A stretch of DNA of 64,000 nt, taken from contig CAZAYU010000005.1 of NCBI GenBank assembly GCA_964489445.1, positions 68,799 to 132,798 on the forward strand. Reading direction: 5' to 3'. The translations under genes were made by a program, and so were the position numbers. The notes under the pieces are model-generated. The model was given only the letters and a program-made list of their open reading frames with translations. It was not told the origin of the DNA and did no database searches. Position 1 is the stretch's first letter; the number at the start of each line of letters is the position of its first letter. This DNA comes from an uncultured Planctomycetia bacterium. GTDB lineage: Bacteria > Omnitrophota > Gorgyraeia > Duberdicusellales > 4484-171. Positions 1 through 64,000 of this stretch are shown here, piece after piece.

Positions 1-23
1 TGTTTAGTGGTATACTAGACGCT

Positions 24-170
24 ATGACAAAAAAGATTAGTTCATTCAAGAAACAACGTATCTGTAAATTCCCTGGTTGTACAAGAATCTTAAGCATTTA
101 CAATCCGGAAGTATACTGCTATATCCACCAAAAAGTCATCAATTCCAAAAATCAGACTAAGCCTCACTAG
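24..170 (+). CDS. small Cys-rich ORF (48 aa), possible zinc-ribbon protein
   Basis: ATG at 24, TAG at 168-170; translation MTKKISSFKKQRICKFPGCTRILSIYNPEVYCYIHQKVINSKNQTKPH contains C-x4-C...C-x2-H; no clear SD; 3' end overlaps convergent csp gene. Confidence 0.2.
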   Translation: MTKKISSFKKQRICKFPGCTRILSIYNPEVYCYIHQKVINSKNQTKPH

Positions 171-456
171 CTTCACTAGTCTCACTAGCTTCACTAGTCT
201 CACTAGTCTCACTAGCTTCACTAGCTTCACTAGTCTCACTAGCTTCACTAGTCTCACTAACAACACTTACATTTACAGCATTTAACCCTTTTGGGGTTTT
301 CTGAATTTCAAACTGCACTTTTTCATCACCGACTAAAGTAGAAAAATCAATGTCATTAAGATTGTTTTTGTGAAAAAATACTTCATTGCCGTCGGTATCC
401 GCAATAAAACCAAACCCCTTGTCTACGATTACTTTTTTAACCACTCCTGTATGCAT
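157..456 (-). CDS. cold-shock protein (CspA family, S1-like cold-shock domain) with C-terminal (SEA/SET)x11 low-complexity tail
   Basis: N-terminal MHTGVVKKVIVDKGFGFIADTDGNEVFFH carries the RNP1-like KGFGFI motif typical of Csp proteins; tail encoded by a 9-nt tandem repeat. Confidence 0.85.
   Translation of the reverse strand: MHTGVVKKVIVDKGFGFIADTDGNEVFFHKNNLNDIDFSTLVGDEKVQFEIQKTPKGLNAVNVSVVSETSEASETSEASEASETSETSEASETSEASEA
162..260. repeat. 9-nt tandem repeat YYTCACTAG x11 (in-frame, encodes SEA/SET tripeptide repeats of the Csp tail)
   Basis: Direct reading: cctcactag cttcactag tctcactag ... tctcactaa, 11 contiguous units. Confidence 0.9.
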
Positions 457-513
457 TGTTCACTCTCCTTTATCTCTGTTACGTTAGATATTTTCGAATC
501 ACTCTTTAATAAA

Positions 514-519
514 ATTATA
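514..519 (-). promoter_or_regulatory. candidate sigma70 -10 hexamer (TATAAT on minus strand) upstream of csp
   Basis: Minus-strand ...ttgtcgTATAATtttatt... about 55 nt upstream of the csp ATG; no good -35 seen. Confidence 0.25.
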
Positions 520-608
520 CGACAAGAAAGAAAAAGAGGGAGATGGTAGAATTAATGGTTTGCTCTCATACCACCGTTCGTTGACTGTGATTGTGTCTCT
601 ACTTTAAT

Positions 609-944
609 TTAATATCTGTTATTGCGATAACCTGAGTTGCCGCGTCCTTGTCCTTCACCACCACCACCAAAGTTGTCTCTTCTTGGCTGCATTTTTTTTG
701 CTTTGTTTACGGTTAACTTTCTGCCGCTGAATTCTTGATCGCTTAAAGCGTCAATCGCAGCTTGAGCTTGTTCTTCAGTTTCAAATTCTGCAAAACCAAA
801 ACCTTTGGATTTTCCAGTATATTTGTCAGAAATAATCTTTATTTCTGCTGGGGTTATTCCTTTTTCTTCGATAAACCCTCTTAAATCACCTTCGTTAATG
901 TCATAGCTTAAATTTCCAATATACAATTTTTTTTGTTCTTCCAT
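609..944 (-). CDS. RRM-type RNA-binding protein with Gly-rich C-terminus
   Basis: LYIGNLSYDI (RNP2) and KGFGFAEF (RNP1) motifs; C-terminal FGGGGEGQGRGNSGYRNNRY. Confidence 0.85.
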   Translation of the reverse strand: MEEQKKLYIGNLSYDINEGDLRGFIEEKGITPAEIKIISDKYTGKSKGFGFAEFETEEQAQAAIDALSDQEFSGRKLTVNKAKKMQPRRDNFGGGGEGQGRGNSGYRNNRY

Positions 945-1310
945 TGTTTTCTCCTAATGAAACACTACCACAGAAATTTAGTCAGCAAATACTGCACCCC
1001 TCTTTAGCCAGAATTTTTTAGCAACATTCCATTTCATAACCTCTGGCCGATTCTTTCTTTTTTCAATGAACTTCTTTATGCAGGTATTATTTTGCCACAA
1101 TTTATCTTTTGGCAGAATAATTTAAACCCACTCCTATAACGAGTTAACTAACATTAGGCATGAAGCTCTAGGCAGGAAACGCTACAGTTAGCAAACTATA
1201 CCACAACTATTCATTATATGCAAGTTATTTTTCCAGAAATAAAAATACTGATTATTCACCACTTGCCCGAAACAGCTATCTACCAGCATGATGCATCGAT
1301 CAGCATAAAT

Positions 1311-2927
1311 CTAAGCGTATAACAACTGGCGTTGGCTTTTAATGCCTTCATCAGCTAAATACTCATCAAAGGTAATACCAATACGATCAATACAGCCATT
1401 AGGAGTAATCTCAACAATCCGATTAGCTACAGTTTGCACAAGCTGATGGTCGTGAGAGGAAAAAAGAATAGCACCTTTATACCTTTCTAGCCCACTATTC
1501 AATGAAGAAATCGACTCTAGATCTAAGTGGTTTGTCGGCTCATCAAGCACTAAAACATTAGGCTGCATAAGCATCATCCGAGAAAGCATGCATCTAACTT
1601 TTTCTCCTCCGGACAAAACGTTAACCGGCTTAAATGCGTCTTCTCCGGTAAACAACATGCGCCCTAAAAATCCACGAACAAAACTCTCTTCGCTTCCTCC
1701 GCAATACTGCCAAAGCCATTCCAAAATACTTACACCTGAATTAAAAAATTCTGCATTATCTTTAGGATAATATGCTCTTTTCGTTGAAATACCCCATTTA
1801 AAACTCCCACCATCAGCTTTACTTCTTCCAGACAGCACGTCAAATAATGCAGTTTTAGCTAAATTATTAGGCCCAACAAAGGCAATTTTATCACCACGCT
1901 CTACTCTGATAGTTATATCTTTAAATAAAGCTCTTCCTTCTAAAGACTTGGTAATATTGTTGATATCCAGCAAATCATTACCAACTTCACTTTCTTGCTC
2001 AAAATTAATATACGGATATTTGCGCGATGATGGTTTTATGTCTTCTAACGTAAGGTTTTCTAATGTTTTTTTACGACTGGTAGCTTGCCTTGATTTAGAG
2101 GCGTTTGCGCTAAAGCGAGATATAAATTCCTTCAGCTCTTTGCGCTTGTCTTCAATCTTCCTGTTAGATTCATTGCGTTGCTTTAAGGCCAGTTGACTTG
2201 ACTGCGACCAAAAACTAAAATTTCCGGTATACAGCCCAATTTTGCCAAAATCAATATCCGCAATATGCGTACACACTTTATCCAAAAAGTGGCGATCATG
2301 AGAAACTACAATTGCTGTATTCTCAAAATCGCTGAGAAACTCTTCCAGCCAAATACTAGTTCTAATATCTAGATGGTTAGTCGGCTCATCCAAAAGCAAA
2401 ATATCAGGATTGCCAAATAAGGCCTGCGCCAGGAGAACACGCACTTTTTGTCCTCCTTCAAGCTGATTCATCTTTAGATTATGAAACTTCTGCGCGATCC
2501 CTAAATCATTCAACAATTTAGATGCATCCGATTCTGCGTTCCAGCCTTCTAATTCACCAAACTCAGCTTCAAGTTCAGAAACATGAATGCCGTCAGCATC
2601 AGAAAAATTATCTTTTGTATACAAAGCATCTTTTTCAACAATAATATCGTAAAGCCGCTTGTGCCCCACAATAACAGCGTCTAAGACTTTAAACTCATCG
2701 AAGACAAATTGATCCTGTTTTAAAACTGACATCCGTTTTCCACTTGGCACTATTACTTCACCCGTAGCCGGTTCAATCTCACCGGAAAGTATTTTTAAAA
2801 AAGTAGATTTACCTGAACCGTTAGCACCAATTAAACCATAGCAATTACCGGAGGAAAAAACTATATTAACCTTCGAAAAAAGCTTGCGTTGTCCATACTG
2901 CAATGAAATATCATTAGCTGAAATCAT
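1311..2927 (-). CDS. ABC-F family ATPase (tandem ABC domains, no TMD; YbiT/EttA-like)
   Basis: Two Walker A motifs (GANGSGKST, GPNNLAKT), two LSGGQ/LSGGE signatures, 538 aa. Confidence 0.85.
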   Translation of the reverse strand: MISANDISLQYGQRKLFSKVNIVFSSGNCYGLIGANGSGKSTFLKILSGEIEPATGEVIVPSGKRMSVLKQDQFVFDEFKVLDAVIVGHKRLYDIIVEKDALYTKDNFSDADGIHVSELEAEFGELEGWNAESDASKLLNDLGIAQKFHNLKMNQLEGGQKVRVLLAQALFGNPDILLLDEPTNHLDIRTSIWLEEFLSDFENTAIVVSHDRHFLDKVCTHIADIDFGKIGLYTGNFSFWSQSSQLALKQRNESNRKIEDKRKELKEFISRFSANASKSRQATSRKKTLENLTLEDIKPSSRKYPYINFEQESEVGNDLLDINNITKSLEGRALFKDITIRVERGDKIAFVGPNNLAKTALFDVLSGRSKADGGSFKWGISTKRAYYPKDNAEFFNSGVSILEWLWQYCGGSEESFVRGFLGRMLFTGEDAFKPVNVLSGGEKVRCMLSRMMLMQPNVLVLDEPTNHLDLESISSLNSGLERYKGAILFSSHDHQLVQTVANRIVEITPNGCIDRIGITFDEYLADEGIKSQRQLLYA

Positions 2928-3168
2928 ATATCCGCCTTATTTTCCTATTTAAATATTTTTCTTTCATAACAAGCTATTGATTATATTACCTTTTCTTAAT
3001 ATTGCAACTACTAATCATTTTATATTATGGTTTTTCAGTTCTTTTATTTCAAGTAGAAGGAAGACTCAAATAGAGAATTCGGCCAGATAACAGATTAATC
3101 TTTTATCCAACTGCGTGTTTTAAACGGCGAATAAAGTAACAAAAATTAATATTTGCTTTACTAATATT

Positions 3169-3327
3169 TTATTTATCCTTTAACAAAGCAATACCACCAA
3201 TCACCGAAAATATTATCACCACCCAATTGTAAGCAAGCCAAAAAAAATCATTCTGAATAATCATGCCGGCGATTGTATAGACTGCTAAAATCAACAGCAA
3301 AGCTCCGATAACCTTATTTTTTCTCAT
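3169..3327 (-). CDS. small hydrophobic membrane protein (52 aa), not in ORF track
   Basis: ATG at 3327 preceded by AGGAGG-like SD (ggaggcaga); MRKNKVIGALLLILAVYTIAGMIIQNDFFWLAYNWVVIIFSVIGGIALLKDK; two predicted TM segments. Confidence 0.35.
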   Translation of the reverse strand: MRKNKVIGALLLILAVYTIAGMIIQNDFFWLAYNWVVIIFSVIGGIALLKDK

Positions 3328-3376
3328 CTCTGCCTCCTTTCTATGGTAAACATGCTCTATTAAATTCCAAAAAAAA

Positions 3377-4747
3377 TCATTTTATTAGTATATTAAGAAT
3401 AAATATATCATCTTTGAGATTATTGCTGCTGAACGAATTAACTTCACCAAGCAATCGCTGATTAAATAATTCCGGGCTTAATTTATTGTTTTTTTGGAAA
3501 AATTTCTCTAATCTTTCATCACCATAAAATTGGTTGTCAACGTTGGCTGCCTCAACAATGCCATCGGTAAACAGCAATATCTGATCGCCTTTATCAAACG
3601 GCATTTTATCTTGATACACCTTTGAACTTTCAACTGGCAGCCCCAACCAGCCAGTCTGAGAAGTGATTCTTTGGATGTTAGAGCTAGCACGTCTGTAAAT
3701 GTACTGGGGCGGATGTCCATAATTTGAGTAGATAAATTCTCCGGACCGATAATCTAAAAGCCCACAAAAAGCACTTAAGTACATATTAATCTGAGCAAAA
3801 TCACTCCTAATAAAGCTATCCAGATTCTTCAATAGCAAGCCAGGTTCTTTTCCCTCTTTAGCCAGCCTTTCAAACTCTCCGTGTAAAGTATTCACTAAAA
3901 GCGCAGCCGACACGCCATGACCGGTAACATCACAGATTATAAATATAAGCTTATCATCTGTTGAAAAATTAAACCTTCCGTAATCACCGCCCATATAATA
4001 TGCCGGAGCGTAAGTAGCTGCTATTTCTGCCTTGTCAGTATTTATTGAGTGTGGAATAAGCCGGGCATGAACTAAGGTTGCCAGTTCAAGCTCTTTTTCC
4101 ATCTGGGCATTTTTTTTCTCAATTTCTTTGAGAAGAATAAAATTCTCTATTTCACGAATGGTTTCTTTACGCCGGACAATAAAACAGAGTATAAAGCCTA
4201 CCGATAGAAGTAAAATTCCGTCAAAATACCAATATGGCCTAACCGCCACAAATTGAGGTATATAACTATTAGTATAGAATACTAGTGAGCAATAGGCAAT
4301 AAAATGCATTATACCTATAGGAATAACCTCTGAACACTTCCAAGGTATTATTGACGAAACTAGAAATAAAACTATAAGATAAACTGAAGCTGTTGTGTCA
4401 ATATACTGATAATAAATAATGTTGATTTTTGTAAGCACAATTAACAAAAAAGCAATAAAAAGATAGGCATTCAATCTTGCAGCTTTAAAGCTACGCGCTT
4501 TTGAACTTAAGAACGCAATCAAAATGCTGCCAATAATTAAAACAACCCAGGCAATTACCTCAGTGGGTTGAAATTCTTCCGGCAAAATAATAGCACTTAT
4601 AATACTTATTCCGGTATATAAACTAGCGGCCAAAACGCACAGCAAACGTACCCGCTTTTTAATGAGAGCTGTCCGGTTAGCTATAAATTCAAATAAGAAG
4701 TCAGCAGACATTTCATATTTAGCATTTATTGTTTTTTTAAGCTTCAT
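3377..4747 (-). CDS. membrane-anchored PP2C-family serine phosphatase (SpoIIE/RsbU-like)
   Basis: Multi-TM N-terminal half; C-terminal DVTGHGVSAALLVNTLHGEF and FTDGIVEA motifs typical of SpoIIE/PP2C domain. Confidence 0.75.
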   Translation of the reverse strand: MKLKKTINAKYEMSADFLFEFIANRTALIKKRVRLLCVLAASLYTGISIISAIILPEEFQPTEVIAWVVLIIGSILIAFLSSKARSFKAARLNAYLFIAFLLIVLTKINIIYYQYIDTTASVYLIVLFLVSSIIPWKCSEVIPIGIMHFIAYCSLVFYTNSYIPQFVAVRPYWYFDGILLLSVGFILCFIVRRKETIREIENFILLKEIEKKNAQMEKELELATLVHARLIPHSINTDKAEIAATYAPAYYMGGDYGRFNFSTDDKLIFIICDVTGHGVSAALLVNTLHGEFERLAKEGKEPGLLLKNLDSFIRSDFAQINMYLSAFCGLLDYRSGEFIYSNYGHPPQYIYRRASSNIQRITSQTGWLGLPVESSKVYQDKMPFDKGDQILLFTDGIVEAANVDNQFYGDERLEKFFQKNNKLSPELFNQRLLGEVNSFSSNNLKDDIFILNILIK

Positions 4748-4887
4748 TCGACTACCTTATTTATTTTTCTCATTACCCCTAAAAGTCATCCTAATGATTA
4801 TATCACAAAGAAGTCTCTGGAATCACAAAAACTACCTCTTGTAACAATATGCGCTATCGATGTAACTATTATTTTACTTAACAGCTA

Positions 4888-6735
4888 TTACTCTTGGGAA
4901 GAGCTAAATCTGGATTGACGGCTGATGCGTGTTCTGTCTATTTCTTTCACCACCGCTTTTCTGATTCGTATATTAAGAGGAGTAATCTCCACCAATTCAT
5001 CGTCATTAATAAACACAAGCGCAAATTCAAGAGTTATGTTGCGTGGAGGTATTAGATTGATTGCCGTATCACTAGTTACCGAACGCATGTTAGAGAGTTT
5101 TTTCTCTTTCTGCGGATTTACAACTATGTCACCACCTCTACTGCACAAGCCAATAACCATACCCTCATACACCACATCTCCCGGCTTAACAAAAATCTCT
5201 CCCCGCTCCTGTAAATTAGCGAGCGCAAACGCAACCACTTTTCCGTTACTGTTGGAAACCAAAACACCCTTACGCCTTGATGGCATATCACCCTTATACG
5301 GCTGAAGCTCAAGAAAGTTCTGACACATAATACCGCTACCGCGAGTCATCAGTAATAGTTCACTCCTGAACCCGATTAATGCCCTTGAGGTAATGTTAAA
5401 TTCCATCCGGATAGTATTGGAGGCAGTAACTTTTAAATCTTTCATCTGTGCTTTGCGTTCTCCCAGCGCCTGCATAACTACACCCTGATATTCGCTATCT
5501 ACCTCTATCACTACAATCTCCACCGGCTCTAAGACTTGTTCACCCACTTTTTTTAAAATAACTTGCGGCCGAGATACTTCCAACTCATACCCTTTACGGC
5601 GCATCGTCTCAATTAGGATTTCTAAGTGAAGCTCCCCTCTGCCTGAGACTCTGAATTTCTCACCATTGTCAACCTCTTCAACTCTTATGCCTACATTGAC
5701 CATTGCCTCATGCTCAAGGTACTCACGAATATGACGCGATGTTAAGAATACACCACCGTCTTTACCAGCAAGTGGACTCATATTATGGGAAAAATTCATT
5801 GATATTGTTGGCTCATCAATTTTAACAGCAGGCAACGCTTTAGGATTATCAACATTAGCTAGAGTTTCACCAATAGATGCATCCTCAATGCCCGTTATCA
5901 TTATGATATCTCCCGCCATAGCTTCAGACACATCTACCGGAGCTAAGCCCTTATATTTCATTATTTTAGTTACCTTAGCCGTTACAGTTGTGCTATCCCG
6001 TCTGACAAGAACAACTGGATCATCAATGCGTATTACTCCATGAAATATGCGCCCGATTGCAATACGCCCAAAGTAAGAGTTATGATCAATCATTGTCACC
6101 AGCATCTGAAACGGCAACTCTGGATTGGCAACCGGCGGCAATACCCGGTGCAGTATAGTGTCTAGTAAGGGCTTTATATTATCATTAGGCTCATCAAGAT
6201 CAAGAGTGGCATGCCCGTCCCGGCCAGAGGCGTAAACTATCGGAAAATCAAGCTGCTCATCAGATGCATTAAGTTCACAAAAAAGATCAAAAGTCATATC
6301 TGCAACTTCATCAGGTCGCGAATTAGGACGGTCAATTTTATTAATAACAAGTATCGGCTTTAAGTGTAACTCCAGCGACTTCTTCAGGACAAATTTTGTT
6401 TGAGGCATAGGCCCATCTACAGCGTCAACAAGCAAAAGTACACCGTCAACCATTTCCAAGATACGCTCTACCTCACTTCCAAAGTCAGCATGCCCAGGAG
6501 TATCTACAACATTACACTGCACACCTTTATAGTTAAAGGAGGCATTCTTGGAAAAAATCGTAATCCCCCTCTCTTTCTCTAAAGGGTTTGAATCCATAAT
6601 TGTTGTTTCGCCTTCCTCAAACTTATAAGCTCCTGTATATTTGAGCAGGGCATCTACCAATGTTGTTTTTCCATGATCAACATGTGCCACTATGGCAATA
6701 TTGCGGACATCTTTTCTTCTTTTTTGATTCGGCAT
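4888..6735 (-). CDS. typA: translational GTPase TypA/BipA
   Basis: [35 protein letters not shown], 615 aa EF-G-like architecture. Confidence 0.95.
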
Positions 6736-6988
6736 TACTTCACCCTTTTTTATTTTTTAATCCTGTTCTTTTAAGATAAGGTAGCTATCTTACCAACAAA
6801 TAGCAAAAAAGCAAAATAAATTTAGATAGCGTAGCTTTTCATTTAGAAAATAACTACAAATTAACACCTATCCTTATCGATACTCTATATTCTTAGAAAG
6901 GTAGCTATGGTGAGCCCTGCTTAGATACCTCCTCTGGGAATGAGTTCTGACTGCGATTCGACAACATTAGAATTGTCAGCTAATAATT

Positions 6989-7735
6989 TTAATCCAGTCG
7001 AAGTGCTGGATCTTTCTGAAAATGCTGATAATCTTTTAACGATTGCCAGTTTCCACCCCAGGTCCACCCTAAACGTAAGAATGTCTTTACCACAAGACAA
7101 TCGGAAGTAAGCGTTCCGGGTCGATTGGGATCATACACAGACCCTTCAGGGAGCACGACATCTCCCTTAATATAGGGATTAATCGCGGGATTTATATCGA
7201 TAGCATACCCATATGCATGCTTAGAGAGTTTGGTGCCTCCGGTAATAACCCGATAGTTAAATGCCGAGGTATTATTAGCCATCATCGACTCATCATCCTC
7301 GTTCCACTTGCCATCTTTATAAAACATCTCATGGGCTATCGGTATTACTGACATAATTGGAAATTTAGTTTCAAAAGCAACATCAAAAACTTCCCGGATA
7401 TCATCTACCAATTGCTTATCAATCACAAGTTGCCCTTTATGTATCTTGCCGTCAAACGAATAATAAAAAAGATCAATCATCCGTTGTTTAGCTTTTATAT
7501 CGCAAGGCGCCTCTTTTCTTAACGCATCAGCCAAACTCATATTGCTGTCAACAACAACATCTTTCCATAATTCTGGTTCAACAGCAGTCACCTCTTCCGT
7601 TGCAAGTTCCATTTGAGAACTAGAATTAGCCGTCGCGCATCTCGTACCCACAATCATGACAATACATGTGTATATTAGCCACCTCACCATACCCACTCTC
7701 TCAAGACCGTTTGACCTTTTATGCCAATGCATCAT
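6989..7735 (-). CDS. secreted peptidase M15 family protein (VanY/LD-carboxypeptidase-like)
   Basis: Signal-like N-terminus; SKHAYGYAIDIN matches S-x-H-x6-D zinc-binding motif; later DYQHF. Confidence 0.6.
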   Translation of the reverse strand: MMHWHKRSNGLERVGMVRWLIYTCIVMIVGTRCATANSSSQMELATEEVTAVEPELWKDVVVDSNMSLADALRKEAPCDIKAKQRMIDLFYYSFDGKIHKGQLVIDKQLVDDIREVFDVAFETKFPIMSVIPIAHEMFYKDGKWNEDDESMMANNTSAFNYRVITGGTKLSKHAYGYAIDINPAINPYIKGDVVLPEGSVYDPNRPGTLTSDCLVVKTFLRLGWTWGGNWQSLKDYQHFQKDPALRLD

Positions 7736-7849
7736 AGCTACTCCTCAAAACTTAACCTAGCTTATTATATCTTCCACTACACTCAGAGCCAATTTTTGAA
7801 ATAAAAAAGACCTCTTTGATGATTATCTCATAATGAGACCTTTCTGATA

Positions 7850-7990
7850 CTAATACATGGCTCGCCTGTTTTACCCTGCGACCTAGCAGAGCAACTGCTG
7901 AGAGCGCAAGCGAACGGGGCGACAGCTTGCGTAGAGGTGCAGACACATACACCTAGCCAACCCCAGCTGGGCGGTTGATCGCTTACTTCC
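7850..7990. ncRNA. candidate structured RNA / cis-regulatory element (GC-rich island in AT-rich intergenic DNA)
   Basis: About 140 nt with GC far above surroundings (ggctcgcctg...cgcaagcgaacggggcgacagcttgcg...cagctgggcgg); only a spurious 66-aa ORF overlaps; lies upstream (minus sense) of the M15 peptidase gene. Confidence 0.25.
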
Positions 7991-8173
7991 ATGTACCTCA
8001 TTTGGTAATTTTATTGGTGCAAAATAGTTCGTTGTTATTTTAAAAGAGAAGCCAGGTAAAATTTGCGCCGGGAATTTTACTGACCTTAAAGAATTAGTTA
8101 TTAGCGAAGCTTGCTATTAATGAGCTTAGAACTTCTTGCCTGTTTAGACAAGATAAATAAACTATTCTCTACC

Positions 8174-8410
8174 CTATTCTCGCCAAAAATATAGTGCTAC
8201 ACTAAGAACAATACCCAGAAGATAAATCATTACAACACCTGAAAAAACATATGGATACGCCACCAAAGCAATCCCAATAACCATAGTCCGCCAGAGTGCC
8301 TTTTTTTTACCGTAAATAAAAGCAACAAATCCGATAGAACCAAAAATAATATAAGCAAAAATTTTTGCCGCGCTAAAATCGCCAATCTGTAATAATCCGT
8401 TACCTGCCAA
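8174..8410 (-). CDS. small integral membrane protein (78 aa)
   Basis: Two hydrophobic stretches, K/R-rich loop; no recognisable family. Confidence 0.4.
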   Translation of the reverse strand: MAGNGLLQIGDFSAAKIFAYIIFGSIGFVAFIYGKKKALWRTMVIGIALVAYPYVFSGVVMIYLLGIVLSVALYFWRE

Positions 8411-8854
8411 AATCCACCTCTGTGCTACTTATTATTTTACATCAAAAAAGTTCCCGATAATATATATATATCATATAAGATTAAGAATGCAAAATCCCCG
8501 GCGAGAAACTACTCTTCTAGTATAATTCGACTAAACACTTTTTCACCGATTTGCTTAAAAAAATACAGTCTCGCTCCAAACCTACGGTTCTCTGCCTCAA
8601 CGCAACGTAAATTTGTAAAAAGATACCCGAAAGATGTCTACCTATTAAACATATCTCTGAATTAGAAGCCTGCTTATCACGATAGAATACCAAATTATCA
8701 GTCATATAGCCGATTCAGAGATAAAGTTAATACAGAAGTGTCAATTCTGTCCACAGAGTCTTTCGTAGAAACTTTAGGCTGGATTTTATGTTGGGCTCAT
8801 TATCCTTTTGTAGTGTCATTCAAAACGTTCCTTTGCATATTTATTGGCGCGGGA

Positions 8855-10993
8855 TCATTTAAAACGAAATTTCGTCTTAAACTCTTCATCCAATTCAACC
8901 ATAGCATTAAACGGCTGCTTCTTTTTGGATGTAAACCCCTCGATCAGATCCGACCGCCCTTCTTTTATTATTTTCTTAACCTGATCAGGGTCAAGCTTTT
9001 TGCTGGCGATCGTTGACCATAAAATAAATTGGCAGCCTTCCCTGTAGCGCGAACAATAATAGGACTTTTTTCCCTCGCAAATCTGACCTTGTTTACATTG
9101 CGGGCATATGCCGAAGTTCATCTTACCGCCGACAGCACCCTTCAGGGAATGATTATTTTTGATTTCAGAGATCACTCCCTCAGCAAAAGACTTGATCTCT
9201 CCCATAAAATCGTTTTCGCTAATATTTCCATCCTTAATTTCTGTCAGCTTCTGTTCCCATTGAGCCGTCATTTCAGGACTTTTCAGATCAGGAACGACCA
9301 CGTCTATCAATTGAATACCCTTGTTTGTCGGCATCAAAGCCTTCCCTTTTCTAATGATGTACTTGGACTTAAGCAGCCTTTCGATAATTGTTGCCCGGGT
9401 GGCCTGCGTTCCAAGGCCCTGATCTTTCAACTGAGCCGCTAATGTATCGTCATCAACTTGCTTGCCGACATATCGCATGGCATTCAATAAAGTCCCGTCA
9501 GTAAACGCCTTGGCCGGTGAAGTTTCTTTTTCCTGGACTTCCAACGCGTCAATGAGCAATATTTGCCCCTGGGTGAATTGCGCGTTTAACATATCCATGA
9601 CTTCCGGGCGGACAGGATATCGGTCTAAAGCGCTGATTTTCTTCTTAGCCGCATCCGCAGCTTGCCCTGAACTCTCCGCATTATCGACAACAGCCTTTTG
9701 ATAAATATTTCGCCATCCTATTACAGCAGGACGAGCCCCTTTCAACATGAAAACCTCTTGCTCAATATGCATCGTTATCTCTGTAACATCTTCGACAAAA
9801 TCAGGATAAAAGATCGCGATAAACCGCTTTTGAACCAGCATGTACACATTTTCAAGATTTATGTCTAATCGACCCTGCAGCTTTTTCTTTGTCGGAATAA
9901 TGGCATGATGATCAGTTAGCTTCTTGTCATTGATGTAATTCTTGCCAAGCTTATGCCCCAACTCAAGATGCTTTATGGATTCTGCGGCCAGGTGTTTTAA
10001 ATTATCCGGCGCGCTACGAAGAATGTTAGACAATTCTGGACGGATATTCTCGGATAAATGCCTGGACTCGGTACGGGGATAACTGATCAATTTTTGCTTT
10101 TCGTACAAAGCCTGGGCATATTCCAAAGTTTGCTTGGCCGTGTATCCGAATTTTTCATTACATTCCTTCTGAAGAAGCGTCAGGTCGTACAACGAACGAG
10201 GGCTTGTTTTTCTTTTTGATTGCTTGATCTTAGCTATCTTCCCGTCCTTCCCTTCCAAGCTATTCTTGAGGCCTTCAGCCTTATCCTTTTTCTCTATCTT
10301 ATATCCATCCTTATCTTCCCATCTGAATAAGACATTTTTTGTTTTCGCGTAGAGTTCATAGTAATAACATTTTTCGAAACCATCAATGATCTTCTGGCGA
10401 TTCACGATCAAAGCAAGTGTCGGTGTCTGCACCCGCCCAACTGTACAAAGTTGACCGTTGCTGATCGAATACGCGCGCGTAGCATTCAGGCCAACGATCC
10501 AATCCGCAAAAGCCCTGCATTGTGCCGATTGGCCCAAATGGTCAAAGTCTTGCCCAGCATGCAAAGCGTCTAAACCGGTCTGAATACTTGCATCGGTCAA
10601 GTCTGAAATCCACAAACGCTTAAATGGTTTTTGACACTCTGAATGTTTGTATATCCATCGGAATATCAGCTCTCCTTCTCTTCCTGCATCAGTTGCGTTA
10701 ATGATTTCTTCGCAATTATGGAACAGCTTGGCAATCACCTGAAATTGTTTGTTGCCGCTCGGACTTGTAGCAAGTTGAAATATCGGTGGGATCATCGGCA
10801 GCTGGGAAAAGTTCCATTTCCCTCCCCACTGTTTGCACATGACAGAAGGCTCAACGATCGTCACTAAATGGCCAAAAGCCCACGTGACTTGGTAGCCGTT
10901 CCCTTCCAAATAACCATCTTTCTTTTGATTGGCCATGAGCACACGAGCAATATCACGCCCCACGCTGGGTTTTTCGGCTAAGATTACTTTCAT
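8855..10993 (-). CDS. topB: DNA topoisomerase III (type IA) with C-terminal zinc-ribbon
   Basis: MKVILAEKPSVGRDIA TOPRIM start, topo IA core, CPQCKQG...CSRYREGC zinc ribbon. Confidence 0.85.
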   Translation of the reverse strand: MKVILAEKPSVGRDIARVLMANQKKDGYLEGNGYQVTWAFGHLVTIVEPSVMCKQWGGKWNFSQLPMIPPIFQLATSPSGNKQFQVIAKLFHNCEEIINATDAGREGELIFRWIYKHSECQKPFKRLWISDLTDASIQTGLDALHAGQDFDHLGQSAQCRAFADWIVGLNATRAYSISNGQLCTVGRVQTPTLALIVNRQKIIDGFEKCYYYELYAKTKNVLFRWEDKDGYKIEKKDKAEGLKNSLEGKDGKIAKIKQSKRKTSPRSLYDLTLLQKECNEKFGYTAKQTLEYAQALYEKQKLISYPRTESRHLSENIRPELSNILRSAPDNLKHLAAESIKHLELGHKLGKNYINDKKLTDHHAIIPTKKKLQGRLDINLENVYMLVQKRFIAIFYPDFVEDVTEITMHIEQEVFMLKGARPAVIGWRNIYQKAVVDNAESSGQAADAAKKKISALDRYPVRPEVMDMLNAQFTQGQILLIDALEVQEKETSPAKAFTDGTLLNAMRYVGKQVDDDTLAAQLKDQGLGTQATRATIIERLLKSKYIIRKGKALMPTNKGIQLIDVVVPDLKSPEMTAQWEQKLTEIKDGNISENDFMGEIKSFAEGVISEIKNNHSLKGAVGGKMNFGICPQCKQGQICEGKKSYYCSRYREGCQFILWSTIASKKLDPDQVKKIIKEGRSDLIEGFTSKKKQPFNAMVELDEEFKTKFRFK

Positions 10994-11007
10994 TCAATAA
11001 GGCGCCA

Positions 11008-11844
11008 TTACTGCTTAATAATTCGAATAGCATCATCCTCAATAATAATGCGTTTGGATTTATACAGCGAGCCTAAAGCCATTTTGTATTTTTTCTTACT
11101 CACGCCGAATAATTTATAAATGATATCAAGCGTACTTTTATCTGTCAGATTAGATACTCCGCCTTCTTTCTTTATTTGTGCAATAATCTTCTCTTCAAGA
11201 TTATCCATTTTCTGGTATCCCTGAATCTGTAAGCTTAAATCAATTCTGTCATCTTCACGGACTTTTTTAATAAAGCCTTCTATTCTCTGGCCATATTTCA
11301 GGTCCTGGAACACTTCTTCCTTATAAAGCAATCCCCAATGCGTATTATTAATAATGGCATTGTATCCCAGCTCCGTTTGGTTACAAATCAAAAGATCAAC
11401 CTTCTCATTCTCCAGAAAAATATCATTTTTTTTATCCAAAAAAGTGTCCAACTTTGTCGACGCCGCCAAGCGGTCTCGCTCCTTATCTTTGTAGACATAA
11501 ACAACATAAGATTCACCTACTTCCATGATTTCTTTTTGTTCACGTAAAGGAACAAACAAATCTTTAGGCAGTCCCCAGTCTAAAAACGCGCCTATAGATA
11601 AAACATCAACTACCTTAAGGCAAGCAAACTCACCCGGAAGCACATACGGCTTTTGGGTTGTAGGAATAGCCCTCTCATTTGAATCGCAGTAAAGAAAGAC
11701 TTCCAATACTTCTCCAACTCGACAATTGACAGGGGCCTGATCGGCAGAAAGAAATATTGCACCGTAGTCCTCGGCGTCCAAATAAACGCCAGCCTTTGAT
11801 TCCTTTATGATTTTTAATTTATTATATTTTCCAATCTCGACCAT
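11008..11844 (-). CDS. S1-domain nucleic-acid-binding protein (CvfB/YitL-like)
   Basis: 278 aa, repeated S1-like segments and C-terminal winged-helix-like region; weak call. Confidence 0.5.
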   Translation of the reverse strand: MVEIGKYNKLKIIKESKAGVYLDAEDYGAIFLSADQAPVNCRVGEVLEVFLYCDSNERAIPTTQKPYVLPGEFACLKVVDVLSIGAFLDWGLPKDLFVPLREQKEIMEVGESYVVYVYKDKERDRLAASTKLDTFLDKKNDIFLENEKVDLLICNQTELGYNAIINNTHWGLLYKEEVFQDLKYGQRIEGFIKKVREDDRIDLSLQIQGYQKMDNLEEKIIAQIKKEGGVSNLTDKSTLDIIYKLFGVSKKKYKMALGSLYKSKRIIIEDDAIRIIKQ

Positions 11845-11872
11845 AAATAATTTCTCCTTAGGCGATGCTTGC

Positions 11873-12550
11873 TTATCGCCACAGCTGATCTATTTCTTTC
11901 CGGTACTTTAATCTGAAAAACTCAAATTCGGGTGTCAATCTATACACACCATGCGAAGCACGTTCAAACCAGCGCTGATAATTCTTATTTAAAATATCTA
12001 CTGTTTTTTCCATTTCAAGGTTTTTTCTAATCTCGTGTGTAGATGATGGCCCATGATCAAACAAATACATAGCAACGCGAATTGTCTGCTCCTTATACGC
12101 CGTGAACAGCAACTCCCTTGTGCTGCCGCCTTGATTTAAATCAATACTCCGTCCTTCGAATTCCTTTAAAGCCAATTTCTTCTTTGCATAATTCTTGCGG
12201 GCTGTAAAAGGCGCGGGTGCAAATTCCAGAACAACTTGAGTTTGCTCATGCTGATCTAAAGTTAAAAGGCCGCAATGCAGACGCTTCAATAGAGCACTCA
12301 TCCGCTTGTACGATTTTGGCCAACGCCCCCCTTTTTCCAAAGGAACGTAAGCATACACTTGGTCTGTAATTTTGAGACGCTCTATAAGTTGATAAGTCAG
12401 CTGAAGATTAAAACTCGTCTTCATCTCAACAATTAATAACTCATCCCCCTTCTGAGCCATAACATCAACACTCTCAACCTCAGAATGCACAGTATACCCC
12501 TGCGCTTGTAAAAATTTCTTAAGGGGCTTATACATCTCCACTTCTTTCAT
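11873..12550 (-). CDS. hypothetical protein (possible PD-(D/E)xK nuclease-like N-terminal region)
   Basis: 225 aa, D..ELLIVEMK motif; no firm family. Confidence 0.4.
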   Translation of the reverse strand: MKEVEMYKPLKKFLQAQGYTVHSEVESVDVMAQKGDELLIVEMKTSFNLQLTYQLIERLKITDQVYAYVPLEKGGRWPKSYKRMSALLKRLHCGLLTLDQHEQTQVVLEFAPAPFTARKNYAKKKLALKEFEGRSIDLNQGGSTRELLFTAYKEQTIRVAMYLFDHGPSSTHEIRKNLEMEKTVDILNKNYQRWFERASHGVYRLTPEFEFFRLKYRKEIDQLWR

Positions 12551-12606
12551 AACCTAATCTTTTCCTTGCAATTCTTCAGGATAAAAAATTATACAACCTA
12601 CAATTC

Positions 12607-14427
12607 TCAGGGATACTTTTTAATAATTTTCAGGAAAATGTCGCCGAACTTCTTTAATTTCCGTTCTCCCACTCCAAACACTTCGATGAATTCTTTTTTA
12701 TTCTGCGGCAATTTCTGGCACATGTCCACTAATGATTTATCAGAAAAAATAACGTACGGCGGGACACCTTTGGCATCCGCCAATTCTTTTCGCTTTTTGC
12801 ACAACATATCAAAAAGGTTATCATCGTAATTCGTCATGCGTGAAGCAGCCCGCGCCTTTGATTTGACTTTATCAGGCGGAGGCAAATAGCCGTCGAATGT
12901 TCGCTTACCGCTTAAAATTTCATAAGATCTCTGGTTTAAACTCAATACCCCATACTTGGATTCCTTATCAAGGACTCTCTGTTGAATAAATTGACGCACT
13001 AAATTCTGCCATTGTTTTGAAGACAAATCGTTTCCCGCCCCATAAATGCGACATTCATGATGGTTGTAATTCAACACTTTTTCTGATCGACTGCCGCGCA
13101 GCACATTAATAAGATGCACCGCACCGAAAACTTCTTCTGTCTCGCTAATACATTGAAAAAACTTTATTGCTTCAACTGTCAAATTAGCTGTCAACTCTGC
13201 GGGATTGACACAATTGTCACACAACTGGCAATTGGCCACGCTGTAATCCTCTCCGAAATATGTAATCAAAGGAATTCGGCGGCACTTACGACTTTCCGCA
13301 TAGCCAACCATAGCATTCAAGTGGTCTAAGGCCACGCGCTGCTGCAGCTTATCCGGCTTTTGATCAATAAAATAGCGGATCTTGGCAATATCCCCTAGGT
13401 TAAAGAATAAAAGACAATGCGCCGGAAGCCCATCACGACCGGCCCTTCCTGTTTCCTGGTAATACGATTCCACGTTTTTGGGCAAATCATAATGGATCAC
13501 AAATCGAACATTGGGTTTATTAATGCCCATGCCAAACGCAATGGTCGCCACAATGATCGGCACATCATCCCGTATGAATAATTCCTGATTTTTATTACGA
13601 ACTTTTGAAGACAGTCCCGCGTGATACGGCAAAGCCTTAAAACCGTATTCATTCAGGTCAGCAGCTAAATTATCAACTTGTTTACGGGAAAAACAATAAA
13701 TGATGCCGCTCTGATCTTTAAATTTTTCTAGGAAATCCAGCGTCTGATCAGTTGCCCGGTCTTTCGGGATAACTTCATAAAACAGATTGTCGCGGTTAAA
13801 ACTAGCGGTCAATTCCACAGGATCTTTAAGCGTTAGGTTAGTGATAATGTCGCAACGCACACGCTCGGTGGCCGTTGCCGTTACAGCTAAAAAGACAGCA
13901 TCCGAAAACTGCGAACGGATATCTTTAATGCAGCGATAACCCGGACGGAAATCATGCCCCCATTCTGAAATGCAATGGGCCTCGTCAATAGTGATACAGT
14001 CGATGTGACACTGGTCCAGCATTTCGAGAATATCCGGTTTGAATAATGTTTCCGGCGCGACAAAGAGCAATTTTACTTCCCCTGACTGAACAAGCCGTTT
14101 ATTTGCATTGTATTCATCCCATGTCAACATGCTATTGATGACTTCCGCCTCAACACCCAATTCCTTGAGCTGACTGACCTGATCCTTCATCAATGAGATC
14201 AAAGGCGAAATAACAACAGTCAATCCGGAAAAAACAAGTGCAGGTATTTGGTAGCACAAAGATTTTCCTCCTCCCGTTGGCATAATGAGCAGGGTGTCTT
14301 TCTTGTCAAGCACGGATAAAATACACTCTTCCTGCAAAGGCCGGAATGTATCATACCCAAATGTGGATTTTAAGATTTGAAATATTTTCTTATTTTTCAT
14401 AGGTGGCACGACGGTTGCATTTGTCAC
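12607..14427 (-). CDS. recQ: ATP-dependent DNA helicase RecQ
   Basis: FGYDTFRPLQEECI, MPTGGGKSLCYQIPAL, DEAH, zinc-binding and HRDC regions; start may be the internal Met (MKNKKIF). Confidence 0.9.
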   Translation of the reverse strand: MTNATVVPPMKNKKIFQILKSTFGYDTFRPLQEECILSVLDKKDTLLIMPTGGGKSLCYQIPALVFSGLTVVISPLISLMKDQVSQLKELGVEAEVINSMLTWDEYNANKRLVQSGEVKLLFVAPETLFKPDILEMLDQCHIDCITIDEAHCISEWGHDFRPGYRCIKDIRSQFSDAVFLAVTATATERVRCDIITNLTLKDPVELTASFNRDNLFYEVIPKDRATDQTLDFLEKFKDQSGIIYCFSRKQVDNLAADLNEYGFKALPYHAGLSSKVRNKNQELFIRDDVPIIVATIAFGMGINKPNVRFVIHYDLPKNVESYYQETGRAGRDGLPAHCLLFFNLGDIAKIRYFIDQKPDKLQQRVALDHLNAMVGYAESRKCRRIPLITYFGEDYSVANCQLCDNCVNPAELTANLTVEAIKFFQCISETEEVFGAVHLINVLRGSRSEKVLNYNHHECRIYGAGNDLSSKQWQNLVRQFIQQRVLDKESKYGVLSLNQRSYEILSGKRTFDGYLPPPDKVKSKARAASRMTNYDDNLFDMLCKKRKELADAKGVPPYVIFSDKSLVDMCQKLPQNKKEFIEVFGVGERKLKKFGDIFLKIIKKYP

Positions 14428-14602
14428 AAAAAAACTCCCTTTCCTTTTTACATTTCTTGGTCAGATGGGGGGGGAACCCGGAATGATTAGTTACTAGGGT
14501 ATTTCTTTTTACCTAATTTGTCAAACTCTTCGCTAGAAAAAATATTCTAGCCTCAGAGTAAAGAACAGCCAACCGACAAATGGTTTATCATCAAGTTGTT
14601 CT

Positions 14603-14857
14603 CTAGGAAATGACTTTATACACTTTATCGCTGGCGTGAAGCGGTTGGTCAACTTTTATGCCCACCTTATCCCCTTCTTTTGCTTCATCCACACTATCAA
14701 ACTCTATGCGCATCGATTCAATCACTTGAGAAAAATCCGCTTGTTTGCCTTTGATGTGAATAGTATCGCCTACTTTCAGTGCGCCGATTAAAACTATCAT
14801 TCCAACAGAAATCTTACTGAAAAAATGGTCCACGACTCCGATCTCTTGCTCTTCCAT
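14603..14857 (-). CDS. hypothetical small protein (EF-Tu domain-2-like beta-barrel), start set at internal Met with strong SD
   Basis: AAGGAGAG 5 nt upstream of ATG at 14857; MEEQEIGVVDHFF...; ORF track gives longer 98-aa version. Confidence 0.45.
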   Translation of the reverse strand: MEEQEIGVVDHFFSKISVGMIVLIGALKVGDTIHIKGKQADFSQVIESMRIEFDSVDEAKEGDKVGIKVDQPLHASDKVYKVIS

Positions 14858-14997
14858 GTCTACTCTCCTTTTTATCAGTTTACCACAAATAAACTTCACA
14901 CCTAAAGTTAGAAAATAAAAAAATAACCCAAGGCAACTTGCCTACGACAGGTTCTTTATAGCTCAAAAAGGATATATAACAAAAAAGGCGCCTTTTT

Positions 14998-15058
14998 AAC
15001 TCCCCGTATTGGACAACTTTCGCAACTGGCTATATACAGAAGAAACCGTCAAATCGAA
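14998..15058. repeat. dispersed intergenic repeat, family member R2-A (aactccccgtattggacaactttcgcaactggctatat...)
   Basis: Related copies at 30100-30160 and 31963-32050; shares AACTCCCCG core with R1 copies. Confidence 0.8.
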
Positions 15059-15061
15059 TAA

Positions 15062-15334
15062 TTATTTCAATCTATTATCCACTACAGGAACAAGGAAAGA
15101 GGTTACATAAAGGTTTCCATTGCTTCTAAGCGAATGCATTGTTCCAGCGGGAACAATAAATGCTTTGCCTACGTTTAACTCGACTTGCCCATCTTCTAAA
15201 ACTCCAAAGCCAGAACCTTCCATGCAATAGAATATTTCGTCCTGTTTATCGTGTTTATGCAGAGGCACTTTTGTCTCTGATGTGAGATGATATACTTTTG
15301 TAACGATTGATTCTTTAACAGAGTTTAAATCCAT
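15062..15334 (-). CDS. cupin-domain protein (90 aa)
   Basis: VPLHKHDKQDEIFYCMEGSG...PAGTMHS cupin motifs. Confidence 0.6.
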   Translation of the reverse strand: MDLNSVKESIVTKVYHLTSETKVPLHKHDKQDEIFYCMEGSGFGVLEDGQVELNVGKAFIVPAGTMHSLRSNGNLYVTSFLVPVVDNRLK

Positions 15335-15464
15335 ATTTTTCCTCCTTATCTACTCCTTGCTTTGTTTAGTTTTTTCTTTTGTTTGATTAGGGCAGGTCCA
15401 ACTCATATCTTTATTTTCTTATTTTTATTCTACCTTAAACAAAAACCCCCTACAACATAAATTG

Positions 15465-15509
15465 CTACAGAGGGTTAGAAAGTCAAACTCCCCGAATGGG
15501 GCTCAAACT
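15465..15509. repeat. dispersed intergenic repeat R1-A (ctacagagggttagaaagtcaaactccccgaatggggctcaaact)
   Basis: About 85% identical to 34143-34188; partial copies at 35636-35655, 34351-34374, 21958-21983. Confidence 0.85.
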
Positions 15510-15642
15510 CTACCTTTACCAAATTTTTCCCAAAATCACCTACCCAGACTCTGTGCCAAATCCCCTTTTTCCCTAAATCTTTAGTCGATATGTATCGCTT
15601 TATATCCTTCCTTTTTAATTCCTCTGCTAATCTCTCTTACCT

Positions 15643-17238
15643 TCAACTTGACCTTTTGTATTTAAGCCAAGTTACTATCCCTCCAATACCAATAAGAAGA
15701 GGTATAACAAAAAGGATAACAACCACCATTCGTTTTTGCTTGCTCGTCAAATCGAGCCGTTCGACTTTAATTTCCTTCTGATTGATAAAAATCTTATATT
15801 CTAAATCTGAAAGCCAACTAATAACGTTCAACCCCATCTGGGCATTACTATATTTCTCAATAAAACCATTCGATAAAAAGTCTGTATCAGTGAAAACAAC
15901 GATACGGGTATCAGAAGATTCATTCTCTTGCTTTGGCTCCAAAATAGCAAATGCAATGGGAACCGGCCCTGGAACATCTACACCTTTATCAAATTTAACA
16001 TTGAGAGTCCGATCCGTTTCGCCCCAGCTACTTTCGTCTGAAGCGGTTAAAACCACTGGGGCTACTTTAATTGATTTGCGTCGATTTTCTAAAATAGAAA
16101 TTGAACGAGGACGGATATAAAAAGTATAATCCAAATCTTTAATAATAGCTTGGTGCGGCGGGTAATTGCGGGTAGCCGGACACCCTACATCCTGACCAAT
16201 ATGATTAGCTAAATCTACAACAATATCATCGGCAATCTTTATCCCCCAATGGTTGAGAATGTTGTTTAAAGAAGGGTTCCTGCGCTTTTCTTCTTCTGTT
16301 AGTGGTTTATCGGGTGTAGTAATGGGGGTATTCTCAATTAAAAAGAAAGCGTCACCGCCATTCTCTAAGTACCCCTTGATAATCTCTTCCTCTTCCTCTG
16401 TTAAAGGATTTCGAGGCCCAGCCACGATAAGGACATCACAATCTTCGGGAACTTTTTCTTCTACTCCCAACATCACCGTTTTTACCTCTATATTATTGGC
16501 GATTAGTATCCGCGTTAGAATACTCAAGCCATTATCACCATCATCAGAAACATCGTATTCTCCATGTCCGATTAAAAAGTAAACAACGCGCTTATCTCTT
16601 GCCACTTGAATAATGGCATTGGTTACCTGATCTTCAGATAACGGTTCGTTGGTAAAATCAATATCCTTACGCTCACTACCAGAGAGAGCTATAACCTTTC
16701 TTTCTTTTCCGCTTATTACGCTGCCAAATTGGGCAGCATAGCCAATCTGCACGATAGGATCAATGATTTCGGCTTTAATCCTTCCTTGAGAACGCCTTTC
16801 ATATTCCTTAAACAAGTCTTCTAAATACTTTGGCGGTATTCCTACATAAAAAGCGACAATTTTAACTTCCCGTTGAAGATCTTTAATAACTGCAGAGGTA
16901 CTTTCCGATAAGGTGTGCTGTTTGGCTTTAGTTACATCCCAACGCACATTGTAACGATACGATAAATAGTTAATCCCCACGAGAAGAGCTAAAAGGAACA
17001 CAGTTACAAATACACTAAACCCATACTTCTGCCATTGAAAACCGCGCGCTGACTTTTTGGTAAATTTTCTTAACTCAAAAAGAAAAATCAAAACACAACT
17101 TATGCCAATTAAAGAAATAATAATGGTTATTTTACTGAAATGGTTTTCTACATAAGAAAAACCCAGACCATACAAAAGACAAAACATCCCCATTGCAAAT
17201 AGTAAAGACAGATTTATAAGTTTTTTCTTTAACGCCAT
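15643..17238 (-). CDS. GldG-like auxiliary component of ABC-type transport system
   Basis: 531 aa, N- and C-terminal TM anchors flanking large periplasmic domain; sits downstream of ABC ATPase and ABC-2 permease. Confidence 0.5.
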   Translation of the reverse strand: MALKKKLINLSLLFAMGMFCLLYGLGFSYVENHFSKITIIISLIGISCVLIFLFELRKFTKKSARGFQWQKYGFSVFVTVFLLALLVGINYLSYRYNVRWDVTKAKQHTLSESTSAVIKDLQREVKIVAFYVGIPPKYLEDLFKEYERRSQGRIKAEIIDPIVQIGYAAQFGSVISGKERKVIALSGSERKDIDFTNEPLSEDQVTNAIIQVARDKRVVYFLIGHGEYDVSDDGDNGLSILTRILIANNIEVKTVMLGVEEKVPEDCDVLIVAGPRNPLTEEEEEIIKGYLENGGDAFFLIENTPITTPDKPLTEEEKRRNPSLNNILNHWGIKIADDIVVDLANHIGQDVGCPATRNYPPHQAIIKDLDYTFYIRPRSISILENRRKSIKVAPVVLTASDESSWGETDRTLNVKFDKGVDVPGPVPIAFAILEPKQENESSDTRIVVFTDTDFLSNGFIEKYSNAQMGLNVISWLSDLEYKIFINQKEIKVERLDLTSKQKRMVVVILFVIPLLIGIGGIVTWLKYKRSS

Positions 17239-17939
17239 AATCGGTTCTCAATGCTAAGCCTTGTGAATAAGATACAAATAAAAATACCGCTCAAGTAATA
17301 CACCAGATCCGCCGTAGTGATCAGTCCCATGCTAAAATTTTCGGCATGACTCCAAGTGCCGATGTATCGAATCAAGGTTTCTGCGTGGCCGCTGAAATAC
17401 TTGATAAAGCTTATTGAGAAATATAATAGGAATAAGATTACATAAGAGCTTATCGCGGAGATAATTTGATTCTTTGTCAATGAAGAAGCCAGTATGCCAA
17501 TGGCAATGAATAAAGCACCCTCCAACCAAACACCTAGATACCCTATTAGCACCACCATTAGTTCTGGTTGACCAAAAAATTCGAGAATAAAATAATAGCT
17601 CGTTGTTAATCCAATAATGAGCGAGAAAAATATGAGACTGCCCAAATATTTGCCAAGAACAATTTCAGTGTTTGTCGTCGGAGTAGTCATTAAAAATTCC
17701 ATGGTGCCGGAGGATTTCTCCTCAGCGAATGTTTTCATAGTTAAAAGCGGTACAATGAAAATAAACAAAAATTCCATGACTTTAAATACATCGCGCAGAC
17801 TAGCCTCTCGGCCTTGGTCAATTATCAAAAAAAAGAATATATTAAAAACCGAAATAGTAAGAATCAAAACAATATAAGCAATAGGGGATTTAAAATAAGC
17901 TTTTAATTCTTTTGCGGCAATAGCAAATATTTTACTCAT
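17229..17939 (-). CDS. ABC-2 type transporter permease (GldF-like)
   Basis: 236 aa, six hydrophobic segments; overlaps flanking genes by 4-10 nt. Confidence 0.6.
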   Translation of the reverse strand: MSKIFAIAAKELKAYFKSPIAYIVLILTISVFNIFFFLIIDQGREASLRDVFKVMEFLFIFIVPLLTMKTFAEEKSSGTMEFLMTTPTTNTEIVLGKYLGSLIFFSLIIGLTTSYYFILEFFGQPELMVVLIGYLGVWLEGALFIAIGILASSLTKNQIISAISSYVILFLLYFSISFIKYFSGHAETLIRYIGTWSHAENFSMGLITTADLVYYLSGIFICILFTRLSIENRLWR

Positions 17940-18664
17940 AGCGGTTGACTCTCCTTGGCAGAATGTAATCTTAAAAATACATCTTCAAGATTTGTCCCGG
18001 GCTGTTTTAAAAGGATTCCCAAAGTTTCGTCAACGACAATTTCACCGGATTTAATTATTAAAACCCTTTGAGCGATCTGCTGAATCTCAGAAAGAATATG
18101 TGTGCTTAGGATCACCGTTCTTTCATATTCTAAACTTTTAATAAGATTACGCACTTGAATAATCTGAACCGGATCTAGACCAATGGTCGGTTCATCCAAT
18201 ATTAGAACCTGGGGATCATTAATTATGGCTTGAGCGATACCCACTCTTTGTTTATACCCTCGTGAAAGGGTGTCGATGGTTTCACTTTGAACACTTTGGA
18301 GACTGCACGATTCTATTGATTTATCTATTTGAACACGCTGCCGTTTAGCCGGAACACTTTTTAGCTGGGCGGCAAACTTAAGGTACTCCCTTACAGTCAT
18401 ATTAGTATAAAGCGGTGGTGTTTCAGGCAAGTATCCTATTTTTTTACGAATGGTCAAAGAGTTCTTGTCTACTTCTTGTCCGGCAATGATAACCTTGCCA
18501 GATGTGGCAGGAAGGTACGAAGTCAAAATGCGCATAATCGTAGTTTTTCCGGCACCGTTCTGGCCTAAAAACCCAACAATTTCTCCTTTGTTAATTTCAA
18601 ATGAGACATCCTTTAGGGCCTGAACTCTACCGAAATATTTTGTAACCTGTTCGACGACAATCAT
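17936..18664 (-). CDS. ABC transporter ATP-binding protein (GldA-like)
   Basis: GQNGAGKTT Walker A, LSRGYKQRV signature, ILDEPT Walker B. Confidence 0.85.
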   Translation of the reverse strand: MIVVEQVTKYFGRVQALKDVSFEINKGEIVGFLGQNGAGKTTIMRILTSYLPATSGKVIIAGQEVDKNSLTIRKKIGYLPETPPLYTNMTVREYLKFAAQLKSVPAKRQRVQIDKSIESCSLQSVQSETIDTLSRGYKQRVGIAQAIINDPQVLILDEPTIGLDPVQIIQVRNLIKSLEYERTVILSTHILSEIQQIAQRVLIIKSGEIVVDETLGILLKQPGTNLEDVFLRLHSAKESQPL

Positions 18665-18836
18665 AGTTTAGCTCTCTACTCGCTTTTGGATCTTTATACC
18701 GAAATTAATAATCCCATTTGTTGTCTTTGCCTATGTAGACTTCTTGTATACTAATAACTATATTTATAGTATCTCTTTCGGCAAATTTGGCAAGCTGAAA
18801 ATATTCTCCAATCCATAATTACTCCTTATTTTTCAG

Positions 18837-19523
18837 TTACTTTATAACACCGCTGATTAAATATATCCAAATATAATAAATGCCAACAAGAACAAAAATC
18901 GCTCCTGTAATCTTTCTCGTCCACATTTCAAGTTTTGCAGTCTTATGAAACCATTTAGAAAATGACTTCACCCCAAACATAATACCTATCGCAAATACAG
19001 CAACAGGTATTCCAGTGCCTATCCCGTAAATAAATGGATGGATTATTCCTATCTTACTATTTAGGGCAAGAGGAATTAAACTCCCAAAAAACAATGCAGC
19101 TGCAATCGGACAAAAAGATAAAGCAAAAATCATCCCTAAAAGAAAAGCACCGCCAATTCCTGAATCAGCTAATTTATTTTGTTTTTCTTGCGATACTAAC
19201 AACGAAAAAGAATTAAATTTTATGATATCAAAAAGAAATAACCCGACAAGAACGAGAATCGGGCCAATAATTTTATTCATATATGATTGCAAAAAACTTG
19301 CAACCGACGGCACACTCACAAGAGAAGCAATGATAATAGACCCAATAACAACATAAGTCACCATCCTGCCTAAAATGTATGCCAAGCTTGAGAACAAAAC
19401 AGCTTTAGGATGATTAACTTTTTTTGAAAGAAAAGATACTGCCGCAATATTAGTAGCTAACGGGCAAGGACTAATAGATGTAAGTATGCCAAACCATAAA
19501 GCCGAAAATAATTCAATCATCAT
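18837..19523 (-). CDS. ccdA: CcdA/DsbD-family transmembrane thiol-disulfide electron transporter
   Basis: ISPCPL motif with conserved Cys pair in TM1, second Cys in SFCP; 228 aa polytopic. Confidence 0.75.
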   Translation of the reverse strand: MMIELFSALWFGILTSISPCPLATNIAAVSFLSKKVNHPKAVLFSSLAYILGRMVTYVVIGSIIIASLVSVPSVASFLQSYMNKIIGPILVLVGLFLFDIIKFNSFSLLVSQEKQNKLADSGIGGAFLLGMIFALSFCPIAAALFFGSLIPLALNSKIGIIHPFIYGIGTGIPVAVFAIGIMFGVKSFSKWFHKTAKLEMWTRKITGAIFVLVGIYYIWIYLISGVIK

Positions 19524-19538
19524 ATTATCCTGCCTCCA

Positions 19539-20003
19539 TTAATTAATAAAACCATTTGTTTCATCTTTGATATACTCATAAAATTTATCCTTGCTACCCA
19601 AAAGATTCCAAACCTTATCCAAATTCTTAAATTCGACCTCTTTTCCATCAGACACTTTTGAAAGCACAACAGACTTAGTATATAATTTATAATCTTGAAT
19701 GAAATGCTTATTCTGAAGCTCATCAACATTAATCATTTGAAAATCAACTTTTCCAGAAGCTATTTCATCAAAAAAGTATTTCTCCAAAGACTCCTTAGTA
19801 TATTGCTCAATCTTGTGACAAGACACACATCTAGCCGTTGTATAAAAATAATAAGCAACAACCTTTGAATCGCTGACAGACAAAACCGTCTTAACAACAG
19901 AATCAACTTCTGCTTTTTGAGAATTAGCATTACCTGAAAAAGCATAAGTGCTAATCACTACTGCCAATATTACAAAGATACTTAACGATATTATTTTCTT
20001 CAT
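19539..20003 (-). CDS. secreted thioredoxin-fold protein (CxxC)
   Basis: Signal peptide; YFYTTARCVSCHK resembles Trx W-C-x-x-C active site. Confidence 0.5.
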   Translation of the reverse strand: MKKIISLSIFVILAVVISTYAFSGNANSQKAEVDSVVKTVLSVSDSKVVAYYFYTTARCVSCHKIEQYTKESLEKYFFDEIASGKVDFQMINVDELQNKHFIQDYKLYTKSVVLSKVSDGKEVEFKNLDKVWNLLGSKDKFYEYIKDETNGFIN

Positions 20004-20035
20004 CCTTTACACTCCGATATTTTTGTAATTATTAG

Positions 20036-20266
20036 TTATTGTAATAATCCTTTAATCTCGTCAACCGTTGAAACTTTCCCTGCAACTTTCACAACGCCAT
20101 CAATCACTAGCGCAGGAGTGACCATAACAGCATAATCTGTTATTTTGTCCATATCTTCAACCTTGACCAACTCTGCATCAATTCCCAAATCTGCAATAGC
20201 TATTTCGACATTCCCAAAAAACTGTTTACACTTTGGGCAACCCATCCCTAAAATTTCAATTTTCAT
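20036..20266 (-). CDS. thioredoxin-family small protein (redox-active disulfide protein 2 type)
   Basis: 76 aa, MKIEILGMGCPKCK with CPKC redox motif. Confidence 0.7.
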   Translation of the reverse strand: MKIEILGMGCPKCKQFFGNVEIAIADLGIDAELVKVEDMDKITDYAVMVTPALVIDGVVKVAGKVSTVDEIKGLLQ

Positions 20267-20290
20267 CTTTATTTTCCTCCTTATTCTAAA

Positions 20291-21460
20291 TTAAACTATC
20301 ATTCCAAAAAGCATTCCGCTTGTTGTCGCCATGACAACAACAAGACTCACATAAACAACCGTCTTCTTAGTGCCAATAACTCCCCTAATAACAAGCATAT
20401 TTGGAAGGCTTAACGCAGGCCCGGCGAGTAACAATGCAAGAGCTGGCCCTTTACCCATACCTGAACCAATCAAACCCTGCAAAATAGGAACTTCTGTCAG
20501 CGTTGCAAAATACATAAATGCCCCCACAATTGACGCAAAAAAGTTTGAAAAGAAAGAATTTCCCCCAACAGCCTTTGCAATAATCCAAGAAGGAATAAGC
20601 CCTTCATGTCCAGGACGTCCCAACAGTAATCCAGCGACAAGCACGCCCATTAAAAGTAACGGCATAATTTGTTTAGCAAAAGTCCAAGAGCTTTTCGTCC
20701 ACTCAGTAACTTCATCCTTCTTAAACCACTTAACAAGCATAAAGCCGATCATAGCCAAGAAACCAAATGCCAAATACCATTTAGCAGAAAATATCAAAGC
20801 CCACAAACCTGTCTCACCTGCTTGTGGTCTTGCCCAGTTAGCAAATATTAAAAATCCGACCATAGAAAAGAAATATAAAGCATTCTGCCATAACGCCCTT
20901 GGCTCTTTCTCCTCACCAGCAAACAACTCTCCCTCCGCTTTTCTTGCACGCTCTTCCTTAATAAAAATAAGGTGCATCAATAAGCCAATAACCACACTAA
21001 AAACAATAGCACCAACAGCCCTCGCAACTCCCAACTGCCAACCGAGAATACGAGCAGTCATTATAATTGCTAAAACATTAATTGCCGGACCAGAATAAAG
21101 AAAAGCAGTTGCTGGTCCTAATCCTGCCCCTCTCTTATAAATACCAGAGAATAATGGTAAAACAGTACAGGAGCAAACCGCAAGGATTGTTCCTGAAACA
21201 GATGCAACACTGTAAGCAAGAAATTTATTTGCCTTTGCGCCGAAATACTTAACAACGGAAGCCTGACTAATAAATACTGAAATCGCACCAGCGATAAAAA
21301 ATGCCGGTACAAGGCAAAGTAAAACATGCTCCCTTGCATACCAACGTACCAGCGCGATGGATTCAAATACAGGATTCCTAAAAGATAGCAGTTCAACTGG
21401 CAGATAAAAACACCCCAAGAACACGGCAGCCATTAATAAAAATTTATTCCGTTCTTCCAT
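20291..21460 (-). CDS. COG0701-type permease (ArsP-like), start trimmed to Met abutting arsR
   Basis: Polytopic; conserved VCSCT motif resembling the ArsP Cys pair; ORF-track N-terminal extension overlaps arsR so internal Met MEERNKF chosen. Confidence 0.6.
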   Translation of the reverse strand: MEERNKFLLMAAVFLGCFYLPVELLSFRNPVFESIALVRWYAREHVLLCLVPAFFIAGAISVFISQASVVKYFGAKANKFLAYSVASVSGTILAVCSCTVLPLFSGIYKRGAGLGPATAFLYSGPAINVLAIIMTARILGWQLGVARAVGAIVFSVVIGLLMHLIFIKEERARKAEGELFAGEEKEPRALWQNALYFFSMVGFLIFANWARPQAGETGLWALIFSAKWYLAFGFLAMIGFMLVKWFKKDEVTEWTKSSWTFAKQIMPLLLMGVLVAGLLLGRPGHEGLIPSWIIAKAVGGNSFFSNFFASIVGAFMYFATLTEVPILQGLIGSGMGKGPALALLLAGPALSLPNMLVIRGVIGTKKTVVYVSLVVVMATTSGMLFGMIV

Positions 21461-21461
21461 A

Positions 21462-21815
21462 TTATTCCATACAACAAAGTTTTTCTCTGTTAGCTCTCTT
21501 AATTTTAACAATATCCTGCTTAATAAGAGTATCGTCATTTAGCCATTTCTTCATCAGAGACAAAATAGCCCTTGAATATGTACTTCTTGGTTTAAGAACA
21601 TAATTCGTCCAAAAACTATCCTGTTGAGCTTCAATAAGACCGGCTTTTTTTAGTTTTTTCAAATGACGTGAAACGCTAGGCTGTGTTATCCCCAAGACAA
21701 AAGCGATTTCACAAACACAAAGATTTCGCCTCTCAAGCAGTTTTAAAATCCTAATCCTATTTTTATCAGCACATGCCTTTAATACTTTCTCAAAATCATC
21801 CATAAATATCTCCAA
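21462..21815 (-). CDS. arsR: ArsR/SmtB-family transcriptional repressor
   Basis: ILKLLERRNLCVCEIAFVLGITQPSVSRHLKKLKKAGLI wHTH with Cys pair. Confidence 0.8.
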   Translation of the reverse strand: MEIFMDDFEKVLKACADKNRIRILKLLERRNLCVCEIAFVLGITQPSVSRHLKKLKKAGLIEAQQDSFWTNYVLKPRSTYSRAILSLMKKWLNDDTLIKQDIVKIKRANREKLCCME

Positions 21816-21877
21816 TATCTACATAGCAGAATAGCTATATAGTAACACACAGGACATACCTCCGTCAATACAATTAA

Positions 21878-21889
21878 TCGCTAGCGATA
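21878..21889. promoter_or_regulatory. perfect 12-nt palindrome ATCGCTAGCGAT just upstream of a TTGACG -35-like hexamer of arsR operon; candidate operator
   Basis: Seen directly; located about 65-75 nt upstream of arsR ATG. Confidence 0.2.
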
Positions 21890-21957
21890 AAGGGAGATAA
21901 ACCATCGGCCTAAAACCATTTAATCGGATTTCTGAGAGATATGGTTTATGATTGGAA

Positions 21958-21983
21958 TTTGAGCCTCAAAAGAGGCTCAAACT
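21958..21983. repeat. palindromic member of the GGCTCAAACT repeat family (tttgagcctcaaaagaggctcaaact)
   Basis: Perfect inverted repeat TTTGAGCCTC/GAGGCTCAAA with 4-nt spacer. Confidence 0.7.
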
Positions 21984-22360
21984 ATTAAGAATGCATAAGT
22001 GCTGAGCGAGTGAAACTTGTCCTGAACTTGTCGAAGGAACGAGTCGAACCATTGTCCAGCCTTTGTCCAGAGATATTCGAACTCGTCAAAAATGTCCCCA
22101 ATCCCTCCTCTTTTTAGATAAAATATTTGCAGTACCTTTTTATGGCTTTTTATATTTATAAATAGCTGTAATTATGCCATATATTAACTATGGAACAAAA
22201 CCAAAACAGTTTTATTTGAAATAAAAAGTGAAGATTTATAGAGTAAGGCTAAAACTAGGTCTGAATCTGTTATACTCAGGATAACATCAACAAGTTATTA
22301 AGTTAACTGTCCTATTTAGAAGCGTAAGTTGAAAATTGCATCCAGCACGATTACGCTTGC

Positions 22361-23704
22361 CTACTTACTTAGAAAAGATTTAATAGCGTTAAACTTATCT
22401 TCAGGCTTCTCTTTTGATGTATTATCTTTTTCCGTTTCTTCCGCTAACGGTTTATTTAAAAAATCGCTTAAAGCTCCTGCGCCTTCTTTATTTATGTTCT
22501 CCATAACATCCTTAAGCTGCTTTTTCGCTAGATCTTTAAGCACATCTTGAAATCCGTCAAATTTAGGGTTATCAATAGTACCGGTAATATCGAATTTCAT
22601 TTCTGCCGGATTAATCTTGTTTAAAGCAGCACAAATAACCGACAAAGACATCATTCCTGGACTGCCTAGTTTTTCGTTCTTGGCTACTAAATTATGTTCC
22701 TTTAAAGTAATCGAATTATTAGAATTTAATTCCTCATTAATGATTTCGGTCTGTGATGTTATATCTAAAACACCCTTGGTGAAATTCACCGGCAGAGAGT
22801 CTTTATAAATAGCACGGATTGCTATAAGGTCGACGTTTTTTGCCAACAATCTATATTGGTAAATCTGCTTGCTTTTTTTAAAACTTTGACTATAACCTAC
22901 TTCAAATTCTCCTGCTGATATACCGTTTTTGTCTATTATCGCCTGAATAGCCAACTGATTCAACGATACCCCCTGACTTAGATCTAAACTTAAACCTTTA
23001 ATCTTGCCGCCAGCATTACTGATATTAATTGTTTCACTATTGCCTAGGTCTAAAATGAAGCTTGAATTTTTTAAGTTGAGTTCTTTTATTTGGAATAAAT
23101 ATTTTTTTCGGGCAGAATTAAATTCTACTCTCCGGCCAATTGGTTGTGTTGGTATTTTTTTTGCTGTTTTTGTCATTTTTTTAGATTCTACAGATTCATT
23201 TTTTTGGGATCTTTTTGAGGCTTTATTTTTAGCTATTTTATATATTTTACTAAACCAATCTTTATTATCATCTTTTTTTAATCCAGATTCTTTTCTTGTA
23301 ACATTCCCCGACTTTTTTTCTGCCACTGCTATTCTTTGAATATTAAAACTCCCATCCGGTTCACCTTTTAAATTCATTTCAGCGCCGGATATATTCAAAG
23401 AGGTTATTACAATCCGCTTAGACAAAAGGCCTAATAAACCTATCCTTAAAGAGGCTTTACTAACGCTAGCCATACGGACATTTTCATCTTCAGGATCGAA
23501 AATCTTTATACCTTTTAGGGAACAGCTAAGCGTCACTGGCCATATACGCATTTGGTCTACAGTTACTTTTGCCGAAGTATGTTCACTGAGAGCAACTAAA
23601 ATTTTGTTTTTAACAAAAGGCGATATTAAAAAACCGAAAGACACTTGGATTAAAACCAAGACTGTTAAGATAATAATAATACCTTTAATATTTATAATTT
23701 TCAT
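22361..23704 (-). CDS. AsmA-like / DUF748-like membrane-anchored periplasmic protein
   Basis: N-terminal TM anchor, 447 aa, K/S-rich linker; family call weak. Confidence 0.4.
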   Translation of the reverse strand: MKIINIKGIIIILTVLVLIQVSFGFLISPFVKNKILVALSEHTSAKVTVDQMRIWPVTLSCSLKGIKIFDPEDENVRMASVSKASLRIGLLGLLSKRIVITSLNISGAEMNLKGEPDGSFNIQRIAVAEKKSGNVTRKESGLKKDDNKDWFSKIYKIAKNKASKRSQKNESVESKKMTKTAKKIPTQPIGRRVEFNSARKKYLFQIKELNLKNSSFILDLGNSETINISNAGGKIKGLSLDLSQGVSLNQLAIQAIIDKNGISAGEFEVGYSQSFKKSKQIYQYRLLAKNVDLIAIRAIYKDSLPVNFTKGVLDITSQTEIINEELNSNNSITLKEHNLVAKNEKLGSPGMMSLSVICAALNKINPAEMKFDITGTIDNPKFDGFQDVLKDLAKKQLKDVMENINKEGAGALSDFLNKPLAEETEKDNTSKEKPEDKFNAIKSFLSK

Positions 23705-23711
23705 AATTTTA

Positions 23712-24239
23712 TTACACTGTTTTAGTAATCGCCAATATTTTTTTAACCAGCGGTATTTTCATGAGTAATTTGTAAGCTTTTGAATTCTTCATGTTCTCTA
23801 AATACTTGCCACGAAAAACAATAACGGCTTTTCTTGATATAAAAAATACCGGTAAAGAAAGAACTACTGATAAAGCCAGCCCGCCGCAAACAAGAGTATT
23901 ATTTAAATCCATCAAAGCAAAAACAGGTAAACCAACGATTATCTCCCAGAAGGAAGTTAACCAATTAAGATCTAGAAGCAGGTAGCCCCCAAGTTTATCC
24001 GTGAGTGCACTTATTCCCAATACATATAACAATTTGAATAAGGGCAATATTAGTAATGTGGCTAAGCGGTTTATTTTAAAAACAAAAAAACCAATAACTA
24101 AAAATATTGTCATTGATCCGTTTAGCGGTATAAATCCAAAAAATATTCCTAAGCAAAAACCGGCTGCAATCTCGTCGGGTGAAACGTTAGAACTTAACAG
24201 TTTTACCAGTTTTTTAGGCAGATTAAATATTGTGAGCAT
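23712..24239 (-). CDS. DUF2062-like small membrane protein
   Basis: 175 aa, PDEIAAGFCLGIFFGFIPL motif and 3-4 TM segments. Confidence 0.4.
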   Translation of the reverse strand: MLTIFNLPKKLVKLLSSNVSPDEIAAGFCLGIFFGFIPLNGSMTIFLVIGFFVFKINRLATLLILPLFKLLYVLGISALTDKLGGYLLLDLNWLTSFWEIIVGLPVFALMDLNNTLVCGGLALSVVLSLPVFFISRKAVIVFRGKYLENMKNSKAYKLLMKIPLVKKILAITKTV

Positions 24240-24515
24240 TTATATATTATATCCCTATCGACTCCATAAACAAGCATAATAAAATGACTACTTTTCAGGC
24301 ATCAGGAATGTATAAAAATATAGTTTCTCAATCACGGATTACCTGATCAGCTATTTTTTAAATCCGGCAATCTTGTCTTTACTCGCTCGTTGCTTCACCA
24401 ACGGCATCTTTTGCTTTGGCAGTTAAGACTTGCCTTGCTTTTTCCAATTAATATCTGGATACCAAAAACACCTCTCTATTTCCCTTGATATTTCTCGATA
24501 TATATAGAAACAAAA

Positions 24516-24558
24516 AGCCTCGTAGCATTTTACTGCTGCGAGGCTTTTATAAGTGGTT
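24516..24558 (-). terminator. Rho-independent terminator (12-bp stem, bidirectional-looking) downstream of peroxiredoxin
   Basis: aaaagcctcgtagc-attttact-gctgcgaggctttt; A-run on one side, T-run on the other. Confidence 0.55.
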
Positions 24559-24584
24559 CCCAGACCTGGGTTTGAACCTAAAAC

Positions 24585-25277
24585 TTATTTAAGTTTCAAT
24601 GGTTTAAAGCAAATAAACCAATCAAGACATTTGATACCTTCTTTTTCAGCTCCATCAACTCTATCTTTGGCCGTGCCGCAGCTTCCTGGAGGAGGAACTA
24701 TAACATCCTCTCCTGGCTGCCAATCAGCAGGCGTAGCCACACTATGCTTATCTCCAGTCTGCATAGAAATGAGCAACCGCTTTATCTCCTGGAAATTTCT
24801 TCCGGAAGATGACGGGTAATACATTAAGGCCCTGACTATTTGCTTCGGGTCTATAAAAAATACGGCTCTGACTGCGCTCGAATTGCTAGCTGAGGGCTGA
24901 ACCATACCAAATTTCTTGGCTACATCCATTGTCAAATCCGCTATAACAGGGAAATTCACCTCTACATTCTTCATCCCCTTATACTCGATCTTCTCTTGTA
25001 TAGTTCTTAGCCAAGCAATATGGCTATAATGGCTATCAATTGAAAGTCCGATCAGCTCACAATTCAATGCTTTAAATTCTTTTTCCATTGAAGCAAAGGT
25101 CATAAACTCGGTTGTGCAAACTGGTGTAAAATCAGCCGGATGACTAAATAATATTACCCATTTATCCTTATAATCTTCAGGAAACTTAATAGGTCCTTGC
25201 GTTGTATCCGCCTTGAATGAAGGGGCTGTTTCACCGATAACAGGCATGTGTACTCTTTCGCAAACATTTTCTTCCAT
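24585..25277 (-). CDS. peroxiredoxin (1-Cys/Prx6-like, AhpC/TSA family)
   Basis: WVILFSHPADFTPVCTTE peroxidatic Cys motif; start moved to Met with GGAGGA SD (MEENV...). Confidence 0.8.
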   Translation of the reverse strand: MEENVCERVHMPVIGETAPSFKADTTQGPIKFPEDYKDKWVILFSHPADFTPVCTTEFMTFASMEKEFKALNCELIGLSIDSHYSHIAWLRTIQEKIEYKGMKNVEVNFPVIADLTMDVAKKFGMVQPSASNSSAVRAVFFIDPKQIVRALMYYPSSSGRNFQEIKRLLISMQTGDKHSVATPADWQPGEDVIVPPPGSCGTAKDRVDGAEKEGIKCLDWFICFKPLKLK

Positions 25278-25473
25278 AGCATCCTCCTTTTTTATTTTAA
25301 CTTTGTTCTTTCCGGTATCTGCCATTTTTGAAATGTTTATCAAGCCAACCATTCTTAACTTTTTTCCTCAAATCAAAATACGACACATAAGGCTTTATAT
25401 CAAGCTTGGAATGCCTTTAGTATCCTTATAAGCGTATGGATTACACCTATTGGCATTATAATAATCTCTTTTT

Positions 25474-25794
25474 TCAAAATGTTACCACCTTGTCGCTTTC
25501 TTTGACGATATCATACATGTCCTTCATAGTAGAAATAGGGCACATTTTGGAACCTTCCTGCTCTCTTGATTTAATACAACTACCGCAGGCATATATTTTA
25601 CCTCCAGATTGCATCAGTTTTTCTACCTGTTCAATAGTATTAAATTTTTCATTGCTTATTATTTGATACTCAACACCTTTACCCATAAAGAAAATCTTAA
25701 CCTCATCTTTCTGACCTAGGCTAAAATTTGCATACCTTAAAGCATTCCAGCAAGTCTCTGCATCATTACTTGAAATAATCACGCCAATTTTCAT
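25474..25794 (-). CDS. DsrE/DsrF-like sulfur-relay family small protein
   Basis: MKIGVIISSND...ACGSC; start set at Met with GAGGAG SD. Confidence 0.5.
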   Translation of the reverse strand: MKIGVIISSNDAETCWNALRYANFSLGQKDEVKIFFMGKGVEYQIISNEKFNTIEQVEKLMQSGGKIYACGSCIKSREQEGSKMCPISTMKDMYDIVKESDKVVTF

Positions 25795-25952
25795 ATAATC
25801 TACTCCTCTGTTATTTATATATTCCAAACTGTTAACAATAACGGATCGCTATTATTATACCCTGTTTTTGATATAAACTGAATTACTGGATAGACAAAAA
25901 ACAGAATCATTAGAAGAATAAGAGCGCCGTGAAGACAAACGAACACCACGTC

Positions 25953-27851
25953 TTACGTATTGTTCGACAACCCCTCCAAATATTCCCACCGCTGATAAAC
26001 AGCAAGCAATTCATCCTCAATCAACCCTAACTGAGTTTTTGCCTGAAGAATCTCGTTTGGATCTTTTTTAAAGAAATCAGGCATCGACATGATTTCCATA
26101 AGTGCATTTTGCTTACTCTCTATTTTCTCAATAACCGAGGTAAAGTTTTTCAGCTCGCGCTTCTCATTAAAGCTGAGAACCCGAAGCTTATCTGCCTGTG
26201 CAGGAGTATCCTTCTTCGAAGGAGCATCCTTTAAGACCTTAGCCACTTCTTCACTCTTTCGACTTACTTTCAACCAATCATCATAACCACCAACATATTC
26301 ACCCACGTCACCCTTGCCGTTTAAAACAATTGTGGAAGTTACGACATTGTTAAGAAATGCACGATCATGACTCACAAGCAAAAGCGTACCCTTATATTCT
26401 AAAAGCAATCCCTCTAATAATTCCAATGTTTCGACATCCAAGTCATTTGTTGGCTCATCCATCACCAATAAGTTAAATGGCTGTGTAAATAAACGTGCCA
26501 ACAGCAGCCGATTCCGTTCCCCGCCAGAGAGAACCTTAACCGGCGTACGTGACCGTTCGGGCGAAAAAAGGAAATCCTGCAAATAGCCAATAGCATGACG
26601 TTTTTGTCCATCAATTATGACCACATCTCCACCGTCGCAGACATTTTCCATGACCGTTTTGCTATCATCTAATTGTACACGCAATTGATCAAAATAAGCG
26701 ACCTGTAAGTTTGTTCCCATCTGAATAGACCCTTGTGAAGGCACAAGTTTTCCTAAAATAAGATTAATCAAAGTTGTTTTCCCGGATCCATTGGATCCCA
26801 TCAATCCAATCTTATCCCCTCGCATAATGTGTGTCGAGAAATCACGTACAAGACATTGATCATTATAACTAAAGGTTAAGTTTTTTGTCTTTACGGCCAT
26901 CTGGCCTGAACGATCAGATTCCTGTGCTTTCATGCGAACTTGACCTACCTGCTGACGTTGAGCCTTTTTCTCTTCCCTCATCTTCTCGAGAGCACGTACA
27001 CGGCCTTCATTACGTGTTCGCCGTGCCTTAATGCCTTTTCGTACCCACACCTCTTCCAATGATAATTTCTTGGCAAATTCGATCCGCTGGGTTGCTTCCG
27101 CCTCCAAAGCGGCTTCTTTGCGCTGAAGAAACGTATCATAATCACATGACCATGAAAAAAGATTTCCTCTATCTAATTCCACAATCTTCGTCGCCAAATG
27201 GGTCATAAACATGCGATCATGCGTTACAAAAAGAATCGTGCCGTGATAATCTTTCAAGAACCCTTCCAACCATTCAATCGTTTCAATATCCAAATGATTC
27301 GTAGGTTCATCAAGCAATAATACCTCTGGATTCAAAACCAAAGCCTTAGCTAAAAGAACCCTTCTCTTTTGCCCACCGGATAAATTTTTAAATTCATCAT
27401 CTCCGTCTAATTTCATATGTGAAAGCACATTCTCTGCAACAGCCTCTAAGTCCCAACCATTGGTATGATTAAGCTCATCCTGCAAACGGTCTAATTTCTT
27501 CATCAAAGACGGAATGTGTTCTGTATGCAAACGGTGCACAACATGATGGTAATCTTTAAGTAATTGAGCTCGTTCACCCAGCCCTGAGAAAACAACATCA
27601 AATACAGTTCCTTCAATATCTTGCGAAACCTCTTGGGGAAGGTGCGTTACTTTAATTCCTTTTTGATAAATAATCTTTCCTTGATCAAGCTTGATTTGCC
27701 TTGCAAGAACCTTCATCAGCGTTGTTTTCCCAACCCCGTTGCGGCCTAATAACGCCACCCTCTCGCCAGGTTCCAATTGCAAATTCATTCTATCAAAGAG
27801 CAATGGACCTCCAAACGCAAGCGAAACATCTTGTAAACTGATCAATGCCAT
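25953..27851 (-). CDS. uup: ABC-F ATPase Uup-like (tandem ABC plus C-terminal coiled-coil domain)
   Basis: GRNGVGKTT and GSNGSGKTT Walker A, two LSGG signatures, 632 aa with basic coiled-coil linker. Confidence 0.8.
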   Translation of the reverse strand: MALISLQDVSLAFGGPLLFDRMNLQLEPGERVALLGRNGVGKTTLMKVLARQIKLDQGKIIYQKGIKVTHLPQEVSQDIEGTVFDVVFSGLGERAQLLKDYHHVVHRLHTEHIPSLMKKLDRLQDELNHTNGWDLEAVAENVLSHMKLDGDDEFKNLSGGQKRRVLLAKALVLNPEVLLLDEPTNHLDIETIEWLEGFLKDYHGTILFVTHDRMFMTHLATKIVELDRGNLFSWSCDYDTFLQRKEAALEAEATQRIEFAKKLSLEEVWVRKGIKARRTRNEGRVRALEKMREEKKAQRQQVGQVRMKAQESDRSGQMAVKTKNLTFSYNDQCLVRDFSTHIMRGDKIGLMGSNGSGKTTLINLILGKLVPSQGSIQMGTNLQVAYFDQLRVQLDDSKTVMENVCDGGDVVIIDGQKRHAIGYLQDFLFSPERSRTPVKVLSGGERNRLLLARLFTQPFNLLVMDEPTNDLDVETLELLEGLLLEYKGTLLLVSHDRAFLNNVVTSTIVLNGKGDVGEYVGGYDDWLKVSRKSEEVAKVLKDAPSKKDTPAQADKLRVLSFNEKRELKNFTSVIEKIESKQNALMEIMSMPDFFKKDPNEILQAKTQLGLIEDELLAVYQRWEYLEGLSNNT

Positions 27852-27866
27852 ATATATTTCCGTTGT

Positions 27867-28514
27867 TTAAATCTTCTTTAAGATGACCACCTTTTGACCA
27901 TCATCAAAAACTATCTTAAACCCAAACTGCTCGCAGATGTAAGAAAAAGTCTTGGCATGATAAAAACAAACATGACAACTATCATTAGGATAGTTCCAGC
28001 TTGCAAAATCTTCCAGATTGCTCCACCGATTTGTCATGGCAATCAATAAGCCTTCATTCTCCAATAAAGCATGAATCTTCTGTATGTCTTTCCGTGGCTT
28101 AAAGAAATGCTCAAACACTTCCGTGGAGAAAATAAATTCAAATTTCTTTTTTAGCTTATGCTTAACAAAAAATGGATCAAAGTCTTCGCATGTATACCCT
28201 TCTCTCTCCAATAACACAGAAAGGGTTGGATTCGGACCACAGCCATAATCAAGACCCGTCATATCCTTGGTAACAAATTCCAAAGCAGGTTCAATCGCTT
28301 GACGGAGAAACTCAACGTATCCTTCATGTTGAATCCCATTTTGATGCGTAGCATAGCGTGCTTTCTCTGATGCTTTGTCTAAGAGATGTTTTTGATCAAC
28401 ACTGATCAAATGACAGTTTTCACATTGATAATAAATTCTCTTATCAATGCCACTAACAGGCGTCATCGCCTTCTTTGAGTTACATAATTGACATATATTG
28501 TGGAAAAATTCCAT
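27867..28514 (-). CDS. class I SAM-dependent methyltransferase with N-terminal Cys4 zinc ribbon
   Basis: CQLCN...CENC ribbon; LDYGCGPN motif I. Confidence 0.65.
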   Translation of the reverse strand: MEFFHNICQLCNSKKAMTPVSGIDKRIYYQCENCHLISVDQKHLLDKASEKARYATHQNGIQHEGYVEFLRQAIEPALEFVTKDMTGLDYGCGPNPTLSVLLEREGYTCEDFDPFFVKHKLKKKFEFIFSTEVFEHFFKPRKDIQKIHALLENEGLLIAMTNRWSNLEDFASWNYPNDSCHVCFYHAKTFSYICEQFGFKIVFDDGQKVVILKKI

Positions 28515-28685
28515 GTTGGTATCATAGCGTATTTTTGATCTTTTGCCATATAAACATTACAAATTTATACAAAGACTCTCACTGGTTCGAGACATCACAA
28601 TAACAAAATAAAAATCGTGAAATCGGAAAACACAATACTTATTTATTCCAGCCCATAAACAGAAAAAGACAATCACTTTTGAACA

Positions 28686-28720
28686 AATATAAAAATCCCG
28701 TCCAGATTAATGGAAGGGAT
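28686..28720 (-). terminator. candidate Rho-independent terminator (minus strand) after engB/rSAM-like remnant
   Basis: atcccgtcca-gattaa-tggaagggat stem followed on minus strand by TTTTTATATTT. Confidence 0.4.
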
Positions 28721-28744
28721 TATGAAAAAACTCCCCGGGAATTA

Positions 28745-29119
28745 CCATTAGAGAAAGGAACGAAAGGTATCTTGGCTATCTTATCGACCGCCTCGATTGT
28801 TTCCTCAACGCTTGAATATTTTCCGCACCGATCAAGCACACACTGATTACCGCTTTCGAGGCCCATGTAGATGAGGCTTAGCTTATGCTTGTATATCTCT
28901 GCTAGTTCATGATTATTTTTTTCTTGCGATATTGCCTCCGTTCGCGTAACTTGAAATGCGGGTTAGCCGAAAAAAAGCGACTCCAGTTCTTCTAAGATAG
29001 GAACAAGCTTACTATTAGCCAAGACAAGGGCATCTCCCATCCATAAGAAAAATACGCCGCAAATACTGCAGCTATCCGCTTCCGCCAGTGGTCTTATACC
29101 AGGCTCGACTATTGACATC
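28745..29119 (-). pseudogene. radical-SAM-like gene remnant interrupted by in-frame TAA next to a T7 homopolymer
   Basis: Minus-strand frame reads ...ILEELESLFFG-stop-PAFQVTRTEAISQEKNNHELAEIYKHKLSLIYMGLESGNQCVLDRCGKYSSVEETIEAVDKIAKIPF; LSLxxGLESG...EETIEAV resembles rSAM core; no CxxxCxxC N-terminus (space occupied by engB). Confidence 0.3.
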
Positions 29120-29714
29120 TTATGTCCAGTAATTTGGTAACTATCTTCTGCAGATCTGTTATCCCGATATTCTTTTTTGAGCTGACCCAAGAGATATCAC
29201 AAGTATCAACAACAAGTTCGACGACAATATCCTTTTTTCTCTGGTTAAGTTTTGAAGGCCTTATCTTGTCGATCTTGTTTACGATGATACTAAGGGGGAG
29301 TGAGTAGTGTTTAAGCCAATCGATCATTATAATATCCAGCTTTGTCGGTCCCGCAACAGCATCGATAATAACAAATATCATGCGCAGCTTCTCCCTGCTG
29401 CTCAGATATCCTTCTATTATCAGGCCTAATCGTTTCTTTTTGTGTCTTAGCCCGACAGCGTATCCATAACCGGGGAGATCGACTATCCAACGGCCACGCT
29501 TGACTTCGTAAACATTAATAGTCCTTGTCTTTCCCGGGACCTGCGAGGCATGTGCCATTTTCTTTTTTTGGCATAGAGTGTTGATGAGAGTGCTTTTGCC
29601 TACATTAGACCGTCCGACGAAAGATACTTCCGCCTCACTCTCTCCGAGCTTCAGAGCATCAGCTTCGGTCTTTAAATATTTGGTGTCGCGTAATATCTTC
29701 TGAGTTGTATTCAT
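29109..29714 (-). CDS. engB: ribosome-biogenesis GTPase EngB/YsxC
   Basis: VSFVGRSNVGKSTLINTL G1, DLPGYGY G3, NKIDK G4. Confidence 0.85.
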   Translation of the reverse strand: MNTTQKILRDTKYLKTEADALKLGESEAEVSFVGRSNVGKSTLINTLCQKKKMAHASQVPGKTRTINVYEVKRGRWIVDLPGYGYAVGLRHKKKRLGLIIEGYLSSREKLRMIFVIIDAVAGPTKLDIIMIDWLKHYSLPLSIIVNKIDKIRPSKLNQRKKDIVVELVVDTCDISWVSSKKNIGITDLQKIVTKLLDIRCQ

Positions 29715-29810
29715 AGATCTTTTTAAAATAGACCGGCAAACCGATCATTGAGCTCATAAATGCGCCATACCCCATGTCGATTAATCTTGTCGAATGTCTG
29801 GCCTTGGCCC

Positions 29811-30104
29811 TTATAAAGAGTTGTGGCTTAAGACCAGCTCACAAAGCCCCGCAACCTCAGCTTCTATCTTATCTTCAGCCTCATTATAACTATACTCTAT
29901 CTTTTGCCACTTCACAACAGGAACATCGTATGTAAGCCCGTTGATATCCACGACTATCGAATCTTTCATAAAGCGATAACTTTGGCAAGCGGGCCATTCA
30001 CCCATCTTTTGATGGTAAGGAAAAGATTCAAGCCGGAAGATATTATTCTGAAGCCTTGGTATCTCTCTATTTAAATTTAGAGAGATTATACTGGCTCTCT
30101 GCAT
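29811..30104 (-). CDS. hypothetical small protein; real start may be internal Met (MGEWPACQ...)
   Basis: ORF-track start lies inside repeat R2-B and an AT palindrome; no family. Confidence 0.25.
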   Translation of the reverse strand: MQRASIISLNLNREIPRLQNNIFRLESFPYHQKMGEWPACQSYRFMKDSIVVDINGLTYDVPVVKWQKIEYSYNEAEDKIEAEVAGLCELVLSHNSL

Positions 30105-30160
30105 TGGACGAGTTTAGCAACTGGCTATATTTAGAGGAAGCAAGAAATTGTCGTACAAAT
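30100..30160. repeat. dispersed repeat R2-B (cattggacgagtttagcaactggctatatttagaggaagcaagaaattgtcgtacaaat)
   Basis: Matches 14998-15058 and 31963-32050. Confidence 0.8.
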
Positions 30161-30322
30161 TGCTGGCTATAGCATAAATCTGAATCGATTATTATACCGT
30201 TTGAACTATACTCAGAGGAGACCGCTCAAAAATACATTGTTTCATTATGGTTTATTACGATATAATAACGCCCAATAGAAACATACGAAAATGACAAAAT
30301 TAGGAGCAACACTGTAGATTGA

Positions 30323-30451
30323 AATGCTATTCAAGAAGCTATTGTAAAAAAGGGTTATCTTGTTAATTCAGAGACAAAGGTTCCTTTGCATAAACACGAT
30401 GAAAAAGATCAGTTCTTTTTCTTTTTCGAACAAGCCTGTGTTAATACTTGA
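30323..30451 (+). pseudogene. truncated cupin paralogue fragment (no start codon)
   Basis: Plus frame NAIQEAIVKKGYLVNSETKVPLHKHDEKDQFFFFFEQACVNT; 19/29 identical to cupin 15062-15334 (ESIVTKVYHLTSETKVPLHKHDKQDEIFY); bounded by stop codons. Confidence 0.6.
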
Positions 30452-30473
30452 AATTATATAAAGGGTACTAAAA

Positions 30474-31829
30474 ATGAAAAATGAAAACCAAGCAGTATTA
30501 ATAAACGGGCCAGTCAGTAGAACTCTGCTCCAACTATCTCTTCCTATGATGGTGGGTATGGTTGGAATGGTTATTTTTAATCTTGTAGATGCATACTTTA
30601 TCAGCAAGCTAGGTACGGCTGCTTTAGCAGCGATGACTTTTACTTTGCCTGTAATAATGTTTCAGGCAAGTATTGCAATGGGCCTGGGAATAGGGACTTC
30701 TTCCGTTATTTCAAGATTAATAGGAGAAGGAAATCCAAGTAAAGTGAGAAGGCAGACGACAGACAGCCTTCTCTTGTCTCTTTTGATTGTTATCTTCATT
30801 GCTATTGTAGGAATACTGACGGTTCGCCCCTTATTTTCCATGTTAGGCGCCCGAGGTGAAATACTGGAACTTGCAATAGATTATATGACGATATGGTATT
30901 ACGGAGTAGCCTTTGTTGTTATACCTATGGTAGGCAATAATGCAATACGTGCTGTAGGGAATACTGTAATACCTTCAATGATTATGTCCGTTGCCGTTGT
31001 GGTTAACTGCATCCTTGATCCTATACTGATATTCGGCATCGGACCATTCCCTGCGATGGGTATGCAGGGTGCAGCTTTGGCAACAGTGATTGCAAGAGCT
31101 ACTACTCTCATATTTGCTTTATTATTTCTGCATAAAAAATTCGATATGTTAACCTTGCAAGTTCCTAAACTTAAGGAATTATTGTTGTCCTGGAAAAAAA
31201 TATTATATGTGGGAATCCCTGCAGCTCTGACTATGCTTATTAATCCGTTAGCTTTTGGGTTTATCACAAAATTGGTTTCGTCTTACAGTAAAGAAGCGGT
31301 AGCTGCTTTGGGCGTAGGAAGCAGAGTAGAGATGTTCGCATTATCACCATTAATGGCATTAAGTTCAGTACTTATACCGTTCGTAGGACAGAATTTAGGA
31401 GCAAAGAAAATTGATAGAGTTAAAAAGGGAATTTATGCAAGCCAGATATTTTCCGTTTTTCTTGGATTATTTATGTTTATGTTTTTTATTTTTTTCAGGA
31501 ATTGGGTGGGTGGTTTTTTTGGAGAAAGCGAAAAAGTTGTTGCGATATTCAATACCTACATATTAATTTCTTCTGCAGGGTATGGTTTTCTTGGAATATT
31601 TTTTATTAATAACTCAGTTTTTAATGCAATTAAACAGCCTATTACCGCTACCCTTCTTAATATTATAAGGATGTTTTTTTTGTATATCCCATTTGCCTGG
31701 ATTTTATCGTATATATTTCAGCTTAAGGGAATATTTTGGGGGATTTTTATTTCTTCCGTTATTTCGGGGACACTCTCTCTTATTTGGGTGAAATCGAGAG
31801 TAAACAAATTAACGATTAAAAAGCAATAG
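30474..31829 (+). CDS. MATE-family multidrug efflux transporter
   Basis: 12 TM, LLQLSLPMMVGMV start and internal duplication typical of MATE/NorM. Confidence 0.8.
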   Translation: MKNENQAVLINGPVSRTLLQLSLPMMVGMVGMVIFNLVDAYFISKLGTAALAAMTFTLPVIMFQASIAMGLGIGTSSVISRLIGEGNPSKVRRQTTDSLLLSLLIVIFIAIVGILTVRPLFSMLGARGEILELAIDYMTIWYYGVAFVVIPMVGNNAIRAVGNTVIPSMIMSVAVVVNCILDPILIFGIGPFPAMGMQGAALATVIARATTLIFALLFLHKKFDMLTLQVPKLKELLLSWKKILYVGIPAALTMLINPLAFGFITKLVSSYSKEAVAALGVGSRVEMFALSPLMALSSVLIPFVGQNLGAKKIDRVKKGIYASQIFSVFLGLFMFMFFIFFRNWVGGFFGESEKVVAIFNTYILISSAGYGFLGIFFINNSVFNAIKQPITATLLNIIRMFFLYIPFAWILSYIFQLKGIFWGIFISSVISGTLSLIWVKSRVNKLTIKKQ

Positions 31830-31962
31830 GGGCAGCATATTATTAAATTTTGTTCATCTCCATATGTAGCAGTGGAAATGGCTTCCCCTGACCATCAGTA
31901 GCTGATCTACCAACGAATTATTGAGCTAGGACAACAGTTCCCTTTAATCTTATTTTTATATT

Positions 31963-32050
31963 AACTCCCCGTATTGGACGAGTTTAGCAACTTCTTGGAT
32001 GAGTTTAGCAACTGGTGCTTTTTGAAGGAAGCGAGAGAATTGCATAATAA
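31963..32050. repeat. dispersed repeat R2-C containing a tandem 21-nt duplication (ttggaYgagtttagcaact x2)
   Basis: aactccccgtattggacgagtttagcaacttcttggatgagtttagcaactggtgc... Confidence 0.8.
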
Positions 32051-32101
32051 AGTAGCTATAATTATTTAATAGGTTTTGCTATTATGCTCCACAGCTGCCT
32101 C

Positions 32102-33937
32102 TCATCTCATTCTCTTTCCCAGCAATACTATATCTCTTAACGCTTTTTCATTTCTAGCAGATAACCATTTCTTATTAAAATTTGGATTCTGAACAATCTG
32201 GGCAATTGCCGCTAAAGCACGAAGATGAAAATTCCTTTCATCTTTTGTTCCTACAAGAACAAATACCGTATGGACTTTTGAGGCAGACTCTGAAAATTTA
32301 ATTCCCTTCTTGCATCTTACTAACAGCATATCAAACAAACTCTGTCCATCGACAATAATATGAGGTATTGCAATGCCAGAACCTATAACGGTGCTAGTTT
32401 CCCTTTCTCTTTCGGAAATTAGCTGTAAAAAGGTAGAGGCTTCAACTTTTAAGCGCTTAGAAAGACTGTCGGAAACTAATTTGAAAAAAGCGTCAATTTC
32501 CATTTCTTTATCTATGTCAAGAACGATACACTTCTCAATAATATTATCAAATCTATCTTTTACGATATCATCTCTTTCTCGAATAATTTCCTTCAATTCA
32601 GTTTCTAGGGAACGGGAAGTCAGCTCTTTCGCCATAATATTCTCTATTAAATGAAGAAGAGCGTGCGTCCCTATGTATTTCTTTCTTCCATAGAAAAAGT
32701 AAAACCCTATGCTAATCACTAGAAAAGATAAACTAATTTCAATTGCGCCGAGGCCCATGTAAATGATAAAGAAAGAAAAAACAATAATTCCAAATATTTG
32801 CAACCAAGGATACAACGGAACTTTAAAGCTTGGTTGATAATTTTGAATCTTGCTTTCCCTAAATATTATTACAGCAATGTTAGTTAATACATAAGAAGTT
32901 AAGATAACAGTTGAAGCAGCTTTCACCAGCATCTCTAATGGCAACAATAACGCTAAAAGAATAAATATTCCGGTCATAACAATAGAAATGACGGGTGTTT
33001 TAAATTTCTTACTTATTTTGCTAATAGCATCGGGTAAAAGCTTATCCCGGCTAAGCGCAAGAGGGTAACGGGATGCAGACATTATTCCGGCATTAGCTGT
33101 TGTAATAAAAGCTAACAAGGCTGCAATTGAAATAGCTATAAAACCTGGCGTTCCCATAAATATTTTTGCAGAATCAGCTACTGGCGTAAGTGAGTTAGAT
33201 AGCTGAGCTGAATTTAAAACCCCAACTAAGACAACAAGTAGTAGGGTATACACTGCAGTAACAGCTATCACTGAAATAATCATTCCTAAAGGAATATTCT
33301 TTTTAGGATTCTTAACTTCCTCAGATATGCTTGCCACTTTCAATAAACCGCCAAAAGAGATAAAAATAAAACCTGCTGTGACAATGATAGAATTTATTCC
33401 TTGCGGAGCAAAAGGAATGAAATGCGAAACGTTAATCTTTGAGAGGCCAAACACAATATACAAACCCAACAAAACAAAAAGCCCTAAAACAAGAAACACT
33501 TGAAGTTTTGCAGCATTTTTTACTCCACGAATATTTAAAAATACAAAAAAAAGGCAAATTGCTATTGAAGAAAACACGACCTCGATACCAGTAGCCAGAA
33601 AAATTATCTCAGCTATACCAAATATTGCAAAAGCACTCTTAAGAGACAGTGCTATCCAACCTAGAAAACCAGACATAGTTCCTATCAAAGGGCCTAGACT
33701 TCTAGTTATATAATAATAATCTCCTCCTGCTTTTGGCATTGCCGTAGATAATTCAATAATGCTCAATACTCCAATTAAGGCAAGCAACCCCGCCAATAAA
33801 TATGAAATAATTACAGAAGGACCTGTTCTGATAAATGCAAGTCCCGGTAGTATAAAAATACCCGAGCTTATCATCGCACCACTTGAAATACAGAACACAT
33901 CAATTAAATTCAGTTCTTTTTTAAGCATTCTCACCAT
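32102..33937 (-). CDS. APC-family amino-acid permease fused to C-terminal PTS EIIA(Ntr/fructose)-type domain
   Basis: 12-TM APC core (FCISSGAMISSGIFILPG); C-terminal about 150 aa with GIAIPH motif of PTS_EIIA_2. Confidence 0.7.
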   Translation of the reverse strand: MVRMLKKELNLIDVFCISSGAMISSGIFILPGLAFIRTGPSVIISYLLAGLLALIGVLSIIELSTAMPKAGGDYYYITRSLGPLIGTMSGFLGWIALSLKSAFAIFGIAEIIFLATGIEVVFSSIAICLFFVFLNIRGVKNAAKLQVFLVLGLFVLLGLYIVFGLSKINVSHFIPFAPQGINSIIVTAGFIFISFGGLLKVASISEEVKNPKKNIPLGMIISVIAVTAVYTLLLVVLVGVLNSAQLSNSLTPVADSAKIFMGTPGFIAISIAALLAFITTANAGIMSASRYPLALSRDKLLPDAISKISKKFKTPVISIVMTGIFILLALLLPLEMLVKAASTVILTSYVLTNIAVIIFRESKIQNYQPSFKVPLYPWLQIFGIIVFSFFIIYMGLGAIEISLSFLVISIGFYFFYGRKKYIGTHALLHLIENIMAKELTSRSLETELKEIIRERDDIVKDRFDNIIEKCIVLDIDKEMEIDAFFKLVSDSLSKRLKVEASTFLQLISERERETSTVIGSGIAIPHIIVDGQSLFDMLLVRCKKGIKFSESASKVHTVFVLVGTKDERNFHLRALAAIAQIVQNPNFNKKWLSARNEKALRDIVLLGKRMR

Positions 33938-34082
33938 TTAACATCTCTTTATATTTAATCCATAGCGCCGTTTCATAAATATTATCGGCGATGTAATCTG
34001 GCTGAGATGAAAGTTCTTCCCTGTGTTTGGTGCCATGCCCTATCAGAAGAAATACCGAATGAACACCTGTTCTTTTAGCCAT
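33923..34082 (-). pseudogene. 53-aa ORF resembling the N-terminus of CbiX/SirB-type chelatases; likely 5' gene stub
   Basis: MAKRTGVHSVFLLIGHGTKHREELSS...; overlaps start of permease; not in ORF track. Confidence 0.2.
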
Positions 34083-34142
34083 GTATACTTATCCTTTCCT
34101 ACATAATTTACTACAAAATAAAACCCTCTGCAACTAATTTCG

Positions 34143-34188
34143 TTACAGAGGGCTTGAAAAGTCAAACTCCCCGAGTAGGGCTCAAACT
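34143..34188. repeat. dispersed repeat R1-B (ttacagagggcttgaaaagtcaaactccccgagtagggctcaaact)
   Basis: About 85% identical to 15465-15509. Confidence 0.85.
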
Positions 34189-34350
34189 TATTTACTTAAT
34201 CCTGTTCAATCGTACTGCTGTCTGTCGTTGTTTAGCCTTGTTTTGTTGATATCAAACTCTATCTCTGTTTTGAATGAACAAATGAATCTACGACTTTAGA
34301 GATTATTGGTAATTTAGTTCGCTTTAGAGATACAAGTTATAACTTGATAT

Positions 34351-34374
34351 CGCTGATCGGGCAGGGCTCAAACT
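34351..34374. repeat. partial repeat R1-D (cgctgatcgggcagggctcaaact)
   Basis: Shares GGGCTCAAACT terminal core preceded by short hairpin. Confidence 0.6.
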
Positions 34375-34565
34375 TTAACTACAAACCACCAGGTTATGAG
34401 CCTGTCAGATACATTTAAAAACCTGTTGATTTATAAAGACTATTATGATTTCAGTATTTATTGGTGTCCAAATAATACACTAAAAGGACAAAATTATCTT
34501 CTGCTTGCAATAGAAAAGAACATCCACCGGCTTAGCCGGTGGATGTTTACTAATATGGCTTTTTT

Positions 34566-35060
34566 TTATTTAAACTCTTTTGATGCTGCGTTCATAGAAG
34601 ATGAGCGAAAAGTAACTTTTTTTATTGGCATCTTATCTTTAAGAAGCTCGTAGAAAAGTTCGCAAAGATTCTCACAAGTAGAAACTTTTTTGGTCACAAC
34701 TATTCTGTATTCTGGATATGACCAAGCAAGTGCGTGGTCTATCTTTTTAAGAGGAACACAATGCTCTGGGTCGTTATGAATGCCTTCCTTTTTGTATACA
34801 GCAAGAACCGCGTCAAGAAGCGGATCACCTTCTTGAAACATTGTTCCGTGGTGGAAATGGTCACAAACTTCCCATGCTTTTTTGAATCCCTCTTTACAAG
34901 CGTGTGCATATCCAGTCACCGAGTCTACGGTGTCTTCAAGCTCAATCGTTAAAAGACCTGAGTGCCCGTGAAGGTGCTTTGCTTCGCACGGCCAATTCAT
35001 AAACCTATGTGCGTACTGGAAATCAAGTTTTACGATTGATGTGTACTTATCGTTTGACAT
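34566..35060 (-). CDS. 6-pyruvoyl-tetrahydropterin synthase family protein (QueD/PTPS-like) with Cx5HGH motif
   Basis: MSNDKYTSIVKLDFQYAHRF...CEAKHLHGHSG; isolated between repeats. Confidence 0.6.
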   Translation of the reverse strand: MSNDKYTSIVKLDFQYAHRFMNWPCEAKHLHGHSGLLTIELEDTVDSVTGYAHACKEGFKKAWEVCDHFHHGTMFQEGDPLLDAVLAVYKKEGIHNDPEHCVPLKKIDHALAWSYPEYRIVVTKKVSTCENLCELFYELLKDKMPIKKVTFRSSSMNAASKEFK

Positions 35061-35435
35061 GATAGTTTCCTCCTTTTAGTTAATGTCTATATTTTTATAT
35101 TATTTACTGCATGCTACTAATTGCGATTTATTTTCTTAATCAACCACCTCCTTTATACTGCTAATAGATGGATTATGCAAGAAATCTTAATATATACCTA
35201 TTAAGAGAGATAATTGAGACTAATATTTACCATTTAATCACTTATTCTCCACAAAAGCCAATTCCTGGATCTTCAAATGTCAGCCAAATATGCGATTAAA
35301 TAGGTGGCATTTTAGAGATAAAGAGATAGATCATGATTTGGTTTTAGCCATTGCAATTAAAAGGTTTGTGGGGATTTTGTGAAGTTACAATTTAACTGGA
35401 AAACTATAGGCCTAAACGTTTGAGGTGACAAGACA

Positions 35436-35480
35436 TAAAAAATGCCCTGAACTACATTGAGTTCAGGGCACTATTTAATA
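35436..35480. terminator. perfect 10-bp stem-loop (gccctgaact/agttcagggc) flanked by A-run and T-rich tail; terminator-like
   Basis: aaaaaatgccctgaactacattgagttcagggcactattt; a second 8-bp palindrome ctcgaacttgagttcgag follows at 35482-35503. Confidence 0.4.
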
Positions 35481-35635
35481 TCTCGAACTTGAGTTCGAGG
35501 TTATTTACTGGCTCGGGGGGTAGGGGTCTAGGATAACACTATCTCTACCTGTCGTCCCCTATAATAAGCGACCACTATCCAGGCTACCATTTAATCGGTT
35601 GAGTTAAGAGATAAGGTTTGTAGCTAGGATTAGTG

Positions 35636-35655
35636 CCTCGAATGGGGCTCAAACT
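35636..35655. repeat. partial repeat R1-C (cctcgaatggggctcaaact)
   Basis: Matches core of R1-A/B. Confidence 0.65.
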
Positions 35656-35975
35656 GTGGGAATTTGTCCAAATTTGTCTGGCATTTTGGAGAGTTAACTT
35701 GCATAACTCTTTTACTTTAAAATAGTTACAAAATGTCCAGTCTCATGGAGTAGACATCTAGCTAAAATGATTCAGTTCAATTAAGCTATTTACTCCAAGA
35801 TCTATACAATATCGACCCCACTATATTACTGTCAAGAAAGATTTAAGGCTTTTAATTAAAATTTCAAGAATAACAGCTATTTAGTGAGTCGTGCTATATA
35901 TATACAAAAGGGTACCCCTGTGTCCACATAGGTGTCGTATATTACATCCAAACTGATCGAAATTGGTACAAAATG

Positions 35976-36012
35976 AAAAACCCCACGACCGTTTAAGATC
36001 GTAGGGTTTCCA
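35976..36012 (-). terminator. Rho-independent terminator of the long minus-strand biosynthetic operon
   Basis: Minus strand ccctacgatc-ttaaac-ggtcgtgggg (10-bp stem with 2 GU) followed by TTTTTCATTTT; 170 nt after stop of last operon gene. Confidence 0.5.
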
Positions 36013-36179
36013 GGTTATTCTTATTGCAGTGAGAAAATTTGAACTTCTAACCTCAAAATTATGAAAGCGTAAAGGGACTTCAATGATCTACTATTACTTG
36101 CTAACGTCTTATCTTGGTGAAATTTACAAAATATTTATTTGTTCTCGTTTAACGCTATTTTATAAAAATAACACTACTT

Positions 36180-37616
36180 TTATATTCTTGGCCTTAATAT
36201 CTTCCCGCTCTCTGTTTTTTTTATTTCTTTTACTATACGTATTTCTTTCGGAACTTTATATGCCGTAATTTTATTATAACAAAATTTGCGTAGTTTGTAG
36301 ATCAAGTTCTTATCTTTGACCCCATCTACCAAGACTACGTCTGCGTGCGGCAATTGCCCATAAACATCATGCGAAACACCGTATACTAAAGACTCCTTTA
36401 TATCGGAATACGAGCTTAATATTTCTTCTACTTCTATAGGAAAAATTTTCATCCCGGAAAAATTTATTACACTTTTTTCTCTTCCCTTGATAAAAAGAAA
36501 ACCTTCTTCATCTAAATACCCAAGGTCTCCTGTTTTAAACCATCCACAATCCAAAATCTGATCTTTGGTCTGCCAAGGAAAATAATATGCATCGAACATG
36601 CCTTTTCCTTTTATATAGACTTCTCCTACACCTTCATCATTCTTGTCTTTGATTTGAATTTGATAATCCGACAGAATTCCTCCCACTGATCCTCTTAATT
36701 TCTTATCCTTTTTTGTATTGATAAACGGTAACCCTACCTCGATAATGCCATACGCTTCACTGATTTCAATGCCAAATATATCAAAAAATTTCAGAATTTC
36801 CTTCTCTGTAAACCCAACTGCAGTAGAAATAGCCATTCTTATGCTAGAGAGATGTTTTCTCTCAACATCATTACTATTCATAATTATTCTGTAATGGAAT
36901 GGAGACGCATACATAAAGGTAAATTTATGCTTATTAAAAGACTCCAGCAAGACAGAAGGAAAATCTTTTCCGCATAAAATAACAGTTGCTGCTTTTCTTA
37001 GAAATAAAATTATTGTTACCACAAAATGATAGCTCATGGATAAAACCCAAACAATATTATCGTCAGCAGTGATGCCAAGACCCTCATTCGCAGCGTTTGT
37101 TCTTTCATAGATTGACTCATGCGATATCACAACCCCCTTGCTTTCACCTGTTGTGCCTGATGAAAATCTTATAAACGCAGGGTTTAGGGCACAAAATTTT
37201 TTCGGCAGTTTAGAATCCCCTTTTCTTTGATAAACAAATAACTTCCTATCTCCACAGCTTAACTGCTCAGCCTTGCTCATATCAAAAAATTCTACTTCCT
37301 TTCCTGATATTAAGAAATCGACATCAACACTCTTAATAACGTTCTCAACTTCGTCCCACGCTAAAGAAGGAGAAACAGGAACCATAACCCCTTCGCAGGA
37401 TAAAACAGCTAAGGATATCGATATATATTCAATGCTATCTTCTAGAAACAGCCCTACTTTTTTATACCCATATATTCCGAAAGTAGATAATTTTTTCTTA
37501 AGAGATGCAACATCTTTTAATAAATTTTCATATGTAATTTTCCTGCCACAATCAACAATGGCAATTCTACTCAAATTGCTTTTTGTTTCATCAAATATGA
37601 TATCGATAATATTCAT
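36180..37616 (-). CDS. AMP-dependent synthetase/ligase (acyl-CoA or acyl-ACP ligase-like)
   Basis: FSSGTTGESKGVVISH AMP-binding motif; start trimmed to Met overlapping upstream stop by 1 nt. Confidence 0.75.
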   Translation of the reverse strand: MNIIDIIFDETKSNLSRIAIVDCGRKITYENLLKDVASLKKKLSTFGIYGYKKVGLFLEDSIEYISISLAVLSCEGVMVPVSPSLAWDEVENVIKSVDVDFLISGKEVEFFDMSKAEQLSCGDRKLFVYQRKGDSKLPKKFCALNPAFIRFSSGTTGESKGVVISHESIYERTNAANEGLGITADDNIVWVLSMSYHFVVTIILFLRKAATVILCGKDFPSVLLESFNKHKFTFMYASPFHYRIIMNSNDVERKHLSSIRMAISTAVGFTEKEILKFFDIFGIEISEAYGIIEVGLPFINTKKDKKLRGSVGGILSDYQIQIKDKNDEGVGEVYIKGKGMFDAYYFPWQTKDQILDCGWFKTGDLGYLDEEGFLFIKGREKSVINFSGMKIFPIEVEEILSSYSDIKESLVYGVSHDVYGQLPHADVVLVDGVKDKNLIYKLRKFCYNKITAYKVPKEIRIVKEIKKTESGKILRPRI

Positions 37617-38809
37617 TATTTTATCATCTCCAAAGCTAAACAGCCTGAAGCCTCTCCTAAAGACATACATGTGCCCATTACGCGAATTGAGCCTAAAGCT
37701 TCATGCCGCGCAGAAATACACTTTCCTGCGCTAATAAGATTGTTTACAGTCTTTGACTTAAGGCATCTTTTTGGCATTTCATAATAATCATTTTCTTTCA
37801 CATATTTATAGCAAGTTCCTTTTTCTTCAAGCCATTGCTCAATAGGCCAAGCTCCCTTAACAACTCCATCGTCAAATTTCCTTGCCTCTAGCACATCTTC
37901 TTCTGTCAAAATATATTTTCCTATAGTGCCTGCACTGCCTCTCGCAAAAACTTCTTCACTTGTTTTCTCAACCTGAGCATTCTTCATTTCTTGTAGATGC
38001 TCTGTAATAAATCGGAATATCTCAGACAAATATTTTTCTTTAAGGTTTCTTGATGAATAAGGCATATTCATTTTCAGATAACCTTCTTCCAAAGTATCTC
38101 CTTTGACATACGTGGTATATTTCAAGAAATCAGGAGCACCCTCGAGAGAAACAAACTTCTCTGCCCAATAAGGCACTTTAATCATTAAGGATTCATCATC
38201 GCTGTTTATAATTTTAACGACCTTAACTGTATATCCACAAAGCTGCTGTTTTGCTTCATCTACTATGAGAAAAGGTATTCCTGCCAATTTTGAAACAACG
38301 CTGTCTCCGCTGCAATCAATAACTATCTTAGGCTCAATGCTAATGCTTTCTCCGCTCTTCTTCGCCCTCAAGGATGACAGTTGGTTGTTTTTTTTATCTA
38401 TTTCATAGATTTCTGTATTTAGCAGAGAGACTATATTTTTCTGGCTATCTAAAAGAGTCATCAAGAATGAAGCAAGGCTGTTATCCGGCAAAGGGAGAAC
38501 AAATACTTTGCCGATTCTTTTTGCCTCAGCAATATTGTATTTTGATTTTAAAAAACGAACTAGTTCCTCCGGAATCCCTTTGTTGAGGGTGTCATTAACA
38601 TCACAAGTTCCCTGCTGATTGTTTGCGTATAATCCGCAAACAGTTGTATGCATGCATTTATTTGCAACTCCTCCTAAATAATTAGTTTTTTCAACCAATA
38701 AAACCTTTAAGCCATTTCTTGCCGCTGCAACAGCTGCACATACGCCCGAAACACCTGCCCCGATAACAACAACATCACATTTAATAATTTTATCTACCAC
38801 TTTATCCAT
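37616..38809 (-). CDS. FAD-dependent oxidoreductase
   Basis: VVVIGAGVSGVCAAVAAARNGLKVLLVEKTNYLGG Rossmann GxGxxG. Confidence 0.6.
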   Translation of the reverse strand: MDKVVDKIIKCDVVVIGAGVSGVCAAVAAARNGLKVLLVEKTNYLGGVANKCMHTTVCGLYANNQQGTCDVNDTLNKGIPEELVRFLKSKYNIAEAKRIGKVFVLPLPDNSLASFLMTLLDSQKNIVSLLNTEIYEIDKKNNQLSSLRAKKSGESISIEPKIVIDCSGDSVVSKLAGIPFLIVDEAKQQLCGYTVKVVKIINSDDESLMIKVPYWAEKFVSLEGAPDFLKYTTYVKGDTLEEGYLKMNMPYSSRNLKEKYLSEIFRFITEHLQEMKNAQVEKTSEEVFARGSAGTIGKYILTEEDVLEARKFDDGVVKGAWPIEQWLEEKGTCYKYVKENDYYEMPKRCLKSKTVNNLISAGKCISARHEALGSIRVMGTCMSLGEASGCLALEMIK

Positions 38810-40088
38810 TAGGCATTTCTTTTAGAATATCAACTAAAAAGCCTATGTCCTTATCATTTAATAATGTATTTAAATACGATATCGTAAAATTAAGTTTTCC
38901 ATTGTAATTATTGACGAACACTCCCAGCCCGGGAGGAACTGGAGGGACAGGTAAATGAAATAGATTAGTTGCTTCTTTCCCAAATAGCTTTCTCCCATTA
39001 AAAACAGTTTCACCTAAATAGGAAAACGAAAACGAAGCCATCGCTCCCTTAGAGTAGAGCCCCAACAAATTGCTTAGAATTGGAATTGGCACAATTCTCA
39101 TAAGCATTACATTACTGCTGAATTTATCAGAGAACCTAGATTTTGTTTGTTCATATAATTGATTCTTTATCGATGTCATAGAATTTTCTGCTTCTTCATA
39201 GGTGAGTCTAAAGAACATGAAAGATAGATGATTAAAAAACATTTCCTTCTCTTCCCCTTTTTTCCTTGCATTCACCGTGACAGGAACAACCATACTATCA
39301 TTTTGAATTCCCTTCCTGTTTAAAAGCCGATTGAACGCATAAGTAACCCGGGACAATAAAAAAGGCATTATCAGCAAATACCCAGCCTCCTTATCAGCCC
39401 TTTCAATAATTTTCTTCGTTTGTTTCTCGTCAAACTGGATAACTTTATACTGATACTCTTGCTTTCCTTTTCCAATAGAAAGAGCCCTCACTTTTCTTTT
39501 TGGCGATAGCCAAATTAATTTTCGGTTAACATATCTTCCCGCCTTAAATTTCTCAAGCCACCTATTCAGGTGAGAAGGCCAACAGAACCTAGCAGGAAAG
39601 ACATAGCTCTGTTTGTCTTCTCTGTATCGCTCAAAAGCATCTACAAAAAACTCCGCTCCGAGGCCATCAAAAAGTTTATGGCTAAAAGTAAATACAGCAT
39701 ACGATTTCTCATTATGAGACACAATATCACAATAAAGATAGCCTTCACTGGATTGATCGTATTTTTGAGAAATTTCTGCACAAAAAGAAATAAAATTAGA
39801 AGCTTCTTGTATTCTATGTGAAGAAATAGACACAGGTTTGATCTCTTTATTCTTGTCTATTTTCCAATAAGGAGCAAGATTAAGAGCTCTTGCCACGCGC
39901 CCTTTAAATACGAAATGGCCACTAATAAATTGATTCAGATCTTGCTCAAAGGGATCAATATCAATCACGCCATTCACTTCAAAAACAATATGAAACACGT
40001 TTCCTTTACCGATCTTTTTTTCATTCATATGATCGAAAGCGTGGACCAACCAATCAATACCTGTTAGATATCTTTTACTGGCCATCAA
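38802..40088 (-). CDS. condensation-domain-like acyltransferase (HxxxDG motif; WS/DGAT or PapA5-like)
   Basis: 428 aa; FTFSHKLFDGLG matches HHxxxDG active-site signature. Confidence 0.45.
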   Translation of the reverse strand: MMASKRYLTGIDWLVHAFDHMNEKKIGKGNVFHIVFEVNGVIDIDPFEQDLNQFISGHFVFKGRVARALNLAPYWKIDKNKEIKPVSISSHRIQEASNFISFCAEISQKYDQSSEGYLYCDIVSHNEKSYAVFTFSHKLFDGLGAEFFVDAFERYREDKQSYVFPARFCWPSHLNRWLEKFKAGRYVNRKLIWLSPKRKVRALSIGKGKQEYQYKVIQFDEKQTKKIIERADKEAGYLLIMPFLLSRVTYAFNRLLNRKGIQNDSMVVPVTVNARKKGEEKEMFFNHLSFMFFRLTYEEAENSMTSIKNQLYEQTKSRFSDKFSSNVMLMRIVPIPILSNLLGLYSKGAMASFSFSYLGETVFNGRKLFGKEATNLFHLPVPPVPPGLGVFVNNYNGKLNFTISYLNTLLNDKDIGFLVDILKEMPNG

Positions 40089-40332
40089 TAACTTTGAGTA
40101 AGCATTGGGATAAAGAATTTATTGTGCTAAAATCTTCTTTGGATAAGCTTGTGTCAATCAATTTTAGATTAAAACTTTTCTCTATAGAAACAAGTAATTC
40201 AACAAAGCTCAAAGAATCAAGCCCCATAGAATGTAGCGGCTTATTGACATCAATAGATTCAGTTTCTATCGATAGTATCATAGAAATTTCATCCACTAAC
40301 TTATCCTGAATTTCTTGTATATCACAATTCAT
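40075..40332 (-). CDS. acyl carrier protein (ACP 1 of 3)
   Basis: 85 aa, HSMGLDSLSFVELLV with DSL phosphopantetheine site. Confidence 0.7.
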   Translation of the reverse strand: MNCDIQEIQDKLVDEISMILSIETESIDVNKPLHSMGLDSLSFVELLVSIEKSFNLKLIDTSLSKEDFSTINSLSQCLLKVIDGQ

Positions 40333-40350
40333 ATAACACTGATCCCTAGA

Positions 40351-41034
40351 TTATTTAAATATATACCCGTTGATCTCACTAACTTTATCGCCCTTAAAAT
40401 GAACCGTAAAGCTTTTAGCCCGGCTTTCCCAATAAGTCCATAAGTCAGAATCGACAGAAGACGTTTTATGTGTTGGCGGATACCCGTAAGCCATTAAAAC
40501 TGCTTTTTTGCTCATGCCTACTTTTATCTTTCCATTCTCAACATCTTCTTTCTCTTTGCTTGATAACTTCTTAAAATCTTCTTCCAGGGGATTATCATTT
40601 GAAAAATATCTATCAAACAACTCGTATAAATCTATCTTACTATGCTTCGCCGCACGCGTATAAGTGTACACTTTTTTTCCGGACACAACAGTAAACTTTA
40701 TCTTATTGCCCCCAAATTTATCGACTCTAACTTCTGTTCCTGCAGAAATCATTGCCCCTCTATGAAAATTTGTTGAAAGAAAATTCTTTTCTTTTTCAAA
40801 CCACATGTTCGCCTTTAAATAAAATACCTTACCTTTAACTCTTTTTTCCATGTTTCTTAGTTTTTCTCTTCTTTCCCTTATCTTCTTTTTTCTTTTTTGC
40901 TCTGGAGTCATCAATTTATCCCTATACTCTTGCGTTCCTGCAAAATTCATGTCATTTGCATACACATTTATTACTAGAGCTGACATTGATAACACTAATA
41001 TTAAGCTAAAATTAAGAATTATTTTTCTGGCCAT
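40351..41034 (-). CDS. secreted/periplasmic protein with C-terminal SmpA_OmlA (BamE)-like domain
   Basis: Signal peptide, K/E-rich coiled region, VGMSKKAVLMAYGYPP motif. Confidence 0.35.
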   Translation of the reverse strand: MARKIILNFSLILVLSMSALVINVYANDMNFAGTQEYRDKLMTPEQKRKKKIRERREKLRNMEKRVKGKVFYLKANMWFEKEKNFLSTNFHRGAMISAGTEVRVDKFGGNKIKFTVVSGKKVYTYTRAAKHSKIDLYELFDRYFSNDNPLEEDFKKLSSKEKEDVENGKIKVGMSKKAVLMAYGYPPTHKTSSVDSDLWTYWESRAKSFTVHFKGDKVSEINGYIFK

Positions 41035-41051
41035 ATTGCCCTTCTTTTTTA

Positions 41052-41993
41052 TTATATTGTTAGGTTAAAAACCGTTTTCTTATTTCTATCAAAAAACCTT
41101 ATATTTTTGATATTATCCGAAGACTCAAGGTTAACGTCGTTTCTTAACTTTATAAGATTTGAGTAAACATGTTTATTTTTAAGCATTAAAGCTGCTGAGG
41201 CACAGCAAAAGCTTGAACCTGATGCGACCCATCCCCATGCTGAATAATTGTTGAAAGAGACTATATTTTTCTCATCATCTTCTTTTCCTCCTGAAACTTG
41301 ATTGCACTCGATATTACAATACTTTGCTTTTCTTTTGCCATCGCTCAATAAAAAGAAAGCGCTTCCTTCCCCAGGAATAGATTCTACAATATTTAGCTTT
41401 TGAGTACATATGTATTCCATAGCAAGGCTTAACTCATCAACAGTTCCCACAAGGACATACTTACACCTTCCTTGATTAATCCACGCATCAGCTAATTGCA
41501 AAGCATTGCAAAATGGAAAACAGAAATCCGTCAGAGTAATTGCTGGCCCCTTAATATTTAATACCGATGCAATATATGATGCCGCAGCATTATGAACAGA
41601 ATGCGAAAATGTCGTTGGAGAAACGCTAGCTTCACCATAATCAAGGATATTATCCAAAAAATTAAATGTTGTCCTATGAGGACCAAATGATGTGGAAACA
41701 ATAACACCAACCTTTTCATTTTCGGCTATTTCTATTCCACTATCTTTAAACGCGTCCCACGCTGCTAAAACAGCCATCTTACAAAACCGATCAGATCGTC
41801 GACACTTTTTAAGTACATCTTTATCTTTCAAAACTTTATCATCTACGCTAAAAACAGGAATTGTCTTCTTTGTTATTGCTGAATATTCTGAAGATTTTGG
41901 TTCAGAATGATCTTGCTGTAAAGCTTTCACAAAGTTTTCAATCCCTCTTCCCGCGCTTGAAATTATTCCAATTCCTTGGATTTTCATAAACAA
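41052..41993 (-). CDS. ketosynthase-like protein lacking canonical active-site Cys (chain-length-factor-like)
   Basis: Thiolase-fold motifs SPTTFSHSVHNAAASYIASVLNIKGP but no TACSS-type Cys; 313 aa. Confidence 0.6.
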   Translation of the reverse strand: MFMKIQGIGIISSAGRGIENFVKALQQDHSEPKSSEYSAITKKTIPVFSVDDKVLKDKDVLKKCRRSDRFCKMAVLAAWDAFKDSGIEIAENEKVGVIVSTSFGPHRTTFNFLDNILDYGEASVSPTTFSHSVHNAAASYIASVLNIKGPAITLTDFCFPFCNALQLADAWINQGRCKYVLVGTVDELSLAMEYICTQKLNIVESIPGEGSAFFLLSDGKRKAKYCNIECNQVSGGKEDDEKNIVSFNNYSAWGWVASGSSFCCASAALMLKNKHVYSNLIKLRNDVNLESSDNIKNIRFFDRNKKTVFNLTI

Positions 41994-42024
41994 TTATACT
42001 TTTTGATAAAAATTATATGCCAGC

Positions 42025-42480
42025 CTATTTATCCGAGTAGTTATCAAGTATTTTCTTCTTTTGTTCTTCAAAGTCATCCTGAGTTATAAGTCCCTCTGAC
42101 AATAGCTTGCTGAGAGTTTTTATCTTAAATTCTACGCTATCTTCTAGCTCTATATCACTCTCGTCAGCATCTTCCCTTAATCTTGAATCATCTTCTGATA
42201 AACATTTAAAAGTCAACTCAGCTGTAGACCACCTAACAAACGGGGCCCAATTGCCACATTCAGATTTCATAGAATAAAGTTGCTTGTTTTTACTTATACA
42301 ATGCTCGTTTCCGATTCTATATAGCTTAGCCAACACGGTAGCACCTTTAGAAAATGGAGTAGAAGTGCTGCCAGAGATCATATAGGTATCTTTTCCTGTT
42401 CGAACTACTCCTCCAATTGCACATCCCGAAAACATAAAAATAATTAAAAAAAAGTATATAAAATAATTTATTTTCTTCAT
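42025..42480 (-). CDS. lipoprotein (lipobox FSGCA) with Cys pair and SHOCT-like C-terminal tail; paralogue of 49978-50292
   Basis: SGCAIGGVVRTGKDTYMIS...EHCISKNKQ...FKC aligns with the other lipoprotein. Confidence 0.45.
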   Translation of the reverse strand: MKKINYFIYFFLIIFMFSGCAIGGVVRTGKDTYMISGSTSTPFSKGATVLAKLYRIGNEHCISKNKQLYSMKSECGNWAPFVRWSTAELTFKCLSEDDSRLREDADESDIELEDSVEFKIKTLSKLLSEGLITQDDFEEQKKKILDNYSDK

Positions 42481-42502
42481 TGTCTCTCCTTAAATATTCA
42501 TT

Positions 42503-43648
42503 TTATTCTTCTCTATTGATTACAAGAGCCGCATTGTTCCCACCAAAAGCTAATGACGTTGACAAGCCGTACTGCCCTTTAACTTCTGTCTTTTTCTTTA
42601 ATGGAGAAATCCCTATTTCCTCATCTTCACTCTGGAATCCAGCACTTTTCGGAATCCAACCCGCTTTCAAAGCTAAAGCCGTAAACACAGCCTCGATTGC
42701 ACCAGCTGCCCCCAATGTGTGCCCAGTATAACCTTTAGTAGAAAGTACTTTAACGTCGGTGCCGAAAAGCTCACCAATTACTCTCCCTTCTACTTTATCA
42801 TTATCTAAAGTTGCAGTTCCATGCGCATTTATAAAATAAATATCTCGCAATTCAATCCCTGCCCCCTCTATTGCTTCCTTGATAGCATTTTTTAATCCAA
42901 CTCCATCTGGATGCGGAGCCGTTAAATGATGTGCATCTGATCCTGAACCATAAGCTGAAATATGCATCTTGGACAGGCCTCTTTTTTCTAGAATTAAAAC
43001 TCCTGCCCCCTCTCCAAGGTTTAACCCTTTTCTATTTTTATCAAATGGCGCACATACTGTATCACTCATAATTCCTAATGAATTGAATCCGCATAAAGGA
43101 ATTTTATTTAATTCATCTGCGCCACCGGCGATTACAATATCACACATATCATTCTTTAGCCAAGATATTGCAATCCCAATCGCATCAGCTCCTGAAGAAC
43201 ACGCATTAACAACAACGCTCTTTGGGCCATTTAATTTATACTTCTTTGCAATAACTTCCGCCAAATTTCCATTCAAATATTTGTTAACAGAAGTAATACA
43301 AGCTTGCCCTGTCTCTTTAAATTCTTTATAAAAATCAATATTATTTAGCTGGCTAGCTACCGTTGTTCCAAAACAGACACCAACCCTTTTATTGTTATCA
43401 AAAATATCTCCGTCGTAGCCTTCGATAGCTTCTTCGACAGCAGACAACAATAAGCTTAAAGTCCTATTTCTACACTTCGGCTGATACCCTCTAACCTCAA
43501 AAACAGGCTTATTTAGTTCCGTCTCAAACAAAGTAACTTTACCGACATTAATATATCCTTTGTCGAAAGTTTGTATTGTTTCTGTAATATTCCTACCCGC
43601 AGCCGAAATACAGCCCATTGCGGATATTGTAATCTGATTATTATTCAT
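42503..43648 (-). CDS. beta-ketoacyl-ACP synthase (KS, FabF/FabB-like)
   Basis: NACSSGADAIG active Cys, NAHGTAT, GHTLGAAG His motifs. Confidence 0.85.
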   Translation of the reverse strand: MNNNQITISAMGCISAAGRNITETIQTFDKGYINVGKVTLFETELNKPVFEVRGYQPKCRNRTLSLLLSAVEEAIEGYDGDIFDNNKRVGVCFGTTVASQLNNIDFYKEFKETGQACITSVNKYLNGNLAEVIAKKYKLNGPKSVVVNACSSGADAIGIAISWLKNDMCDIVIAGGADELNKIPLCGFNSLGIMSDTVCAPFDKNRKGLNLGEGAGVLILEKRGLSKMHISAYGSGSDAHHLTAPHPDGVGLKNAIKEAIEGAGIELRDIYFINAHGTATLDNDKVEGRVIGELFGTDVKVLSTKGYTGHTLGAAGAIEAVFTALALKAGWIPKSAGFQSEDEEIGISPLKKKTEVKGQYGLSTSLAFGGNNAALVINREE

Positions 43649-43651
43649 GTT

Positions 43652-43942
43652 TTATTCTGATTTATTTTCTATATTGGCTACAACATACTTTGCTAAGGTA
43701 TCCAATGAATAAAATATCTCTCGCCCTTTAGTCATATCCTTCACTTCTAACCCAAAGTTTCTTTGGAGTAAAACAACAATCTCAACAGCGTCCAAGGAAT
43801 CTAAGCCTAATCCATCACCAAAAAGAATCTCATCATCCTTGATATTTTCAGCCTTAACGTCCTCAAGAGATAGATGGTCTACCAGTAACTCTTTTAATTT
43901 CTTTCTTATTTCAACCAATCTTTTTTCTTCTGATTCCTGCAT
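43652..43942 (-). CDS. acyl carrier protein (ACP 2 of 3)
   Basis: DGLGLDSLDAVEIVVLLQRNFG. Confidence 0.8.
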   Translation of the reverse strand: MQESEEKRLVEIRKKLKELLVDHLSLEDVKAENIKDDEILFGDGLGLDSLDAVEIVVLLQRNFGLEVKDMTKGREIFYSLDTLAKYVVANIENKSE

Positions 43943-43961
43943 TTTTCCTCCTTAGTCATAT

Positions 43962-44525
43962 TTATTGATTTTGGAATTCAAACACTAACTTATTCCCATT
44001 TTTTCTATTAATTAAAGGAATGCTAAATTTTTCGCCACTCGCAAGAGGATGAATAAACATCACCCCGCTTATATCAGAATTTGGATCAACGGAAACATCA
44101 ACAATTTCCTTAGCCAAATAGTCTTTTCTAATTTTATTATTTATTTTAATAATGCGAACATGGAGAGGTGGCCAAGGACCAGCATGTATCCACTGGTTGC
44201 GCGCACACTTTCTTGCGGCTTCTTCTGCATATATATAGTTAGGCTCAACGCTAGCCTTTCTAAATCCGTAAGCCACATCACTCTTGTTATCTATCACAAT
44301 AAATACTGGCTGAATTTCCCTTCCCCGCATATCGCAACTAAATATCTCGCTTGCCTCATCATAATCAAAAAACTTTACAGCTACAGAAACACCATTTAGG
44401 TTAACAGCATCGACATAATCTTCAACATAATTGCTTGGCAACCTGCCCGCGTAGTATCCGCCACACCCGGAAATAGCAACCATTAAAAATACTAAGATAA
44501 AAAAAAGTAACGCCCTCTTAAACAT
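43962..44525 (-). CDS. lipoprotein of unknown function (lipobox ISGCG)
   Basis: Signal peptide plus Cys; 187 aa. Confidence 0.4.
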   Translation of the reverse strand: MFKRALLFFILVFLMVAISGCGGYYAGRLPSNYVEDYVDAVNLNGVSVAVKFFDYDEASEIFSCDMRGREIQPVFIVIDNKSDVAYGFRKASVEPNYIYAEEAARKCARNQWIHAGPWPPLHVRIIKINNKIRKDYLAKEIVDVSVDPNSDISGVMFIHPLASGEKFSIPLINRKNGNKLVFEFQNQ

Positions 44526-44566
44526 AACAACACCCCCTCATGAAATTATTTTGCTATACACTTATT

Positions 44567-45457
44567 TTAGCCCCATACATCCGCAAAAAGAAAAATTTGA
44601 TACGGATAATTTTCTGCATAGTTATTTAAAACCGTTGCATATTCTTGCACATATTCCTTTAGTTGCTGCCTTTTCTCTTTTTTTCCATCATACTTCGGTC
44701 TTATAACATTGTTAAAATCAACTAGATATTCTTTATGCGATAATTTTGCCGTTAATAAAACAATTATCGGACACTCTAAAGACGCCGCAATTAAAAATGC
44801 TCCAAAAGGAAAACCAGCTTTCTCCCCTAAATAATCCACACCTAAAGCTGGAAACCCATATCGACGGTCACCCATTATGGAAACAACATCCCCACTGTTA
44901 ATCTTTTCTGTTATTTCAATTACTCCTCCAAAGTCTTGCTCCGGAGAAATAATCTTCACTCTTTCTTTTTCTGAGTCAATTTTTAAATTTTTCTTAACAG
45001 TTGTATTGTCTTCTAGCCTCATGACAAGATATATATTTTTATTTAGCTCCTTTAAACAAGATAGAGCTACTTGCCAATTGCCAATATGAGATGTGAGGAA
45101 TATACATCCTTTTTCACTTTGATTAACAATTTTCTTAACAGAATCAAACCCTTTAAGATGCATTGTAAATCCTTCATATCCCGACACTATCGCATACCGA
45201 TCAATCAGCGCCTTTCCTTGACTAACAAAAAGTAAATATACGTGCCGATATTGTTTTAAGAATCCATCTCCTCTAAATCGTCTTTTTGTGTACGCTAAAG
45301 CGCCTTTAACTGCTGCTCGGTCAAACAGCAAATAATATGTACAAACGATATACAACAAGCCATACGCACCTCGTAAGCCAAACAGCCTTGCAGAAACCAT
45401 AAAAATCTGAAATCCCAGCTCGTTTCCTCTTTTTTTTACTTCAATCTTCTTAGACAC
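44567..45457 (-). CDS. LpxL/HtrB-family lipid A-type acyltransferase (lysophospholipid acyltransferase superfamily)
   Basis: SHIGNWQ resembles the LpxL HxGNWE catalytic motif; N-terminal TM anchor; 296 aa. Confidence 0.65.
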   Translation of the reverse strand: MSKKIEVKKRGNELGFQIFMVSARLFGLRGAYGLLYIVCTYYLLFDRAAVKGALAYTKRRFRGDGFLKQYRHVYLLFVSQGKALIDRYAIVSGYEGFTMHLKGFDSVKKIVNQSEKGCIFLTSHIGNWQVALSCLKELNKNIYLVMRLEDNTTVKKNLKIDSEKERVKIISPEQDFGGVIEITEKINSGDVVSIMGDRRYGFPALGVDYLGEKAGFPFGAFLIAASLECPIIVLLTAKLSHKEYLVDFNNVIRPKYDGKKEKRQQLKEYVQEYATVLNNYAENYPYQIFLFADVWG

Positions 45458-46646
45458 TCACAGCACCTTTCTCTGTTTTTCGCTGCAAAAATTTTGTAAT
45501 ACCAAAAACCATAAAGCCAGTAAATACTGCTAATATAGGTGCAACAACCAAAGATCCTAAAAACCATTCCCAAATTCGGTCAAATGCCTGATAAAAAATA
45601 ACATCGACAGAAACTTCTGTCAGCCATGTTCCATAAAGCATGAAATGCCCAACCTCTATGCATACGACAGGAACAAATGGCGGCGCACACAAATTCTGGA
45701 TGCTCACTGCCATAACTTTATTCAAATGCAATCGAGTAGTGACATAAACAATCACAATAGTATGCACTGCAATCAAAGGTAGCACAGCCAGCAAAATCCC
45801 AACTGCCGCGGAGGCAGCCAAGCCTTCAGGAGTTGCATTTTCTTTAAGCAAAAACTTTAAGACTTTAAGAGGATGTTTAAGCAATTCTTTATGCATAATA
45901 CTTTTTTCTTCTCGCTGAATTAGCTTCTTATGAGGAACAGGCAGCAGCCTCCTTAAAACAAGCTGTGTATGCATCATTGAAATTCTTAAATTATCTAGAA
46001 ATCCTTTAAAATGAGAAATTCGCTCCCCTTCTTTAGCATAATGCACGCCAACATCAACTGTCTTAATCCTTAAACCAGCCCAAGCCGCTTTTGCAATAGC
46101 TTCCGTCTCAAAGTCATAATGTACGCCCTTCAAATTAAGCCTCAAAATGTAATCAACAGGGTATGCACGAAAACCACTTTGGCAATCATCAATAGATAGT
46201 CCAGTTTCTATCTTAAACCAGAAATTTGAGAAATTTCTTCCAAATTTACTCTTGCCCGGAATATTCTCTGCAAAAAAATTTCTGGAACCAATAACAATGA
46301 CATCGCCCTGATCTCCAATCTCAGCAATAATCTTAGCGATATCTTTCGGATAATGCTGCCCGTCTGCATCTATTGTAACCGCGTACCTACCACCTTCTTT
46401 TTTTACATATTTCAACCCAGTTAGAATTGCCGCACCTTTACCTTCATTGTTTTCATGCTTAATAACAACAACTCTTCCATCCGCAACAGCTAATCCCACG
46501 TTAAGATCAGTACTTCCATCATCAACAACAACAATGTTCTCAACTTGTTCTTTACACCCCAAAATAACGTCTTTTAAAGTCTTTCCATTGTTGTAAACGG
46601 GGATGATACACCAAATCTTATTTCCTTCAAAATTACTTGGAGTCAT
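45450..46646 (-). CDS. family-2 glycosyltransferase fused to C-terminal 4-TM membrane domain
   Basis: CIIPVYNNGKTLKDVI...VVVDDGSTD GT-A fold with DxD; hydrophobic C-terminal third. Confidence 0.7.
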   Translation of the reverse strand: MTPSNFEGNKIWCIIPVYNNGKTLKDVILGCKEQVENIVVVDDGSTDLNVGLAVADGRVVVIKHENNEGKGAAILTGLKYVKKEGGRYAVTIDADGQHYPKDIAKIIAEIGDQGDVIVIGSRNFFAENIPGKSKFGRNFSNFWFKIETGLSIDDCQSGFRAYPVDYILRLNLKGVHYDFETEAIAKAAWAGLRIKTVDVGVHYAKEGERISHFKGFLDNLRISMMHTQLVLRRLLPVPHKKLIQREEKSIMHKELLKHPLKVLKFLLKENATPEGLAASAAVGILLAVLPLIAVHTIVIVYVTTRLHLNKVMAVSIQNLCAPPFVPVVCIEVGHFMLYGTWLTEVSVDVIFYQAFDRIWEWFLGSLVVAPILAVFTGFMVFGITKFLQRKTEKGAVSV

Positions 46647-48006
46647 AACTCATATGCCTTTTACGTTTTTCTTTTCCTTTAAGAAGCATGTCCCATAAAC
46701 AACCTGAATATCCCATCTTGTGAAGAAACTGCAAACTACTATCTAGCGCGTCCGGAGGAAAAACACAATTCCTCATTCCTTTAAAACCTTCGGTCAATGT
46801 TTTTTCCAGCCATTCTTTTTCAATCGCAGGATCAATGTAATAAACTGGATCTAAAAGATTCCCACCCATCTCAATAACTCCATCATCCTCTGCGATCTTT
46901 AATAATGAGGTTCCCGGTAAAATTCGTACTCCCATAAATATAAATGAAACCGAATTCTTTAGCCTTTGAATATTCTCGATGCCTTCAATAGCTGTTTCTT
47001 TTGTTTCTCCGGGGCATCCAAACATATAATAATGCGCAACCGCAACTTCATGCTTTACGAATAAATCATTTGATTCAATAGCATCTCTAAATAAAAATGA
47101 TTTACCTAGCTTCTTTAAAGTTGTATCTGTCGGTGCATCTGTTCCCAACTCAGCTGCGCACAGCCCTGTACTTTTCATCAATTCTACAATTCCATCCGTT
47201 AGTCCTCTTGGAGTAAAAAACGCTGTCCATGGAACATTTATGTTTCGTTCTTTCATCTCTTTCACAACTTTCAAGTATTCCCCTTGAGAATCATTAAAAA
47301 CAGAATCTGTAAAGAAAATAAGTTTTGCTCCGTACTGTTCATGTAGCTCTTGGACATCATCCACAACAGATTTTGGAACTCTAGCTCTTATTTTTGATCC
47401 TTCCAGCAAAGGATAAGAACAATAAACACATTTACAAGAACACCCTCTTTTTGTTTGAATAGAAGCAACATTGCCGCTTTGCAAATAATACTTCATTAAT
47501 TCTGAATCATATAAAGCATTCGGAATTACACCACCACTTATCAGAGCTCTGCTTCGTATACACTTTTCTTTTGGAAAAATCCTTCTTTCAATATCCTTTA
47601 CAAATTTAACTATCAGTTCTTCCCCTTCACCTACAATTCCATAATCTGCTCCTGTTTTTTCAAGAATAACATTTGGCATGATGGAAAACCCTGAGCCCCC
47701 TAACACAACGACAGCTTTTGAATTCTTCTTTATCATCGCAACAATATCTGTAACAGCATCAATATATCGCTGCTCATTCATTAAATTCACATTATCGATA
47801 TTGCGAATCGAAACCCCTACAATATCCGGATCAATTCTTTTTTGCTCTTTGTTGAGAACATCTAGAGACTTCTCACTTTTTAAGTAATCTCTTTGTTCAA
47901 CATTAATTCCCGCATTCTTTAAAGCTGCTGCAACCATGCTCATCCCCAAAGGATAAATCGTGTAAGGTGTCTTCGCCACATTAGAAGATATTAATAAAAC
48001 TTTCAT
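46633..48006 (-). CDS. cobalamin-binding radical SAM enzyme (class B) #1
   Basis: N-terminal B12-binding-like Rossmann (MKVLLISSNV...), CSCKCVYC = Cx3Cx2C; start set at ATG (ORF-track start is TTG). Confidence 0.75.
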   Translation of the reverse strand: MKVLLISSNVAKTPYTIYPLGMSMVAAALKNAGINVEQRDYLKSEKSLDVLNKEQKRIDPDIVGVSIRNIDNVNLMNEQRYIDAVTDIVAMIKKNSKAVVVLGGSGFSIMPNVILEKTGADYGIVGEGEELIVKFVKDIERRIFPKEKCIRSRALISGGVIPNALYDSELMKYYLQSGNVASIQTKRGCSCKCVYCSYPLLEGSKIRARVPKSVVDDVQELHEQYGAKLIFFTDSVFNDSQGEYLKVVKEMKERNINVPWTAFFTPRGLTDGIVELMKSTGLCAAELGTDAPTDTTLKKLGKSFLFRDAIESNDLFVKHEVAVAHYYMFGCPGETKETAIEGIENIQRLKNSVSFIFMGVRILPGTSLLKIAEDDGVIEMGGNLLDPVYYIDPAIEKEWLEKTLTEGFKGMRNCVFPPDALDSSLQFLHKMGYSGCLWDMLLKGKEKRKRHMSYDSK

Positions 48007-48013
48007 GTTTACA

Positions 48014-49255
48014 TTACCGCCTATCAACTATTAATTTCTGTTTTTTAAATGTCCCATCAGCTTTTTCTTTCTTGATGATATCTATAAATAGCTTTGCCAT
48101 CTTTATCTCCTGACAACAATCACCGTAAAAAGTATCCCATGCATAGTGATACATCTTTTGCAAAGAATCCACCGTCATCAATTTCGGCTGAAAAACAACT
48201 TCCCCACATGTATATTTGATCCAATCGTTATGTAAAATTCTTCCCTGATTCTCCATCTCTCTCCTAAATGGCGTCTGAGAAAAAGGTGTTAAAATAGTAA
48301 ACTCGGCCAAATCCAAATCTATTTCCATGAGAAAATCTACCATTCGCTTAATGTAATCTTCATCGTGATGTTCCAGGCCAAGGAGAATTGTCCCTTCAAC
48401 TCCGATTCCCCTCTCTTTTAGCCTTTTAACTCTATTACGCATATAATCCGAAGTGTCCACAATAGCTTGATACACATACCAGCACCCAGCCTTGGCTGCT
48501 AGATCAAGTATCTCATCGTCGTCTTTAATCGGATGTGAGATCCATTTCTTTTTCAATGGTGCAATTGCCCTAAACAGTTTTTTCTCCCATTCATCATCCT
48601 GCGCTAATGAATTATCAACAATAAATAACCGGTTATTCTTTATACTCTCCAGCTCTTTGACAACTTTCTCGATAGGCCGAGGCCTAAAGCACTTCCCTCC
48701 TAAAAATCGTACGCAACAAGGAAAACAATTGAATTTACACCCTCTGGACATGTGCATCAAGTCAACCATCTGCACACCCTTAAAATTGTATAACTCATGG
48801 TTCAAGATATCTCGTCTTGCAGTATCTACCAATGAGATATCTGGCAATTGTTTTTGATAATTGTAAACTTGCTTTAACTTGCCGTTTCTAAAATCATTAA
48901 TCAAATTTCCGATCACACCTTCCGCTTCCCCTAAAAACACAGCATCTGCATGCGGGATTGTTTCCTCAGGATGCAGCATTGTAGCAATGCCTCCGAAAAT
49001 CACTTTTTTCCCTTTTGCCCGATACAAATCTGCTATTTCCCATGCTCTTGGCATTTGGCATGTCAGCATAACAGACATAGCTATTAAATCAGCATCTTCA
49101 TTAAAATTAATATTTTCTACATTTTCATCGTAGAATGAAATTTCAATATCTGACCCCAAGGCCGCAGCAAAACAGACAGGACCATGAGGAGGCAGATTGA
49201 AACTTGTTTGCTCCTTAAGTTTTGGCCACTTAGGATATATAATCAGTAACTTCAT
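48014..49255 (-). CDS. cobalamin-binding radical SAM enzyme (class B) #2
   Basis: MKLLIIYPKW B12-like start, SRGCKFNCFPC = Cx3Cx2C; AAGGA SD inside preceding gene. Confidence 0.75.
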   Translation of the reverse strand: MKLLIIYPKWPKLKEQTSFNLPPHGPVCFAAALGSDIEISFYDENVENINFNEDADLIAMSVMLTCQMPRAWEIADLYRAKGKKVIFGGIATMLHPEETIPHADAVFLGEAEGVIGNLINDFRNGKLKQVYNYQKQLPDISLVDTARRDILNHELYNFKGVQMVDLMHMSRGCKFNCFPCCVRFLGGKCFRPRPIEKVVKELESIKNNRLFIVDNSLAQDDEWEKKLFRAIAPLKKKWISHPIKDDDEILDLAAKAGCWYVYQAIVDTSDYMRNRVKRLKERGIGVEGTILLGLEHHDEDYIKRMVDFLMEIDLDLAEFTILTPFSQTPFRREMENQGRILHNDWIKYTCGEVVFQPKLMTVDSLQKMYHYAWDTFYGDCCQEIKMAKLFIDIIKKEKADGTFKKQKLIVDRR

Positions 49256-49919
49256 TCTTGTCCTTTTGCGAAATCTTTTTTATAACTTCAGATAGTACCC
49301 CTGTGCCCTTTACTGCATGCTGTACTTCTTCTAGAGTTATCCATCCATTCTTTAAAGAATATTTCTCTTCTTTTAAAAGAAAACAAATTGCTTCTTCTTC
49401 ACTGGCATTAACTATTAATAGGCTCTTAGCTTCTTTTGATTCAATCATTATCCGTCCTTGCTCAAGAACCTGGCTTATTTGATCTTCCTCAAACGTAAGG
49501 TACAAAACAGGTCCTTGGCATCCAAAATTGATAGCTGCCTCTGCTATTGGCGTTGAAGGCAATGTATAAACAAATAAGCTCCCTCGAGACAACTTCCGCC
49601 CACACTCAACATAATCTTTAAAATATTTTATATTTGATTGCAAACATCCCTCTTCATCTGTGCTCAAAATACCTAAATCCTGCATTGTTCCCTTTGAATA
49701 ATCAACACCTGCATCAAATAAAGCTAAAGAAATTGCGAAGCACGTATTTCTTGAAACTTTATCAAATCTTCCAAAATTCTTAATAGGCTCTAACAAAATA
49801 GACGCATCTCTGAGAGTTGAGTGCATTTTCTTCCTATCTGAGTATTCAGTTATATTTTTTCTAAATACACTTCCAAACTTATTTTCTGTGATCCAGCCTA
49901 TTCCTTGAACAATAATCAT
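49230..49919 (-). CDS. truncated ketosynthase-like (N-terminal thiolase-fold half, no catalytic residues)
   Basis: LPSTPIAEAAINFGCQGPVLYL resembles KS motif seen in 41052-41993; start set at ATG (MIIVQGIGWI). Confidence 0.45.
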   Translation of the reverse strand: MIIVQGIGWITENKFGSVFRKNITEYSDRKKMHSTLRDASILLEPIKNFGRFDKVSRNTCFAISLALFDAGVDYSKGTMQDLGILSTDEEGCLQSNIKYFKDYVECGRKLSRGSLFVYTLPSTPIAEAAINFGCQGPVLYLTFEEDQISQVLEQGRIMIESKEAKSLLIVNASEEEAICFLLKEEKYSLKNGWITLEEVQHAVKGTGVLSEVIKKISQKDKNEVTDYIS

Positions 49920-49977
49920 ACTATTTCCCTGAACTCCTATTATCAATACTAAATTGATTCCCTACCAGCCAAGAGTA

Positions 49978-50292
49978 TTATTTTGAAACACTATCACTCA
50001 CGCATCGGAATTGCAGAGAAGCACTACCAGGCCTAGCAGGTAAAGAATTTAACATCTCCAAGGCTACTGTCTCCACTTTCTTATTTTGCTTAGAACAAAA
50101 CTCGTTTGCCTCTCGGTACACAACAGCCTTTGCGCCAACAGGCTGACCACAACCAATCTGCCAACTTCTCTTGGATACCACATATGTGTCCTTGTCCATA
50201 GGGATAACTCCTGTGCTTGCACAACCGCTGAGCAGAATAACGAACATTAGACAAAAATAGCCAAGAAACACATTTCTTATTTTTCTAAACAT
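49978..50292 (-). CDS. small lipoprotein (lipobox LLSGCA), paralogue of 42025-42480
   Basis: SGCASTGVIPMDKDTYVVS...EFCSKQNKK...FRC. Confidence 0.45.
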   Translation of the reverse strand: MFRKIRNVFLGYFCLMFVILLSGCASTGVIPMDKDTYVVSKRSWQIGCGQPVGAKAVVYREANEFCSKQNKKVETVALEMLNSLPARPGSASLQFRCVSDSVSK

Positions 50293-50321
50293 AACCCCTC
50301 CCCTTTTCTATGTTTAATTAT

Positions 50322-51458
50322 TTATTCACATGCGACTATTATTAACGCAGAATTAATTCCACCAAATCCAGAGTTTGTTGACAAAACAATATTGTTTTTA
50401 AGCCTAACTTCTTCTTTTTGAATCCACCCTACAGCTTCCTCATCAATATTTTCCGCCCCTACCGTAGGTGGCAAAACATTATTTTGAATAGTTTCTAGCG
50501 CCACCAGAGCATCCATAAGACCAGCTGATCCCATAGTGTGTCCAATTCCACCTTTGATAGAGTAGGTTGGAAGAACTTTACCGCCAAATATACTTTTAAA
50601 TGCTTTCATCTCCATCGAATCGTTATATACCGTTCCTGTCCCATGTGCACAAATACTATTGATTTCTTCGGCTGTTATGCCTCCTGATTCTAGCGCTCTG
50701 TCTATAGCCAAGAATAGACCTTCCCCGTCTATGGACGGACCGGTCACATGGTTTGCATCGCAAGAAATTCCCCAACCTAAAATGCCTCCCTTAACGGGTC
50801 TCTTCTCTTTATCCGCTCTTTCCTTCGACATAAGAAGAATACAAGCTGTCGCTTCCCCAACATTAAGACCCTCTCTATTTTTATCAAATGGTCGAGCGTT
50901 ATATCTATCTAAAGCCATCAGCGATGAAAATCCGGAAATAATAAACTCGCTTACACAATCACAAGAAACAACCAAAACACATTCACTCTTTTTAGACCTA
51001 ATTAACGATGCAGCTCGAGCAATAGCAACGCTAGAGGATGCACATGCAGCAGAAATCAGCATTCCTTTCCCTCTTACCTTAAAAAGATCATGTGTTTTTG
51101 CCAATAAAAGACCTAATCGACTCTCCTCTGAGCTTTTTTTTCCTGTTAACATCTCATCTTCAAGAAAATCAATCTCGCCATTTAAAGACGCGAGCATCAA
51201 GTCAGCATCTTCCGGTATTGAATTGTTAATATTTTCCTTAAGCCTTTCCATCATTTGAAAAACAAGTGATTTCTCATTCCTAGAAACAAGGCCCTTAATT
51301 GTAGCTGCTTTGTTTGATTTGAAATGCCTGGTGTCAAATCTTTTAATGTCATCTATTGAAGTTTGATTACTAAGCAAGCCTTGCCAGCAAACATCTATTC
51401 CTTCTCCATAAGGGGTAACCGCATTATAGTCAACTATGACCGGACTTGCCTTCAGCAT
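50322..51458 (-). CDS. beta-ketoacyl-ACP synthase (KS)
   Basis: AACASSSVAIA active Cys, AHGTGT, GHTMGSAG. Confidence 0.8.
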   Translation of the reverse strand: MLKASPVIVDYNAVTPYGEGIDVCWQGLLSNQTSIDDIKRFDTRHFKSNKAATIKGLVSRNEKSLVFQMMERLKENINNSIPEDADLMLASLNGEIDFLEDEMLTGKKSSEESRLGLLLAKTHDLFKVRGKGMLISAACASSSVAIARAASLIRSKKSECVLVVSCDCVSEFIISGFSSLMALDRYNARPFDKNREGLNVGEATACILLMSKERADKEKRPVKGGILGWGISCDANHVTGPSIDGEGLFLAIDRALESGGITAEEINSICAHGTGTVYNDSMEMKAFKSIFGGKVLPTYSIKGGIGHTMGSAGLMDALVALETIQNNVLPPTVGAENIDEEAVGWIQKEEVRLKNNIVLSTNSGFGGINSALIIVACE

Positions 51459-51928
51459 GAATATTCACCCTTTACCCATTTCTCGCGACACTTTTCAAGC
51501 ATGGCAGGCATTGCAATATATGGTTCCTGAGATTTAGCATCAACAAACATCTGCACAGTATATCCTGTTGCTGCAACTTGCCCATCCTCTTTAATAATTA
51601 CATATTCAATATTGATCCTTGCCCCTTCACTCCAGATCATATTTGCTTCAACATGACAAACCTCATCAAGAATCAATGGCGCATGATAATCAATATGCAT
51701 TTGCACAATTGGCGCACGTAAGCCTGCTTCATAGAATTCCCTGTAAGATAAGCCCCATTTCCGCCCTATAGCGGAAAATCCCTCTTCGAAATATTCTGCA
51801 TACCTGCCATGCCACACAACTCCCATCACGTCGACATCGCTGAAACTTACTCTCTTCTCAACTCGCACAATCAAAGGAGCAGGGCCTTCTGGAATTATCT
51901 TAAAATATTTGCCTAGTTTTCTTCTCAT
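51452..51928 (-). CDS. hot-dog fold acyl-CoA/ACP thioesterase (4HBT/YbgC-like)
   Basis: VSFSDVDVMGVVWHGRYAEYFEEG. Confidence 0.7.
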   Translation of the reverse strand: MRRKLGKYFKIIPEGPAPLIVRVEKRVSFSDVDVMGVVWHGRYAEYFEEGFSAIGRKWGLSYREFYEAGLRAPIVQMHIDYHAPLILDEVCHVEANMIWSEGARINIEYVIIKEDGQVAATGYTVQMFVDAKSQEPYIAMPAMLEKCREKWVKGEYSC

Positions 51929-51940
51929 TACGTAACCCCG

Positions 51941-52309
51941 TTAAAATATCAGCTTTAGTTCAGCGACCTTTTCCTCTTTTTTGACAATGAGAACTTTAAC
52001 AGATAAATTCTCTAAACTCTCGTTCTCAAAACACTTAAATATCAATTCTTCATCACAGGTTGTAGGCTGAAAGAATTTTGCAAGTTTTATTTCCTTCAGC
52101 TCAAGATTATCCTTACCTTTCCACTTCTTTATAACCTCTACTGCCGATAAAATCTTGCAGACTCCAGGCAAAACAGGATTGTTTTCGAAATGCCCCTGAA
52201 ACCCGAGGAACTCTTTATCAAAAATAAAGTTTGCCGTTGCCATGCGCTTATCGATAATATCTATATTGCACATACATCTATTTATGTCCCCTATTAGATC
52301 GCAGCTCAT
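51941..52309 (-). CDS. FabZ-like 3-hydroxyacyl-ACP dehydratase (hot-dog)
   Basis: LGFQGHFENNPVLPGV matches the FabZ HFPxxPxxPGV motif. Confidence 0.65.
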   Translation of the reverse strand: MSCDLIGDINRCMCNIDIIDKRMATANFIFDKEFLGFQGHFENNPVLPGVCKILSAVEVIKKWKGKDNLELKEIKLAKFFQPTTCDEELIFKCFENESLENLSVKVLIVKKEEKVAELKLIF

Positions 52310-52971
52310 AACACCTCTTTGACGTTGATTATCAGCTTGTAGCCATATAAGTAGTTTGCAAAAATTATCCCTTTAGGATACACTTTTCCATCTTTTTCCA
52401 TATATTCATAATATCTGGCCGACCAAGCCTTCTTTTTTCCTTCATAATGTACCTTCTCAATCAAATAATTCTCTTTGCCTGCAAAAACATACTCCGTAAT
52501 CCCAGCGTCTTGTTTCTGGCTAAATATAATTTCTTTTTTCTTCTTTTTAATTTCAAAAAACTTTAATGGTGCCTGGTCAAAATATATACGGTAAATATCC
52601 TTAACCAAAGCTTTCGAAATATCTCCCTTCTTAGAAATTTCATCGATAACATTATTGACCGTGACTTCCCCGTTCTTCGCTGCAATTTCAATGAGCTTTA
52701 CTCCAACAGAATTCATGCCAGCTAATTCGAATGCTTTTTCATTTTCATCAACAGAAAGATATCCTAACGAAAGAAATTTCCTTGCTCTAAACTGAAACAC
52801 AACGGTATTAATAATCTTGAAGCTCTCTGGCGTCAACGCAATATGCTTCCTTAAAACATCTTCAGGATTTCTATTAGTGATTAATATATATTCCGTCTTT
52901 TTAAATGGCACAAAACTGCATCCACCAATAAAACATATAGATAACAAAAGAATACAAACCTGTTTTCTCAC
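52306..52971 (-). CDS. lipoprotein (lipobox FIGGCS), possibly DUF3261-like; GTG start overlapping MMPL stop (GTGA)
   Basis: GGAGGA SD 8 nt before GTG at 52971; MRKQVCILLLSICFIGGCSF signal peptide. Confidence 0.5.
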   Translation of the reverse strand: MRKQVCILLLSICFIGGCSFVPFKKTEYILITNRNPEDVLRKHIALTPESFKIINTVVFQFRARKFLSLGYLSVDENEKAFELAGMNSVGVKLIEIAAKNGEVTVNNVIDEISKKGDISKALVKDIYRIYFDQAPLKFFEIKKKKKEIIFSQKQDAGITEYVFAGKENYLIEKVHYEGKKKAWSARYYEYMEKDGKVYPKGIIFANYLYGYKLIINVKEVL

Positions 52972-55352
52972 TGAGATCCTCCAGGAGAAATCCACAGCCG
53001 ATAACAAGCTGGGACTACAAAAGCTGCAGTCAAATAACCTGAAAATATTCCTATAGCCATAGTAACTCCCACATAAAACAAAACTGGATGTGTCGCTAAA
53101 AGCAAAACGCTTCCCCCGGCAATAGTTGTTGCTGCAGATAATGTGACAGCTAAAAAAGTTCCTGCTTCTAATTTAAACTTACAGTCGTAGACCATAAAAA
53201 CCCCATAATCGATGCAAAGCCCAACAACGACTAGAACAGCTATCATCGATGGCGCATTCAAAGAATACCCTAACAATGAAAAACCGCCAATAATCATAAA
53301 GATACTCGTTACAACAGGAAGTAAAGCCAACAAGGTCAACCGAATACTCTTTAGCAACAAAATTGTTAAGATTACAATTAATAATCCAGCTATCCAAGAA
53401 AGTTTTTTAACTTCTTGACCTGCTGATTCCGAAATAGATTTAGCCATGCTATTCCTTGAGATAATAAATGTATCTGCCATCTTACTGCTTATTTTTCGAG
53501 CCTTATCGACTAGAACTTTTTTATCCGGAAAATAGGTTATCGCATAATACCCGCTCTTTGTTTTTTGAAAAAAACGCTTCTTGGCCTGATCAAGCAACTT
53601 TGGATCTGCTAGCTTGGTGTCTTCCTCTTGGCTTATATACAGGCTATCAAAAAATGGCTTAAAGGCATCTTCAGAATATCCATAATCATTTCCTTGCTCC
53701 CGAAGAAGAATCTTTAATTCTTCCTCATGCTTATTCTTCCAGAATAAATCCCACTGCAATAGATTCTCTACCCTTGTCTCTTTGGATGGATAAACACTCG
53801 CGATATTTGAGAATTCTTTGTTCTTAAAGCTTTTGCTCATTTCCATGTTAAGAACTTCATTTACCTTAAGAACCTCCTCTCTCTTCCCTGCTTGTGCAAC
53901 TAACATAGCACATTCATTGTCAGCTCCCCACGTCTTGCGAAATTGCTCTTCCGCGTCAAAAATATTCTTTGAGCTTCCATCATAAACTCTTATATCATTA
54001 CTAAATGTTAAATTTTGAGAGAAAAAAACAAATACGCCTACAACAATAATCCACAAAAATATAATAATCCGGTCATCTAGAATATGGTACTTGTTGCAAA
54101 AGCTCATTTTTGCAAAAGGAGCTCTTTCCTTCTTTTCATAAAATAATCTCGGCAAAATAAACAAATAGAAAAAGATGCTAATAATAATACTCAAATTCGT
54201 CAATAACGCAAATTGCTGAAAACCATAAATACTAGAGAAGAAAAATGATGTAAAAACCCCCATTGTTGTAAATACCCCAACCAAAATAGGCTTCGCAACC
54301 TTGTTCACCTTTTCCATTCCACCTGCTTGCATAGCCAGATAAATATGGATACCATAGTCAACGGTTATCCCTGCGATAACCGCAGCCAAGCCAACAACAA
54401 AAGGTGAAAGCGCACCCATCTTCATTGAAGCTATATTCATAGAGATAACAATCGCGACTACGGGAATAATAAACACTAAAAGTGCACGAACACTTCTAAA
54501 CACAATAATAAGCAAAATCAAAAGGATAAAAGTAACAGCAAAAACTGTTTTGGTAATATCTTTCTTCAAAATGTCTTCATTACTTATTGTATGAAGATGT
54601 CCGCCGATGATATCCACATCAATATAATCCGGCAATAGTTTGATCTGTTCCCTTATATAATTAATCAACTTTCTTGAACCAACACTATCTGTTATAGGAA
54701 CCGATGTCGATAATATTAACATCACATGTTTTTCGTTCATACTCACAAAATGTTCGTGCTTAAATTGTGCCTGATATCCTATCGACTCTGCCAAGTCCTT
54801 CATTTTTATTAAATACTTTATTTTGATGCCAAGAGGATCATTCTGAATAAAGTATTTCATAAAAATGCTATTCATCGAAAGCATACTCTTGTAACCTTGC
54901 TTCAATCTTTCTTTGACATTCTCAGGGTTAATCTCTTTCTTGATGGAAAACAAGTCTTCTTCTGATACAACCTGCGGAACATAATCTAAAAATTCTTTAA
55001 CATCTTCTAAGACTTCATTCTCGGTTATTCCCTCCTCAATCTTCATAACAAAAGGTAGCTTTAAACCATTTTTTAGCTGATCAGCAGCTTTAATAAGATC
55101 GACCATTGTCTTACCCTCTCCTTTAAGGTGCAACGACAGGACAACTTTATCTGAAAAGTTTGATTCTCTTAAGAATTTCAGTGATTTTGAGAATTCTGCG
55201 TTTTTCGGAAGCATGATTTCAACATCATTGTTAAAAGAGGCAGAAAATAATCGAAAGACCGAAATCAAGAATACGATTACAACCAAAGAAATTGTTAATT
55301 TTCTTTTTTTATTTAGCAAGGAATATATTTTTTCGAATAAATGATTAATCAC
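52968..55352 (-). CDS. MMPL/RND-superfamily exporter (predicted lipid exporter, COG4258-like)
   Basis: 794 aa, two 6-TM bundles each followed by large periplasmic domain. Confidence 0.75.
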   Translation of the reverse strand: MINHLFEKIYSLLNKKRKLTISLVVIVFLISVFRLFSASFNNDVEIMLPKNAEFSKSLKFLRESNFSDKVVLSLHLKGEGKTMVDLIKAADQLKNGLKLPFVMKIEEGITENEVLEDVKEFLDYVPQVVSEEDLFSIKKEINPENVKERLKQGYKSMLSMNSIFMKYFIQNDPLGIKIKYLIKMKDLAESIGYQAQFKHEHFVSMNEKHVMLILSTSVPITDSVGSRKLINYIREQIKLLPDYIDVDIIGGHLHTISNEDILKKDITKTVFAVTFILLILLIIVFRSVRALLVFIIPVVAIVISMNIASMKMGALSPFVVGLAAVIAGITVDYGIHIYLAMQAGGMEKVNKVAKPILVGVFTTMGVFTSFFFSSIYGFQQFALLTNLSIIISIFFYLFILPRLFYEKKERAPFAKMSFCNKYHILDDRIIIFLWIIVVGVFVFFSQNLTFSNDIRVYDGSSKNIFDAEEQFRKTWGADNECAMLVAQAGKREEVLKVNEVLNMEMSKSFKNKEFSNIASVYPSKETRVENLLQWDLFWKNKHEEELKILLREQGNDYGYSEDAFKPFFDSLYISQEEDTKLADPKLLDQAKKRFFQKTKSGYYAITYFPDKKVLVDKARKISSKMADTFIISRNSMAKSISESAGQEVKKLSWIAGLLIVILTILLLKSIRLTLLALLPVVTSIFMIIGGFSLLGYSLNAPSMIAVLVVVGLCIDYGVFMVYDCKFKLEAGTFLAVTLSAATTIAGGSVLLLATHPVLFYVGVTMAIGIFSGYLTAAFVVPACYRLWISPGGSQ

Positions 55353-56004
55353 TTGCTTTAACTTTCCATACTTGTGGATCCAACTTTATATTAATCAATG
55401 TTTCCAGAAAGTGGAACTTTGTTGAATCGCCATTTGTCTCTAAGATATCAATCGTATCAATATATTTTTCATTTTTTTGAAAAAGGATAACAATGTTTTT
55501 TATCATTTTGAATGCCATAGAATTCTTGAAAGGTATGAATTTTAATTTCATAGGCGAAGACTGTATTACTTCAATATCGTACTCATCAATAAGAGATAGA
55601 TATGAACCAGAAACCCATCTCTTCATTTGGTTTGCAATAATATTAAACGATGGGTTGCTTGTTAAGTTAATTTTCTGAATTTGGTTTGTATCTTCATCCC
55701 ATTGCATAACAACATTATCCTTTAAAATAATTCTTTGCCTCAAAGGTGAACTGATATGCCAAGCAAAAGAAGATGGGTTACGCAAAAATAAATAACCTTT
55801 AATTGTTAGCTTCTGCCCAAACAAGGATAAATTCTTTTCCTCGATAAACTGTGTCGAGAGCGTTGTAATGCTTGACATTTTTTCCTCTATTATCCTCAGA
55901 TCATTTATCAAGTTAGAATTGGCTTCTTTGCAAATTCCGCTTAAAACAAATATATGCATAAATAAAATCATTAAAATTAGAACTCGAATCTTTACACGTC
56001 TCAT
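55345..56004 (-). CDS. LolA-like periplasmic lipid/lipoprotein carrier
   Basis: Signal peptide, 219 aa, immediately upstream of MMPL exporter as in APE clusters; fold call by context. Confidence 0.45.
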   Translation of the reverse strand: MRRVKIRVLILMILFMHIFVLSGICKEANSNLINDLRIIEEKMSSITTLSTQFIEEKNLSLFGQKLTIKGYLFLRNPSSFAWHISSPLRQRIILKDNVVMQWDEDTNQIQKINLTSNPSFNIIANQMKRWVSGSYLSLIDEYDIEVIQSSPMKLKFIPFKNSMAFKMIKNIVILFQKNEKYIDTIDILETNGDSTKFHFLETLINIKLDPQVWKVKASD

Positions 56005-57506
56005 TGAACTAGCGTCAGCCTCCCCACTTCTGCATTCTCGCTATGCCAAATCTTAACTTCCCCTCTTGCTAAGACTCTATTGCCTTTTACAACCTCTCCC
56101 TCGACTATTGCAAAATTTCCATATCTTGCTTTTTTCTCTATAGAGATCAAAAGGGTATCTCCTACACTTGCATTACCAAAAATCTTCATTTTCTTAGCTC
56201 CTAATAAAAAACCTTCTACCTTGTATCCAGGGTTCCCTAGATTCTTAAAACAATTATGTGCTGCTATTGTCTGCGCTATCATCTCTAAATAAATTGCGCC
56301 ATTAAGTTGCCCCTTCTTGTCAATAAAAAGCATGTTTTCTGAAATGCGTACTGAGGCCTCTGCCCTTCGATCGCGGACACTCAACAGCTTATCAATAACT
56401 CTCATTGGAGTTTTTTGAGGAATTATATTTTCAACACTAATCGGAAGCTTAGTTATCTCTGACTGCCTGTTATAATTTTTCCAACAAAGAGGATCTGAAG
56501 CTAAGTAATCCCCTGTTATCTGATAGGCTGATCCTCGGCATCCATAACAATGATCTAGTTCATCACATGCTCGGCAAGGACCTTTGATAAGATTCTTATA
56601 ATTCTTAAGATCTTCCATAACTTCACTTGTTTCTAAAATATCTTTTAATTTCTTGCTTCTAACATTACCCATAGGGATTGTAACGCCAACACAGGGCATA
56701 ACATCTCCGTTTGCATTGACAAAGCAAGAATACTGATGCCTAAAACACTTATTCCCGATAAGCGGCGGTTGAACTTCCCAAGTATTTCCATATTTTTCTT
56801 TGTCGATCTTAGCAATCTTCTTAAATAATCTCTCTACTTCCAAAGAGTCAACTTCCAACCATTGGTGATCGTTAAATTTTCCTTGAGGAGTAATCATCTC
56901 AAAGTAGGGGAGGATATTCCTGTCTCTAAGCCATATCCACAAATCAGTGAGTTCATCTATGTTTTGCTGACAAATAATTGTACTCACAGCCACATATTTA
57001 TTTTTTGCTGGATATCCCGCTTTTTGGATATTCTCGATAGCTTCTTTTATCATAAGGTGTGATCCCTGAATTCCAGTAAGCATATCCTGCGTTTCTTTAT
57101 TAAATGAATTCATTTTCAAGACAATATTAACACCCAAATCAAACAATGTATTAGCAATAACCTCGTTGACCTGCGAACCGTTGGTAAACATCTCTGATTC
57201 CAGACCTTCATTACGTATAAAAGACAACACTTCAAGAATGTGCGGATAAATCAACGGCTCTCCGCCTAAAACAATAATCTTTTTTGCTCCCAAATTCTTT
57301 GCTTGCAAAATAATATCCTGAATTTGATTTAAATCCATTTCTTTATCAAAAAAAGAATCACTCTTAACATAACAATACGGACATTGAAAATCGCACTTGG
57401 TATTGAATTCAATTTCCATAGATAGCAATCGTCCATGCTCTTTTGCTTCTCTGATCTCTTCACCTGTAAACTCAACATTAAAAATTCTCTTATTACAATC
57501 ACTCAT
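56001..57506 (-). CDS. radical SAM / SPASM-domain enzyme fused to C-terminal hot-dog (FabZ/ApeI-like) domain
   Basis: CDFQCPYC Cx3Cx2C; SPASM Cys clusters CFRHQYSCF...PC and CRACDELDHCYGC; C-terminal 150 aa with YLEMIAQTIAA hot-dog central helix. Confidence 0.75.
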   Translation of the reverse strand: MSDCNKRIFNVEFTGEEIREAKEHGRLLSMEIEFNTKCDFQCPYCYVKSDSFFDKEMDLNQIQDIILQAKNLGAKKIIVLGGEPLIYPHILEVLSFIRNEGLESEMFTNGSQVNEVIANTLFDLGVNIVLKMNSFNKETQDMLTGIQGSHLMIKEAIENIQKAGYPAKNKYVAVSTIICQQNIDELTDLWIWLRDRNILPYFEMITPQGKFNDHQWLEVDSLEVERLFKKIAKIDKEKYGNTWEVQPPLIGNKCFRHQYSCFVNANGDVMPCVGVTIPMGNVRSKKLKDILETSEVMEDLKNYKNLIKGPCRACDELDHCYGCRGSAYQITGDYLASDPLCWKNYNRQSEITKLPISVENIIPQKTPMRVIDKLLSVRDRRAEASVRISENMLFIDKKGQLNGAIYLEMIAQTIAAHNCFKNLGNPGYKVEGFLLGAKKMKIFGNASVGDTLLISIEKKARYGNFAIVEGEVVKGNRVLARGEVKIWHSENAEVGRLTLVQ

Positions 57507-58807
57507 TATTTTCTCCTATCAAAAAACCGAATTGGTTTTCTATTGTCTTGAGCATAAATAATTCTTTTCATAGCATCGTCTTTTTCTAAAATAATTATTG
57601 GTTTTACGCGTAGACTTGCCTGTATTCTTTCCTGTAAAAATTCTAAATCAAGGGCAAGATCATTAATAGCTACATGAATAATCAAACTGTCAGAAAGAGC
57701 GCTCTCGCTTATTGCCTCGATATAATATTCTTGAACTTCTTTGGTGCTATCTAATACAGCATAGACAGCTTGCGGATAAAGAGTCGTTCCTTTGACTTTC
57801 ATCATTTGTTTTTTCCTGCCAAGAATAGGCCCTAAACGCTTTGATTTTCTTCCGCACTTGCAAGGCTCACTCATCAAAAAACTAATATCCCCCGTCTTAT
57901 AACGCACTAACGGCATCCCCTCAATTCCAAGCGGTGTGATAACAACTTCTCCGGTTATTCCGTCATCCAAAATATTTCCTTGATCGTCAACGATCTCAAT
58001 AACTGCTAAATCAGGATGTAAATGCCCTCCGTGTTGCGCTTCGCATTCACAAAAAGTGGTAACTATCTCTGAAGAGGCATAAGTGGAATACACTTTTGCA
58101 CCCCAAATTTCTTCCAGCTCAAGGCCAACACTTAGCAACTCTACTTTTTCATTACGCAGGGGTTCGCCAATACAAATAATTCGTTTCACGCTTGATAAGG
58201 GCTGCTCTCCATCTTCCTTTTTCATATAAAGTCCCAATTTTCTAATAAAAGATGGCACACCCACAATGGCCGTTGGTTTCATTTTACCAATAACTTCTTT
58301 GTGGCTATCTAAACTTCCATGTCCATTACGTATTGCAGATGCTCCTAAATTAGTTATTCCTAAAAAATAGGCTAACCCTGCAATAAAACATCTATCCATT
58401 GTGCATGTTAAAAGAACAATATCTTTTTTCGTTAAACCGCAACCAACAAATGATTTCTCTTCATTATATGCAAGACGCGTCAAATCTTGCCCTGTGTACA
58501 TAATCTTGATAGGCTTCCCTGTCGTTCCAGACGAAAGAACAATATCAACAATCTGCTCTGGGTTTACTGCGCGAAATCCATCATTATCATGTTCAATAAA
58601 CAATTTCTCTGTTAAAGGAACATCTTTAAAATTTATAAGATTAACTTTTGTAACATCCTTAATCAGGCCATCTAAAAATTTCCTATAAAAGGGAGACTGG
58701 CTCAAACAATATTTAAGATGGGCTTGAAGCAATTGCGTTTGAACTTGCTCGATTATTTCTTTGCTTTCAAATCCGATATCTTTATATTTATAAAAATCTC
58801 TCATCAT
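57506..58807 (-). CDS. phenylacetate-CoA ligase family adenylating enzyme (PaaK/CapK-like)
   Basis: SSGTTGKPIKIMYT P-loop, 433 aa. Confidence 0.7.
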   Translation of the reverse strand: MMRDFYKYKDIGFESKEIIEQVQTQLLQAHLKYCLSQSPFYRKFLDGLIKDVTKVNLINFKDVPLTEKLFIEHDNDGFRAVNPEQIVDIVLSSGTTGKPIKIMYTGQDLTRLAYNEEKSFVGCGLTKKDIVLLTCTMDRCFIAGLAYFLGITNLGASAIRNGHGSLDSHKEVIGKMKPTAIVGVPSFIRKLGLYMKKEDGEQPLSSVKRIICIGEPLRNEKVELLSVGLELEEIWGAKVYSTYASSEIVTTFCECEAQHGGHLHPDLAVIEIVDDQGNILDDGITGEVVITPLGIEGMPLVRYKTGDISFLMSEPCKCGRKSKRLGPILGRKKQMMKVKGTTLYPQAVYAVLDSTKEVQEYYIEAISESALSDSLIIHVAINDLALDLEFLQERIQASLRVKPIIILEKDDAMKRIIYAQDNRKPIRFFDRRK

Positions 58808-59556
58808 GTTTGATCCATTTTTATTAATTCATTTCTCATGATTTCTCTCACCCTATTCTTCAGAACAAAGGAATTCATATCTTTGTAATCGTTCCAATGT
58901 AAGGCTAATAACTTGTGAATCTTAATAGTCCCAGGGTTTAATACAAAGGAACCCTTAGCCGGTTTATTTTCATTTCCTGAAATACAAAAAGGAACAATAG
59001 AGCACTTTGTTTCTATTGCTGCCCTAAAAATAGAGCTATAGAATTGTCCTGGTTCCTTACTGTCTGATCTCGTCCCTTCTGGAAATGAAACGACATTCAC
59101 TCCTTCTCCGATTAACTTTTTCATTTTTAACAAAAATACATCAATGGACATTTCCTTGACACTCAAATATCCGGCAACCTTAGCACCAAGGCCAAGAACA
59201 GGTAGCTTAAAAGGCCAAGTGTTCACTATTTGAATACCTTCAAAAGGCAAACATGCCATCAAGAACGCATCGGAAGCAGACCTGTGATTGCAAATAAAAA
59301 TAAACGGCCCCACTCTATTGTCATTCCTGCCAAAATCCTCATACTGAACTTTAATGAATGGAAAAGGAAGAACATAGATAATAATCCTTCCGTACCAACC
59401 AATAGCTCTTCGCCATATTTTTAATATAACACGTCTTGGAAAAACCAAAGCACCCAATGAAACCAATAATACTACCGAGGGAATAGCAATAATCGAAAAG
59501 ACGAGAAACATCAAATAAAAAACTACATTTAGAATAAATTTATTAATTTTTTCCAA
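58804..59556 (-). CDS. 1-acyl-sn-glycerol-3-phosphate acyltransferase-like (PlsC/LPLAT)
   Basis: ICNHRSASDAF HX4D motif, FPEGTRS motif III. Confidence 0.75.
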   Translation of the reverse strand: MEKINKFILNVVFYLMFLVFSIIAIPSVVLLVSLGALVFPRRVILKIWRRAIGWYGRIIIYVLPFPFIKVQYEDFGRNDNRVGPFIFICNHRSASDAFLMACLPFEGIQIVNTWPFKLPVLGLGAKVAGYLSVKEMSIDVFLLKMKKLIGEGVNVVSFPEGTRSDSKEPGQFYSSIFRAAIETKCSIVPFCISGNENKPAKGSFVLNPGTIKIHKLLALHWNDYKDMNSFVLKNRVREIMRNELIKMDQT

Positions 59557-59567
59557 AATAAATTCGC

Positions 59568-59837
59568 TTATCTATCAACTGAGAAATTCCCTTCTTTATA
59601 AAGAGATTCAATAAAACTATAAATATCGCCTAATGTCCTTATTTCTCGAACCCTATTATCATCCCTTATTTTCACGCCAAATTTTTTCTGAAGAGCAACA
59701 ACTAGATCAACAATGTCAAGACTGTCTAATCCAAGGTCTTCAAAGATGCCTTTCTCAGAGGACAGCTCTCCTTTATTTATTTCAAAAGACTCCTCAAAAA
59801 CTTGGTTGACCATCTCTTCTATCTTTTTCTTATCCAT
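59568..59837 (-). CDS. acyl carrier protein (ACP 3 of 3)
   Basis: EDLGLDSLDIVDLVVALQKKFG. Confidence 0.8.
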   Translation of the reverse strand: MDKKKIEEMVNQVFEESFEINKGELSSEKGIFEDLGLDSLDIVDLVVALQKKFGVKIRDDNRVREIRTLGDIYSFIESLYKEGNFSVDR

Positions 59838-59855
59838 AGATAACTTCTCCTTTTC

Positions 59856-61079
59856 TTAAAGTATCTTTTTGCAGATTAAAGACGCGTTTATCCCTCCGAA
59901 AGCAAAACAATTCTTTAGTATAGAATTAATCTTCTTGTCTTGAATCTCCATGACATGGTTAATGCCTTTACAGTCTTCTGCAATATCATCCAAATTCTTC
60001 GTGGGATAAATTTTGCTTTTCTGCATCATTTTAAGAGCAGCAATCAATTCTATAGACCCTGAAGCACCTAAAGTATGCCCTATATACCCCTTCAAACTAC
60101 TTACTGGTACTTTATCCCCAAATATCTCCTTTAAAGCTCCAGCCTCTTCTTGATCTCCATGAATAGTAGCTGTTGCGTGTGCATTAATATAATCAATGTT
60201 AGCTGACTGCATGCCTGCGCTTTTAAGTGCCTCTTTCATACAGAAAACCATTGCTTCTCTACTTGGTTGGCTTACATGCTCTCCACTTCCGCATGTATGA
60301 TACCCGGCTACTTCCGCATAAATATTTGCATTCCTTTTTTGTGCATGTTCGTAATCTTCTAAAATGAGGATTCCACTTCCTTCACCACAGACTAATCCAT
60401 CTCTACCCTTATCAAAAGGCCTTGGAGTACACTTCGGATTATCATTAAAGTGTGTAGATGTTGCGAAGAGAATATCAAAGGAGCCTGCAACGATTGCATG
60501 TAACTCTTCTGCCCCTCCACAGAGAATAACATCTTGCTTGCCAGACTGAATAATCCCATAAGCCGCACCTACTGCCTGTAGGGCAGATGCACAAGCTGCT
60601 GATGTTGCCATGACATATCCTTTAATCCCAAAACATTGTGAAACATTCATCGCTGCTGTGTGAGAAACACATTTGAAAAAATTCATTGAAGATAATTTAG
60701 ATAAATCTTTTTCTGGAAGCATCATTTCAAACGTATCATTCATTGCTTCAGCTCCACCCATTGTGGATCCGATGATGCATCCCGTGCGAGCAGATGCAAT
60801 AACGCTTTCACTTAAGCCAGAATCCTTCACTGCCTCTTCAGATGCTTGCGCAGCAAAGATGCCCATCCGCCCCATAGAACGTCTCTTTTTTCTTGGAATG
60901 CTTCTTTCATCCTCTATCTTTGCAGGAGCGGCTATTAATGTGTTTAGCCCAATATACTCTTTCCACTTTTCCATTCTCTGGACAGCGCTTCTATTAGTCT
61001 CTAGCCCCTGAATATACTCTTCGACATTAACTCCTAAAGGACAAACTACACCCATCCCAGTTATCACAACTCTTTTCAT
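59856..61079 (-). CDS. beta-ketoacyl-ACP synthase II-like (FabF family)
   Basis: MKRVVITGMGVVCPLG, SAACASALQA active Cys, HATAT, GHTLGASG. Confidence 0.85.
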   Translation of the reverse strand: MKRVVITGMGVVCPLGVNVEEYIQGLETNRSAVQRMEKWKEYIGLNTLIAAPAKIEDERSIPRKKRRSMGRMGIFAAQASEEAVKDSGLSESVIASARTGCIIGSTMGGAEAMNDTFEMMLPEKDLSKLSSMNFFKCVSHTAAMNVSQCFGIKGYVMATSAACASALQAVGAAYGIIQSGKQDVILCGGAEELHAIVAGSFDILFATSTHFNDNPKCTPRPFDKGRDGLVCGEGSGILILEDYEHAQKRNANIYAEVAGYHTCGSGEHVSQPSREAMVFCMKEALKSAGMQSANIDYINAHATATIHGDQEEAGALKEIFGDKVPVSSLKGYIGHTLGASGSIELIAALKMMQKSKIYPTKNLDDIAEDCKGINHVMEIQDKKINSILKNCFAFGGINASLICKKIL

Positions 61080-62572
61080 CGGTGTAACCTTGCTTTAATA
61101 AAATTATTGTAATCATCTCGCCCAACAATACTCCTTGCCACAATAAAAGAAGACATCATCGCACCCACGACTCCTGGCAAAACAGAACTTTGCCCACACG
61201 CATAAAGATTTCGCAAAGGAAGCTTTCCAAACACATTAAACTGACCCATCTTTTGTTTGATCCCATAGGCTGTACATTCGTATGAGTTCAAATAATCCCT
61301 ATACGTAAGAATAGAAGCAGCGCAAATAACTTTAAATGAATCCCTGTAAGCTGGATTATATTGAAAAATTCTTTCTTTAATCTGTTGCTCCCGGTTCTTT
61401 TTGTATTCATAGTAGGCCTTCGGCCGTTTTCCAACACTAGAATCCAGCCATTGAGAGACATCTTCACTAGACGAAGACTCCATGGCGGTAAGGACCTTGA
61501 CCTTTTTGCTATCAATATCTTCATAAGAAGTCATTAGTACAAGAGCTGAGCAACCATTGTCGGAAGGCTCAAACAGCGTGTTCACGTCATCCGAAGGAAG
61601 AAGGGAAACAATGCTTGGTGTAAAATCATTATCATCAGCTTCGACAATACCAAACAGAGAAAAAAATCCAGACGCAGGCTCAAAATCACTAACCCTCATC
61701 AAAAAAGCCTTAGTCAAATTATCTTTCGGAAGGCTCTCAACAATAGCCTTGGGATGAATTGTAAAAATACATTGATTACAAGATAACTCCTCGCCCGTAC
61801 TTAAAATGAACTTCTTGACAATATTGCCCTCGACATCTAAAAACTTATCAATAGTGCACTTTGTTTTAATATCAACTCCAAGCTCAAGAAGTGCATCTTT
61901 AAACGCGCTAACGAATGCTCCTCCGCCTCTCTTAATCCGCACGACGCTATCGTACATTCCATACGCAACACGAAAATGATTCGCAACTGAAACCTCTGAC
62001 GGCCTTACCCCGTAACACATACAAAATGTTGATAATATACCCTTTAAGTATCTGCTCTTAAAAGACTTATCTAGGACTTCTTGTAGGCTAATATAATCCT
62101 CATCTAAGATATTAGTAACTTCAGTAATCCTTAAAAGATCTAAAGAAGCAGTCTCCTCGTAGATCTTCTTAGCTAAATTAAAAAAATAATCAATGCCCTC
62201 TTCCTCACCCGGGAAAAATTCTTTGAGTTTTTCAATAAAGCTTAAAACCCCATTCGGCATATAATATTTCTTGTGATCATTCTCGAAGATATACGCCTGG
62301 CCCTCTTTATCGGAAAGTATTACTGGCTCAATTTTATTCTCTATCCCCAGAACACTGAGCATATCATGCAAAACCCCATTCTCTAAGAATGCCCCTGTAA
62401 AATGGAATCCTGTATCAAAAGGAATTCCTTCTTTAACAAAACGTGACATACTCCCACCAATACGATTTGACTTCTCAACAATTAAAACCTTCTGTCCGTT
62501 TAAAGCAAGAATATTCGCAAGTGTCAAGCCACTTATTCCACTACCCACAACTATACTGTCATAAAATTTCAT
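61076..62572 (-). CDS. CrtI-like (phytoene-desaturase family) FAD-dependent oxidoreductase/desaturase
   Basis: YDSIVVGSGISGLTLANILALNGQKVLIVEKSNRIGG; about 500 aa COG1233 architecture; start trimmed to MKFYD. Confidence 0.6.
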   Translation of the reverse strand: MKFYDSIVVGSGISGLTLANILALNGQKVLIVEKSNRIGGSMSRFVKEGIPFDTGFHFTGAFLENGVLHDMLSVLGIENKIEPVILSDKEGQAYIFENDHKKYYMPNGVLSFIEKLKEFFPGEEEGIDYFFNLAKKIYEETASLDLLRITEVTNILDEDYISLQEVLDKSFKSRYLKGILSTFCMCYGVRPSEVSVANHFRVAYGMYDSVVRIKRGGGAFVSAFKDALLELGVDIKTKCTIDKFLDVEGNIVKKFILSTGEELSCNQCIFTIHPKAIVESLPKDNLTKAFLMRVSDFEPASGFFSLFGIVEADDNDFTPSIVSLLPSDDVNTLFEPSDNGCSALVLMTSYEDIDSKKVKVLTAMESSSSEDVSQWLDSSVGKRPKAYYEYKKNREQQIKERIFQYNPAYRDSFKVICAASILTYRDYLNSYECTAYGIKQKMGQFNVFGKLPLRNLYACGQSSVLPGVVGAMMSSFIVARSIVGRDDYNNFIKARLHR

Positions 62573-62582
62573 ACTACCAACC

Positions 62583-63329
62583 TTAGATAACAAGCCCTCC
62601 ATTAACCCCAATAACTTGCCCGTGAATATACATATCCTTCTCATTGCATAAAAACCCTACAACAGAGGCAATATCCTTCGGCTTTCCTGTCTTTTTCAAA
62701 GGAATCAAAGGCAAAACTTTGTCTTTTGGTATGCCTTTAGTCATATCCGTATCAATAAAACCTGGAGAGACAACATTAACAAAAATATTCTTCTTTCCGA
62801 CCTCTCGCGCCAAAGCTTTGCACGCCCCTATAAGTCCTGCCTTAGAAGCAGAATAATTAACCTGCCCTGCTTGGCCCACCTCTCCCGCAGTTGAAGAAAT
62901 TGCAACAATCCTTCCTCTTTTTTCTCTCAACATTGGGAAAAGAACAGAGTTCGTAACATTATAAAAACCATTTAGATTAGTTGCAATGACATCATTCCAT
63001 TCTTTCTCCGTTGTCCACATCAAAAGATTATCCCTAGTAATGCCTGAATTAAAAACTACTACATAAGGAGGAGTTTCTTCAGCTTTATCGGACAAGGCTT
63101 TCTTAGTTTCAGTATAACTAGAAACATCAAATGAAGATAGTTCACATTTACGCCCTATCTTTTCCACTTCCTTTTTAACAATATCTGCAGCGTTATTATT
63201 ATTTCGATAGGTAAGCCATATATCGAAACCCAAGCTTGCCAGCTTAAGAACAATGGCTTTTCCTATTCCTCTGCTTCCTCCAACTACTAATGCAATTTTG
63301 TTTTTTATTTCATTCATTTTATACTCCAT
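62583..63329 (-). CDS. fabG: 3-oxoacyl-ACP reductase (SDR, FabG-like)
   Basis: ALVVGGSRGIGKAI, NSGI, YSASKAG catalytic Tyr-Lys. Confidence 0.85.
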   Translation of the reverse strand: MEYKMNEIKNKIALVVGGSRGIGKAIVLKLASLGFDIWLTYRNNNNAADIVKKEVEKIGRKCELSSFDVSSYTETKKALSDKAEETPPYVVVFNSGITRDNLLMWTTEKEWNDVIATNLNGFYNVTNSVLFPMLREKRGRIVAISSTAGEVGQAGQVNYSASKAGLIGACKALAREVGKKNIFVNVVSPGFIDTDMTKGIPKDKVLPLIPLKKTGKPKDIASVVGFLCNEKDMYIHGQVIGVNGGLVI

Positions 63330-63336
63330 TTATTAG

Positions 63337-63999
63337 TTAAAATTTCCATGTTGTCCCAAAAAGAAACATGTTCACATTTATACCGTCATTAGGCAATTTT
63401 CTATTTGCATTAGATAAATGCCGATATCGGTATTCAACATCAAAAGACAAATTTTCCTTCAAATCATAAGAAATTCCTATACCCATCTGAGGAATAAAAT
63501 TGTATTGTGTTGATTGCTCATTTGTCTGTTGCGACATATAAAGAACACCACCACCTACAAAAAAGTATGGATTTATTTTTTCCGTAGCTGGATATGAGTA
63601 TTTCATAAGAATATCAAATCCAACTTCAATATTGTTATCCGGACTAATAATCGTATTTAAAAAAGTTTCTGCTAAAAATTCTGTCTCTCCTTTAACATTA
63701 ATATCGTGAGCATTAAAGACTTTTTCAGCAACATATTCAACAATATCTGCTGCTCCAATGCCGAGCTTGTCAACATCAAAAGCAAATCTAAATATTGAAG
63801 GAACAATCTTATAATCATTTTTTCCACTCAAGTCCCCTTTGGCGAAACCTGTATAATAAGAAAAGCTCTTATAATATGGGGTATCTTTTTCAGAACCGTC
63901 TGCTTTTTGGGCATACGAATTATAACTTATTGATGCAGTGAGCAATATAACGATGATAATAATTAATGGGAAACGAAATGTTTTTTGGTAAGAATTCAT
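63337..63999 (-). CDS. outer-membrane beta-barrel acyl-hydrolase, PagL-like (lipid A deacylase family)
   Basis: Signal peptide, amphipathic beta strands, C-terminal TWKF; RYRHLSNAN resembles the PagL H-x-S-N catalytic dyad region; first gene of operon in window (promoter beyond window edge). Confidence 0.45.
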   Translation of the reverse strand: MNSYQKTFRFPLIIIIVILLTASISYNSYAQKADGSEKDTPYYKSFSYYTGFAKGDLSGKNDYKIVPSIFRFAFDVDKLGIGAADIVEYVAEKVFNAHDINVKGETEFLAETFLNTIISPDNNIEVGFDILMKYSYPATEKINPYFFVGGGVLYMSQQTNEQSTQYNFIPQMGIGISYDLKENLSFDVEYRYRHLSNANRKLPNDGINVNMFLFGTTWKF

Positions 64000-64000
64000 A

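Follow-up and report, generated by a model that had tools for sequence, protein, structure and literature searches.

Between positions 14981 and 35690 of the window, the 64,000-nucleotide stretch analysed here, which comes from a member of the Ca. Susulua stagnicola species complex (Omnitrophota), repeats and terminator hairpins alternate with genes as follows:

14981-14997, minus strand: left arm "d", A6-GGCGCC-T5, a small terminator-like hairpin abutting the core (sequence reading, fold)
14998-15006, plus strand: junction core copy 1, AACTCCCCG, left direct repeat of the candidate cupin cassette (exact motif match)
15007-15060, plus strand: R2 copy 1, a conserved right arm, TATTGGACAACTTTCGCAACTGG... 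(nhmmer, E 1e-17)
15062-15334, minus strand: Cupin_2 gene, 90 aa, putative cassette cargo (ORF and domain annotation)
15444-15476, minus strand: c-type intrinsic terminator hairpin, 14-bp stem with G-U pairs, within the left arm of the next junction (fold, terminator scan)
15486-15509, plus strand: R1 hybrid site, core AACTCCCCG plus R1 tail AATGGGGCTCAAACT, right direct repeat of the candidate cupin cassette (exact motifs, junction comparison)
21830-21983, plus strand: B'-R1', a diverged paralogue of B-R1 ending in a perfect 12-4-12 dyad (21956-21983), just upstream of arsR (alignment, fold, dyad check)
28620-28728, plus strand: module A, with a minus-strand terminator hairpin at 28695-28720; 92% identity to 4108-4221 of contig L013 (alignment, fold)
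28729-28737, plus strand: core copy joining arm A to a unique right flank (exact motif match, junction comparison)
30060-30094, plus strand: X-like hairpin and spacer TTATACTGG, laid out as X with a different stem sequence (fold, junction comparison)
30095-30155, plus strand: R2 copy 2, with degenerate core CTCTCTGCA (nhmmer)
30299-30440, plus strand: cupin pseudogene fragment adjoining R2 copy 2, in the opposite orientation to the intact cupin gene (repeat search, alignment)
31963-32046, plus strand: core (31963-31971) and R2 copy 3 with a 21-nt tandem duplication, left direct repeat of the candidate APC-permease cassette (nhmmer, exact core)
32102-33937, minus strand: APC-family permease gene, 611 aa, putative cargo (ORF and domain annotation)
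34121-34155, minus strand: c-type intrinsic terminator hairpin, homologous to 15444-15476 (alignment, fold, terminator scan)
34165-34188, plus strand: R1 hybrid site, core plus AGTAGGGCTCAAACT, right direct repeat of the candidate APC cassette (exact motifs, junction comparison)
34189-34374, plus strand: module S, a gene-less 186-nt unit between the GGCTCAAACT copies at 34179-34188 and 34365-34374 (sequence comparison)
35293-35511, plus strand: module X, with a minus-strand terminator hairpin (35443-35470), a second hairpin (35481-35499) and spacer GTTATTTACTGG (fold, comparison)
35512-35655, plus strand: module B-R1, with a core-like start, CTCGGGGGGTAGGGG, and an imperfect dyad, GTGCCTCGAATGGGGCTCAAACT, at its end (alignment, dyad check)
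35656-35690, plus strand: module T, TGTGGGAATTTGTCCAAATTTGTC (alignment)

The core and tail motifs recur far beyond the roughly 0.1 occurrences expected of each. Specifically, AACTCCCCG has five exact matches in the window (14998, 15486, 28729, 31963 and 34165; shuffled sequences give 0.14), and so does GGCTCAAACT (15500, 21974, 34179, 34365 and 35646; 0.09 expected), all on the plus strand. Every copy of both motifs is intergenic, as the first-pass annotation had stated of its repeats, and the core copy at 28729 is one that it had overlooked. Its proposed common segment, (A/T)AT(G/T)GG, captures a core that is indeed shared, but the copy at 34165 reads AACTCCCCGAGTAGG and falls outside that pattern.

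The motif common to the modules is (A/G)CTC·CCCG (the dot marks the junction), of which AACTCCCCG is the window form. We compared 16 junctions (seven in the window, two approximately 2-4 kb beyond its right end, six from Ca. Susulua stagnicola contigs and one from another contig), and in 16 of 16 homology stops at this motif, in identical orientation. Left arms are of types c, X, A and d, usually a terminator for the upstream minus-strand gene, and right arms are R2, B or the R1 tail. Arm X is found with three right partners, B, R2 and the R1 tail/S, the last approximately 2 kb past the right end of the window in the same genome. The right arms B, R2 and R1 tail/S occur after X, A, c or unique flanks, and module A is present in two different contexts. 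Where the left arm is kept and the right one changed, identity falls from 91% on the left to 23% on the right (junctions W35515 and S_X-R2a) or from 94% to 26% (W28734 and S_A-B); where the right arm is kept and the left one changed, the left and right values are 37% and 100% (W35515 and S_A-B), 31% and 89% (W15003 and S_f-R2) and 29% and 89% (W34170 and S_h-R1). The locus is a mosaic in which arms combine freely at one point, and R1 and R2, previously taken for one diverged family, are separate modules, unrelated outside a junction of approximately 9-15 nt. The common core of 8-9 nt is too short for RecA-type homologous recombination.

The R2 copies (14993-15060, 30088-30155 and 31958-32046; nhmmer, E 1e-10 to 1e-18) are non-palindromic arms of approximately 60-75 nt with two GRCAAC half-sites 11 bp apart. 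No self-complementarity was found in the R2 plus core region (MFE z scores of +1.28 and +0.38; +1.28 for copy 1), and no inverted R2 copy by nhmmer or a repeat search. The 21-nt tandem duplication described earlier in the third copy lies at 31974-31994 and 31995-32015.

The likeness already seen between two R1 copies extends over 70 nt (15442-15509 and 34120-34188, 84% identity), and 21915-21983 and 35586-35655 are 74% identical over 70 nt. A 12-4-12 dyad that terminates in GGCTCAAACT has the R1 tail as its right half; R1' is a perfect form of this dyad, native R1 matches it with one mismatch, and the R1 hybrid folds a CCCC-GAAT-GGGG mini-hairpin. A GC hairpin, claimed to precede all R1 copies, precedes only those at 15486 and 34165, where it is a minus-strand intrinsic terminator; the copies at 35632 and 21958 are dyads in their own right, and the one at 34351 lacks a hairpin. 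GGCTCAAACT is itself a second junction motif, bounding module S, which recurs in contig L070 with the identical 186-nt spacing.

The hairpin parts have the GC-rich stem-loop, U-tract and position downstream of a gene that define rho-independent terminators. Those at 34155-34121 and 15476-15444 are the best two terminator-like sites in 20 kb, and U-tracts are also seen in the folds of the X and A hairpins. Because of their G-U pairs, the terminator hairpins are valid on the minus strand only. No Rfam family matched at the gathering threshold, or at the repeats even at E<=5, and no tRNA was found. A conserved 145-nt block begins with module B, and B-R1 shares 80-90% identity with its copies in L013/L055, L026 and L070. 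Module T stands directly after B-R1 in four of four full copies; B-R1-T folds weakly into a consensus, and neither strand shows real covariation. We rejected a Tn7-like end for module T: TGTGGGAATTTGTCCAAATTTGTC is similar, but an inverted partner is lacking, the motif is no commoner in the window than chance predicts, and tns genes adjoin none of the four copies.

Whole gene units lie between exact 9-bp direct repeats. AACTCCCCG bounds the cupin unit (14998 and 15486) and the APC permease unit (31963 and 34165), and GGCTCCCCG occurs twice around a two-gene zeta unit in a related contig. In the cupin and APC units, R2 lies at one side and a minus-strand terminator hairpin with the R1 tail at the other, such that a single gene stands between two core copies with R2 at its 3' side and the terminator at its 5' side. 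Reverse-complemented R2 and core lie 3' of the cupin, APC permease, zeta/47-aa, DUF2283/75-aa and DUF5678/Asp-protease genes, the exceptions to co-orientation being the MATE gene and a HEPN/NTase pair, which are inverted. Cargo in related contigs comprises zeta-toxin, DUF2283 and DUF5678/Asp-protease pairs, the toxin-antitoxin (TA) cassettes having the same layout; TA pairs and small single genes are typical cassette cargo. The neighbours are not all single-gene accessory units, as had been reported: among them are EngB, an ABC operon and a gene for an ABC-F protein. Since several intervals between modules carry core genes (EngB, ABC-F), not every interval is a cassette.

The window sequence occurs in independent JGI and ENA contigs at 99.7-100% identity, and its proteins also on Logan and NCBI contigs; therefore, the repeats are not an assembly artefact. 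No copies were found at 1-14.9 kb or 36-64 kb of the window, nor in the 10 kb to its left, and the family recurs 2-4 kb beyond the right end and on other contigs, in new arm combinations. By exact matching, which diverged copies would escape, the 19-mer has one occurrence in the representative MAG of Ca. Susulua stagnicola, and just two related metagenome contigs contain it. Thus, the first-pass annotation's own counter-explanation, local duplication with no further copies, agrees with the clustering of the copies, but the family exceeds local segmental duplication.

An occupied/empty pair is formed by X·B in the window and X·R2-TA genes-R2-A·B in L013, a difference of 1.08 kb between paralogous loci that are 79-92% identical, with the crossover not fixed to the base. 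The L034/L062 contig matches window 1-18677 at 98.9% identity and has a different array, X·R2-zeta·R2-DUF2283·R1-like, in front of the ABC operon; synteny with the window ends at 18677, where modules are present on the L034 side only, and this contig could be a chimeric assembly. All close strains have the identical arrangement, and no circular or empty-site forms of the window cassettes were seen, both of which count against mobile cassettes.

Altogether, the locus looks like an undescribed gene-cassette recombination system of an uncultured lake bacterium, with no enzyme found yet. Among the roles first proposed (REP/MITE-like elements, recombination sites or regulator sites), the combinatorial arms, the 9-bp repeats round single genes and the different array of the 98.9% contig favour recombination, whereas copy number and distribution make a REP-like nature a weak proposal. 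We give an even chance to the reading that these are recombination junctions of small gene cassettes, like those of integron arrays or Neisseria intergenic mosaic elements (NIMEs). From the anatomy we infer that a site-specific recombinase encoded elsewhere in the genome would insert and excise small units at the core, the mobile unit being made up of a terminator, R2 and a gene that brings its upstream region along. Campbell-type insertion of a circular unit at a chromosomal site would place the unit between two core copies. The R2 junction would then be attL- or attP-like and the R1 hybrid attR-like; the native R1 dyad, like the start of B, may be an unoccupied target site, and modules would later have been scattered by decay and rearrangement. 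The scheme predicts an empty site such as ...GGCGCCTTTTTAACTCCCCGAATGGGGCTCAAACT... and a circle or tandem junction reading ...GAAAGTCAAACTCCCCGTATTGGAC.... No integrase, transposase or HUH genes were found in the window, its 10-kb flanks, L055 and L062 (approximately 105 kb in total). The 9-bp direct repeat could also be a target-site duplication (TSD). A MITE or DDE remnant was rejected, the unit ends (TATTGGAC... and ...AAAGTCA) not being inverted repeats.

Single-strand HUH/Y1 transposition (IS200/IS605-derived PATEs or REP/RAYT), with cutting and insertion 3' of AACT/AACTC after a hairpin, is an unlikely origin, even though it would yield head-to-tail arrays in one orientation without terminal inverted repeats. 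The uniform orientation of all 16 junctions and the failure to find terminal inverted repeats agree with this, as do the fixed (A/G)CT(C) 5' of every unit, the ...AACT at which the left flank and the R1 unit each end, the presence in six of nine left arms of a hairpin 7-14 nt away from the junction, and an R1 hybrid of REP size with a hairpin and conserved flanks. However, Y1 transposases recognise specific hairpins (IS608, ISDra2), and the hairpins adjoining the junction vary in sequence among arms, most of them clearly being gene terminators whose U-tracts lie on the opposite strand. C-richness marks the putative top strand, the reverse of the bias reported for IS608-like elements; moreover, tnpA, tnpB and RAYT genes were not found in the approximately 105 kb, and the copies are few and clustered.

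Somewhat more doubtful still is that the modules are passive paralogous 3'-UTR/terminator segments, duplicated along with neighbouring genes and then rearranged through homologous or illegitimate recombination or gene conversion, with the core conserved as a terminator-proximal RNA or DNA signal instead of an enzyme's cut site. On the gene strand, the core is always followed by a terminator 0-15 nt downstream, which fits, as do the lack of polymorphism among close strains and of a detected enzyme, and pseudogene debris (the cupin fragment and 28737-29108) points to a decaying, rearranging region. Against this, homology breaks at the same few bases in 16 junctions with freely combined arms, an identity of 8-9 nt is too little for homologous recombination, three single-gene or single-operon units have exact 9-bp direct repeats round them, the same core sits on terminators of quite different sequence, and RNA covariation was not found for B-R1.

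That R2 is itself functional, as a plus-strand small ORF (TTG start, M-D-[DE]-F-[RS]-N-W-L-Y-x-E-E..., 22-40 codons) or a one-regulator site co-regulating the flanking genes, is very improbable: the frame is open over 22-40 codons in eight of eight copies, substitutions favour codon positions 1 and 3, and the 21-nt duplication preserves frame and helical phase, but R2 has no start context or promoter and directly follows convergent terminators, an indel between the 30095 and 31963 copies shifts the frame after approximately 16 residues, the peptide tail is not conserved, none of 5.8 billion proteins shares even three 5-mers with the peptide profile, and R1, X, A, B and arm swapping are left unexplained.

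The nearest described systems share some of these features and differ in others. NIMEs consist of RS repeat units bounded by 20-bp dRS3 repeats (ATTCCC-N8-GGGAAT); like them and minimal mobile elements, the arrays here are intergenic, with varied modules of 50-200 nt at one short, partly palindromic junction, whole small genes stand between conserved junctions, and junctions mark differences in gene content and order. In contrast to NIMEs, the window junctions have no similarity to dRS3, keep a strict single orientation and carry a long non-palindromic R2 arm, the host is an Omnitrophota bacterium, and no associated phage or IS110-type recombinase was seen.

Integrons and CALINs share small genes (TA pairs, cupin, permease) with a site-like repeat at the 3' side, mostly co-oriented and in tandem, as seen in the cupin, APC, zeta, DUF2283 and DUF5678 units and in the L034 array; no integrase is nearby, as in CALINs. 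The genes called in the window, its flanks, L055 and L062 gave no Phage_integrase Pfam match, which speaks against a complete integron but is an absence that CALINs allow. Unlike integron cassettes, the units here are not promoterless but have their own terminator and upstream region, and modules are interspersed with core genes. An attC identity was rejected: the R2 and core region does not form an imperfect palindrome, and paired RYYYAAC/GTTRRRY boxes are not visible in the junction sequences.

CIMEs of streptococci and composite SCC arrays at rlmH likewise have short att-core direct repeats bounding recombinase-less units, hybrid attL/attR-type junctions and tandem units on one core, but the units here are much smaller, at 0.2-2.2 kb, the target is not a conserved gene 3' end, and no complete integrase-bearing parent element was found. 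E. coli BIMEs/REP with RAYT resemble the modules as mosaics of short hairpin repeats downstream of genes, often by terminators, and R1', native R1 and the R1 hybrid match the short (20-40 nt) imperfect palindromes with conserved flanks of that class; they differ in that copies here are few and clustered, not hundreds genome-wide, and the dominant R2 is non-palindromic.

The cupin gene is conserved across Omnitrophota without an adjoining R2, which tells against the cassette reading. A defence island adjoins the putative cassette cargo.

The intergenic repeats of the window are far more frequent than expected by chance. The core AACTCCCCG, a short junction motif, occurs exactly five times (14998, 15486, 28729, 31963 and 34165; 0.14 expected), as does the R1-tail 10-mer GGCTCAAACT (15500, 21974, 34179, 34365 and 35646; 0.09 expected), and every copy of either motif is intergenic and on the plus strand. 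The repeats reported in the first-pass annotation are therefore real. It overlooked the core copy at 28729 and the sequence at 35512 (CTCGGGGGGTAGGG), which fits a relaxed core-like pattern common to both R1 hybrids (core plus R1 tail; 15486-15509 and 34165-34188). The long R1 pair (15442-15509 and 34120-34188) is 84% identical over 70 nt. Independent JGI and ENA contigs contain this DNA at 99.7-100% identity, and Logan and NCBI contigs encode its proteins, so the repeats are not an assembly artefact.

R2 copies (three, by nhmmer) and genes lying between exact core copies in the window
14993-15060, R2 copy
15062-15334, minus strand, cupin gene, between exact AACTCCCCG copies at 14998 and 15486
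30088-30155, R2 copy
31958-32046, R2 copy, the third, with a 21-nt tandem duplication
32102-33937, minus strand, APC permease gene, between exact AACTCCCCG copies at 31963 and 34165

Units of a single gene or a single operon are enclosed by short, exact direct repeats. In both the cupin and the APC unit, R2 follows the left core copy, while the right core copy has a homologous terminator hairpin plus GAAAGTCA before it and the R1 tail behind it; in gene orientation, the order is terminator, upstream region, gene, reverse-complemented R2 and core. Because the hairpins of these two units (arm c) are the two best terminator-like matches in 20 kb, with G-U pairs valid only on the minus strand, they are predicted to be true minus-strand terminators. 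If either were excised, what remained would read hairpin-AACTCCCCG-A(A/G)T(A/G)GGGCTCAAACT, a site of the same kind as the native R1 (the copy at the 3' end of B-R1, 35512-35655) and the start of module B. A closely related contig, L034/L062, carries a differing module array upstream of an ABC operon, with units in tandem: arm X joined to R2 with genes for a 47-aa protein and a zeta toxin, then R2 with a DUF2283/75-aa unit, then an R1-like element and module S, the zeta unit having GGCTCCCCG on each side. Whereas X adjoins B directly in the window, the two are separated in contig L013 (Ca. Susulua stagnicola) by a DUF5678/Asp-protease pair and a gene-less A unit; this occupied/empty comparison is one of paralogous loci and does not place the crossover to the base.

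Several smaller features accompany these units. A truncated cupin pseudogene (30299-30440, plus strand) shares 73% identity with 15245-15349 of the intact cupin (minus strand); it sits between the second R2 copy and the MATE gene, in the opposite orientation to that of the usual cassette. The interval 28737-29108, which separates EngB from the core at 28729, has no long ORF but contains a 75-aa ORF fragment; it seems GC-richer by eye and looks like a decayed minus-strand gene. Module A contains a mini-ORF, ATG GGC TGG AAT AAA TAA (MGWNK; 28648-28665), which is kept in the Susulua contig (L013 ~4175-4192).

The Susulua contig L013/L055 carries R2 and homologues of window 28620-28733 (A), 35511-35678 (B, R1, T) and 35312-35514 (X), in an order unlike that of the window. 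We aligned 14 junctions on ...(A/G)CTC|(C/G)4... and scored identity separately to the left and right.

Identity on the two sides of aligned junctions
Window X-B versus Susulua X-R2: left 91-94%, right 23-26%; left arm same, right arm different
Window X-B versus Susulua or L026 A-B: left 37%, right 97-100%; left arm different, right arm same
Window A-unique (28734) versus Susulua A-B: left 94%, right 26%; left arm same, right arm different
Window R2 at 15003 versus Susulua R2 behind another flank: left 31%, right 89%; left different, right same
Window c-R1tail/S (34170) versus Susulua h-R1tail/S: left 29%, right 89%; left different, right same

About 2-4 kb past the right end of the window, contig L070 of the same genome has another X-B junction and a new combination, X-R1tail/S, the two flanking a HEPN/nucleotidyltransferase pair. 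Arm X therefore has three different partners (X-B, X-R2 and X-R1tail/S), and at least five different flanks stand to the left of R2. R1 and R2 had previously been read as one diverged family; the 9-15 nt of similarity is the junction itself, where homology breaks and the arms differ, and we replace that reading with one in which R1 and R2 are distinct modules sharing a recombination-type junction.

A second sharp homology boundary lies immediately after GGCTCAAACT. To its left stands one of two kinds of sequence (c plus R1 hybrid, or B...R1), and to its right one of several unrelated kinds (T, S or unique sequence). The gene-less module S (186 nt) has GGCTCAAACT at each end (34179-34188 and 34365-34374), with identical spacing in L070. 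One R1 copy (21956-21983) is a perfect 12-4-12 palindrome with which native R1 (35633-35650) agrees with one mismatch, and the ancestral R1 appears to have been a 28-bp dyad. The modules thus form a mosaic, with exchange at these two short motifs, and its anatomy is well supported. L034/L062, with its differing array, may be chimeric, and the window-side breakpoint at 18677 has no module.

Because the core is just 8-9 nt, too short for homologous recombination, because 16 junctions use one point, and because orientation is uniform, we infer that a site-specific enzyme made the exchanges. We favor conservative, Campbell-type site-specific recombination of small circular units. Each circle would comprise a terminator, a gene with its own promoter and the ~70-nt non-palindromic R2 arm, and would integrate at, or excise from, the core CTC|CCCG, with the recombinase working in trans. 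R2 would serve as a P'-like arm, with two GRCAAC half-sites 11 bp apart and a 21-bp duplication that spans two helical turns; the target sites would be the 28-bp R1 dyad and the start of the conserved B block, both containing CTC|CCCG. An empty site is predicted to read, for example, GGCGCCTTTTTAACTCCCCGAATGGGGCTCAAACT, and the circle junction of the cupin or APC unit, for example, GAAAGTCAAACTCCCCGTATTGGAC. The broader proposal of an integron-unrelated gene-cassette system in Susulua-lineage Omnitrophota, moving circular units at CTC|CCCG with a recombinase in trans and yielding arrays by which strains would exchange toxin-antitoxin genes, defence-adjacent genes and small metabolic genes, is one that we put forward tentatively and consider rather unlikely as a whole.

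The main rival is a single-strand HUH mechanism. In its favor are the constant motif on the 5' side, hairpins close to the junction, the single orientation and the lack of TIRs (none found by nhmmer and a repeat search); it fits less well in that the hairpin sequences vary between arms and the hairpins are ordinary terminators. It is also possible that the modules are passively duplicated terminator modules, given that no enzyme gene was found in the ~105 kb examined and that the closest strains show no polymorphism of module arrangement. The REP/MITE-like option raised earlier is weak: dispersal of the REP kind is not seen, and TIRs are lacking.

In behavior, the system seems closest to Neisseria intergenic mosaic elements, integrase-less integron arrays (CALINs) and tandem accretion remnants of integrative elements, yet it belongs to none of them: the Neisseria modules are bounded by dRS3, to which the window modules have no similarity, and the junction site is not a palindrome of the integron attC type. 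Other candidates were rejected. Rfam searches had no matches at the repeats, whether at the gathering threshold or at E<=5, ARAGORN found no tRNA, and consensus folds of B-R1-T were weak on both strands and had practically no compensatory pairs. The idea that R2 is a called sORF, or what is left of a larger gene (integrase or transposase N-terminus), was dismissed after a 7-peptide profile yielded no protein sharing three 5-mers; the plus frame of R2 is open and its substitutions look faintly coding-like, but an indel between copies breaks the frame and no protein matches it. Module T is neither a Tn7-like end (its TTGTCC motif is not above chance and tns genes are absent) nor an inverted R2 copy, none being found by nhmmer. 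The motifs CGATTAAAT and GAGATAARG inside modules are not individually significant.

The window has ~37% GC and negative GC skew throughout, with nearly all genes on the minus strand. Its proteins were found solely in Ace Lake (Antarctica) metagenomes and one NCBI MAG, and the nearest named relatives of the cupin protein are from Candidatus Omnitrophota. One side of L034/L062 is 98.9-100% identical to the window and the other 99.9% identical to Ca. Susulua stagnicola contig L055; because it joins the two, the organism would fall within the Ca. Susulua stagnicola species complex, unless L034/L062 is a chimera. The paper naming Ca. Susulua (PMC8542988) does not mention such repeats. When L070 1-8364 is set against L062 1-3630, a conserved GNAT gene (93% identical) and the ABC operon bound an interval of ~55 kb in the window-type genome (aryl-polyene/lipid cluster plus window 18.7-64 kb) versus just ~2.3 kb, of cassettes, in the Susulua-type contig; either the strains differ very greatly here or the assembly is chimeric.

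Genome and metagenome scans with one exact 19-mer, in collections apparently without the window's own contig and hence giving undercounts, yielded only L013/L024 and L026 as real relatives; other matches had unrelated flanks, and viral contigs and plasmids gave none. Cupin homologues in other Omnitrophota (L051-L054; 83-85% identity) have no adjoining R2 or core, and the modules are therefore confined to a narrow lineage. The architecture appears to be a new form of the intergenic mosaic or cassette type, in the uncultured phylum Omnitrophota. If the junctions are active recombination sites, this metagenome-only phylum would have a system for exchanging cassettes whose site architecture is new, and which would offer a handle on the swapping of toxin-antitoxin and accessory genes in these small genomes. 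With the core plus R2 signature, cassettes could be mined and the recombinase sought through co-occurrence. Even as inactive relics, the modules account for part of the gene-order differences among coexisting Ace Lake strains, and they may be spots where assemblers mis-join strains.

L055 1-11692 has, beside the Susulua copy of T-R1-B, a defence island encoding SIR2-HerA, an RNase_H_2-containing helicase of 1133 aa, an HNH_2 protein and an MBL-fold protein, at whose position L026 has a UvrD-like helicase gene; a HerA homologue occurs at 73% identity in contigs L071/L072. Arrays of (A/T)TTGTCC / AAACCTGTCCC motifs in both orientations lie at window 21990-22110 and 35656-35690 and, downstream of the cupin gene of a distant Omnitrophota MAG (GCA_042564445.1), at L051 10300-10560; they may represent a protein-binding motif used across the phylum or a further family of repeats. 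In L051, from a related Omnitrophota MAG, 17552-20267 falls in a called gene of 7388 aa with Pfam matches to methyltransferase, protein kinase and deaminase. The PTPS/QueD-like protein of the window (34566-35060, 164 aa) belongs to a 90%-identity cluster of 278 members, with named sources including Victivallales and Desulfobacteraceae, pointing either to unusually high cross-phylum conservation or to recent horizontal transfer. Just downstream of its gene, a perfect 29-nt palindrome (34519-34547; sub-threshold Rfam match to psRNA14, 32 bits, E 0.055) is probably a terminator. At 142-277, a called minus-strand ORF of 99 aa contains a tandem 9-nt repeat (CTTCACTAG/TCTCACTAG) of at least 11 units, whose predicted product is a run of SEA/SET-type tripeptides.

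Follow-up and report, generated by a model that had tools for sequence, protein, structure and literature searches.

Here, we describe a complete type II PKS/FAS-like pathway in a 64-kb stretch of DNA (the window) of an uncultured member of the Omnitrophota. As judged from sequence, the pathway belongs to the aryl-polyene (APE)/flexirubin superfamily and would make an outer-membrane lipid, an assignment we regard as sound. From the layout of its 30 genes (g1–g30), we infer that it is one operon of ~28 kb and a single transcription unit. The cluster is a further member of a known, widespread orphan family, the 'ladderane-type' family, in which an APE core is joined to radical SAM (rSAM) enzymes. 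Taken as a whole, the reading of a one-operon APE-superfamily pathway of this rSAM-joined subfamily, working by the mechanism proposed below, appears quite likely to be correct.

Results

Operon layout and boundaries

ORF calls across the window place g1–g30 in an uninterrupted minus-strand run, from position 63999 down to 36180; all gene coordinates below refer to that strand. Spacing between neighbouring genes lies between -62 and +41 nt, with no gap above 41 nt; in 15 cases the neighbours overlap, the shared stretch being 1–62 nt long. The original prediction described 28 co-directional genes with overlaps of 1–40 nt. The co-directional run and the overlaps are confirmed, but both the gene count and the overlap range needed revision. 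Its single distal terminator corresponds to a strong intrinsic-terminator-like hairpin (35976..36011, minus strand; 15-bp stem followed by a T-run), which lies ~170 nt past the g30 stop codon and closes the operon; a scan of g1–g30 found no second site comparable to it. Also in agreement with the prediction, no promoter stands out within the cluster: sigma-70-like matches are about as numerous there as chance would give (52 for an expected 53, and 60 for an expected 52). It had further been suggested that the cluster may extend past the window edge, and that the upstream contig sequence be obtained. That sequence is supplied by metagenome contig L001, which is identical to the window (0 mismatches over 18 kb). 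In L001, 23–51 nt beyond position 64000 and just 5′ of g1, lies a promoter-like site, TTGACT-17 nt-TATAAT with a GGAAAGGA ribosome-binding site, followed further upstream by unrelated SEC-C and nucleotidyltransferase/HEPN genes. Thus, the cluster stops at g1, in the region of the window edge, without continuation past 64000. Both flanks consist of unrelated housekeeping genes.

Gene content and relationship to APE and flexirubin clusters

Pfam and NCBIfam profile searches on the 30 products gave a domain list that matches the predicted one almost item for item, the FAD oxidoreductase g29 having been overlooked. The set includes three acyl carrier proteins (ACPs), three ketosynthases (KS) with a Cys-His-His triad (g4, g14, g23), two truncated KS-like proteins and three rSAM enzymes, two with a B12 domain and one a fusion of rSAM, SPASM and ApeP-like domains. 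Among the same products, no enoyl reductase of the FabI/FabK/FabV type was recognised by Pfam or NCBIfam, and the Pfam scans list no match to FabD or FabH. No gene for starter-unit synthesis lies in or adjoining the cluster.

The characterised APE cluster of E. coli CFT073 served as reference for blastp in both directions. Ten of its Ape proteins have reciprocal best hits in the cluster and five more are matched weakly or at the family level, in line with the predicted APE-like character. The weaker matches are ApeD/g6 and ApeM/g10 by blastp, and LolA, DUF3261 and the chain-length factor (CLF) at the Pfam or profile level only; those of ApeI, ApeC, ApeD, ApeM and ApeN are all weak. Counterparts of ApeB, ApeA and ApeG were not found in the cluster by blastp. 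On the flexirubin side, the closest NCBIfam models of cluster proteins are FlxY, FlxB, LolA2_flexi and LolB2_flexi.

All three predicted complete ketosynthases carry PF00109 and PF02801, and alignment confirms the triad in each. The first, g4 (59856..61079; PRK09116, 446.6 bits, cut-off 470), is the ApeR counterpart (reciprocal best hit, 44% identity, full length). The counterpart of ApeO, the chain-elongating KS of APE systems, is g23 (42503..43648; PRK09185, 302 bits, cut-off 407), again a full-length reciprocal best hit (33% identity). The other one, g14 (KS2; 50322..51458), is extra to the APE set: it is ~31% identical to ApeR and ApeO alike and the best blastp hit of neither, and among solved structures it is closest to chain B of the heteromeric KS 9s5h (173.6 bits versus 150 for B. 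subtilis FabF). Two further KS-like proteins had been described as CLF-like and devoid of the catalytic Cys. This holds for g16 (49230..49946), the CLF-like partner of KS2, which by itself matches no Pfam family. As seen from a profile built on its homologues, it consists of the KS N-terminal half only, with Glu at the catalytic Cys position; the family profile matches FabF residues 63–190 (E 2e-5), PF00109 is matched by 12 of 17 homologues, and g16 is present in 46 related loci. It does not hold for g25 (41052..41993; N-terminal part of PF00109, plus PF13723), an ApeC-type CLF-like partner of g23, in which the alignment shows both catalytic His to be gone but the active-site column to retain Cys in this genome (Ser in two homologues examined); its match to PDB 6qsp_B is weak (E 0.0095).

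The carriers, all with PF00550, are g5 (ACP1; 59568..59837; NF003757, 65.9 bits, cut-off 65), g22 (ACP2; 43652..43942; NF006617, 72 bits, cut-off 70) and g27 (ACP3; 40075..40332; also PF23297). The first two are reciprocal best hits of ApeF (38% identity) and ApeE (37%), respectively. The 3-oxoacyl-ACP reductase g2 (62583..63329; NF004200 FabG, 278.6 bits, cut-off 273; FlxB, 279.5 bits, cut-off 340) pairs with ApeQ as reciprocal best hit (39% identity), and likewise the 4HBT/YbgC-type thioesterase g13 (51452..51928; PF13279 and PF03061; TIGR00051, 69.6 bits, cut-off 68.7) with ApeK (37%). An ApeI-like hot-dog dehydratase subunit, g12 (51941..52309), matches PF22818 and PF07977 weakly and is a reciprocal best hit of ApeI, though a weak one (22% identity, E 1e-4). 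It has the catalytic His within a GHF...PVLPGV motif common to ApeI, and this His40 is invariant across 39 homologues.

The ligase g7 (57506..58807) is a PaaK/FlxY-type adenylate-forming enzyme that aligns over its full length with NF053551 FlxY (454 bits, cut-off 520) and matches PaaK families at ~1e-48; it has no blastp match to E. coli ApeH and is not its orthologue. A PlsC/LPLAT-family membrane acyltransferase, g6 (58804..59556; PF01553, E 2.2e-17; HX4D motif NHRSASD), is a weak counterpart of ApeD (E 1.6e-6). The two halves of ApeJ, for which the reciprocal best hit is g19 plus g20, are represented by separate genes. In g19 (45450..46646; PF00535 and PF09835), a family-2 glycosyltransferase precedes a fused DUF2062 membrane domain; the protein is 35% identical to ApeJ residues 10–239, and the LpxL-family (lipid A late acyltransferase-like) enzyme g20 (44567..45457; PF03279) is 25% identical to residues 261–549 (E 7.5e-22), with the family motif HxGNWQ kept in 42 of 43 homologues.

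The operon ends with g27–g30, whose order (ACP3, condensation-like enzyme, FAD oxidoreductase, ligase) is conserved in relatives. The g28 product (38802..40088) had been called an HxxxDG acyltransferase. The HxxxD motif (H137, D141) is indeed conserved, His137 being invariant and Asp141 near-invariant among homologues, but the structure model (pLDDT 89.8) corrects the assignment to a free-standing condensation-domain fold (Foldseek against NRPS C/E/Cy domains, E ~1e-22, given as 5e-22; TM 0.58–0.74). Next to it, in relatives too, is g29 (37616..38809; PF12831, 238.5 bits). The last gene, g30 (36180..37670; PF00501 and PF13193), encodes an AMP-binding acyl-CoA/acyl-ACP ligase that matches the long-chain fatty-acid-CoA ligase family at E 1e-73, under the family cut-off.

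Radical SAM enzymes and the flavoprotein g3

The fusion protein g8 (56001..57506; PF04055, PF13186, PF22817) joins radical SAM and SPASM domains to a C-terminal ApeP-like hot-dog domain, itself a reciprocal best hit of E. coli ApeP (29% identity, E 4e-9) that also matches the solved ApeP chain, PDB 6qsr_B (E 5e-5). A genome scan found g8 relatives in 495 species genomes. The g17 product (48014..49255) has a Rossmann (B12-binding-like) domain followed by a radical SAM domain, with weak matches to PF02310 and PF04055. It is the most conserved protein of the cluster, at 64–93% identity across phyla, with 175 of 413 residues (42%) at least 97% invariant. For its structure model (pLDDT 84.8), the closest fold is that of the rSAM diol dehydratase AprD4 (TM 0.78). 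Since AprD4 is cobalamin-independent, the label 'B12 methylase' may not be right for g17. A profile search places the B12-binding rSAM enzyme g18 (46633..48027) fully within TIGR04072, 'lipid biosynthesis B12-binding/radical SAM protein' (rSAM_ladder_B12), with 609 bits against a cut-off of 360 and an alignment spanning positions 1–443 of 443. Next in score come the BzaD (186 bits) and Trp 2-C-methyltransferase (124 bits) families, and the best solved relative is TsrM (6wte, E 3.6e-26). The cluster-binding cysteines are invariant among homologues in all three proteins (CxxxCxxC at C38/C42/C45 in g8 and C173/C177/C180 in g17; C196/C200/C203 in g18), which suggests that g8, g17 and g18 are functional rSAM enzymes. 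The CrtI/amine-oxidase-family FAD enzyme g3 (61076..62644; PF01593, E 3.8e-15) is distantly related to CrtD and carotenoid isomerase, scoring far under the CrtD and CrtISO cut-offs. It occurs in 55 related loci at 41–86% identity, with 97 residues at least 97% invariant across homologues.

Export and accessory proteins

Three products resemble the APE export machinery. These are g10 (52968..55352; PF03176 and PF00873), an MMPL/RND (HAE3-like) inner-membrane lipid exporter with matches to the HpnN and HAE3 families at ~1e-21 and a weaker reciprocal hit to ApeM (E 3e-10); g9 (55345..56004; PF03548, E 1.2e-12; LolA2_flexi, 91.5 bits, cut-off 125), a LolA-like periplasmic carrier corresponding to ApeL and flexirubin LolA2; and g11 (52306..53007; PF11659, 22.0 bits, cut-off 22.3; LolB2_flexi, 24.5 bits, cut-off 60), a DUF3261/LolB2-like lipoprotein corresponding to ApeN. 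The g11 gene is immediately 3′ of the MMPL gene, as is ApeN in E. coli.

Several small proteins vary among relatives. Lipoprotein g15 (49978..50292), between KS2 and its CLF-like partner, has no Pfam or NCBIfam match and is a paralogue of g24 (37% identity, E 2e-15); it is lineage-specific, being absent from the corresponding position in Ca. Aceula. The small lipoprotein g24 (42025..42480; SHOCT tail, PF09851), between KS3 and its CLF-like partner, is absent at the corresponding position in loci L086, L087, L089 and L090. Lipoprotein g21 (43962..44525; no Pfam or NCBIfam match) is found only in the Aceula clade, its sole homologue being in L089 (85% identity). A secreted accessory protein with a weak BamE-like C-terminus, g26 (40351..41034; PF04355, E 8e-4, under cut-off), has homologues in ~10 related loci at 35–51% identity and in L089 at 77%.

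The first gene, g1 (63337..63999; PF09411, 69.6 bits, cut-off 23), encodes an outer-membrane beta-barrel of the PagL (lipid A 3-O-deacylase) family. The protein carries a signal peptide, and its H-x-S motif reads RHLSN. By tblastn, no more than 9 of 80 related genome loci, most of them from Omnitrophota, contain g1. In a few further loci, upstream ORFs of similar size are seen.

Discussion

Proposed pathway and product

The steps proposed here follow from homology, save for the g8 fusion and the absence of an enoyl reductase, which are observed directly. The starter acid is presumably activated by g7, which would adenylate the carboxylic acid and load it onto a dedicated ACP (g5 or g22); from ligase family resemblance alone, this starter is probably aromatic. 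The chain would be extended by the ApeR-like g4 and the ApeO/ApeC-like pair g23/g25, with malonyl-ACP from housekeeping FAS. Reductase g2 and a heterodimeric dehydratase, composed of g12 as the catalytic subunit and the hot-dog domain of g8, would convert each beta-keto group to the enoyl form. Tailoring of the chain while on the ACP may fall to g17, g18, g3 and the rSAM-SPASM part of g8, to which the dehydratase subunit is covalently joined. The TsrM/BzaD-like g18 is a possible C-methylase in place of the missing ApeB methyltransferase, and the second pair, g14/g16, would act within the tailoring and extension block.

How saturated the chain becomes bears directly on the nature of the product. 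With no enoyl reductase recognised among the 30 products, the chain would be left unsaturated. Either flavoprotein, g3 or g29, could act as a reductase and saturate the chain, and the product would then not be a polyene. We favor as the probable product a polyene-type lipid that is tailored by radical SAM enzymes and delivered to the outer membrane. Thioesterase g13, together with acyltransferases g6 and g20 and glycosyltransferase g19, would place the acyl chain on an anchor, which may be a glycolipid, lipid A-like or a lysophospholipid. The tail module g27–g30 would activate a second acid and join it via an ester or amide bond. Finally, g10, g9 and g11 would convey the product to the outer membrane, a targeting suggested by family names alone, where in this lineage the PagL-like esterase g1 may act on lipid A or on the product.

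Comparison with ladderane-type clusters

Clusters of this type, labelled 'ladderane' by antiSMASH, were described in Kuenenia, Desulfotalea and Geobacter (Rattray 2009), and MAGs of Omnitrophota and Desulfobacterota have been reported to contain and express such BGCs (PMC9902471). When the Kuenenia homologues kuste3335–3352 were expressed in E. coli, no new lipid was seen and both rSAM proteins went undetected (PMC4790861). A ladderane as the product is very unlikely. The window cluster differs from the anammox-specific candidate cluster, and one relative that carries the cluster type produces no ladderanes. The predicted likeness to ladderane clusters is nonetheless real at the level of genes, given the g18 score against TIGR04072 and a gene inventory that matches kuste3335–3352 and the Desulfotalea-type clusters of Rattray 2009.

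Synteny of g2–g30, with g3, g8, g17 and g18 among them, extends through Omnitrophota, Nitrospirota, Desulfobacterota and further groups. Essentially all related genome loci of sufficient extent show synteny of g2–g19 (18 Omnitrophota, 31 Nitrospirota, 17 Desulfobacterota, 4 Planctomycetota-labelled and others); g13–g30 are syntenic in Ca. Aceula, another Omnitrophota, Desulfobacterales, a Hydrogenedentes-labelled MAG and Desulfosarcina sp. BuS5, as well as in many metagenome contigs, one of 390 kb. That the entire layout is syntenic across phyla argues for a single pathway, as originally predicted. The CrtI-like and rSAM genes, seen then as unusual additions, belong to the conserved core of a large catalogued family; of the additions, the PagL-like g1 is the sole lineage-restricted one. 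The cluster falls into a specific, widespread subfamily, found in anaerobes, whose members carry the APE core in permanent combination with a second KS/CLF pair, three radical-SAM enzymes, the CrtI-like flavoprotein and a tail module (ACP, condensation-like enzyme, flavoprotein, ligase).

Results

Thirty consecutive minus-strand ORFs, here numbered g1 to g30 in the order of transcription, run from position 63999 to position 36180 (ORF listing and translation). They are tightly packed: 15 of the junctions are overlaps, the longest of 62 nt, and no gap exceeds 41 nt. The original prediction, made from the sequence alone, described a co-directional run of 28 genes with overlaps of 1–40 nt; the run itself stands, while the counts need minor correction, to 30 genes with overlaps of up to 62 nt. 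It also placed a single terminator at the distal end, and a terminator-like hairpin (15-bp stem and T-run) indeed lies on the minus strand at 36011–35976, about 170 nt past the last stop codon, with none comparable inside the cluster. A scan for sigma-70 promoters within the cluster gave promoter-like matches at the chance rate and was uninformative.

The promoter-proximal end lies just outside the window. Metagenome contig L001 matches the window over 18,000 bases (exact-match comparison) and adds 3.5 kb upstream. Directly upstream of the PagL-like gene g1, the stretch L001:3456–3508 holds a near-consensus TTGACT-17 nt-TATAAT, 23–51 nt beyond window position 64000, together with a GGAAAGGA ribosome-binding site. 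The metagenome gene call starts g1 108 nt further upstream. This longer gene would read through the promoter-like site, so the ATG at window position 63999 is the likelier start. Further upstream in L001 are an unrelated SEC-C protein and a nucleotidyltransferase/HEPN pair; contrary to the earlier suggestion, the cluster does not run past the window edge. Past the terminator lie unrelated, housekeeping-type genes for a PTPS-family (6-pyruvoyl tetrahydropterin synthase-like) protein, an amino-acid permease–EIIA fusion, a MatE transporter and a GTPase. From the two flanks we infer that the unit comprises g1–g30 and is complete in the window except for its promoter.

Scans of the window for tRNAs and Rfam families gave no matches. 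Cumulative GC skew drops almost monotonically over positions 1–64000 and is negative in nearly every 2-kb bin; almost all genes of the window are on the minus strand, which together with the skew is consistent with a single replichore and a strong gene-strand bias. About 21 kb from the cluster, a stand-alone DUF2062 protein (23712–24239) adjoins an AsmA/DUF748-like protein (22361–23704). A link through outer-membrane lipid transport between this DUF2062 protein and g19, which has a DUF2062 membrane half, is conceivable.

Pfam and NCBIfam scans bear out almost all of the gene assignments made earlier. The three ketosynthases (KS; g4, g14 and g23) have complete Cys-His-His triads. Two further proteins, g16 (238 aa) and g25 (313 aa), are KS-like. 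By itself g16 has no Pfam match, while 12 of its 17 homologues match the N-terminal domain of KS; in the profile of the family, which aligns with FabF residues 63–190, Glu occupies the position of the catalytic Cys. The Cys at the active-site column of g25 raised the possibility of an active KS, which we rejected: this residue is Ser in both homologues examined, and both catalytic His are absent. With Glu for Cys in g16, and no His and an unconserved Cys column in g25, both proteins are best described as chain-length-factor (CLF)-like.

Other products extend or sharpen the inventory. The predicted structure of g28 (pLDDT 89.8) has a condensation-domain fold, matching NRPS C, E and Cy domains in Foldseek at E ~1e-22; across its homologues His137 is invariant and Asp141 nearly so. 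A PF12831 flavoprotein, g29, is absent from the earlier list. Among the Pfam and NCBIfam families listed for the 30 products there is no FabD, FabH or FabI/FabK/FabV-type enoyl reductase; g3, of the CrtI family, or g29 could act as reductases. In a PDB sequence search with the acyl carrier protein g5, the matches listed are entries generically named acyl carrier protein, and none of them can be recognised as amxACP, the anammox carrier protein with a characteristic long 3-10 helix. Two small lipoproteins, g15 (49978–50292) and g24 (42025–42480), are paralogous (37% identity, E 2e-15), and each sits between a KS gene and that of its CLF-like partner; neither insertion occurs in Candidatus Aceula or remoter relatives. 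In the LpxL-like family of g20 (44567–45457), 42 of 43 homologues carry an HxGNWQ motif; Gln stands in this family at a position that is acidic in LpxL-type enzymes.

As a reference aryl-polyene (APE) cluster we took that of E. coli CFT073 (locus L088:33727–48748) and compared it with the window proteins by reciprocal blastp. The labels ApeA–R are assigned to the CFT073 genes by gene order and the published naming. Reciprocal best hits pair ApeR with g4 (44%), ApeQ with g2 (39%), ApeO with g23 (33%), ApeK with g13 (37%), ApeE with g22 (37%), ApeF with g5 (38%), and ApeP with the C-terminus of g8 (29%, E 4e-9). ApeI and g12 are also reciprocal best hits (22%, E 1e-4) and have in common a GHF...P.LPGV catalytic-His motif. 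ApeJ corresponds to two window genes, its GT2 half to g19 (35%) and its LpxL-like half to g20 (25%). Weaker matches join the LPLAT protein ApeD to g6 and the MMPL protein ApeM to g10, and counterparts of the LolA-like, DUF3261 and CLF proteins are found at the Pfam or profile level. An ApeR-type KS, a KR, two dedicated ACPs and a thioesterase are therefore all in place (g4, g2, g5, g22 and g13, respectively). The predicted heterodimeric ApeI/ApeP dehydratase would consist of g12, which also matches PF22818, and the C-terminus of g8, which also matches PF22817 and the solved ApeP chain 6qsr_B. In the KS/CLF pair, g23 matches ApeO over its full length and the His-less g25 matches PF13723 and, weakly, 6qsp_B; g25 has no direct blastp match to ApeC, and its CLF likeness is at the family level. 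For export and anchoring, the adjacent g9, g10 and g11 belong to the Pfam families of ApeL, ApeM and ApeN, accompanied by g19, g20 and the weakly matching g6.

Some parts of the APE set are missing from the window. By blastp it holds no counterpart of the methyltransferase ApeB, of ApeA, of ApeG or of the ApeH-type ligase; there is thus neither an ApeH-type 4-hydroxybenzoate ligase nor ApeB head-group methylation, and the ligase g7 is of the FlxY/PaaK type. The top named NCBIfam models are those of flexirubin clusters, all four below cut-off: FlxY (g7, full length; 454 bits against a cut-off of 520), FlxB (g2; 279.5 against 340), LolA2_flexi (g9; 91.5 against 125) and LolB2_flexi (g11; 24.5 against 60). 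Tyrosine ammonia-lyase and the dialkylresorcinol enzymes DarA and DarB are not among the Pfam and NCBIfam hits listed for the 30 products, and with the four sub-cut-off scores this places the locus outside the flexirubin clusters proper. Flexirubin clusters are not known to have radical-SAM or CrtI-like enzymes. The APE reciprocal best hits and the flexirubin-model matches together make the region a true member of the APE/flexirubin superfamily, in keeping with the APE-like call of the original prediction. It is distinct both from an E. coli-type APE cluster and from a flexirubin cluster.

Three products are radical-SAM enzymes. The radical SAM-SPASM part of g8 is covalently fused to the ApeP-like dehydratase subunit, and its CxxxCxxC and SPASM cysteines are invariant across homologues; of the named families, AhbD and NirJ come nearest (118 bits, far under cut-off). 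The second, g18, is a full member of TIGR04072, rSAM_ladder_B12, a model named 'lipid biosynthesis B12-binding/radical SAM protein' (609 bits against a cut-off of 360, aligned over 1–443 of 443). After TIGR04072 it is closest to BzaD and tryptophan 2-C-methyltransferase, and among solved structures its best relative is TsrM. Enzymes of this kind methylate aromatic sp2 carbons, in line with g18 being a substitute for the missing ApeB methyltransferase, an idea that is only a lead. The third, g17 (48014–49255), is the most conserved protein of the cluster, with 64–93% identity across phyla; an alignment of 42 homologues drawn from several phyla shows 175 of its 413 residues (42%) to be at least 97% invariant, and at E <= 1e-20 it has more than 6000 matches among database proteins. 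The top fold match of the g17 model is AprD4, a cobalamin-free radical SAM 1,2-diol dehydratase (TM 0.78), so g17 may not be a methylase; the B12-binding signal of g17 is weak. In many relatives the genes for the PF12831 flavoprotein and the terminal ligase are separated by a third gene for a B12-binding radical-SAM enzyme (for example, related loci L086:12408–13844, L087:12508–13941 and L090:12392–13822). This third gene is absent from the window, Ca. Aceula and Desulfosarcina sp. BuS5, and in the window the genes flanking this position, g29 and g30, overlap by 55 nt.

The closest homologues are in Candidatus Aceula meridiana (88% for g8, 83% for g28) and other Omnitrophota MAGs. An alignment scan with one genome per species found relatives of g8 in 495 of about 185,000 species genomes. 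By taxon label, the best 80 of these 495 loci include 18 from Omnitrophota, 31 from Nitrospirota/Thermodesulfovibrionia and 17 of Desulfobacterota type (Geobacteraceae, Pelobacter, Desulfuromonadales, Syntrophales, Desulfobacteraceae); 4 are labelled Planctomycetota, 3 carry other names and 7 are unclassified. When all 30 window proteins are searched by tblastn, the order g2–g19 is kept in essentially every locus of sufficient length. A scan centred on g23 and g28 finds the order g13–g30 in Ca. Aceula, a distant member of the Omnitrophota, a Desulfobacterales MAG, a Hydrogenedentes-labelled MAG and the cultured Desulfosarcina sp. BuS5, as well as on many metagenome contigs, one of 390 kb. Overall, at least four phyla share the order g2 to g30, with protein identities of 30–70%. 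The CrtI-like and radical-SAM genes, which had been singled out as the additions that make the cluster unusual, belong to this conserved core and are syntenic across phyla. Specific to the lineage of the window are the PagL-like g1 (9 of 80 loci by tblastn) and the lipoproteins g15, g21 and g24. The low number of g28 homologues (189) might suggest that the tail module is rare; this reading is rejected, as tblastn finds the module in most loci that reach far enough. In the 42 related loci compared, the stretch ahead of the FabG gene has no conserved candidate for a starter-making gene; the neighbours, identified by eye from their sequences, are heterogeneous and housekeeping-like (PheT-, MutL- or PurF-like) or a PagL-like barrel.

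In the cultured sulfate reducer Desulfosarcina sp. BuS5 (AXAM01000001.1, 65762–87018) the cluster is laid out as in the window and is split between the DUF3261-position and ApeI-like genes by three opposite-strand genes (an AAA_14/DUF4143 ATPase, a small ORF and an HTH regulator) and one small same-strand ORF. With opposite-strand genes inside, this cluster cannot be a single transcript. Four variant clusters (L096, L117, L142 and L148) keep the ApeO-like KS, an ACP, GT2 and the LpxL-like gene in a different arrangement. L148 has no match to either B12-type radical-SAM gene; the g18-like genes of the other three are about 38% identical. These variants look like sister subfamilies and should be useful for comparative chemistry.

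Discussion

For the gene content, orthology, gene fusion, conservation and operon structure described here, the best-supported model is an APE-type assembly line with radical-SAM tailoring. A starter, probably primed by a ligase, would be extended by KS and KS/CLF, reduced by the KR and dehydrated by the ApeI/ApeP-type enzyme, apparently with no enoyl reductase step. While bound to ACP, the chain would be tailored by the dehydratase-fused radical SAM-SPASM domain, by g17 and g18, and by the CrtI-like flavoprotein, through reactions that can be proposed from enzyme family. PlsC-like, LpxL-like and GT2 enzymes would transfer it to a putative lipid anchor, and a second acyl unit might be attached via the module of ACP3 (g27), the condensation-fold enzyme, the flavoprotein g29 and the ligase g30. 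Export would probably proceed through the MMPL/LolA/LolB-like trio.

Could the cluster instead consist of at least two independent pathways brought together by chance, such as an APE-like cluster, a radical-SAM cassette and a ligase/ACP/condensation module? The tail module, g26–g30, has no APE counterpart; a word-indexed search finds 189 homologues of g28 against more than 2500 of g8; the four variant clusters miss parts of the set; and relatives have one extra radical-SAM gene. Against this stands the g2–g30 order, kept across phyla at such divergent protein identities. Moreover, the APE orthologues are interleaved with the extra genes, with ApeR, ApeQ and ApeF counterparts upstream of the radical-SAM genes and ApeE, ApeO and ApeC counterparts downstream, and a radical-SAM domain is part of the same polypeptide as a dehydratase subunit. 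The genes overlap, and no terminator interrupts them. We therefore regard juxtaposition as quite improbable, and the view of the original prediction that the genes form one pathway is supported. It is more improbable still that g1–g30 are simply the ordinary fab, lpx and pls genes for the fatty acids and lipid A of the organism. True, g2 exceeds the FabG equivalog cut-off (278.6 against 273), g5 exceeds that of an ACP model (65.9 against 65), and LpxL-, PlsC- and PagL-family proteins are present. But FabD, FabH, FabI, AccABCD, LpxA/C/D and PlsX/Y are missing among the hits listed for the 30 products, all three KS score under the FabF/FabB equivalog cut-offs (e.g. 359.6 against 493.75 for TIGR03150), and the dehydratase fails the FabZ models, so g1–g30 do not contain a housekeeping type II FAS set of FabD, FabH, FabI, FabZ and equivalog-level FabF. 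The best counterparts are APE genes that E. coli carries as accessory genes in addition to its housekeeping FAS, and the signature protein occurs in only 495 of about 185,000 species.

Two further explanations concern the product. Rattray et al. (2009) proposed, for the Kuenenia and Desulfotalea homologues, an O2-independent route to PUFA or hydrocarbons, in which CrtI-like and radical-SAM enzymes would desaturate a FAS II product for cytoplasmic-membrane phospholipids. Consistent with this proposal, D. psychrophila produces C31:8 and C31:9 hydrocarbons, and the window encodes a flavoprotein of the CrtI family as well as an acyltransferase of the PlsC type. With no enoyl reductase recognised, however, the APE-type KS/CLF and ApeI/ApeP enzymes would give unsaturation without a desaturase; the MMPL/LolA/LolB-like export proteins, the LpxL-like enzyme and GT2 point to the outer membrane rather than to bulk phospholipid; and the Kuenenia genes yield no PUFA in E. 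coli. Long polyunsaturated hydrocarbons, moreover, are now ascribed to Pfa/Ole pathways. We consider this route improbable for the window. That the cluster makes true fused-cyclobutane ladderanes, with Omnitrophota and the other carriers as unrecognised producers, seems very unlikely. In its favour are the membership of g18 in TIGR04072 and the presence of enzyme classes of the anammox candidate clusters, namely a CrtI-like protein, KS/CLF-type pairs, dedicated ACPs and a dehydratase. In addition, the best solved relative of g14 (KS2) is chain B of the heteromeric KS entry 9s5h, which may be the anammox amxFabF2/amxFabFmut heterodimer. Yet the window dehydratase is of the ApeI/ApeP type (21.5 bits for g12, where the FabZ cut-off is 113), the cluster is mostly orthologous to an APE pigment and export pathway, and the family occurs in 495 species of non-anammox lineages. 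Ladderanes, according to the literature, are known from anammox bacteria only, and none were detected in D. psychrophila, which carries this cluster type (PMC2649909). The candidate now favoured for ladderane synthesis is a different, separate six-gene set, kuste3603–3608, reported in ladderane producers only.

An APE-type line with radical-SAM tailoring leads us to a tentative proposal, a serious possibility without being a firm expectation: that this family of 26–30 genes, carried by about 500 anaerobe species, makes an undescribed lipid class, in which a carrier-bound, APE-type unsaturated chain is methylated, cross-linked or cyclised by radical-SAM enzymes. If so, the radical SAM-SPASM domain of g8 would carry out radical tailoring in line within a type II PKS/FAS, a step without characterised precedent. 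The product would reside in the outer membrane, possibly on lipid A via the LpxL-like and PagL-like enzymes, and the TIGR04072 and CrtI-like homologues of anammox bacteria would be a derived offshoot, functionally accessible in culturable Geobacter or Desulfosarcina. Ladderane biosynthesis has resisted study for two decades because anammox bacteria are genetically intractable. The present family shares a named enzyme family and several enzyme classes with the ladderane candidate genes. To what was known, the gene-by-gene analysis adds a full APE pathway combined with the 'ladderane-like' module, the fusion of radical-SAM enzyme and dehydratase, and culturable carriers with the same layout; together these open a concrete way to find out by experiment which chemistry the radical-SAM enzymes perform. 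Omnitrophota are mostly uncultured and partly host-dependent nanobacteria. For them, the cluster points to a specialised outer-membrane lipid that costs about 28 kb of a small genome.

The family itself has been catalogued and is chemically orphan. FAS II clusters with radical-SAM, phytoene-desaturase-like, PaaK-like ligase, glycosyltransferase and membrane-protein genes were described in Kuenenia, Desulfotalea psychrophila, Geobacter and Pelobacter (Rattray et al. 2009), and these clusters are the basis of the antiSMASH 'ladderane' class and of TIGR04072. Expression of kuste3335–3352 in E. coli gave no new lipids (PMC4790861). BGCs of the 'ladderane' class have been found, and found expressed, in Omnitrophota, Desulfobacterota and other MAGs, where their function is unknown (PMC9902471). 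The type was thus described in 2009, is detected by antiSMASH and belongs to a class reported as expressed in Omnitrophota, so this instance is not in itself new. The papers found on TIGR04072, Geobacter aryl polyenes and Omnitrophota ladderanes assign no product to the family; it is large, ancient and strongly constrained, yet the product is known for no member. We regard the cluster as a moderately interesting target.

How, then, does the cluster compare with its best-studied relatives? Like the APE cluster of CFT073, it has a truncated, Cys-less KS as a predicted chain-length factor; no enoyl reductase family is recognised among its products, although g3 or g29 could act as reductases. It differs in that ApeJ is split in two genes, the GT2 half carrying DUF2062, and ApeP is fused to a radical SAM-SPASM domain. 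It also adds a second KS/CLF pair, a CrtI-like flavoprotein, two B12-type radical-SAM enzymes, a third ACP, a condensation-fold enzyme, a second flavoprotein, a second ligase and a PagL-like barrel. APE hosts are proteobacteria and Bacteroidota, whereas the host here is an anaerobic member of the Omnitrophota. Going by the inventories listed in papers, the Kuenenia kuste3335–3352/Desulfotalea type resembles the window in its glycosyltransferase, phytoene-desaturase-like protein, hot-dog dehydratase, two ACPs, FabG, two adjacent radical-SAM enzymes, phenylacetyl-CoA-ligase-like protein, two FabF plus a non-canonical FabF, and lipid-transport membrane protein. The window likewise has the make-up of a 'ladderane-type' extended FAS II locus: the TIGR04072 protein g18 is clustered with g3, the KS g4, g14 and g23, the KS-like g16 and g25, the ACPs g5, g22 and g27, the ligase g7, the glycosyltransferase g19 and the lipid transporter g10. 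The likeness to ladderane clusters noted in the original prediction is well founded in this respect, given the family membership of g18 and the match in inventory to kuste3335–3352. Loci in MAGs that carry the labels Geobacter, Pelobacter, Desulfuromonadales or Desulfobacterales show synteny with the window. The Kuenenia locus, as listed in papers, has two SAM methylases and is missing several window genes. Compared with Rattray-type relatives, the window lineage adds the PagL-like protein and small lipoproteins, and does without the third B12-radical-SAM gene of many of them.

Anammox Cluster I consists of amxACP, amxFabZ, amxFabF2/amxFabFmut, a phytoene-dehydrogenase-like enzyme and a B12-radical-SAM enzyme. 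Its dead KS is of full length (~412 aa), as against 238 aa for g16 and 313 aa for g25. Its dehydratase is of the FabZ type and that of the window of the ApeI/ApeP type, and Cluster I has no export, acyltransferase or ligase genes. The combination of a FabZ-type dehydratase with a full-length mutated FabF is not found in the window, and the family, which spans Omnitrophota, Nitrospirota, Desulfobacterota and others, is not restricted to Brocadiia. The window cluster is not a ladderane cluster in the strict sense. What it shares with Cluster I is a set of enzyme classes: a KS with a dead KS as its putative heterodimeric CLF partner, a dedicated ACP, a dehydratase, and both a CrtI-like flavoprotein and a B12-radical-SAM enzyme; g14/g16, g17/g18 and g3 together look like a Cluster I-type module embedded in an APE cluster.

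Follow-up and report, generated by a model that had tools for sequence, protein, structure and literature searches.

The 64,000-nucleotide stretch of DNA analyzed here (the window) contains a single 30-gene operon of about 28 kb (positions 36180 to 63999, minus strand) in the genome of a Candidatus Omnitrophota bacterium related to Ca. Aceula. The operon combines an aryl-polyene (APE)-type type II PKS/FAS with radical SAM enzymes, and is of the kind labeled "ladderane-type" by antiSMASH and TIGRFAMs. Its attachment and export genes are the ordinary ApeD/ApeJ/ApeL-M-N set and not lipid A enzymes, and a PagL-family esterase is the sole unusual piece. Taken as a whole, we consider it probable that this is an APE-type lipid module (ApeD, a split ApeJ, and ApeL/M/N) accompanied by a PagL-family barrel that trims after export, with positions 44567 to 63999 forming the late-stage part of the operon, for lipid attachment and outer-membrane export.

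Gene content and related clusters

The 30 open reading frames run from 63999 down to 36180, all on the minus strand and with intergenic spacings of -62 to +41 nt, and the collinear gene set is found again in Omnitrophota, Nitrospirota, and unclassified genomes; the grouping of these genes is therefore not due to chance. The end of the operon lies about 8.4 kb past 44567, the lower coordinate of an earlier, sequence-only reading of this DNA. This downstream remainder (36180..44525) encodes lipoproteins, an ApeE-like ACP2, an ApeO-like KS3, a CLF-like protein, a secreted BamE-like protein, ACP3, a FAD oxidoreductase, an AMP-binding enzyme, and a condensation-like acyltransferase (SHKLFDG).

Genes for chain synthesis follow the PagL-like first gene. 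They encode a FabG/ApeQ-like ketoreductase (62583..63329; adh_short 165 bits, 39% identity to ApeQ), a CrtI/CrtD-like FAD amine-oxidase-fold desaturase (61076..62644; PF01593, with all CrtD/CrtI NCBIfam matches below cutoff), an ApeR-like ketosynthase (59856..61079; 44% identity to ApeR, E 1e-117), and an ApeF-like ACP (59568..59837; PP-binding, 38% identity to ApeF). A PaaK/FlxY-like adenylating ligase, putatively for starter activation (57506..58807), scores 454 bits against NF053551 FlxY (cutoff 520). The radical SAM/SPASM enzyme at 56001..57506, identified with Pfam, is fused to an ApeP-like dehydratase (C-terminus versus ApeP, 4.4e-9) and has 2437 homologues, with precomputed PF22817 among them. 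An ApeI-like dehydratase (51941..52309; ApeI BLASTP 1.4e-4) is sub-threshold for both PF22818 and FabA, and PF22818 is present in its orthologues. Further along are an ApeK-like hotdog thioesterase (51452..51928; 4HBT_2 64 bits, 37% identity to ApeK) and two B12-binding radical SAM enzymes (46633..49255; Pfam), one of which (46633-48027) scores 609 bits, versus a cutoff of 360, against TIGR04072 ("lipid biosynthesis B12/rSAM"), a ladderane-type marker.

The operon resembles the ape clusters of E. coli CFT073 and Xenorhabdus doucetiae in its PlsC-fold enzyme, GT2 and LpxL-fold domains, LolA-like/MMPL/DUF3261 genes in identical order, ApeR/O-type ketosynthases, CLF-like proteins, ApeE/F-type ACPs, ApeI/ApeP dehydratases, ApeQ ketoreductase, and ApeK thioesterase. 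BLASTP against the 18 Ape proteins of the CFT073 cluster (E <= 0.01) gave matches in the operon to ApeR, ApeQ, ApeK, ApeF, ApeE, ApeO, ApeP, and ApeI, in addition to those discussed below. However, the same search found no homologues of ApeG, ApeB, or ApeH in the operon; the PaaK/FlxY-type ligase, which takes the ligase role, has no match to ApeH. Other differences from ape are the division of ApeJ into two overlapping genes, the DUF2062 on the GT2, three radical SAM enzymes (one fused to ApeP), the CrtI-like desaturase, a third ACP, the condensation-like enzyme, and the PagL-family gene at the front.

The TIGR04072 enzyme, second radical SAM enzyme, phytoene-dehydrogenase-like oxidase, phenylacetyl-CoA-ligase-like enzyme, glycosyltransferase, and divergent FabF paralogues are shared with the "ladderane-type" clusters, combining FASII and radical-SAM genes, that occur in anammox bacteria, Desulfotalea psychrophila, and other organisms (Rattray et al. 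2009, PMC2649909; antiSMASH "ladderane" rule), where the counterpart of the CrtI/CrtD-like desaturase is called "phytoene dehydrogenase" (PMC2649909). Such clusters have already been reported in Omnitrophota by antiSMASH (PMC9902471); a PagL-led form did not turn up in the literature searched. The sequence-only reading had noted neither this radical-SAM variant nor the presence of PagL in a small minority of clusters. D. psychrophila has a syntenic cluster yet makes no ladderanes (PMC2649909), and by analogy ladderanes would not be the expected product of the Omnitrophota operon. The best NCBIfam matches of three proteins are to Bacteroidota flexirubin families (FlxY 454, LolA2_flexi 91.5, and LolB2_flexi 24.5), but all are under the curated cutoffs, radical SAM enzymes are present here, and neither dialkylresorcinol (DarA/DarB) nor tyrosine ammonia-lyase genes were seen.

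Lipid assembly and export genes

The domains named in the sequence-only reading are all present at the coordinates concerned, and every match exceeds its Pfam gathering threshold except that of the lipoprotein to DUF3261. The PlsC-like protein (58804..59556; 250 amino acids; PF01553 63.5 bits versus 23) has the expected HX4D motif (HRSASD), together with FPEGTRS and an N-terminal transmembrane segment, and aligns over its full length with Thermotoga maritima PlsC (5KYM). Its best match among the 18 Ape proteins is ApeD (28% over 102 amino acids, 1.6e-6). This similarity is weak; homology and synteny together show the correspondence to ApeD. The predicted membrane GT2 was likewise recovered (45450..46646; PF00535 86.6 bits), with a C-terminal DUF2062 (42.4 bits), and it matches ApeJ residues 10-239 (35% identity, 1.5e-36); among NCBIfam models it scores highest against the polyprenyl-phospho-GalNAc synthase PpgS (94 bits, below cutoff). 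The gene overlapping it by 8 nt (44567..45457) encodes the LpxL-like protein of 296 amino acids (PF03279 35.7 bits versus 22.3), which matches ApeJ residues 261-549 (7.5e-22). Among its 150 closest representatives, 24 are at least 500 amino acids long and carry the LpxL-like domain at the C-terminus, as in fused ApeJ. These similarities show that the two genes are the N- and C-terminal halves of a split ApeJ. The HIGNWQ motif is at residues 124-129, and is thus HX4Q, in contrast to the canonical HX4D/E and to HX4E in the ape acyltransferase. Neither acyltransferase scores as a housekeeping PlsC or LpxL, both falling below the NCBIfam cutoffs (48.9 versus 103, 29.4 versus 501, and 35.7 versus 248).

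The export trio proposed at 52306-56004 holds for two members and narrowly misses for the third. The LolA-like periplasmic carrier (55345..56004; PF03548 48.3 bits versus a threshold of 23.6; LolA2_flexi under its cutoff of 125) and the MMPL/RND transporter (52968..55352; MMPL 22.5 versus 20.5, plus ACR_tran) are above threshold. The lipoprotein (52306..53007), which has an IGGC lipobox, falls just short of the gathering threshold for DUF3261 (PF11659, 22.0 versus 22.3), and this domain is clear in its orthologues (loci L084 and L085). The transporter has HpnN/HAE3 matches and weak BLASTP similarity to ApeM in both halves; the LolA-like and DUF3261 proteins have no match to ApeL or ApeN at E <= 0.01. 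The gene order is that of apeL-M-N, and homology combined with synteny shows that the three correspond to ApeL, ApeM, and ApeN. In the comparison with the proposed ApeD/ApeJ/ApeM/ApeL/ApeG set, BLASTP gave matches to ApeD, ApeJ, and ApeM (those to ApeD and ApeM weak), gene order pointed to ApeL, and no ApeG homologue was found.

The "lipid A-type" framing of these genes came mostly from family names and is not upheld, since the LpxL-like and GT2 proteins match the two halves of ApeJ. If lipid A were the anchor, the LpxL-like enzyme would attach the pathway chain to a lipid A precursor, where it would form a secondary acyl chain, and in the outer membrane PagL would take a 3-O-acyl chain off the same molecule, giving a polyene-modified, under-acylated lipid A. 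The family names PF03279 and PF09411 favor this scheme, and lipid A is, to our knowledge, the sole characterized PagL substrate. Johnston et al., writing before the APE lipid structure was available, also counted lipid A, or a molecule derived from it, among the possible anchors of APEs (PMC8253772). We nevertheless regard the scheme as improbable: the LpxL-like protein scores far from the LpxL equivalogs (cutoffs 248-350), has the HX4Q variant, and is homologous to the acyltransferase half of ApeJ, adjoining the GT2 half. Lipid A travels by the Lpt route and not by one resembling LolA/MMPL/LolB, and PagL is missing from most clusters. Further, the solved APE lipid of Xenorhabdus is built on GalNAc-phosphate-glycerol (lyso-glycerophospholipid plus GalNAc-phosphate) and is not lipid A (10.1101/2020.12.19.423268).

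The PagL-family barrel

The product of the first gene (63337..63999; 220 amino acids; PF09411 69.6 bits versus 23) has a signal peptide, a C-terminal WKF, and the reported RYRHLSNAN motif at residues 191-199. Its AF2 model is an 8-stranded barrel (pLDDT 84) that in Foldseek superposes best on the Pseudomonas aeruginosa lipid A 3-O-deacylase PagL (PDB 2ERV; TM 0.70, rmsd 4.0), from which it differs in sequence (18% identity). His126 and Ser128 of 2ERV align with His194 and Ser196. Both proteins have these residues in an H-x-S-N motif where strand 7 reaches the outer leaflet, and in both the third catalytic residue follows the serine by 12 positions, but it is Asn208 here and Glu140 in 2ERV. This His-Ser-Asn arrangement is that of OMPLA (10.1101/191650). 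A generic barrel lacking conserved His and Ser was not what we found, as the PagL sequence context is kept and both residues are invariant across 64 homologues. Alignment and model together identify it as a genuine PagL-family outer-membrane barrel.

All eight operon-linked copies, and none of 55 unlinked homologues, contain an insertion of 11-15 residues, which the model shows as a helix at residues 83-95, linking strand 2 to strand 3; 2ERV lacks this helix. Strand parity places it on the periplasmic side. The barrel could then act mainly as the terminus of the LolA-like/MMPL/LolB-like route, a site for docking or insertion at the outer membrane, with the helix receiving the carrier and catalysis secondary or lost; the ApeL/M/N route has no known outer-membrane component (PMC8253772). 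We think this improbable in view of the invariant His and Ser, the OMPLA-like Asn, and the export by most clusters without PagL.

The PagL-like gene is promoter-proximal, with fabG starting 7 nt after its stop. Its promoter falls just beyond the window; in the identical contig L087, a near-consensus sigma-70 promoter (11/12 match) and a ribosome-binding site lie directly 5' of the gene. Of 54 clusters sampled from metagenome loci, only two have an intact PagL immediately upstream of fabG, and one (L134) has a decayed relic. In a fourth, from an organism of 62.5% GC, the cluster is rearranged and has a strongly diverged member of the PagL family upstream of it, suggesting that such a gene was recruited a second time. 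The collinear cluster lacks PagL in the other 50, as well as in Nitrospirota and another Omnitrophota. Since only two clusters have an intact copy and one has a relic only, PagL is dispensable for the pathway; it is an optional, lineage-restricted first gene in a minority of such operons.

This pattern raises the less likely, though still sizable, prospect that PagL takes no part in the pathway and is simply a standard lipid A 3-O-deacylase, located at the operon head or only co-regulated with it. The collinear clusters functioning without it, the relic showing that it can be lost, and the approximately 55 unlinked Omnitrophota-type homologues in unrelated gene contexts are consistent with such a bystander. 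In the six species-representative genomes that carry a linked copy, no further PagL-pattern locus was detected, which would fit a housekeeping deacylase merely sited there, and the linkage could reflect co-regulation only. On the other hand, the gene lies on the same strand as fabG at a spacing of 7-24 nt, with the promoter upstream of PagL, and the linkage persists at 47-88% PagL identity, with cluster proteins diverged to 35-66% identity and changed upstream flanks. The insertion peculiar to the linked clade and the apparent second recruitment also argue against a bystander.

Proposed pathway

That the product is joined to a membrane lipid and exported to the outer membrane, as the sequence-only reading proposed, is the model generally accepted for APE clusters homologous to this one (PMC8253772; bioRxiv 10.1101/2020.12.19.423268). 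Of the two acceptors it had offered, the lyso-lipid agrees with the solved APE lipid and the lipid A-like one does not. The steps below are modeled on the Xenorhabdus lipid and the roles of ApeD, ApeJ, and ApeL/M/N (10.1101/2020.12.19.423268; PMC8253772), with the acceptor extrapolated from this distant gammaproteobacterial system. On the cytoplasmic side of the inner membrane, a lyso-glycerophospholipid would receive one ACP-bound chain in ester linkage. The GT2 would add a sugar-phosphate head group, and the LpxL-fold domain would O-acylate the sugar of this head group, drawing on another ACP-bound chain. Delivery of the completed glycolipid to the outer membrane would then fall to the MMPL pump, LolA-like shuttle, and LolB-like lipoprotein. 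The most likely role of the PagL-family barrel is putative ester trimming after export, in which an acyl chain held by an ester bond would be cleaved off a glycolipid in the outer membrane. This glycolipid would be the sugar-acylated lipid made by the operon itself or else lipid A, remodeled together with it. PagL as the supplier of the acyl acceptor for the acyltransferases was rejected as not plausible.

The operon thus places the known APE lipid assembly and export module inside a widespread radical-SAM "ladderane-type" cluster, which in a minority of cases is headed by an optional PagL-family gene.

Operon organization and cluster type

Thirty ORFs, all on the minus strand, run from 63999 down to 36180 as a single long operon, with intergenic distances of -62 to +41 nt and a gap of 1119 nt after the last gene; the GC content is ~36%. 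A sequence-only reading of this DNA had proposed that lipid A-type enzymes encoded here graft the pathway product onto a membrane lipid, either a lyso-lipid or a lipid A-like acceptor, which is then moved to the outer membrane. The genes on which it drew all fall inside the operon, their domains are present at the expected places, and all except DUF3261 pass the Pfam curated thresholds. The PagL (PF09411; 63337-63999; 69.6 bits, threshold 23), PlsC-type (PF01553; 58804-59556; 63.5 bits, threshold 23), and Lip_A_acyltrans (PF03279; 44567-45457; 35.7 bits, threshold 22.3) profiles were each matched above GA, and a GT2 domain is followed by DUF2062 at 45450-46646 (Pfam 86.6 and 42.4; all minus strand). 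The motifs RYRHLSNAN, HIGNWQ, and HX4D (HRSASD) were likewise confirmed in the translations. The PagL-like and radical SAM proteins have their closest homologues in Candidatus Omnitrophota, with Ca. Aceula meridiana as the nearest species-representative genome (83% and 88% identity, respectively). Ca. Aceula is an anaerobic fermenter described from Ace Lake, and its description paper does not mention the cluster (PMC8542988).

The gene content is that of a ladderane-type radical-SAM lipid cluster. The product of 46633-48027 is a full-length TIGR04072 "lipid biosynthesis B12-binding/radical SAM protein" (609 bits vs. a cutoff of 360), and it is accompanied by a second B12-radical SAM enzyme, a CrtI-like FAD oxidase, a PaaK/FlxY-like ligase, a glycosyltransferase, and FabF paralogues; in all there are three ketosynthases, two CLF-like proteins, and three ACPs. 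The gene at 56001-57506 encodes a fusion of a radical SAM/SPASM enzyme with an ApeP-like dehydratase. The same composition is found in the "ladderane" loci of Kuenenia and Desulfotalea, which contain SAM enzymes, phenylacetyl-CoA ligase, glycosyltransferase, and phytoene dehydrogenase (Rattray et al. 2009, PMC2649909). Such clusters in Omnitrophota, Desulfobacterota, and other phyla are labelled "ladderane" by antiSMASH (PMC9902471). The collinear gene order is repeated in Nitrospirota, an unclassified bacterium, and another member of the Omnitrophota. Ladderanes themselves were rejected as the product, since both the TIGR04072 family and the synteny also occur in organisms that do not make them: ladderane lipids are known from anammox Planctomycetota alone (PMC9902471), and D. 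psychrophila carries a syntenic cluster yet makes no ladderanes (PMC2649909).

The radical SAM/SPASM-ApeP fusion belongs to a large, highly conserved family, with 2437 homologues at E<=1e-10 and >50% identity across phyla. A triplet of ketosynthase, small lipoprotein, and CLF-like protein occurs twice in the operon (50322-51458, 49978-50292, and 49230-49946; 42503-43648, 42025-42480, and 41052-41993). The two small lipoproteins are paralogues (37% identity), one of them with a C-terminal SHOCT domain; they were rejected as ApeA homologues, having no similarity to the E. coli ApeA lipoprotein. The 3' module (36180-41034) encodes an AMP-binding enzyme, a PF12831 FAD oxidoreductase, the third ACP, a secreted BamE-like protein, and a condensation-superfamily protein with an SHKLFDG (HxxxDG) motif, which possibly adds a further acyl-transfer step that the initial reading did not list. 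DUF748/AsmA/YhdP-like proteins, candidate outer-membrane lipid transporters, are encoded at window positions 22361-23704; in L001, an 85%-identical relative, such genes (4517-8378) lie directly upstream of the PagL-led cluster.

Attachment and export genes compared with the ape cluster

All window proteins were compared by BLASTP with the 18 Ape proteins of the E. coli CFT073 ape cluster (L005:23728-38749). Core proteins elsewhere in the operon match ApeR/O, ApeQ, ApeK, ApeE/F, and ApeI/P. The GT2-DUF2062 protein matches residues 10-239 of ApeJ (35% identity, 1.5e-36), and the LpxL-like protein matches residues 261-549 (25% identity, 7.5e-22). Their genes overlap by 8 nt, and 24 of the 150 closest cluster representatives of the LpxL-like acyltransferase are at least 500 aa long and match at the C-terminus, as in the fused ApeJ. 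Together, the overlap, the two half-matches, and the fusion-like representatives identify the pair as a split ApeJ, with the GT2 domain preceding the LpxL-fold acyltransferase domain within an ape-type cluster. The best NCBIfam match of the GT2, a polyprenyl-phospho-GalNAc synthase below cutoff, fits the GalNAc transfer proposed for ApeJ. Compared with the model ape cluster, this operon has ApeJ split and a GT2 carrying DUF2062, and its acyltransferase motif is HX4Q rather than HX4E.

The HX4Q motif merits separate comment. The protein has the PF03279 fold of LpxL/LpxM, but HIGNWQ stands in place of the HX4D/E dyad, whereas E. coli ApeJ reads HLGDVE. Among the closest representatives, with motif states mapped by pairwise BLASTP, HX4Q was present in 99 of 141, HX4E in 24, and HX4D in 7; since Q is the majority state of the subfamily, HX4Q is a family trait and not a sign of decay. 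A phmmer search against PDB sequences returned no match to LpxM or PatA, and therefore offered no candidate residue for the missing acid. This LpxL-fold subfamily may use a different catalytic acid.

The best match of the PlsC-like protein among the 18 Ape proteins is ApeD, although this match is weak (28% over 102 aa, 1.6e-6). The protein aligns over its full length to T. maritima PlsC (5KYM) and contains NHRSASD (HX4D) and FPEGTRS (the FPEGTR block). Both acyltransferases stayed below every housekeeping equivalog cutoff in NCBIfam and so did not score as housekeeping enzymes: the PlsC-like protein scored 48.9 against 102.95 for TIGR00530 and 29.4 against 501 for PRK15018, and the best score of the LpxL-like protein was 35.7 against a cutoff of 248.

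Genes for a LolA-like protein (55345-56004; Pfam 48.3 vs. 23.6), an MMPL/ACR_tran (RND) pump (52968-55352; 22.5 vs. 20.5), and a DUF3261 lipoprotein with an IGGC lipobox (52306-53007; 22.0 vs. 22.3, 0.3 bits under threshold) are adjacent on the minus strand, in the same order as apeL-apeM-apeN in E. coli. DUF3261 is clearly matched in orthologues of the last of these. By BLASTP, E. coli ApeL and ApeN have no detectable similarity to the LolA-like and DUF3261 proteins, and no homologue of ApeG, ApeB, or ApeH was found among the window proteins.

The APE lipid has been solved in Xenorhabdus, where ApeD was proposed to acylate lysophosphatidylglycerol at sn-2 with a conjugated fatty acyl chain, ApeJ to attach GalNAc, which it then O-acylates with ACP-bound aryl polyene, and ApeL/M/N to ferry the APE lipid to the outer membrane (10.1101/2020.12.19.423268; PMC8253772). 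Judged by homology and gene order, the supposed lipid A-type enzymes are an APE attachment and export module. Grafting onto a membrane lipid followed by outer-membrane export is thereby supported through ApeD/J/L/M/N homology and synteny, by a logic already published for ape clusters. The lipid A-like acceptor is not, as the solved lipid of the homologous system is GalNAc-phosphate-glycerol based.

The PagL-like protein and its linkage to the cluster

The sequence past position 64000 is revealed by L087, an ENA metagenome contig identical to the window across 18,000 compared bases. A promoter (TTGACT-17-TATAAT, 11/12 matches) lies 24-52 nt beyond the window end (L087 3455-3483), and a ribosome-binding site, GGAAAGGA, immediately precedes the ATG at 63999, so the PagL-like gene is the promoter-proximal gene of the operon. 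An automatic gene call of 256 aa (L087 3400-4170), beginning 36 codons earlier, was rejected because its start lies upstream of the near-consensus promoter; the 220-aa reading, which ends in WKF, is preferred for its ribosome-binding site and canonical signal peptide.

Homologues of this protein are named "acyloxyacyl hydrolase" by NCBI. NCBIfam gave no match above cutoff, with weak matches to PorG/OmpA barrels, and the PagL assignment therefore rests on Pfam, the alignment to P. aeruginosa PagL (2ERV), and the fold. In the phmmer alignment to 2ERV, His126 corresponds to H194, Ser128 to S196, and Glu140 to N208; the triad numbering reportedly goes back to Rutten et al. in 2006. H194 and S196 are invariant across two sets of homologues (23 and 64), which argues against a generic barrel without conserved His and Ser. 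The third triad position is Asn instead of the acidic residue in all eight linked copies, i.e., those heading such a cluster upstream of fabG, and is more varied in unlinked homologues (D 33, N 20, E 1, A 1, G 1). PagL H126 is a triad member, and H142 and N156 belong to the triad of the outer-membrane phospholipase OMPLA (10.1101/191650). Because His-Ser-Asn is the OMPLA arrangement, catalysis is plausible and Asn208 is compatible with it.

An AF2 model (pLDDT 84, pTM 0.73) has eight antiparallel strands and a signal helix, in agreement with the expected barrel. H194 and S196 close strand 7 and N208 opens strand 8; since the C-terminus of such outer-membrane barrels is periplasmic, the catalytic residues are predicted at the outer-leaflet end. 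In Foldseek, 2ERV (TMt 0.70, 18% identity) had the lowest rmsd among the hits (4.0 A) and was exceeded in TMt by NspA (1p4t, 0.72) alone. However, OmpA/OmpX-type barrels gave similar E-values, and because generic eight-stranded barrels score alike, the fold alone is not diagnostic of PagL. An insertion of 11-15 residues, modelled as helical at residues 83-95, where it joins strands 2 and 3 on the periplasmic side, is present in 8/8 linked copies and absent from 55 unlinked homologues.

Six species-representative genomes (L006-L011) and a metagenome contig (L002/L003) also have this collinear cluster with PagL as its first gene. The linked copy might simply be the host's lipid A deacylase, consistent with the finding of no second PagL-pattern locus in genomes that have one. 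However, PagL is separated from fabG by only 7 nt in the window and 19-24 nt in relatives, and the linkage is kept at PagL identities of 47-88%, with cluster proteins down to 35-66% identical; the insertion shared by linked copies also speaks for a more specific association. Upstream neighbours differ between L001 and L002, the two loci examined. A divergent PagL-family gene (~30% identity) is located at 1698-2285 of the metagenome locus L123, 600 nt upstream of fabG, in a 62.5% GC organism with a rearranged cluster order (FabG-KS-CrtI-ACP). It has an HHISN motif and Asn at Ser+12 and lacks the insertion. This association may be independent, which suggests a second recruitment of the PagL family and speaks for PagL as part of the system.

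The distribution of PagL is more favourable to the host-deacylase explanation. In a sample of metagenome loci seeded with the CrtI-like protein, intact PagL lies directly upstream of fabG in only 2 of 54 evaluable loci, and Nitrospirota and other Omnitrophota clusters begin at fabG. Metagenome locus L134 retains a 53-codon C-terminal remnant (3299-3457), 72% identical to the linked copy of L002 and flanked by a response-regulator gene and fabG, which looks like a decayed PagL at the cluster head. PagL is an optional accessory gene, outside the pathway core. Unlinked homologues in L014, L016, and L077 (around 1-10540) are preceded, a few kb upstream, by a KS-FabG-FabZ-KS set, an alpha/beta hydrolase, and an amine oxidase, and in L014 a distance of 6 nt separates the stop of a DegT-type sugar aminotransferase gene from the PagL start; this context is different and LPS-like. 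Literature searches combining aryl polyene, flexirubin, or xanthomonadin with PagL did not find the PagL-led form. The cluster type and its attachment and export logic are already known, while a PagL-led form, marked by the clade-specific insertion and the Asn triad, is absent from the searched literature.

Possible roles of PagL and significance

Sequence comparison demonstrates the ApeD/J/L/M/N homology and synteny, the operon structure, and the conserved PagL catalytic residues; on this basis, we propose that a lyso-glycerophospholipid and a sugar head group would receive the ACP-bound chains on the cytoplasmic side of the inner membrane. The MMPL pump, the LolA-like carrier, and the LolB-like lipoprotein would then export the lipid. 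Most plausibly, PagL would trim an ester-linked acyl chain after export. Its substrate could be the product of the operon itself, which would bear an O-acyl ester on the sugar and also a 3-hydroxyacyl ester analogous to the natural substrate of PagL. Alternatively, it could be lipid A, with deacylation co-regulated with insertion of the new lipid. PagL was rejected as the source of the lyso-acceptor, as its topology would prevent it from supplying the acceptor for ACP-dependent acyltransferases.

It is conceivable, though we consider it improbable, that a non-LPS lipid route has a dedicated outer-membrane enzyme or docking point in PagL, with one recruitment at the least and perhaps two independent ones (in the Omnitrophota clade and in L123). 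Were PagL so dedicated, its His-Ser-Asn triad would deacylate or transacylate the exported polyene/rSAM-modified lipid, and the LolA-like carrier or LolB-like lipoprotein would dock at the clade-specific periplasmic helix. PagL would then supply the outer-membrane terminus that the ApeL/M/N-type lipid route is missing.

[quoted passage not shown] To our knowledge, none of the latter has a known product. The ladderane-type clusters share the ApeD/ApeJ/ApeL-M-N logic of assembly and export, which argues against reading them as ladderane or lipid A pathways; the predicted product class is an outer-membrane glycerophospho-glycolipid with two special acyl chains. In the PagL-led subset, the coupling of an outer-membrane lipid esterase to a non-LPS lipid pathway can be tested. 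If confirmed, this coupling would widen the known substrate range of the PagL family and reveal an outer-membrane component for a lipid-export route now without one.
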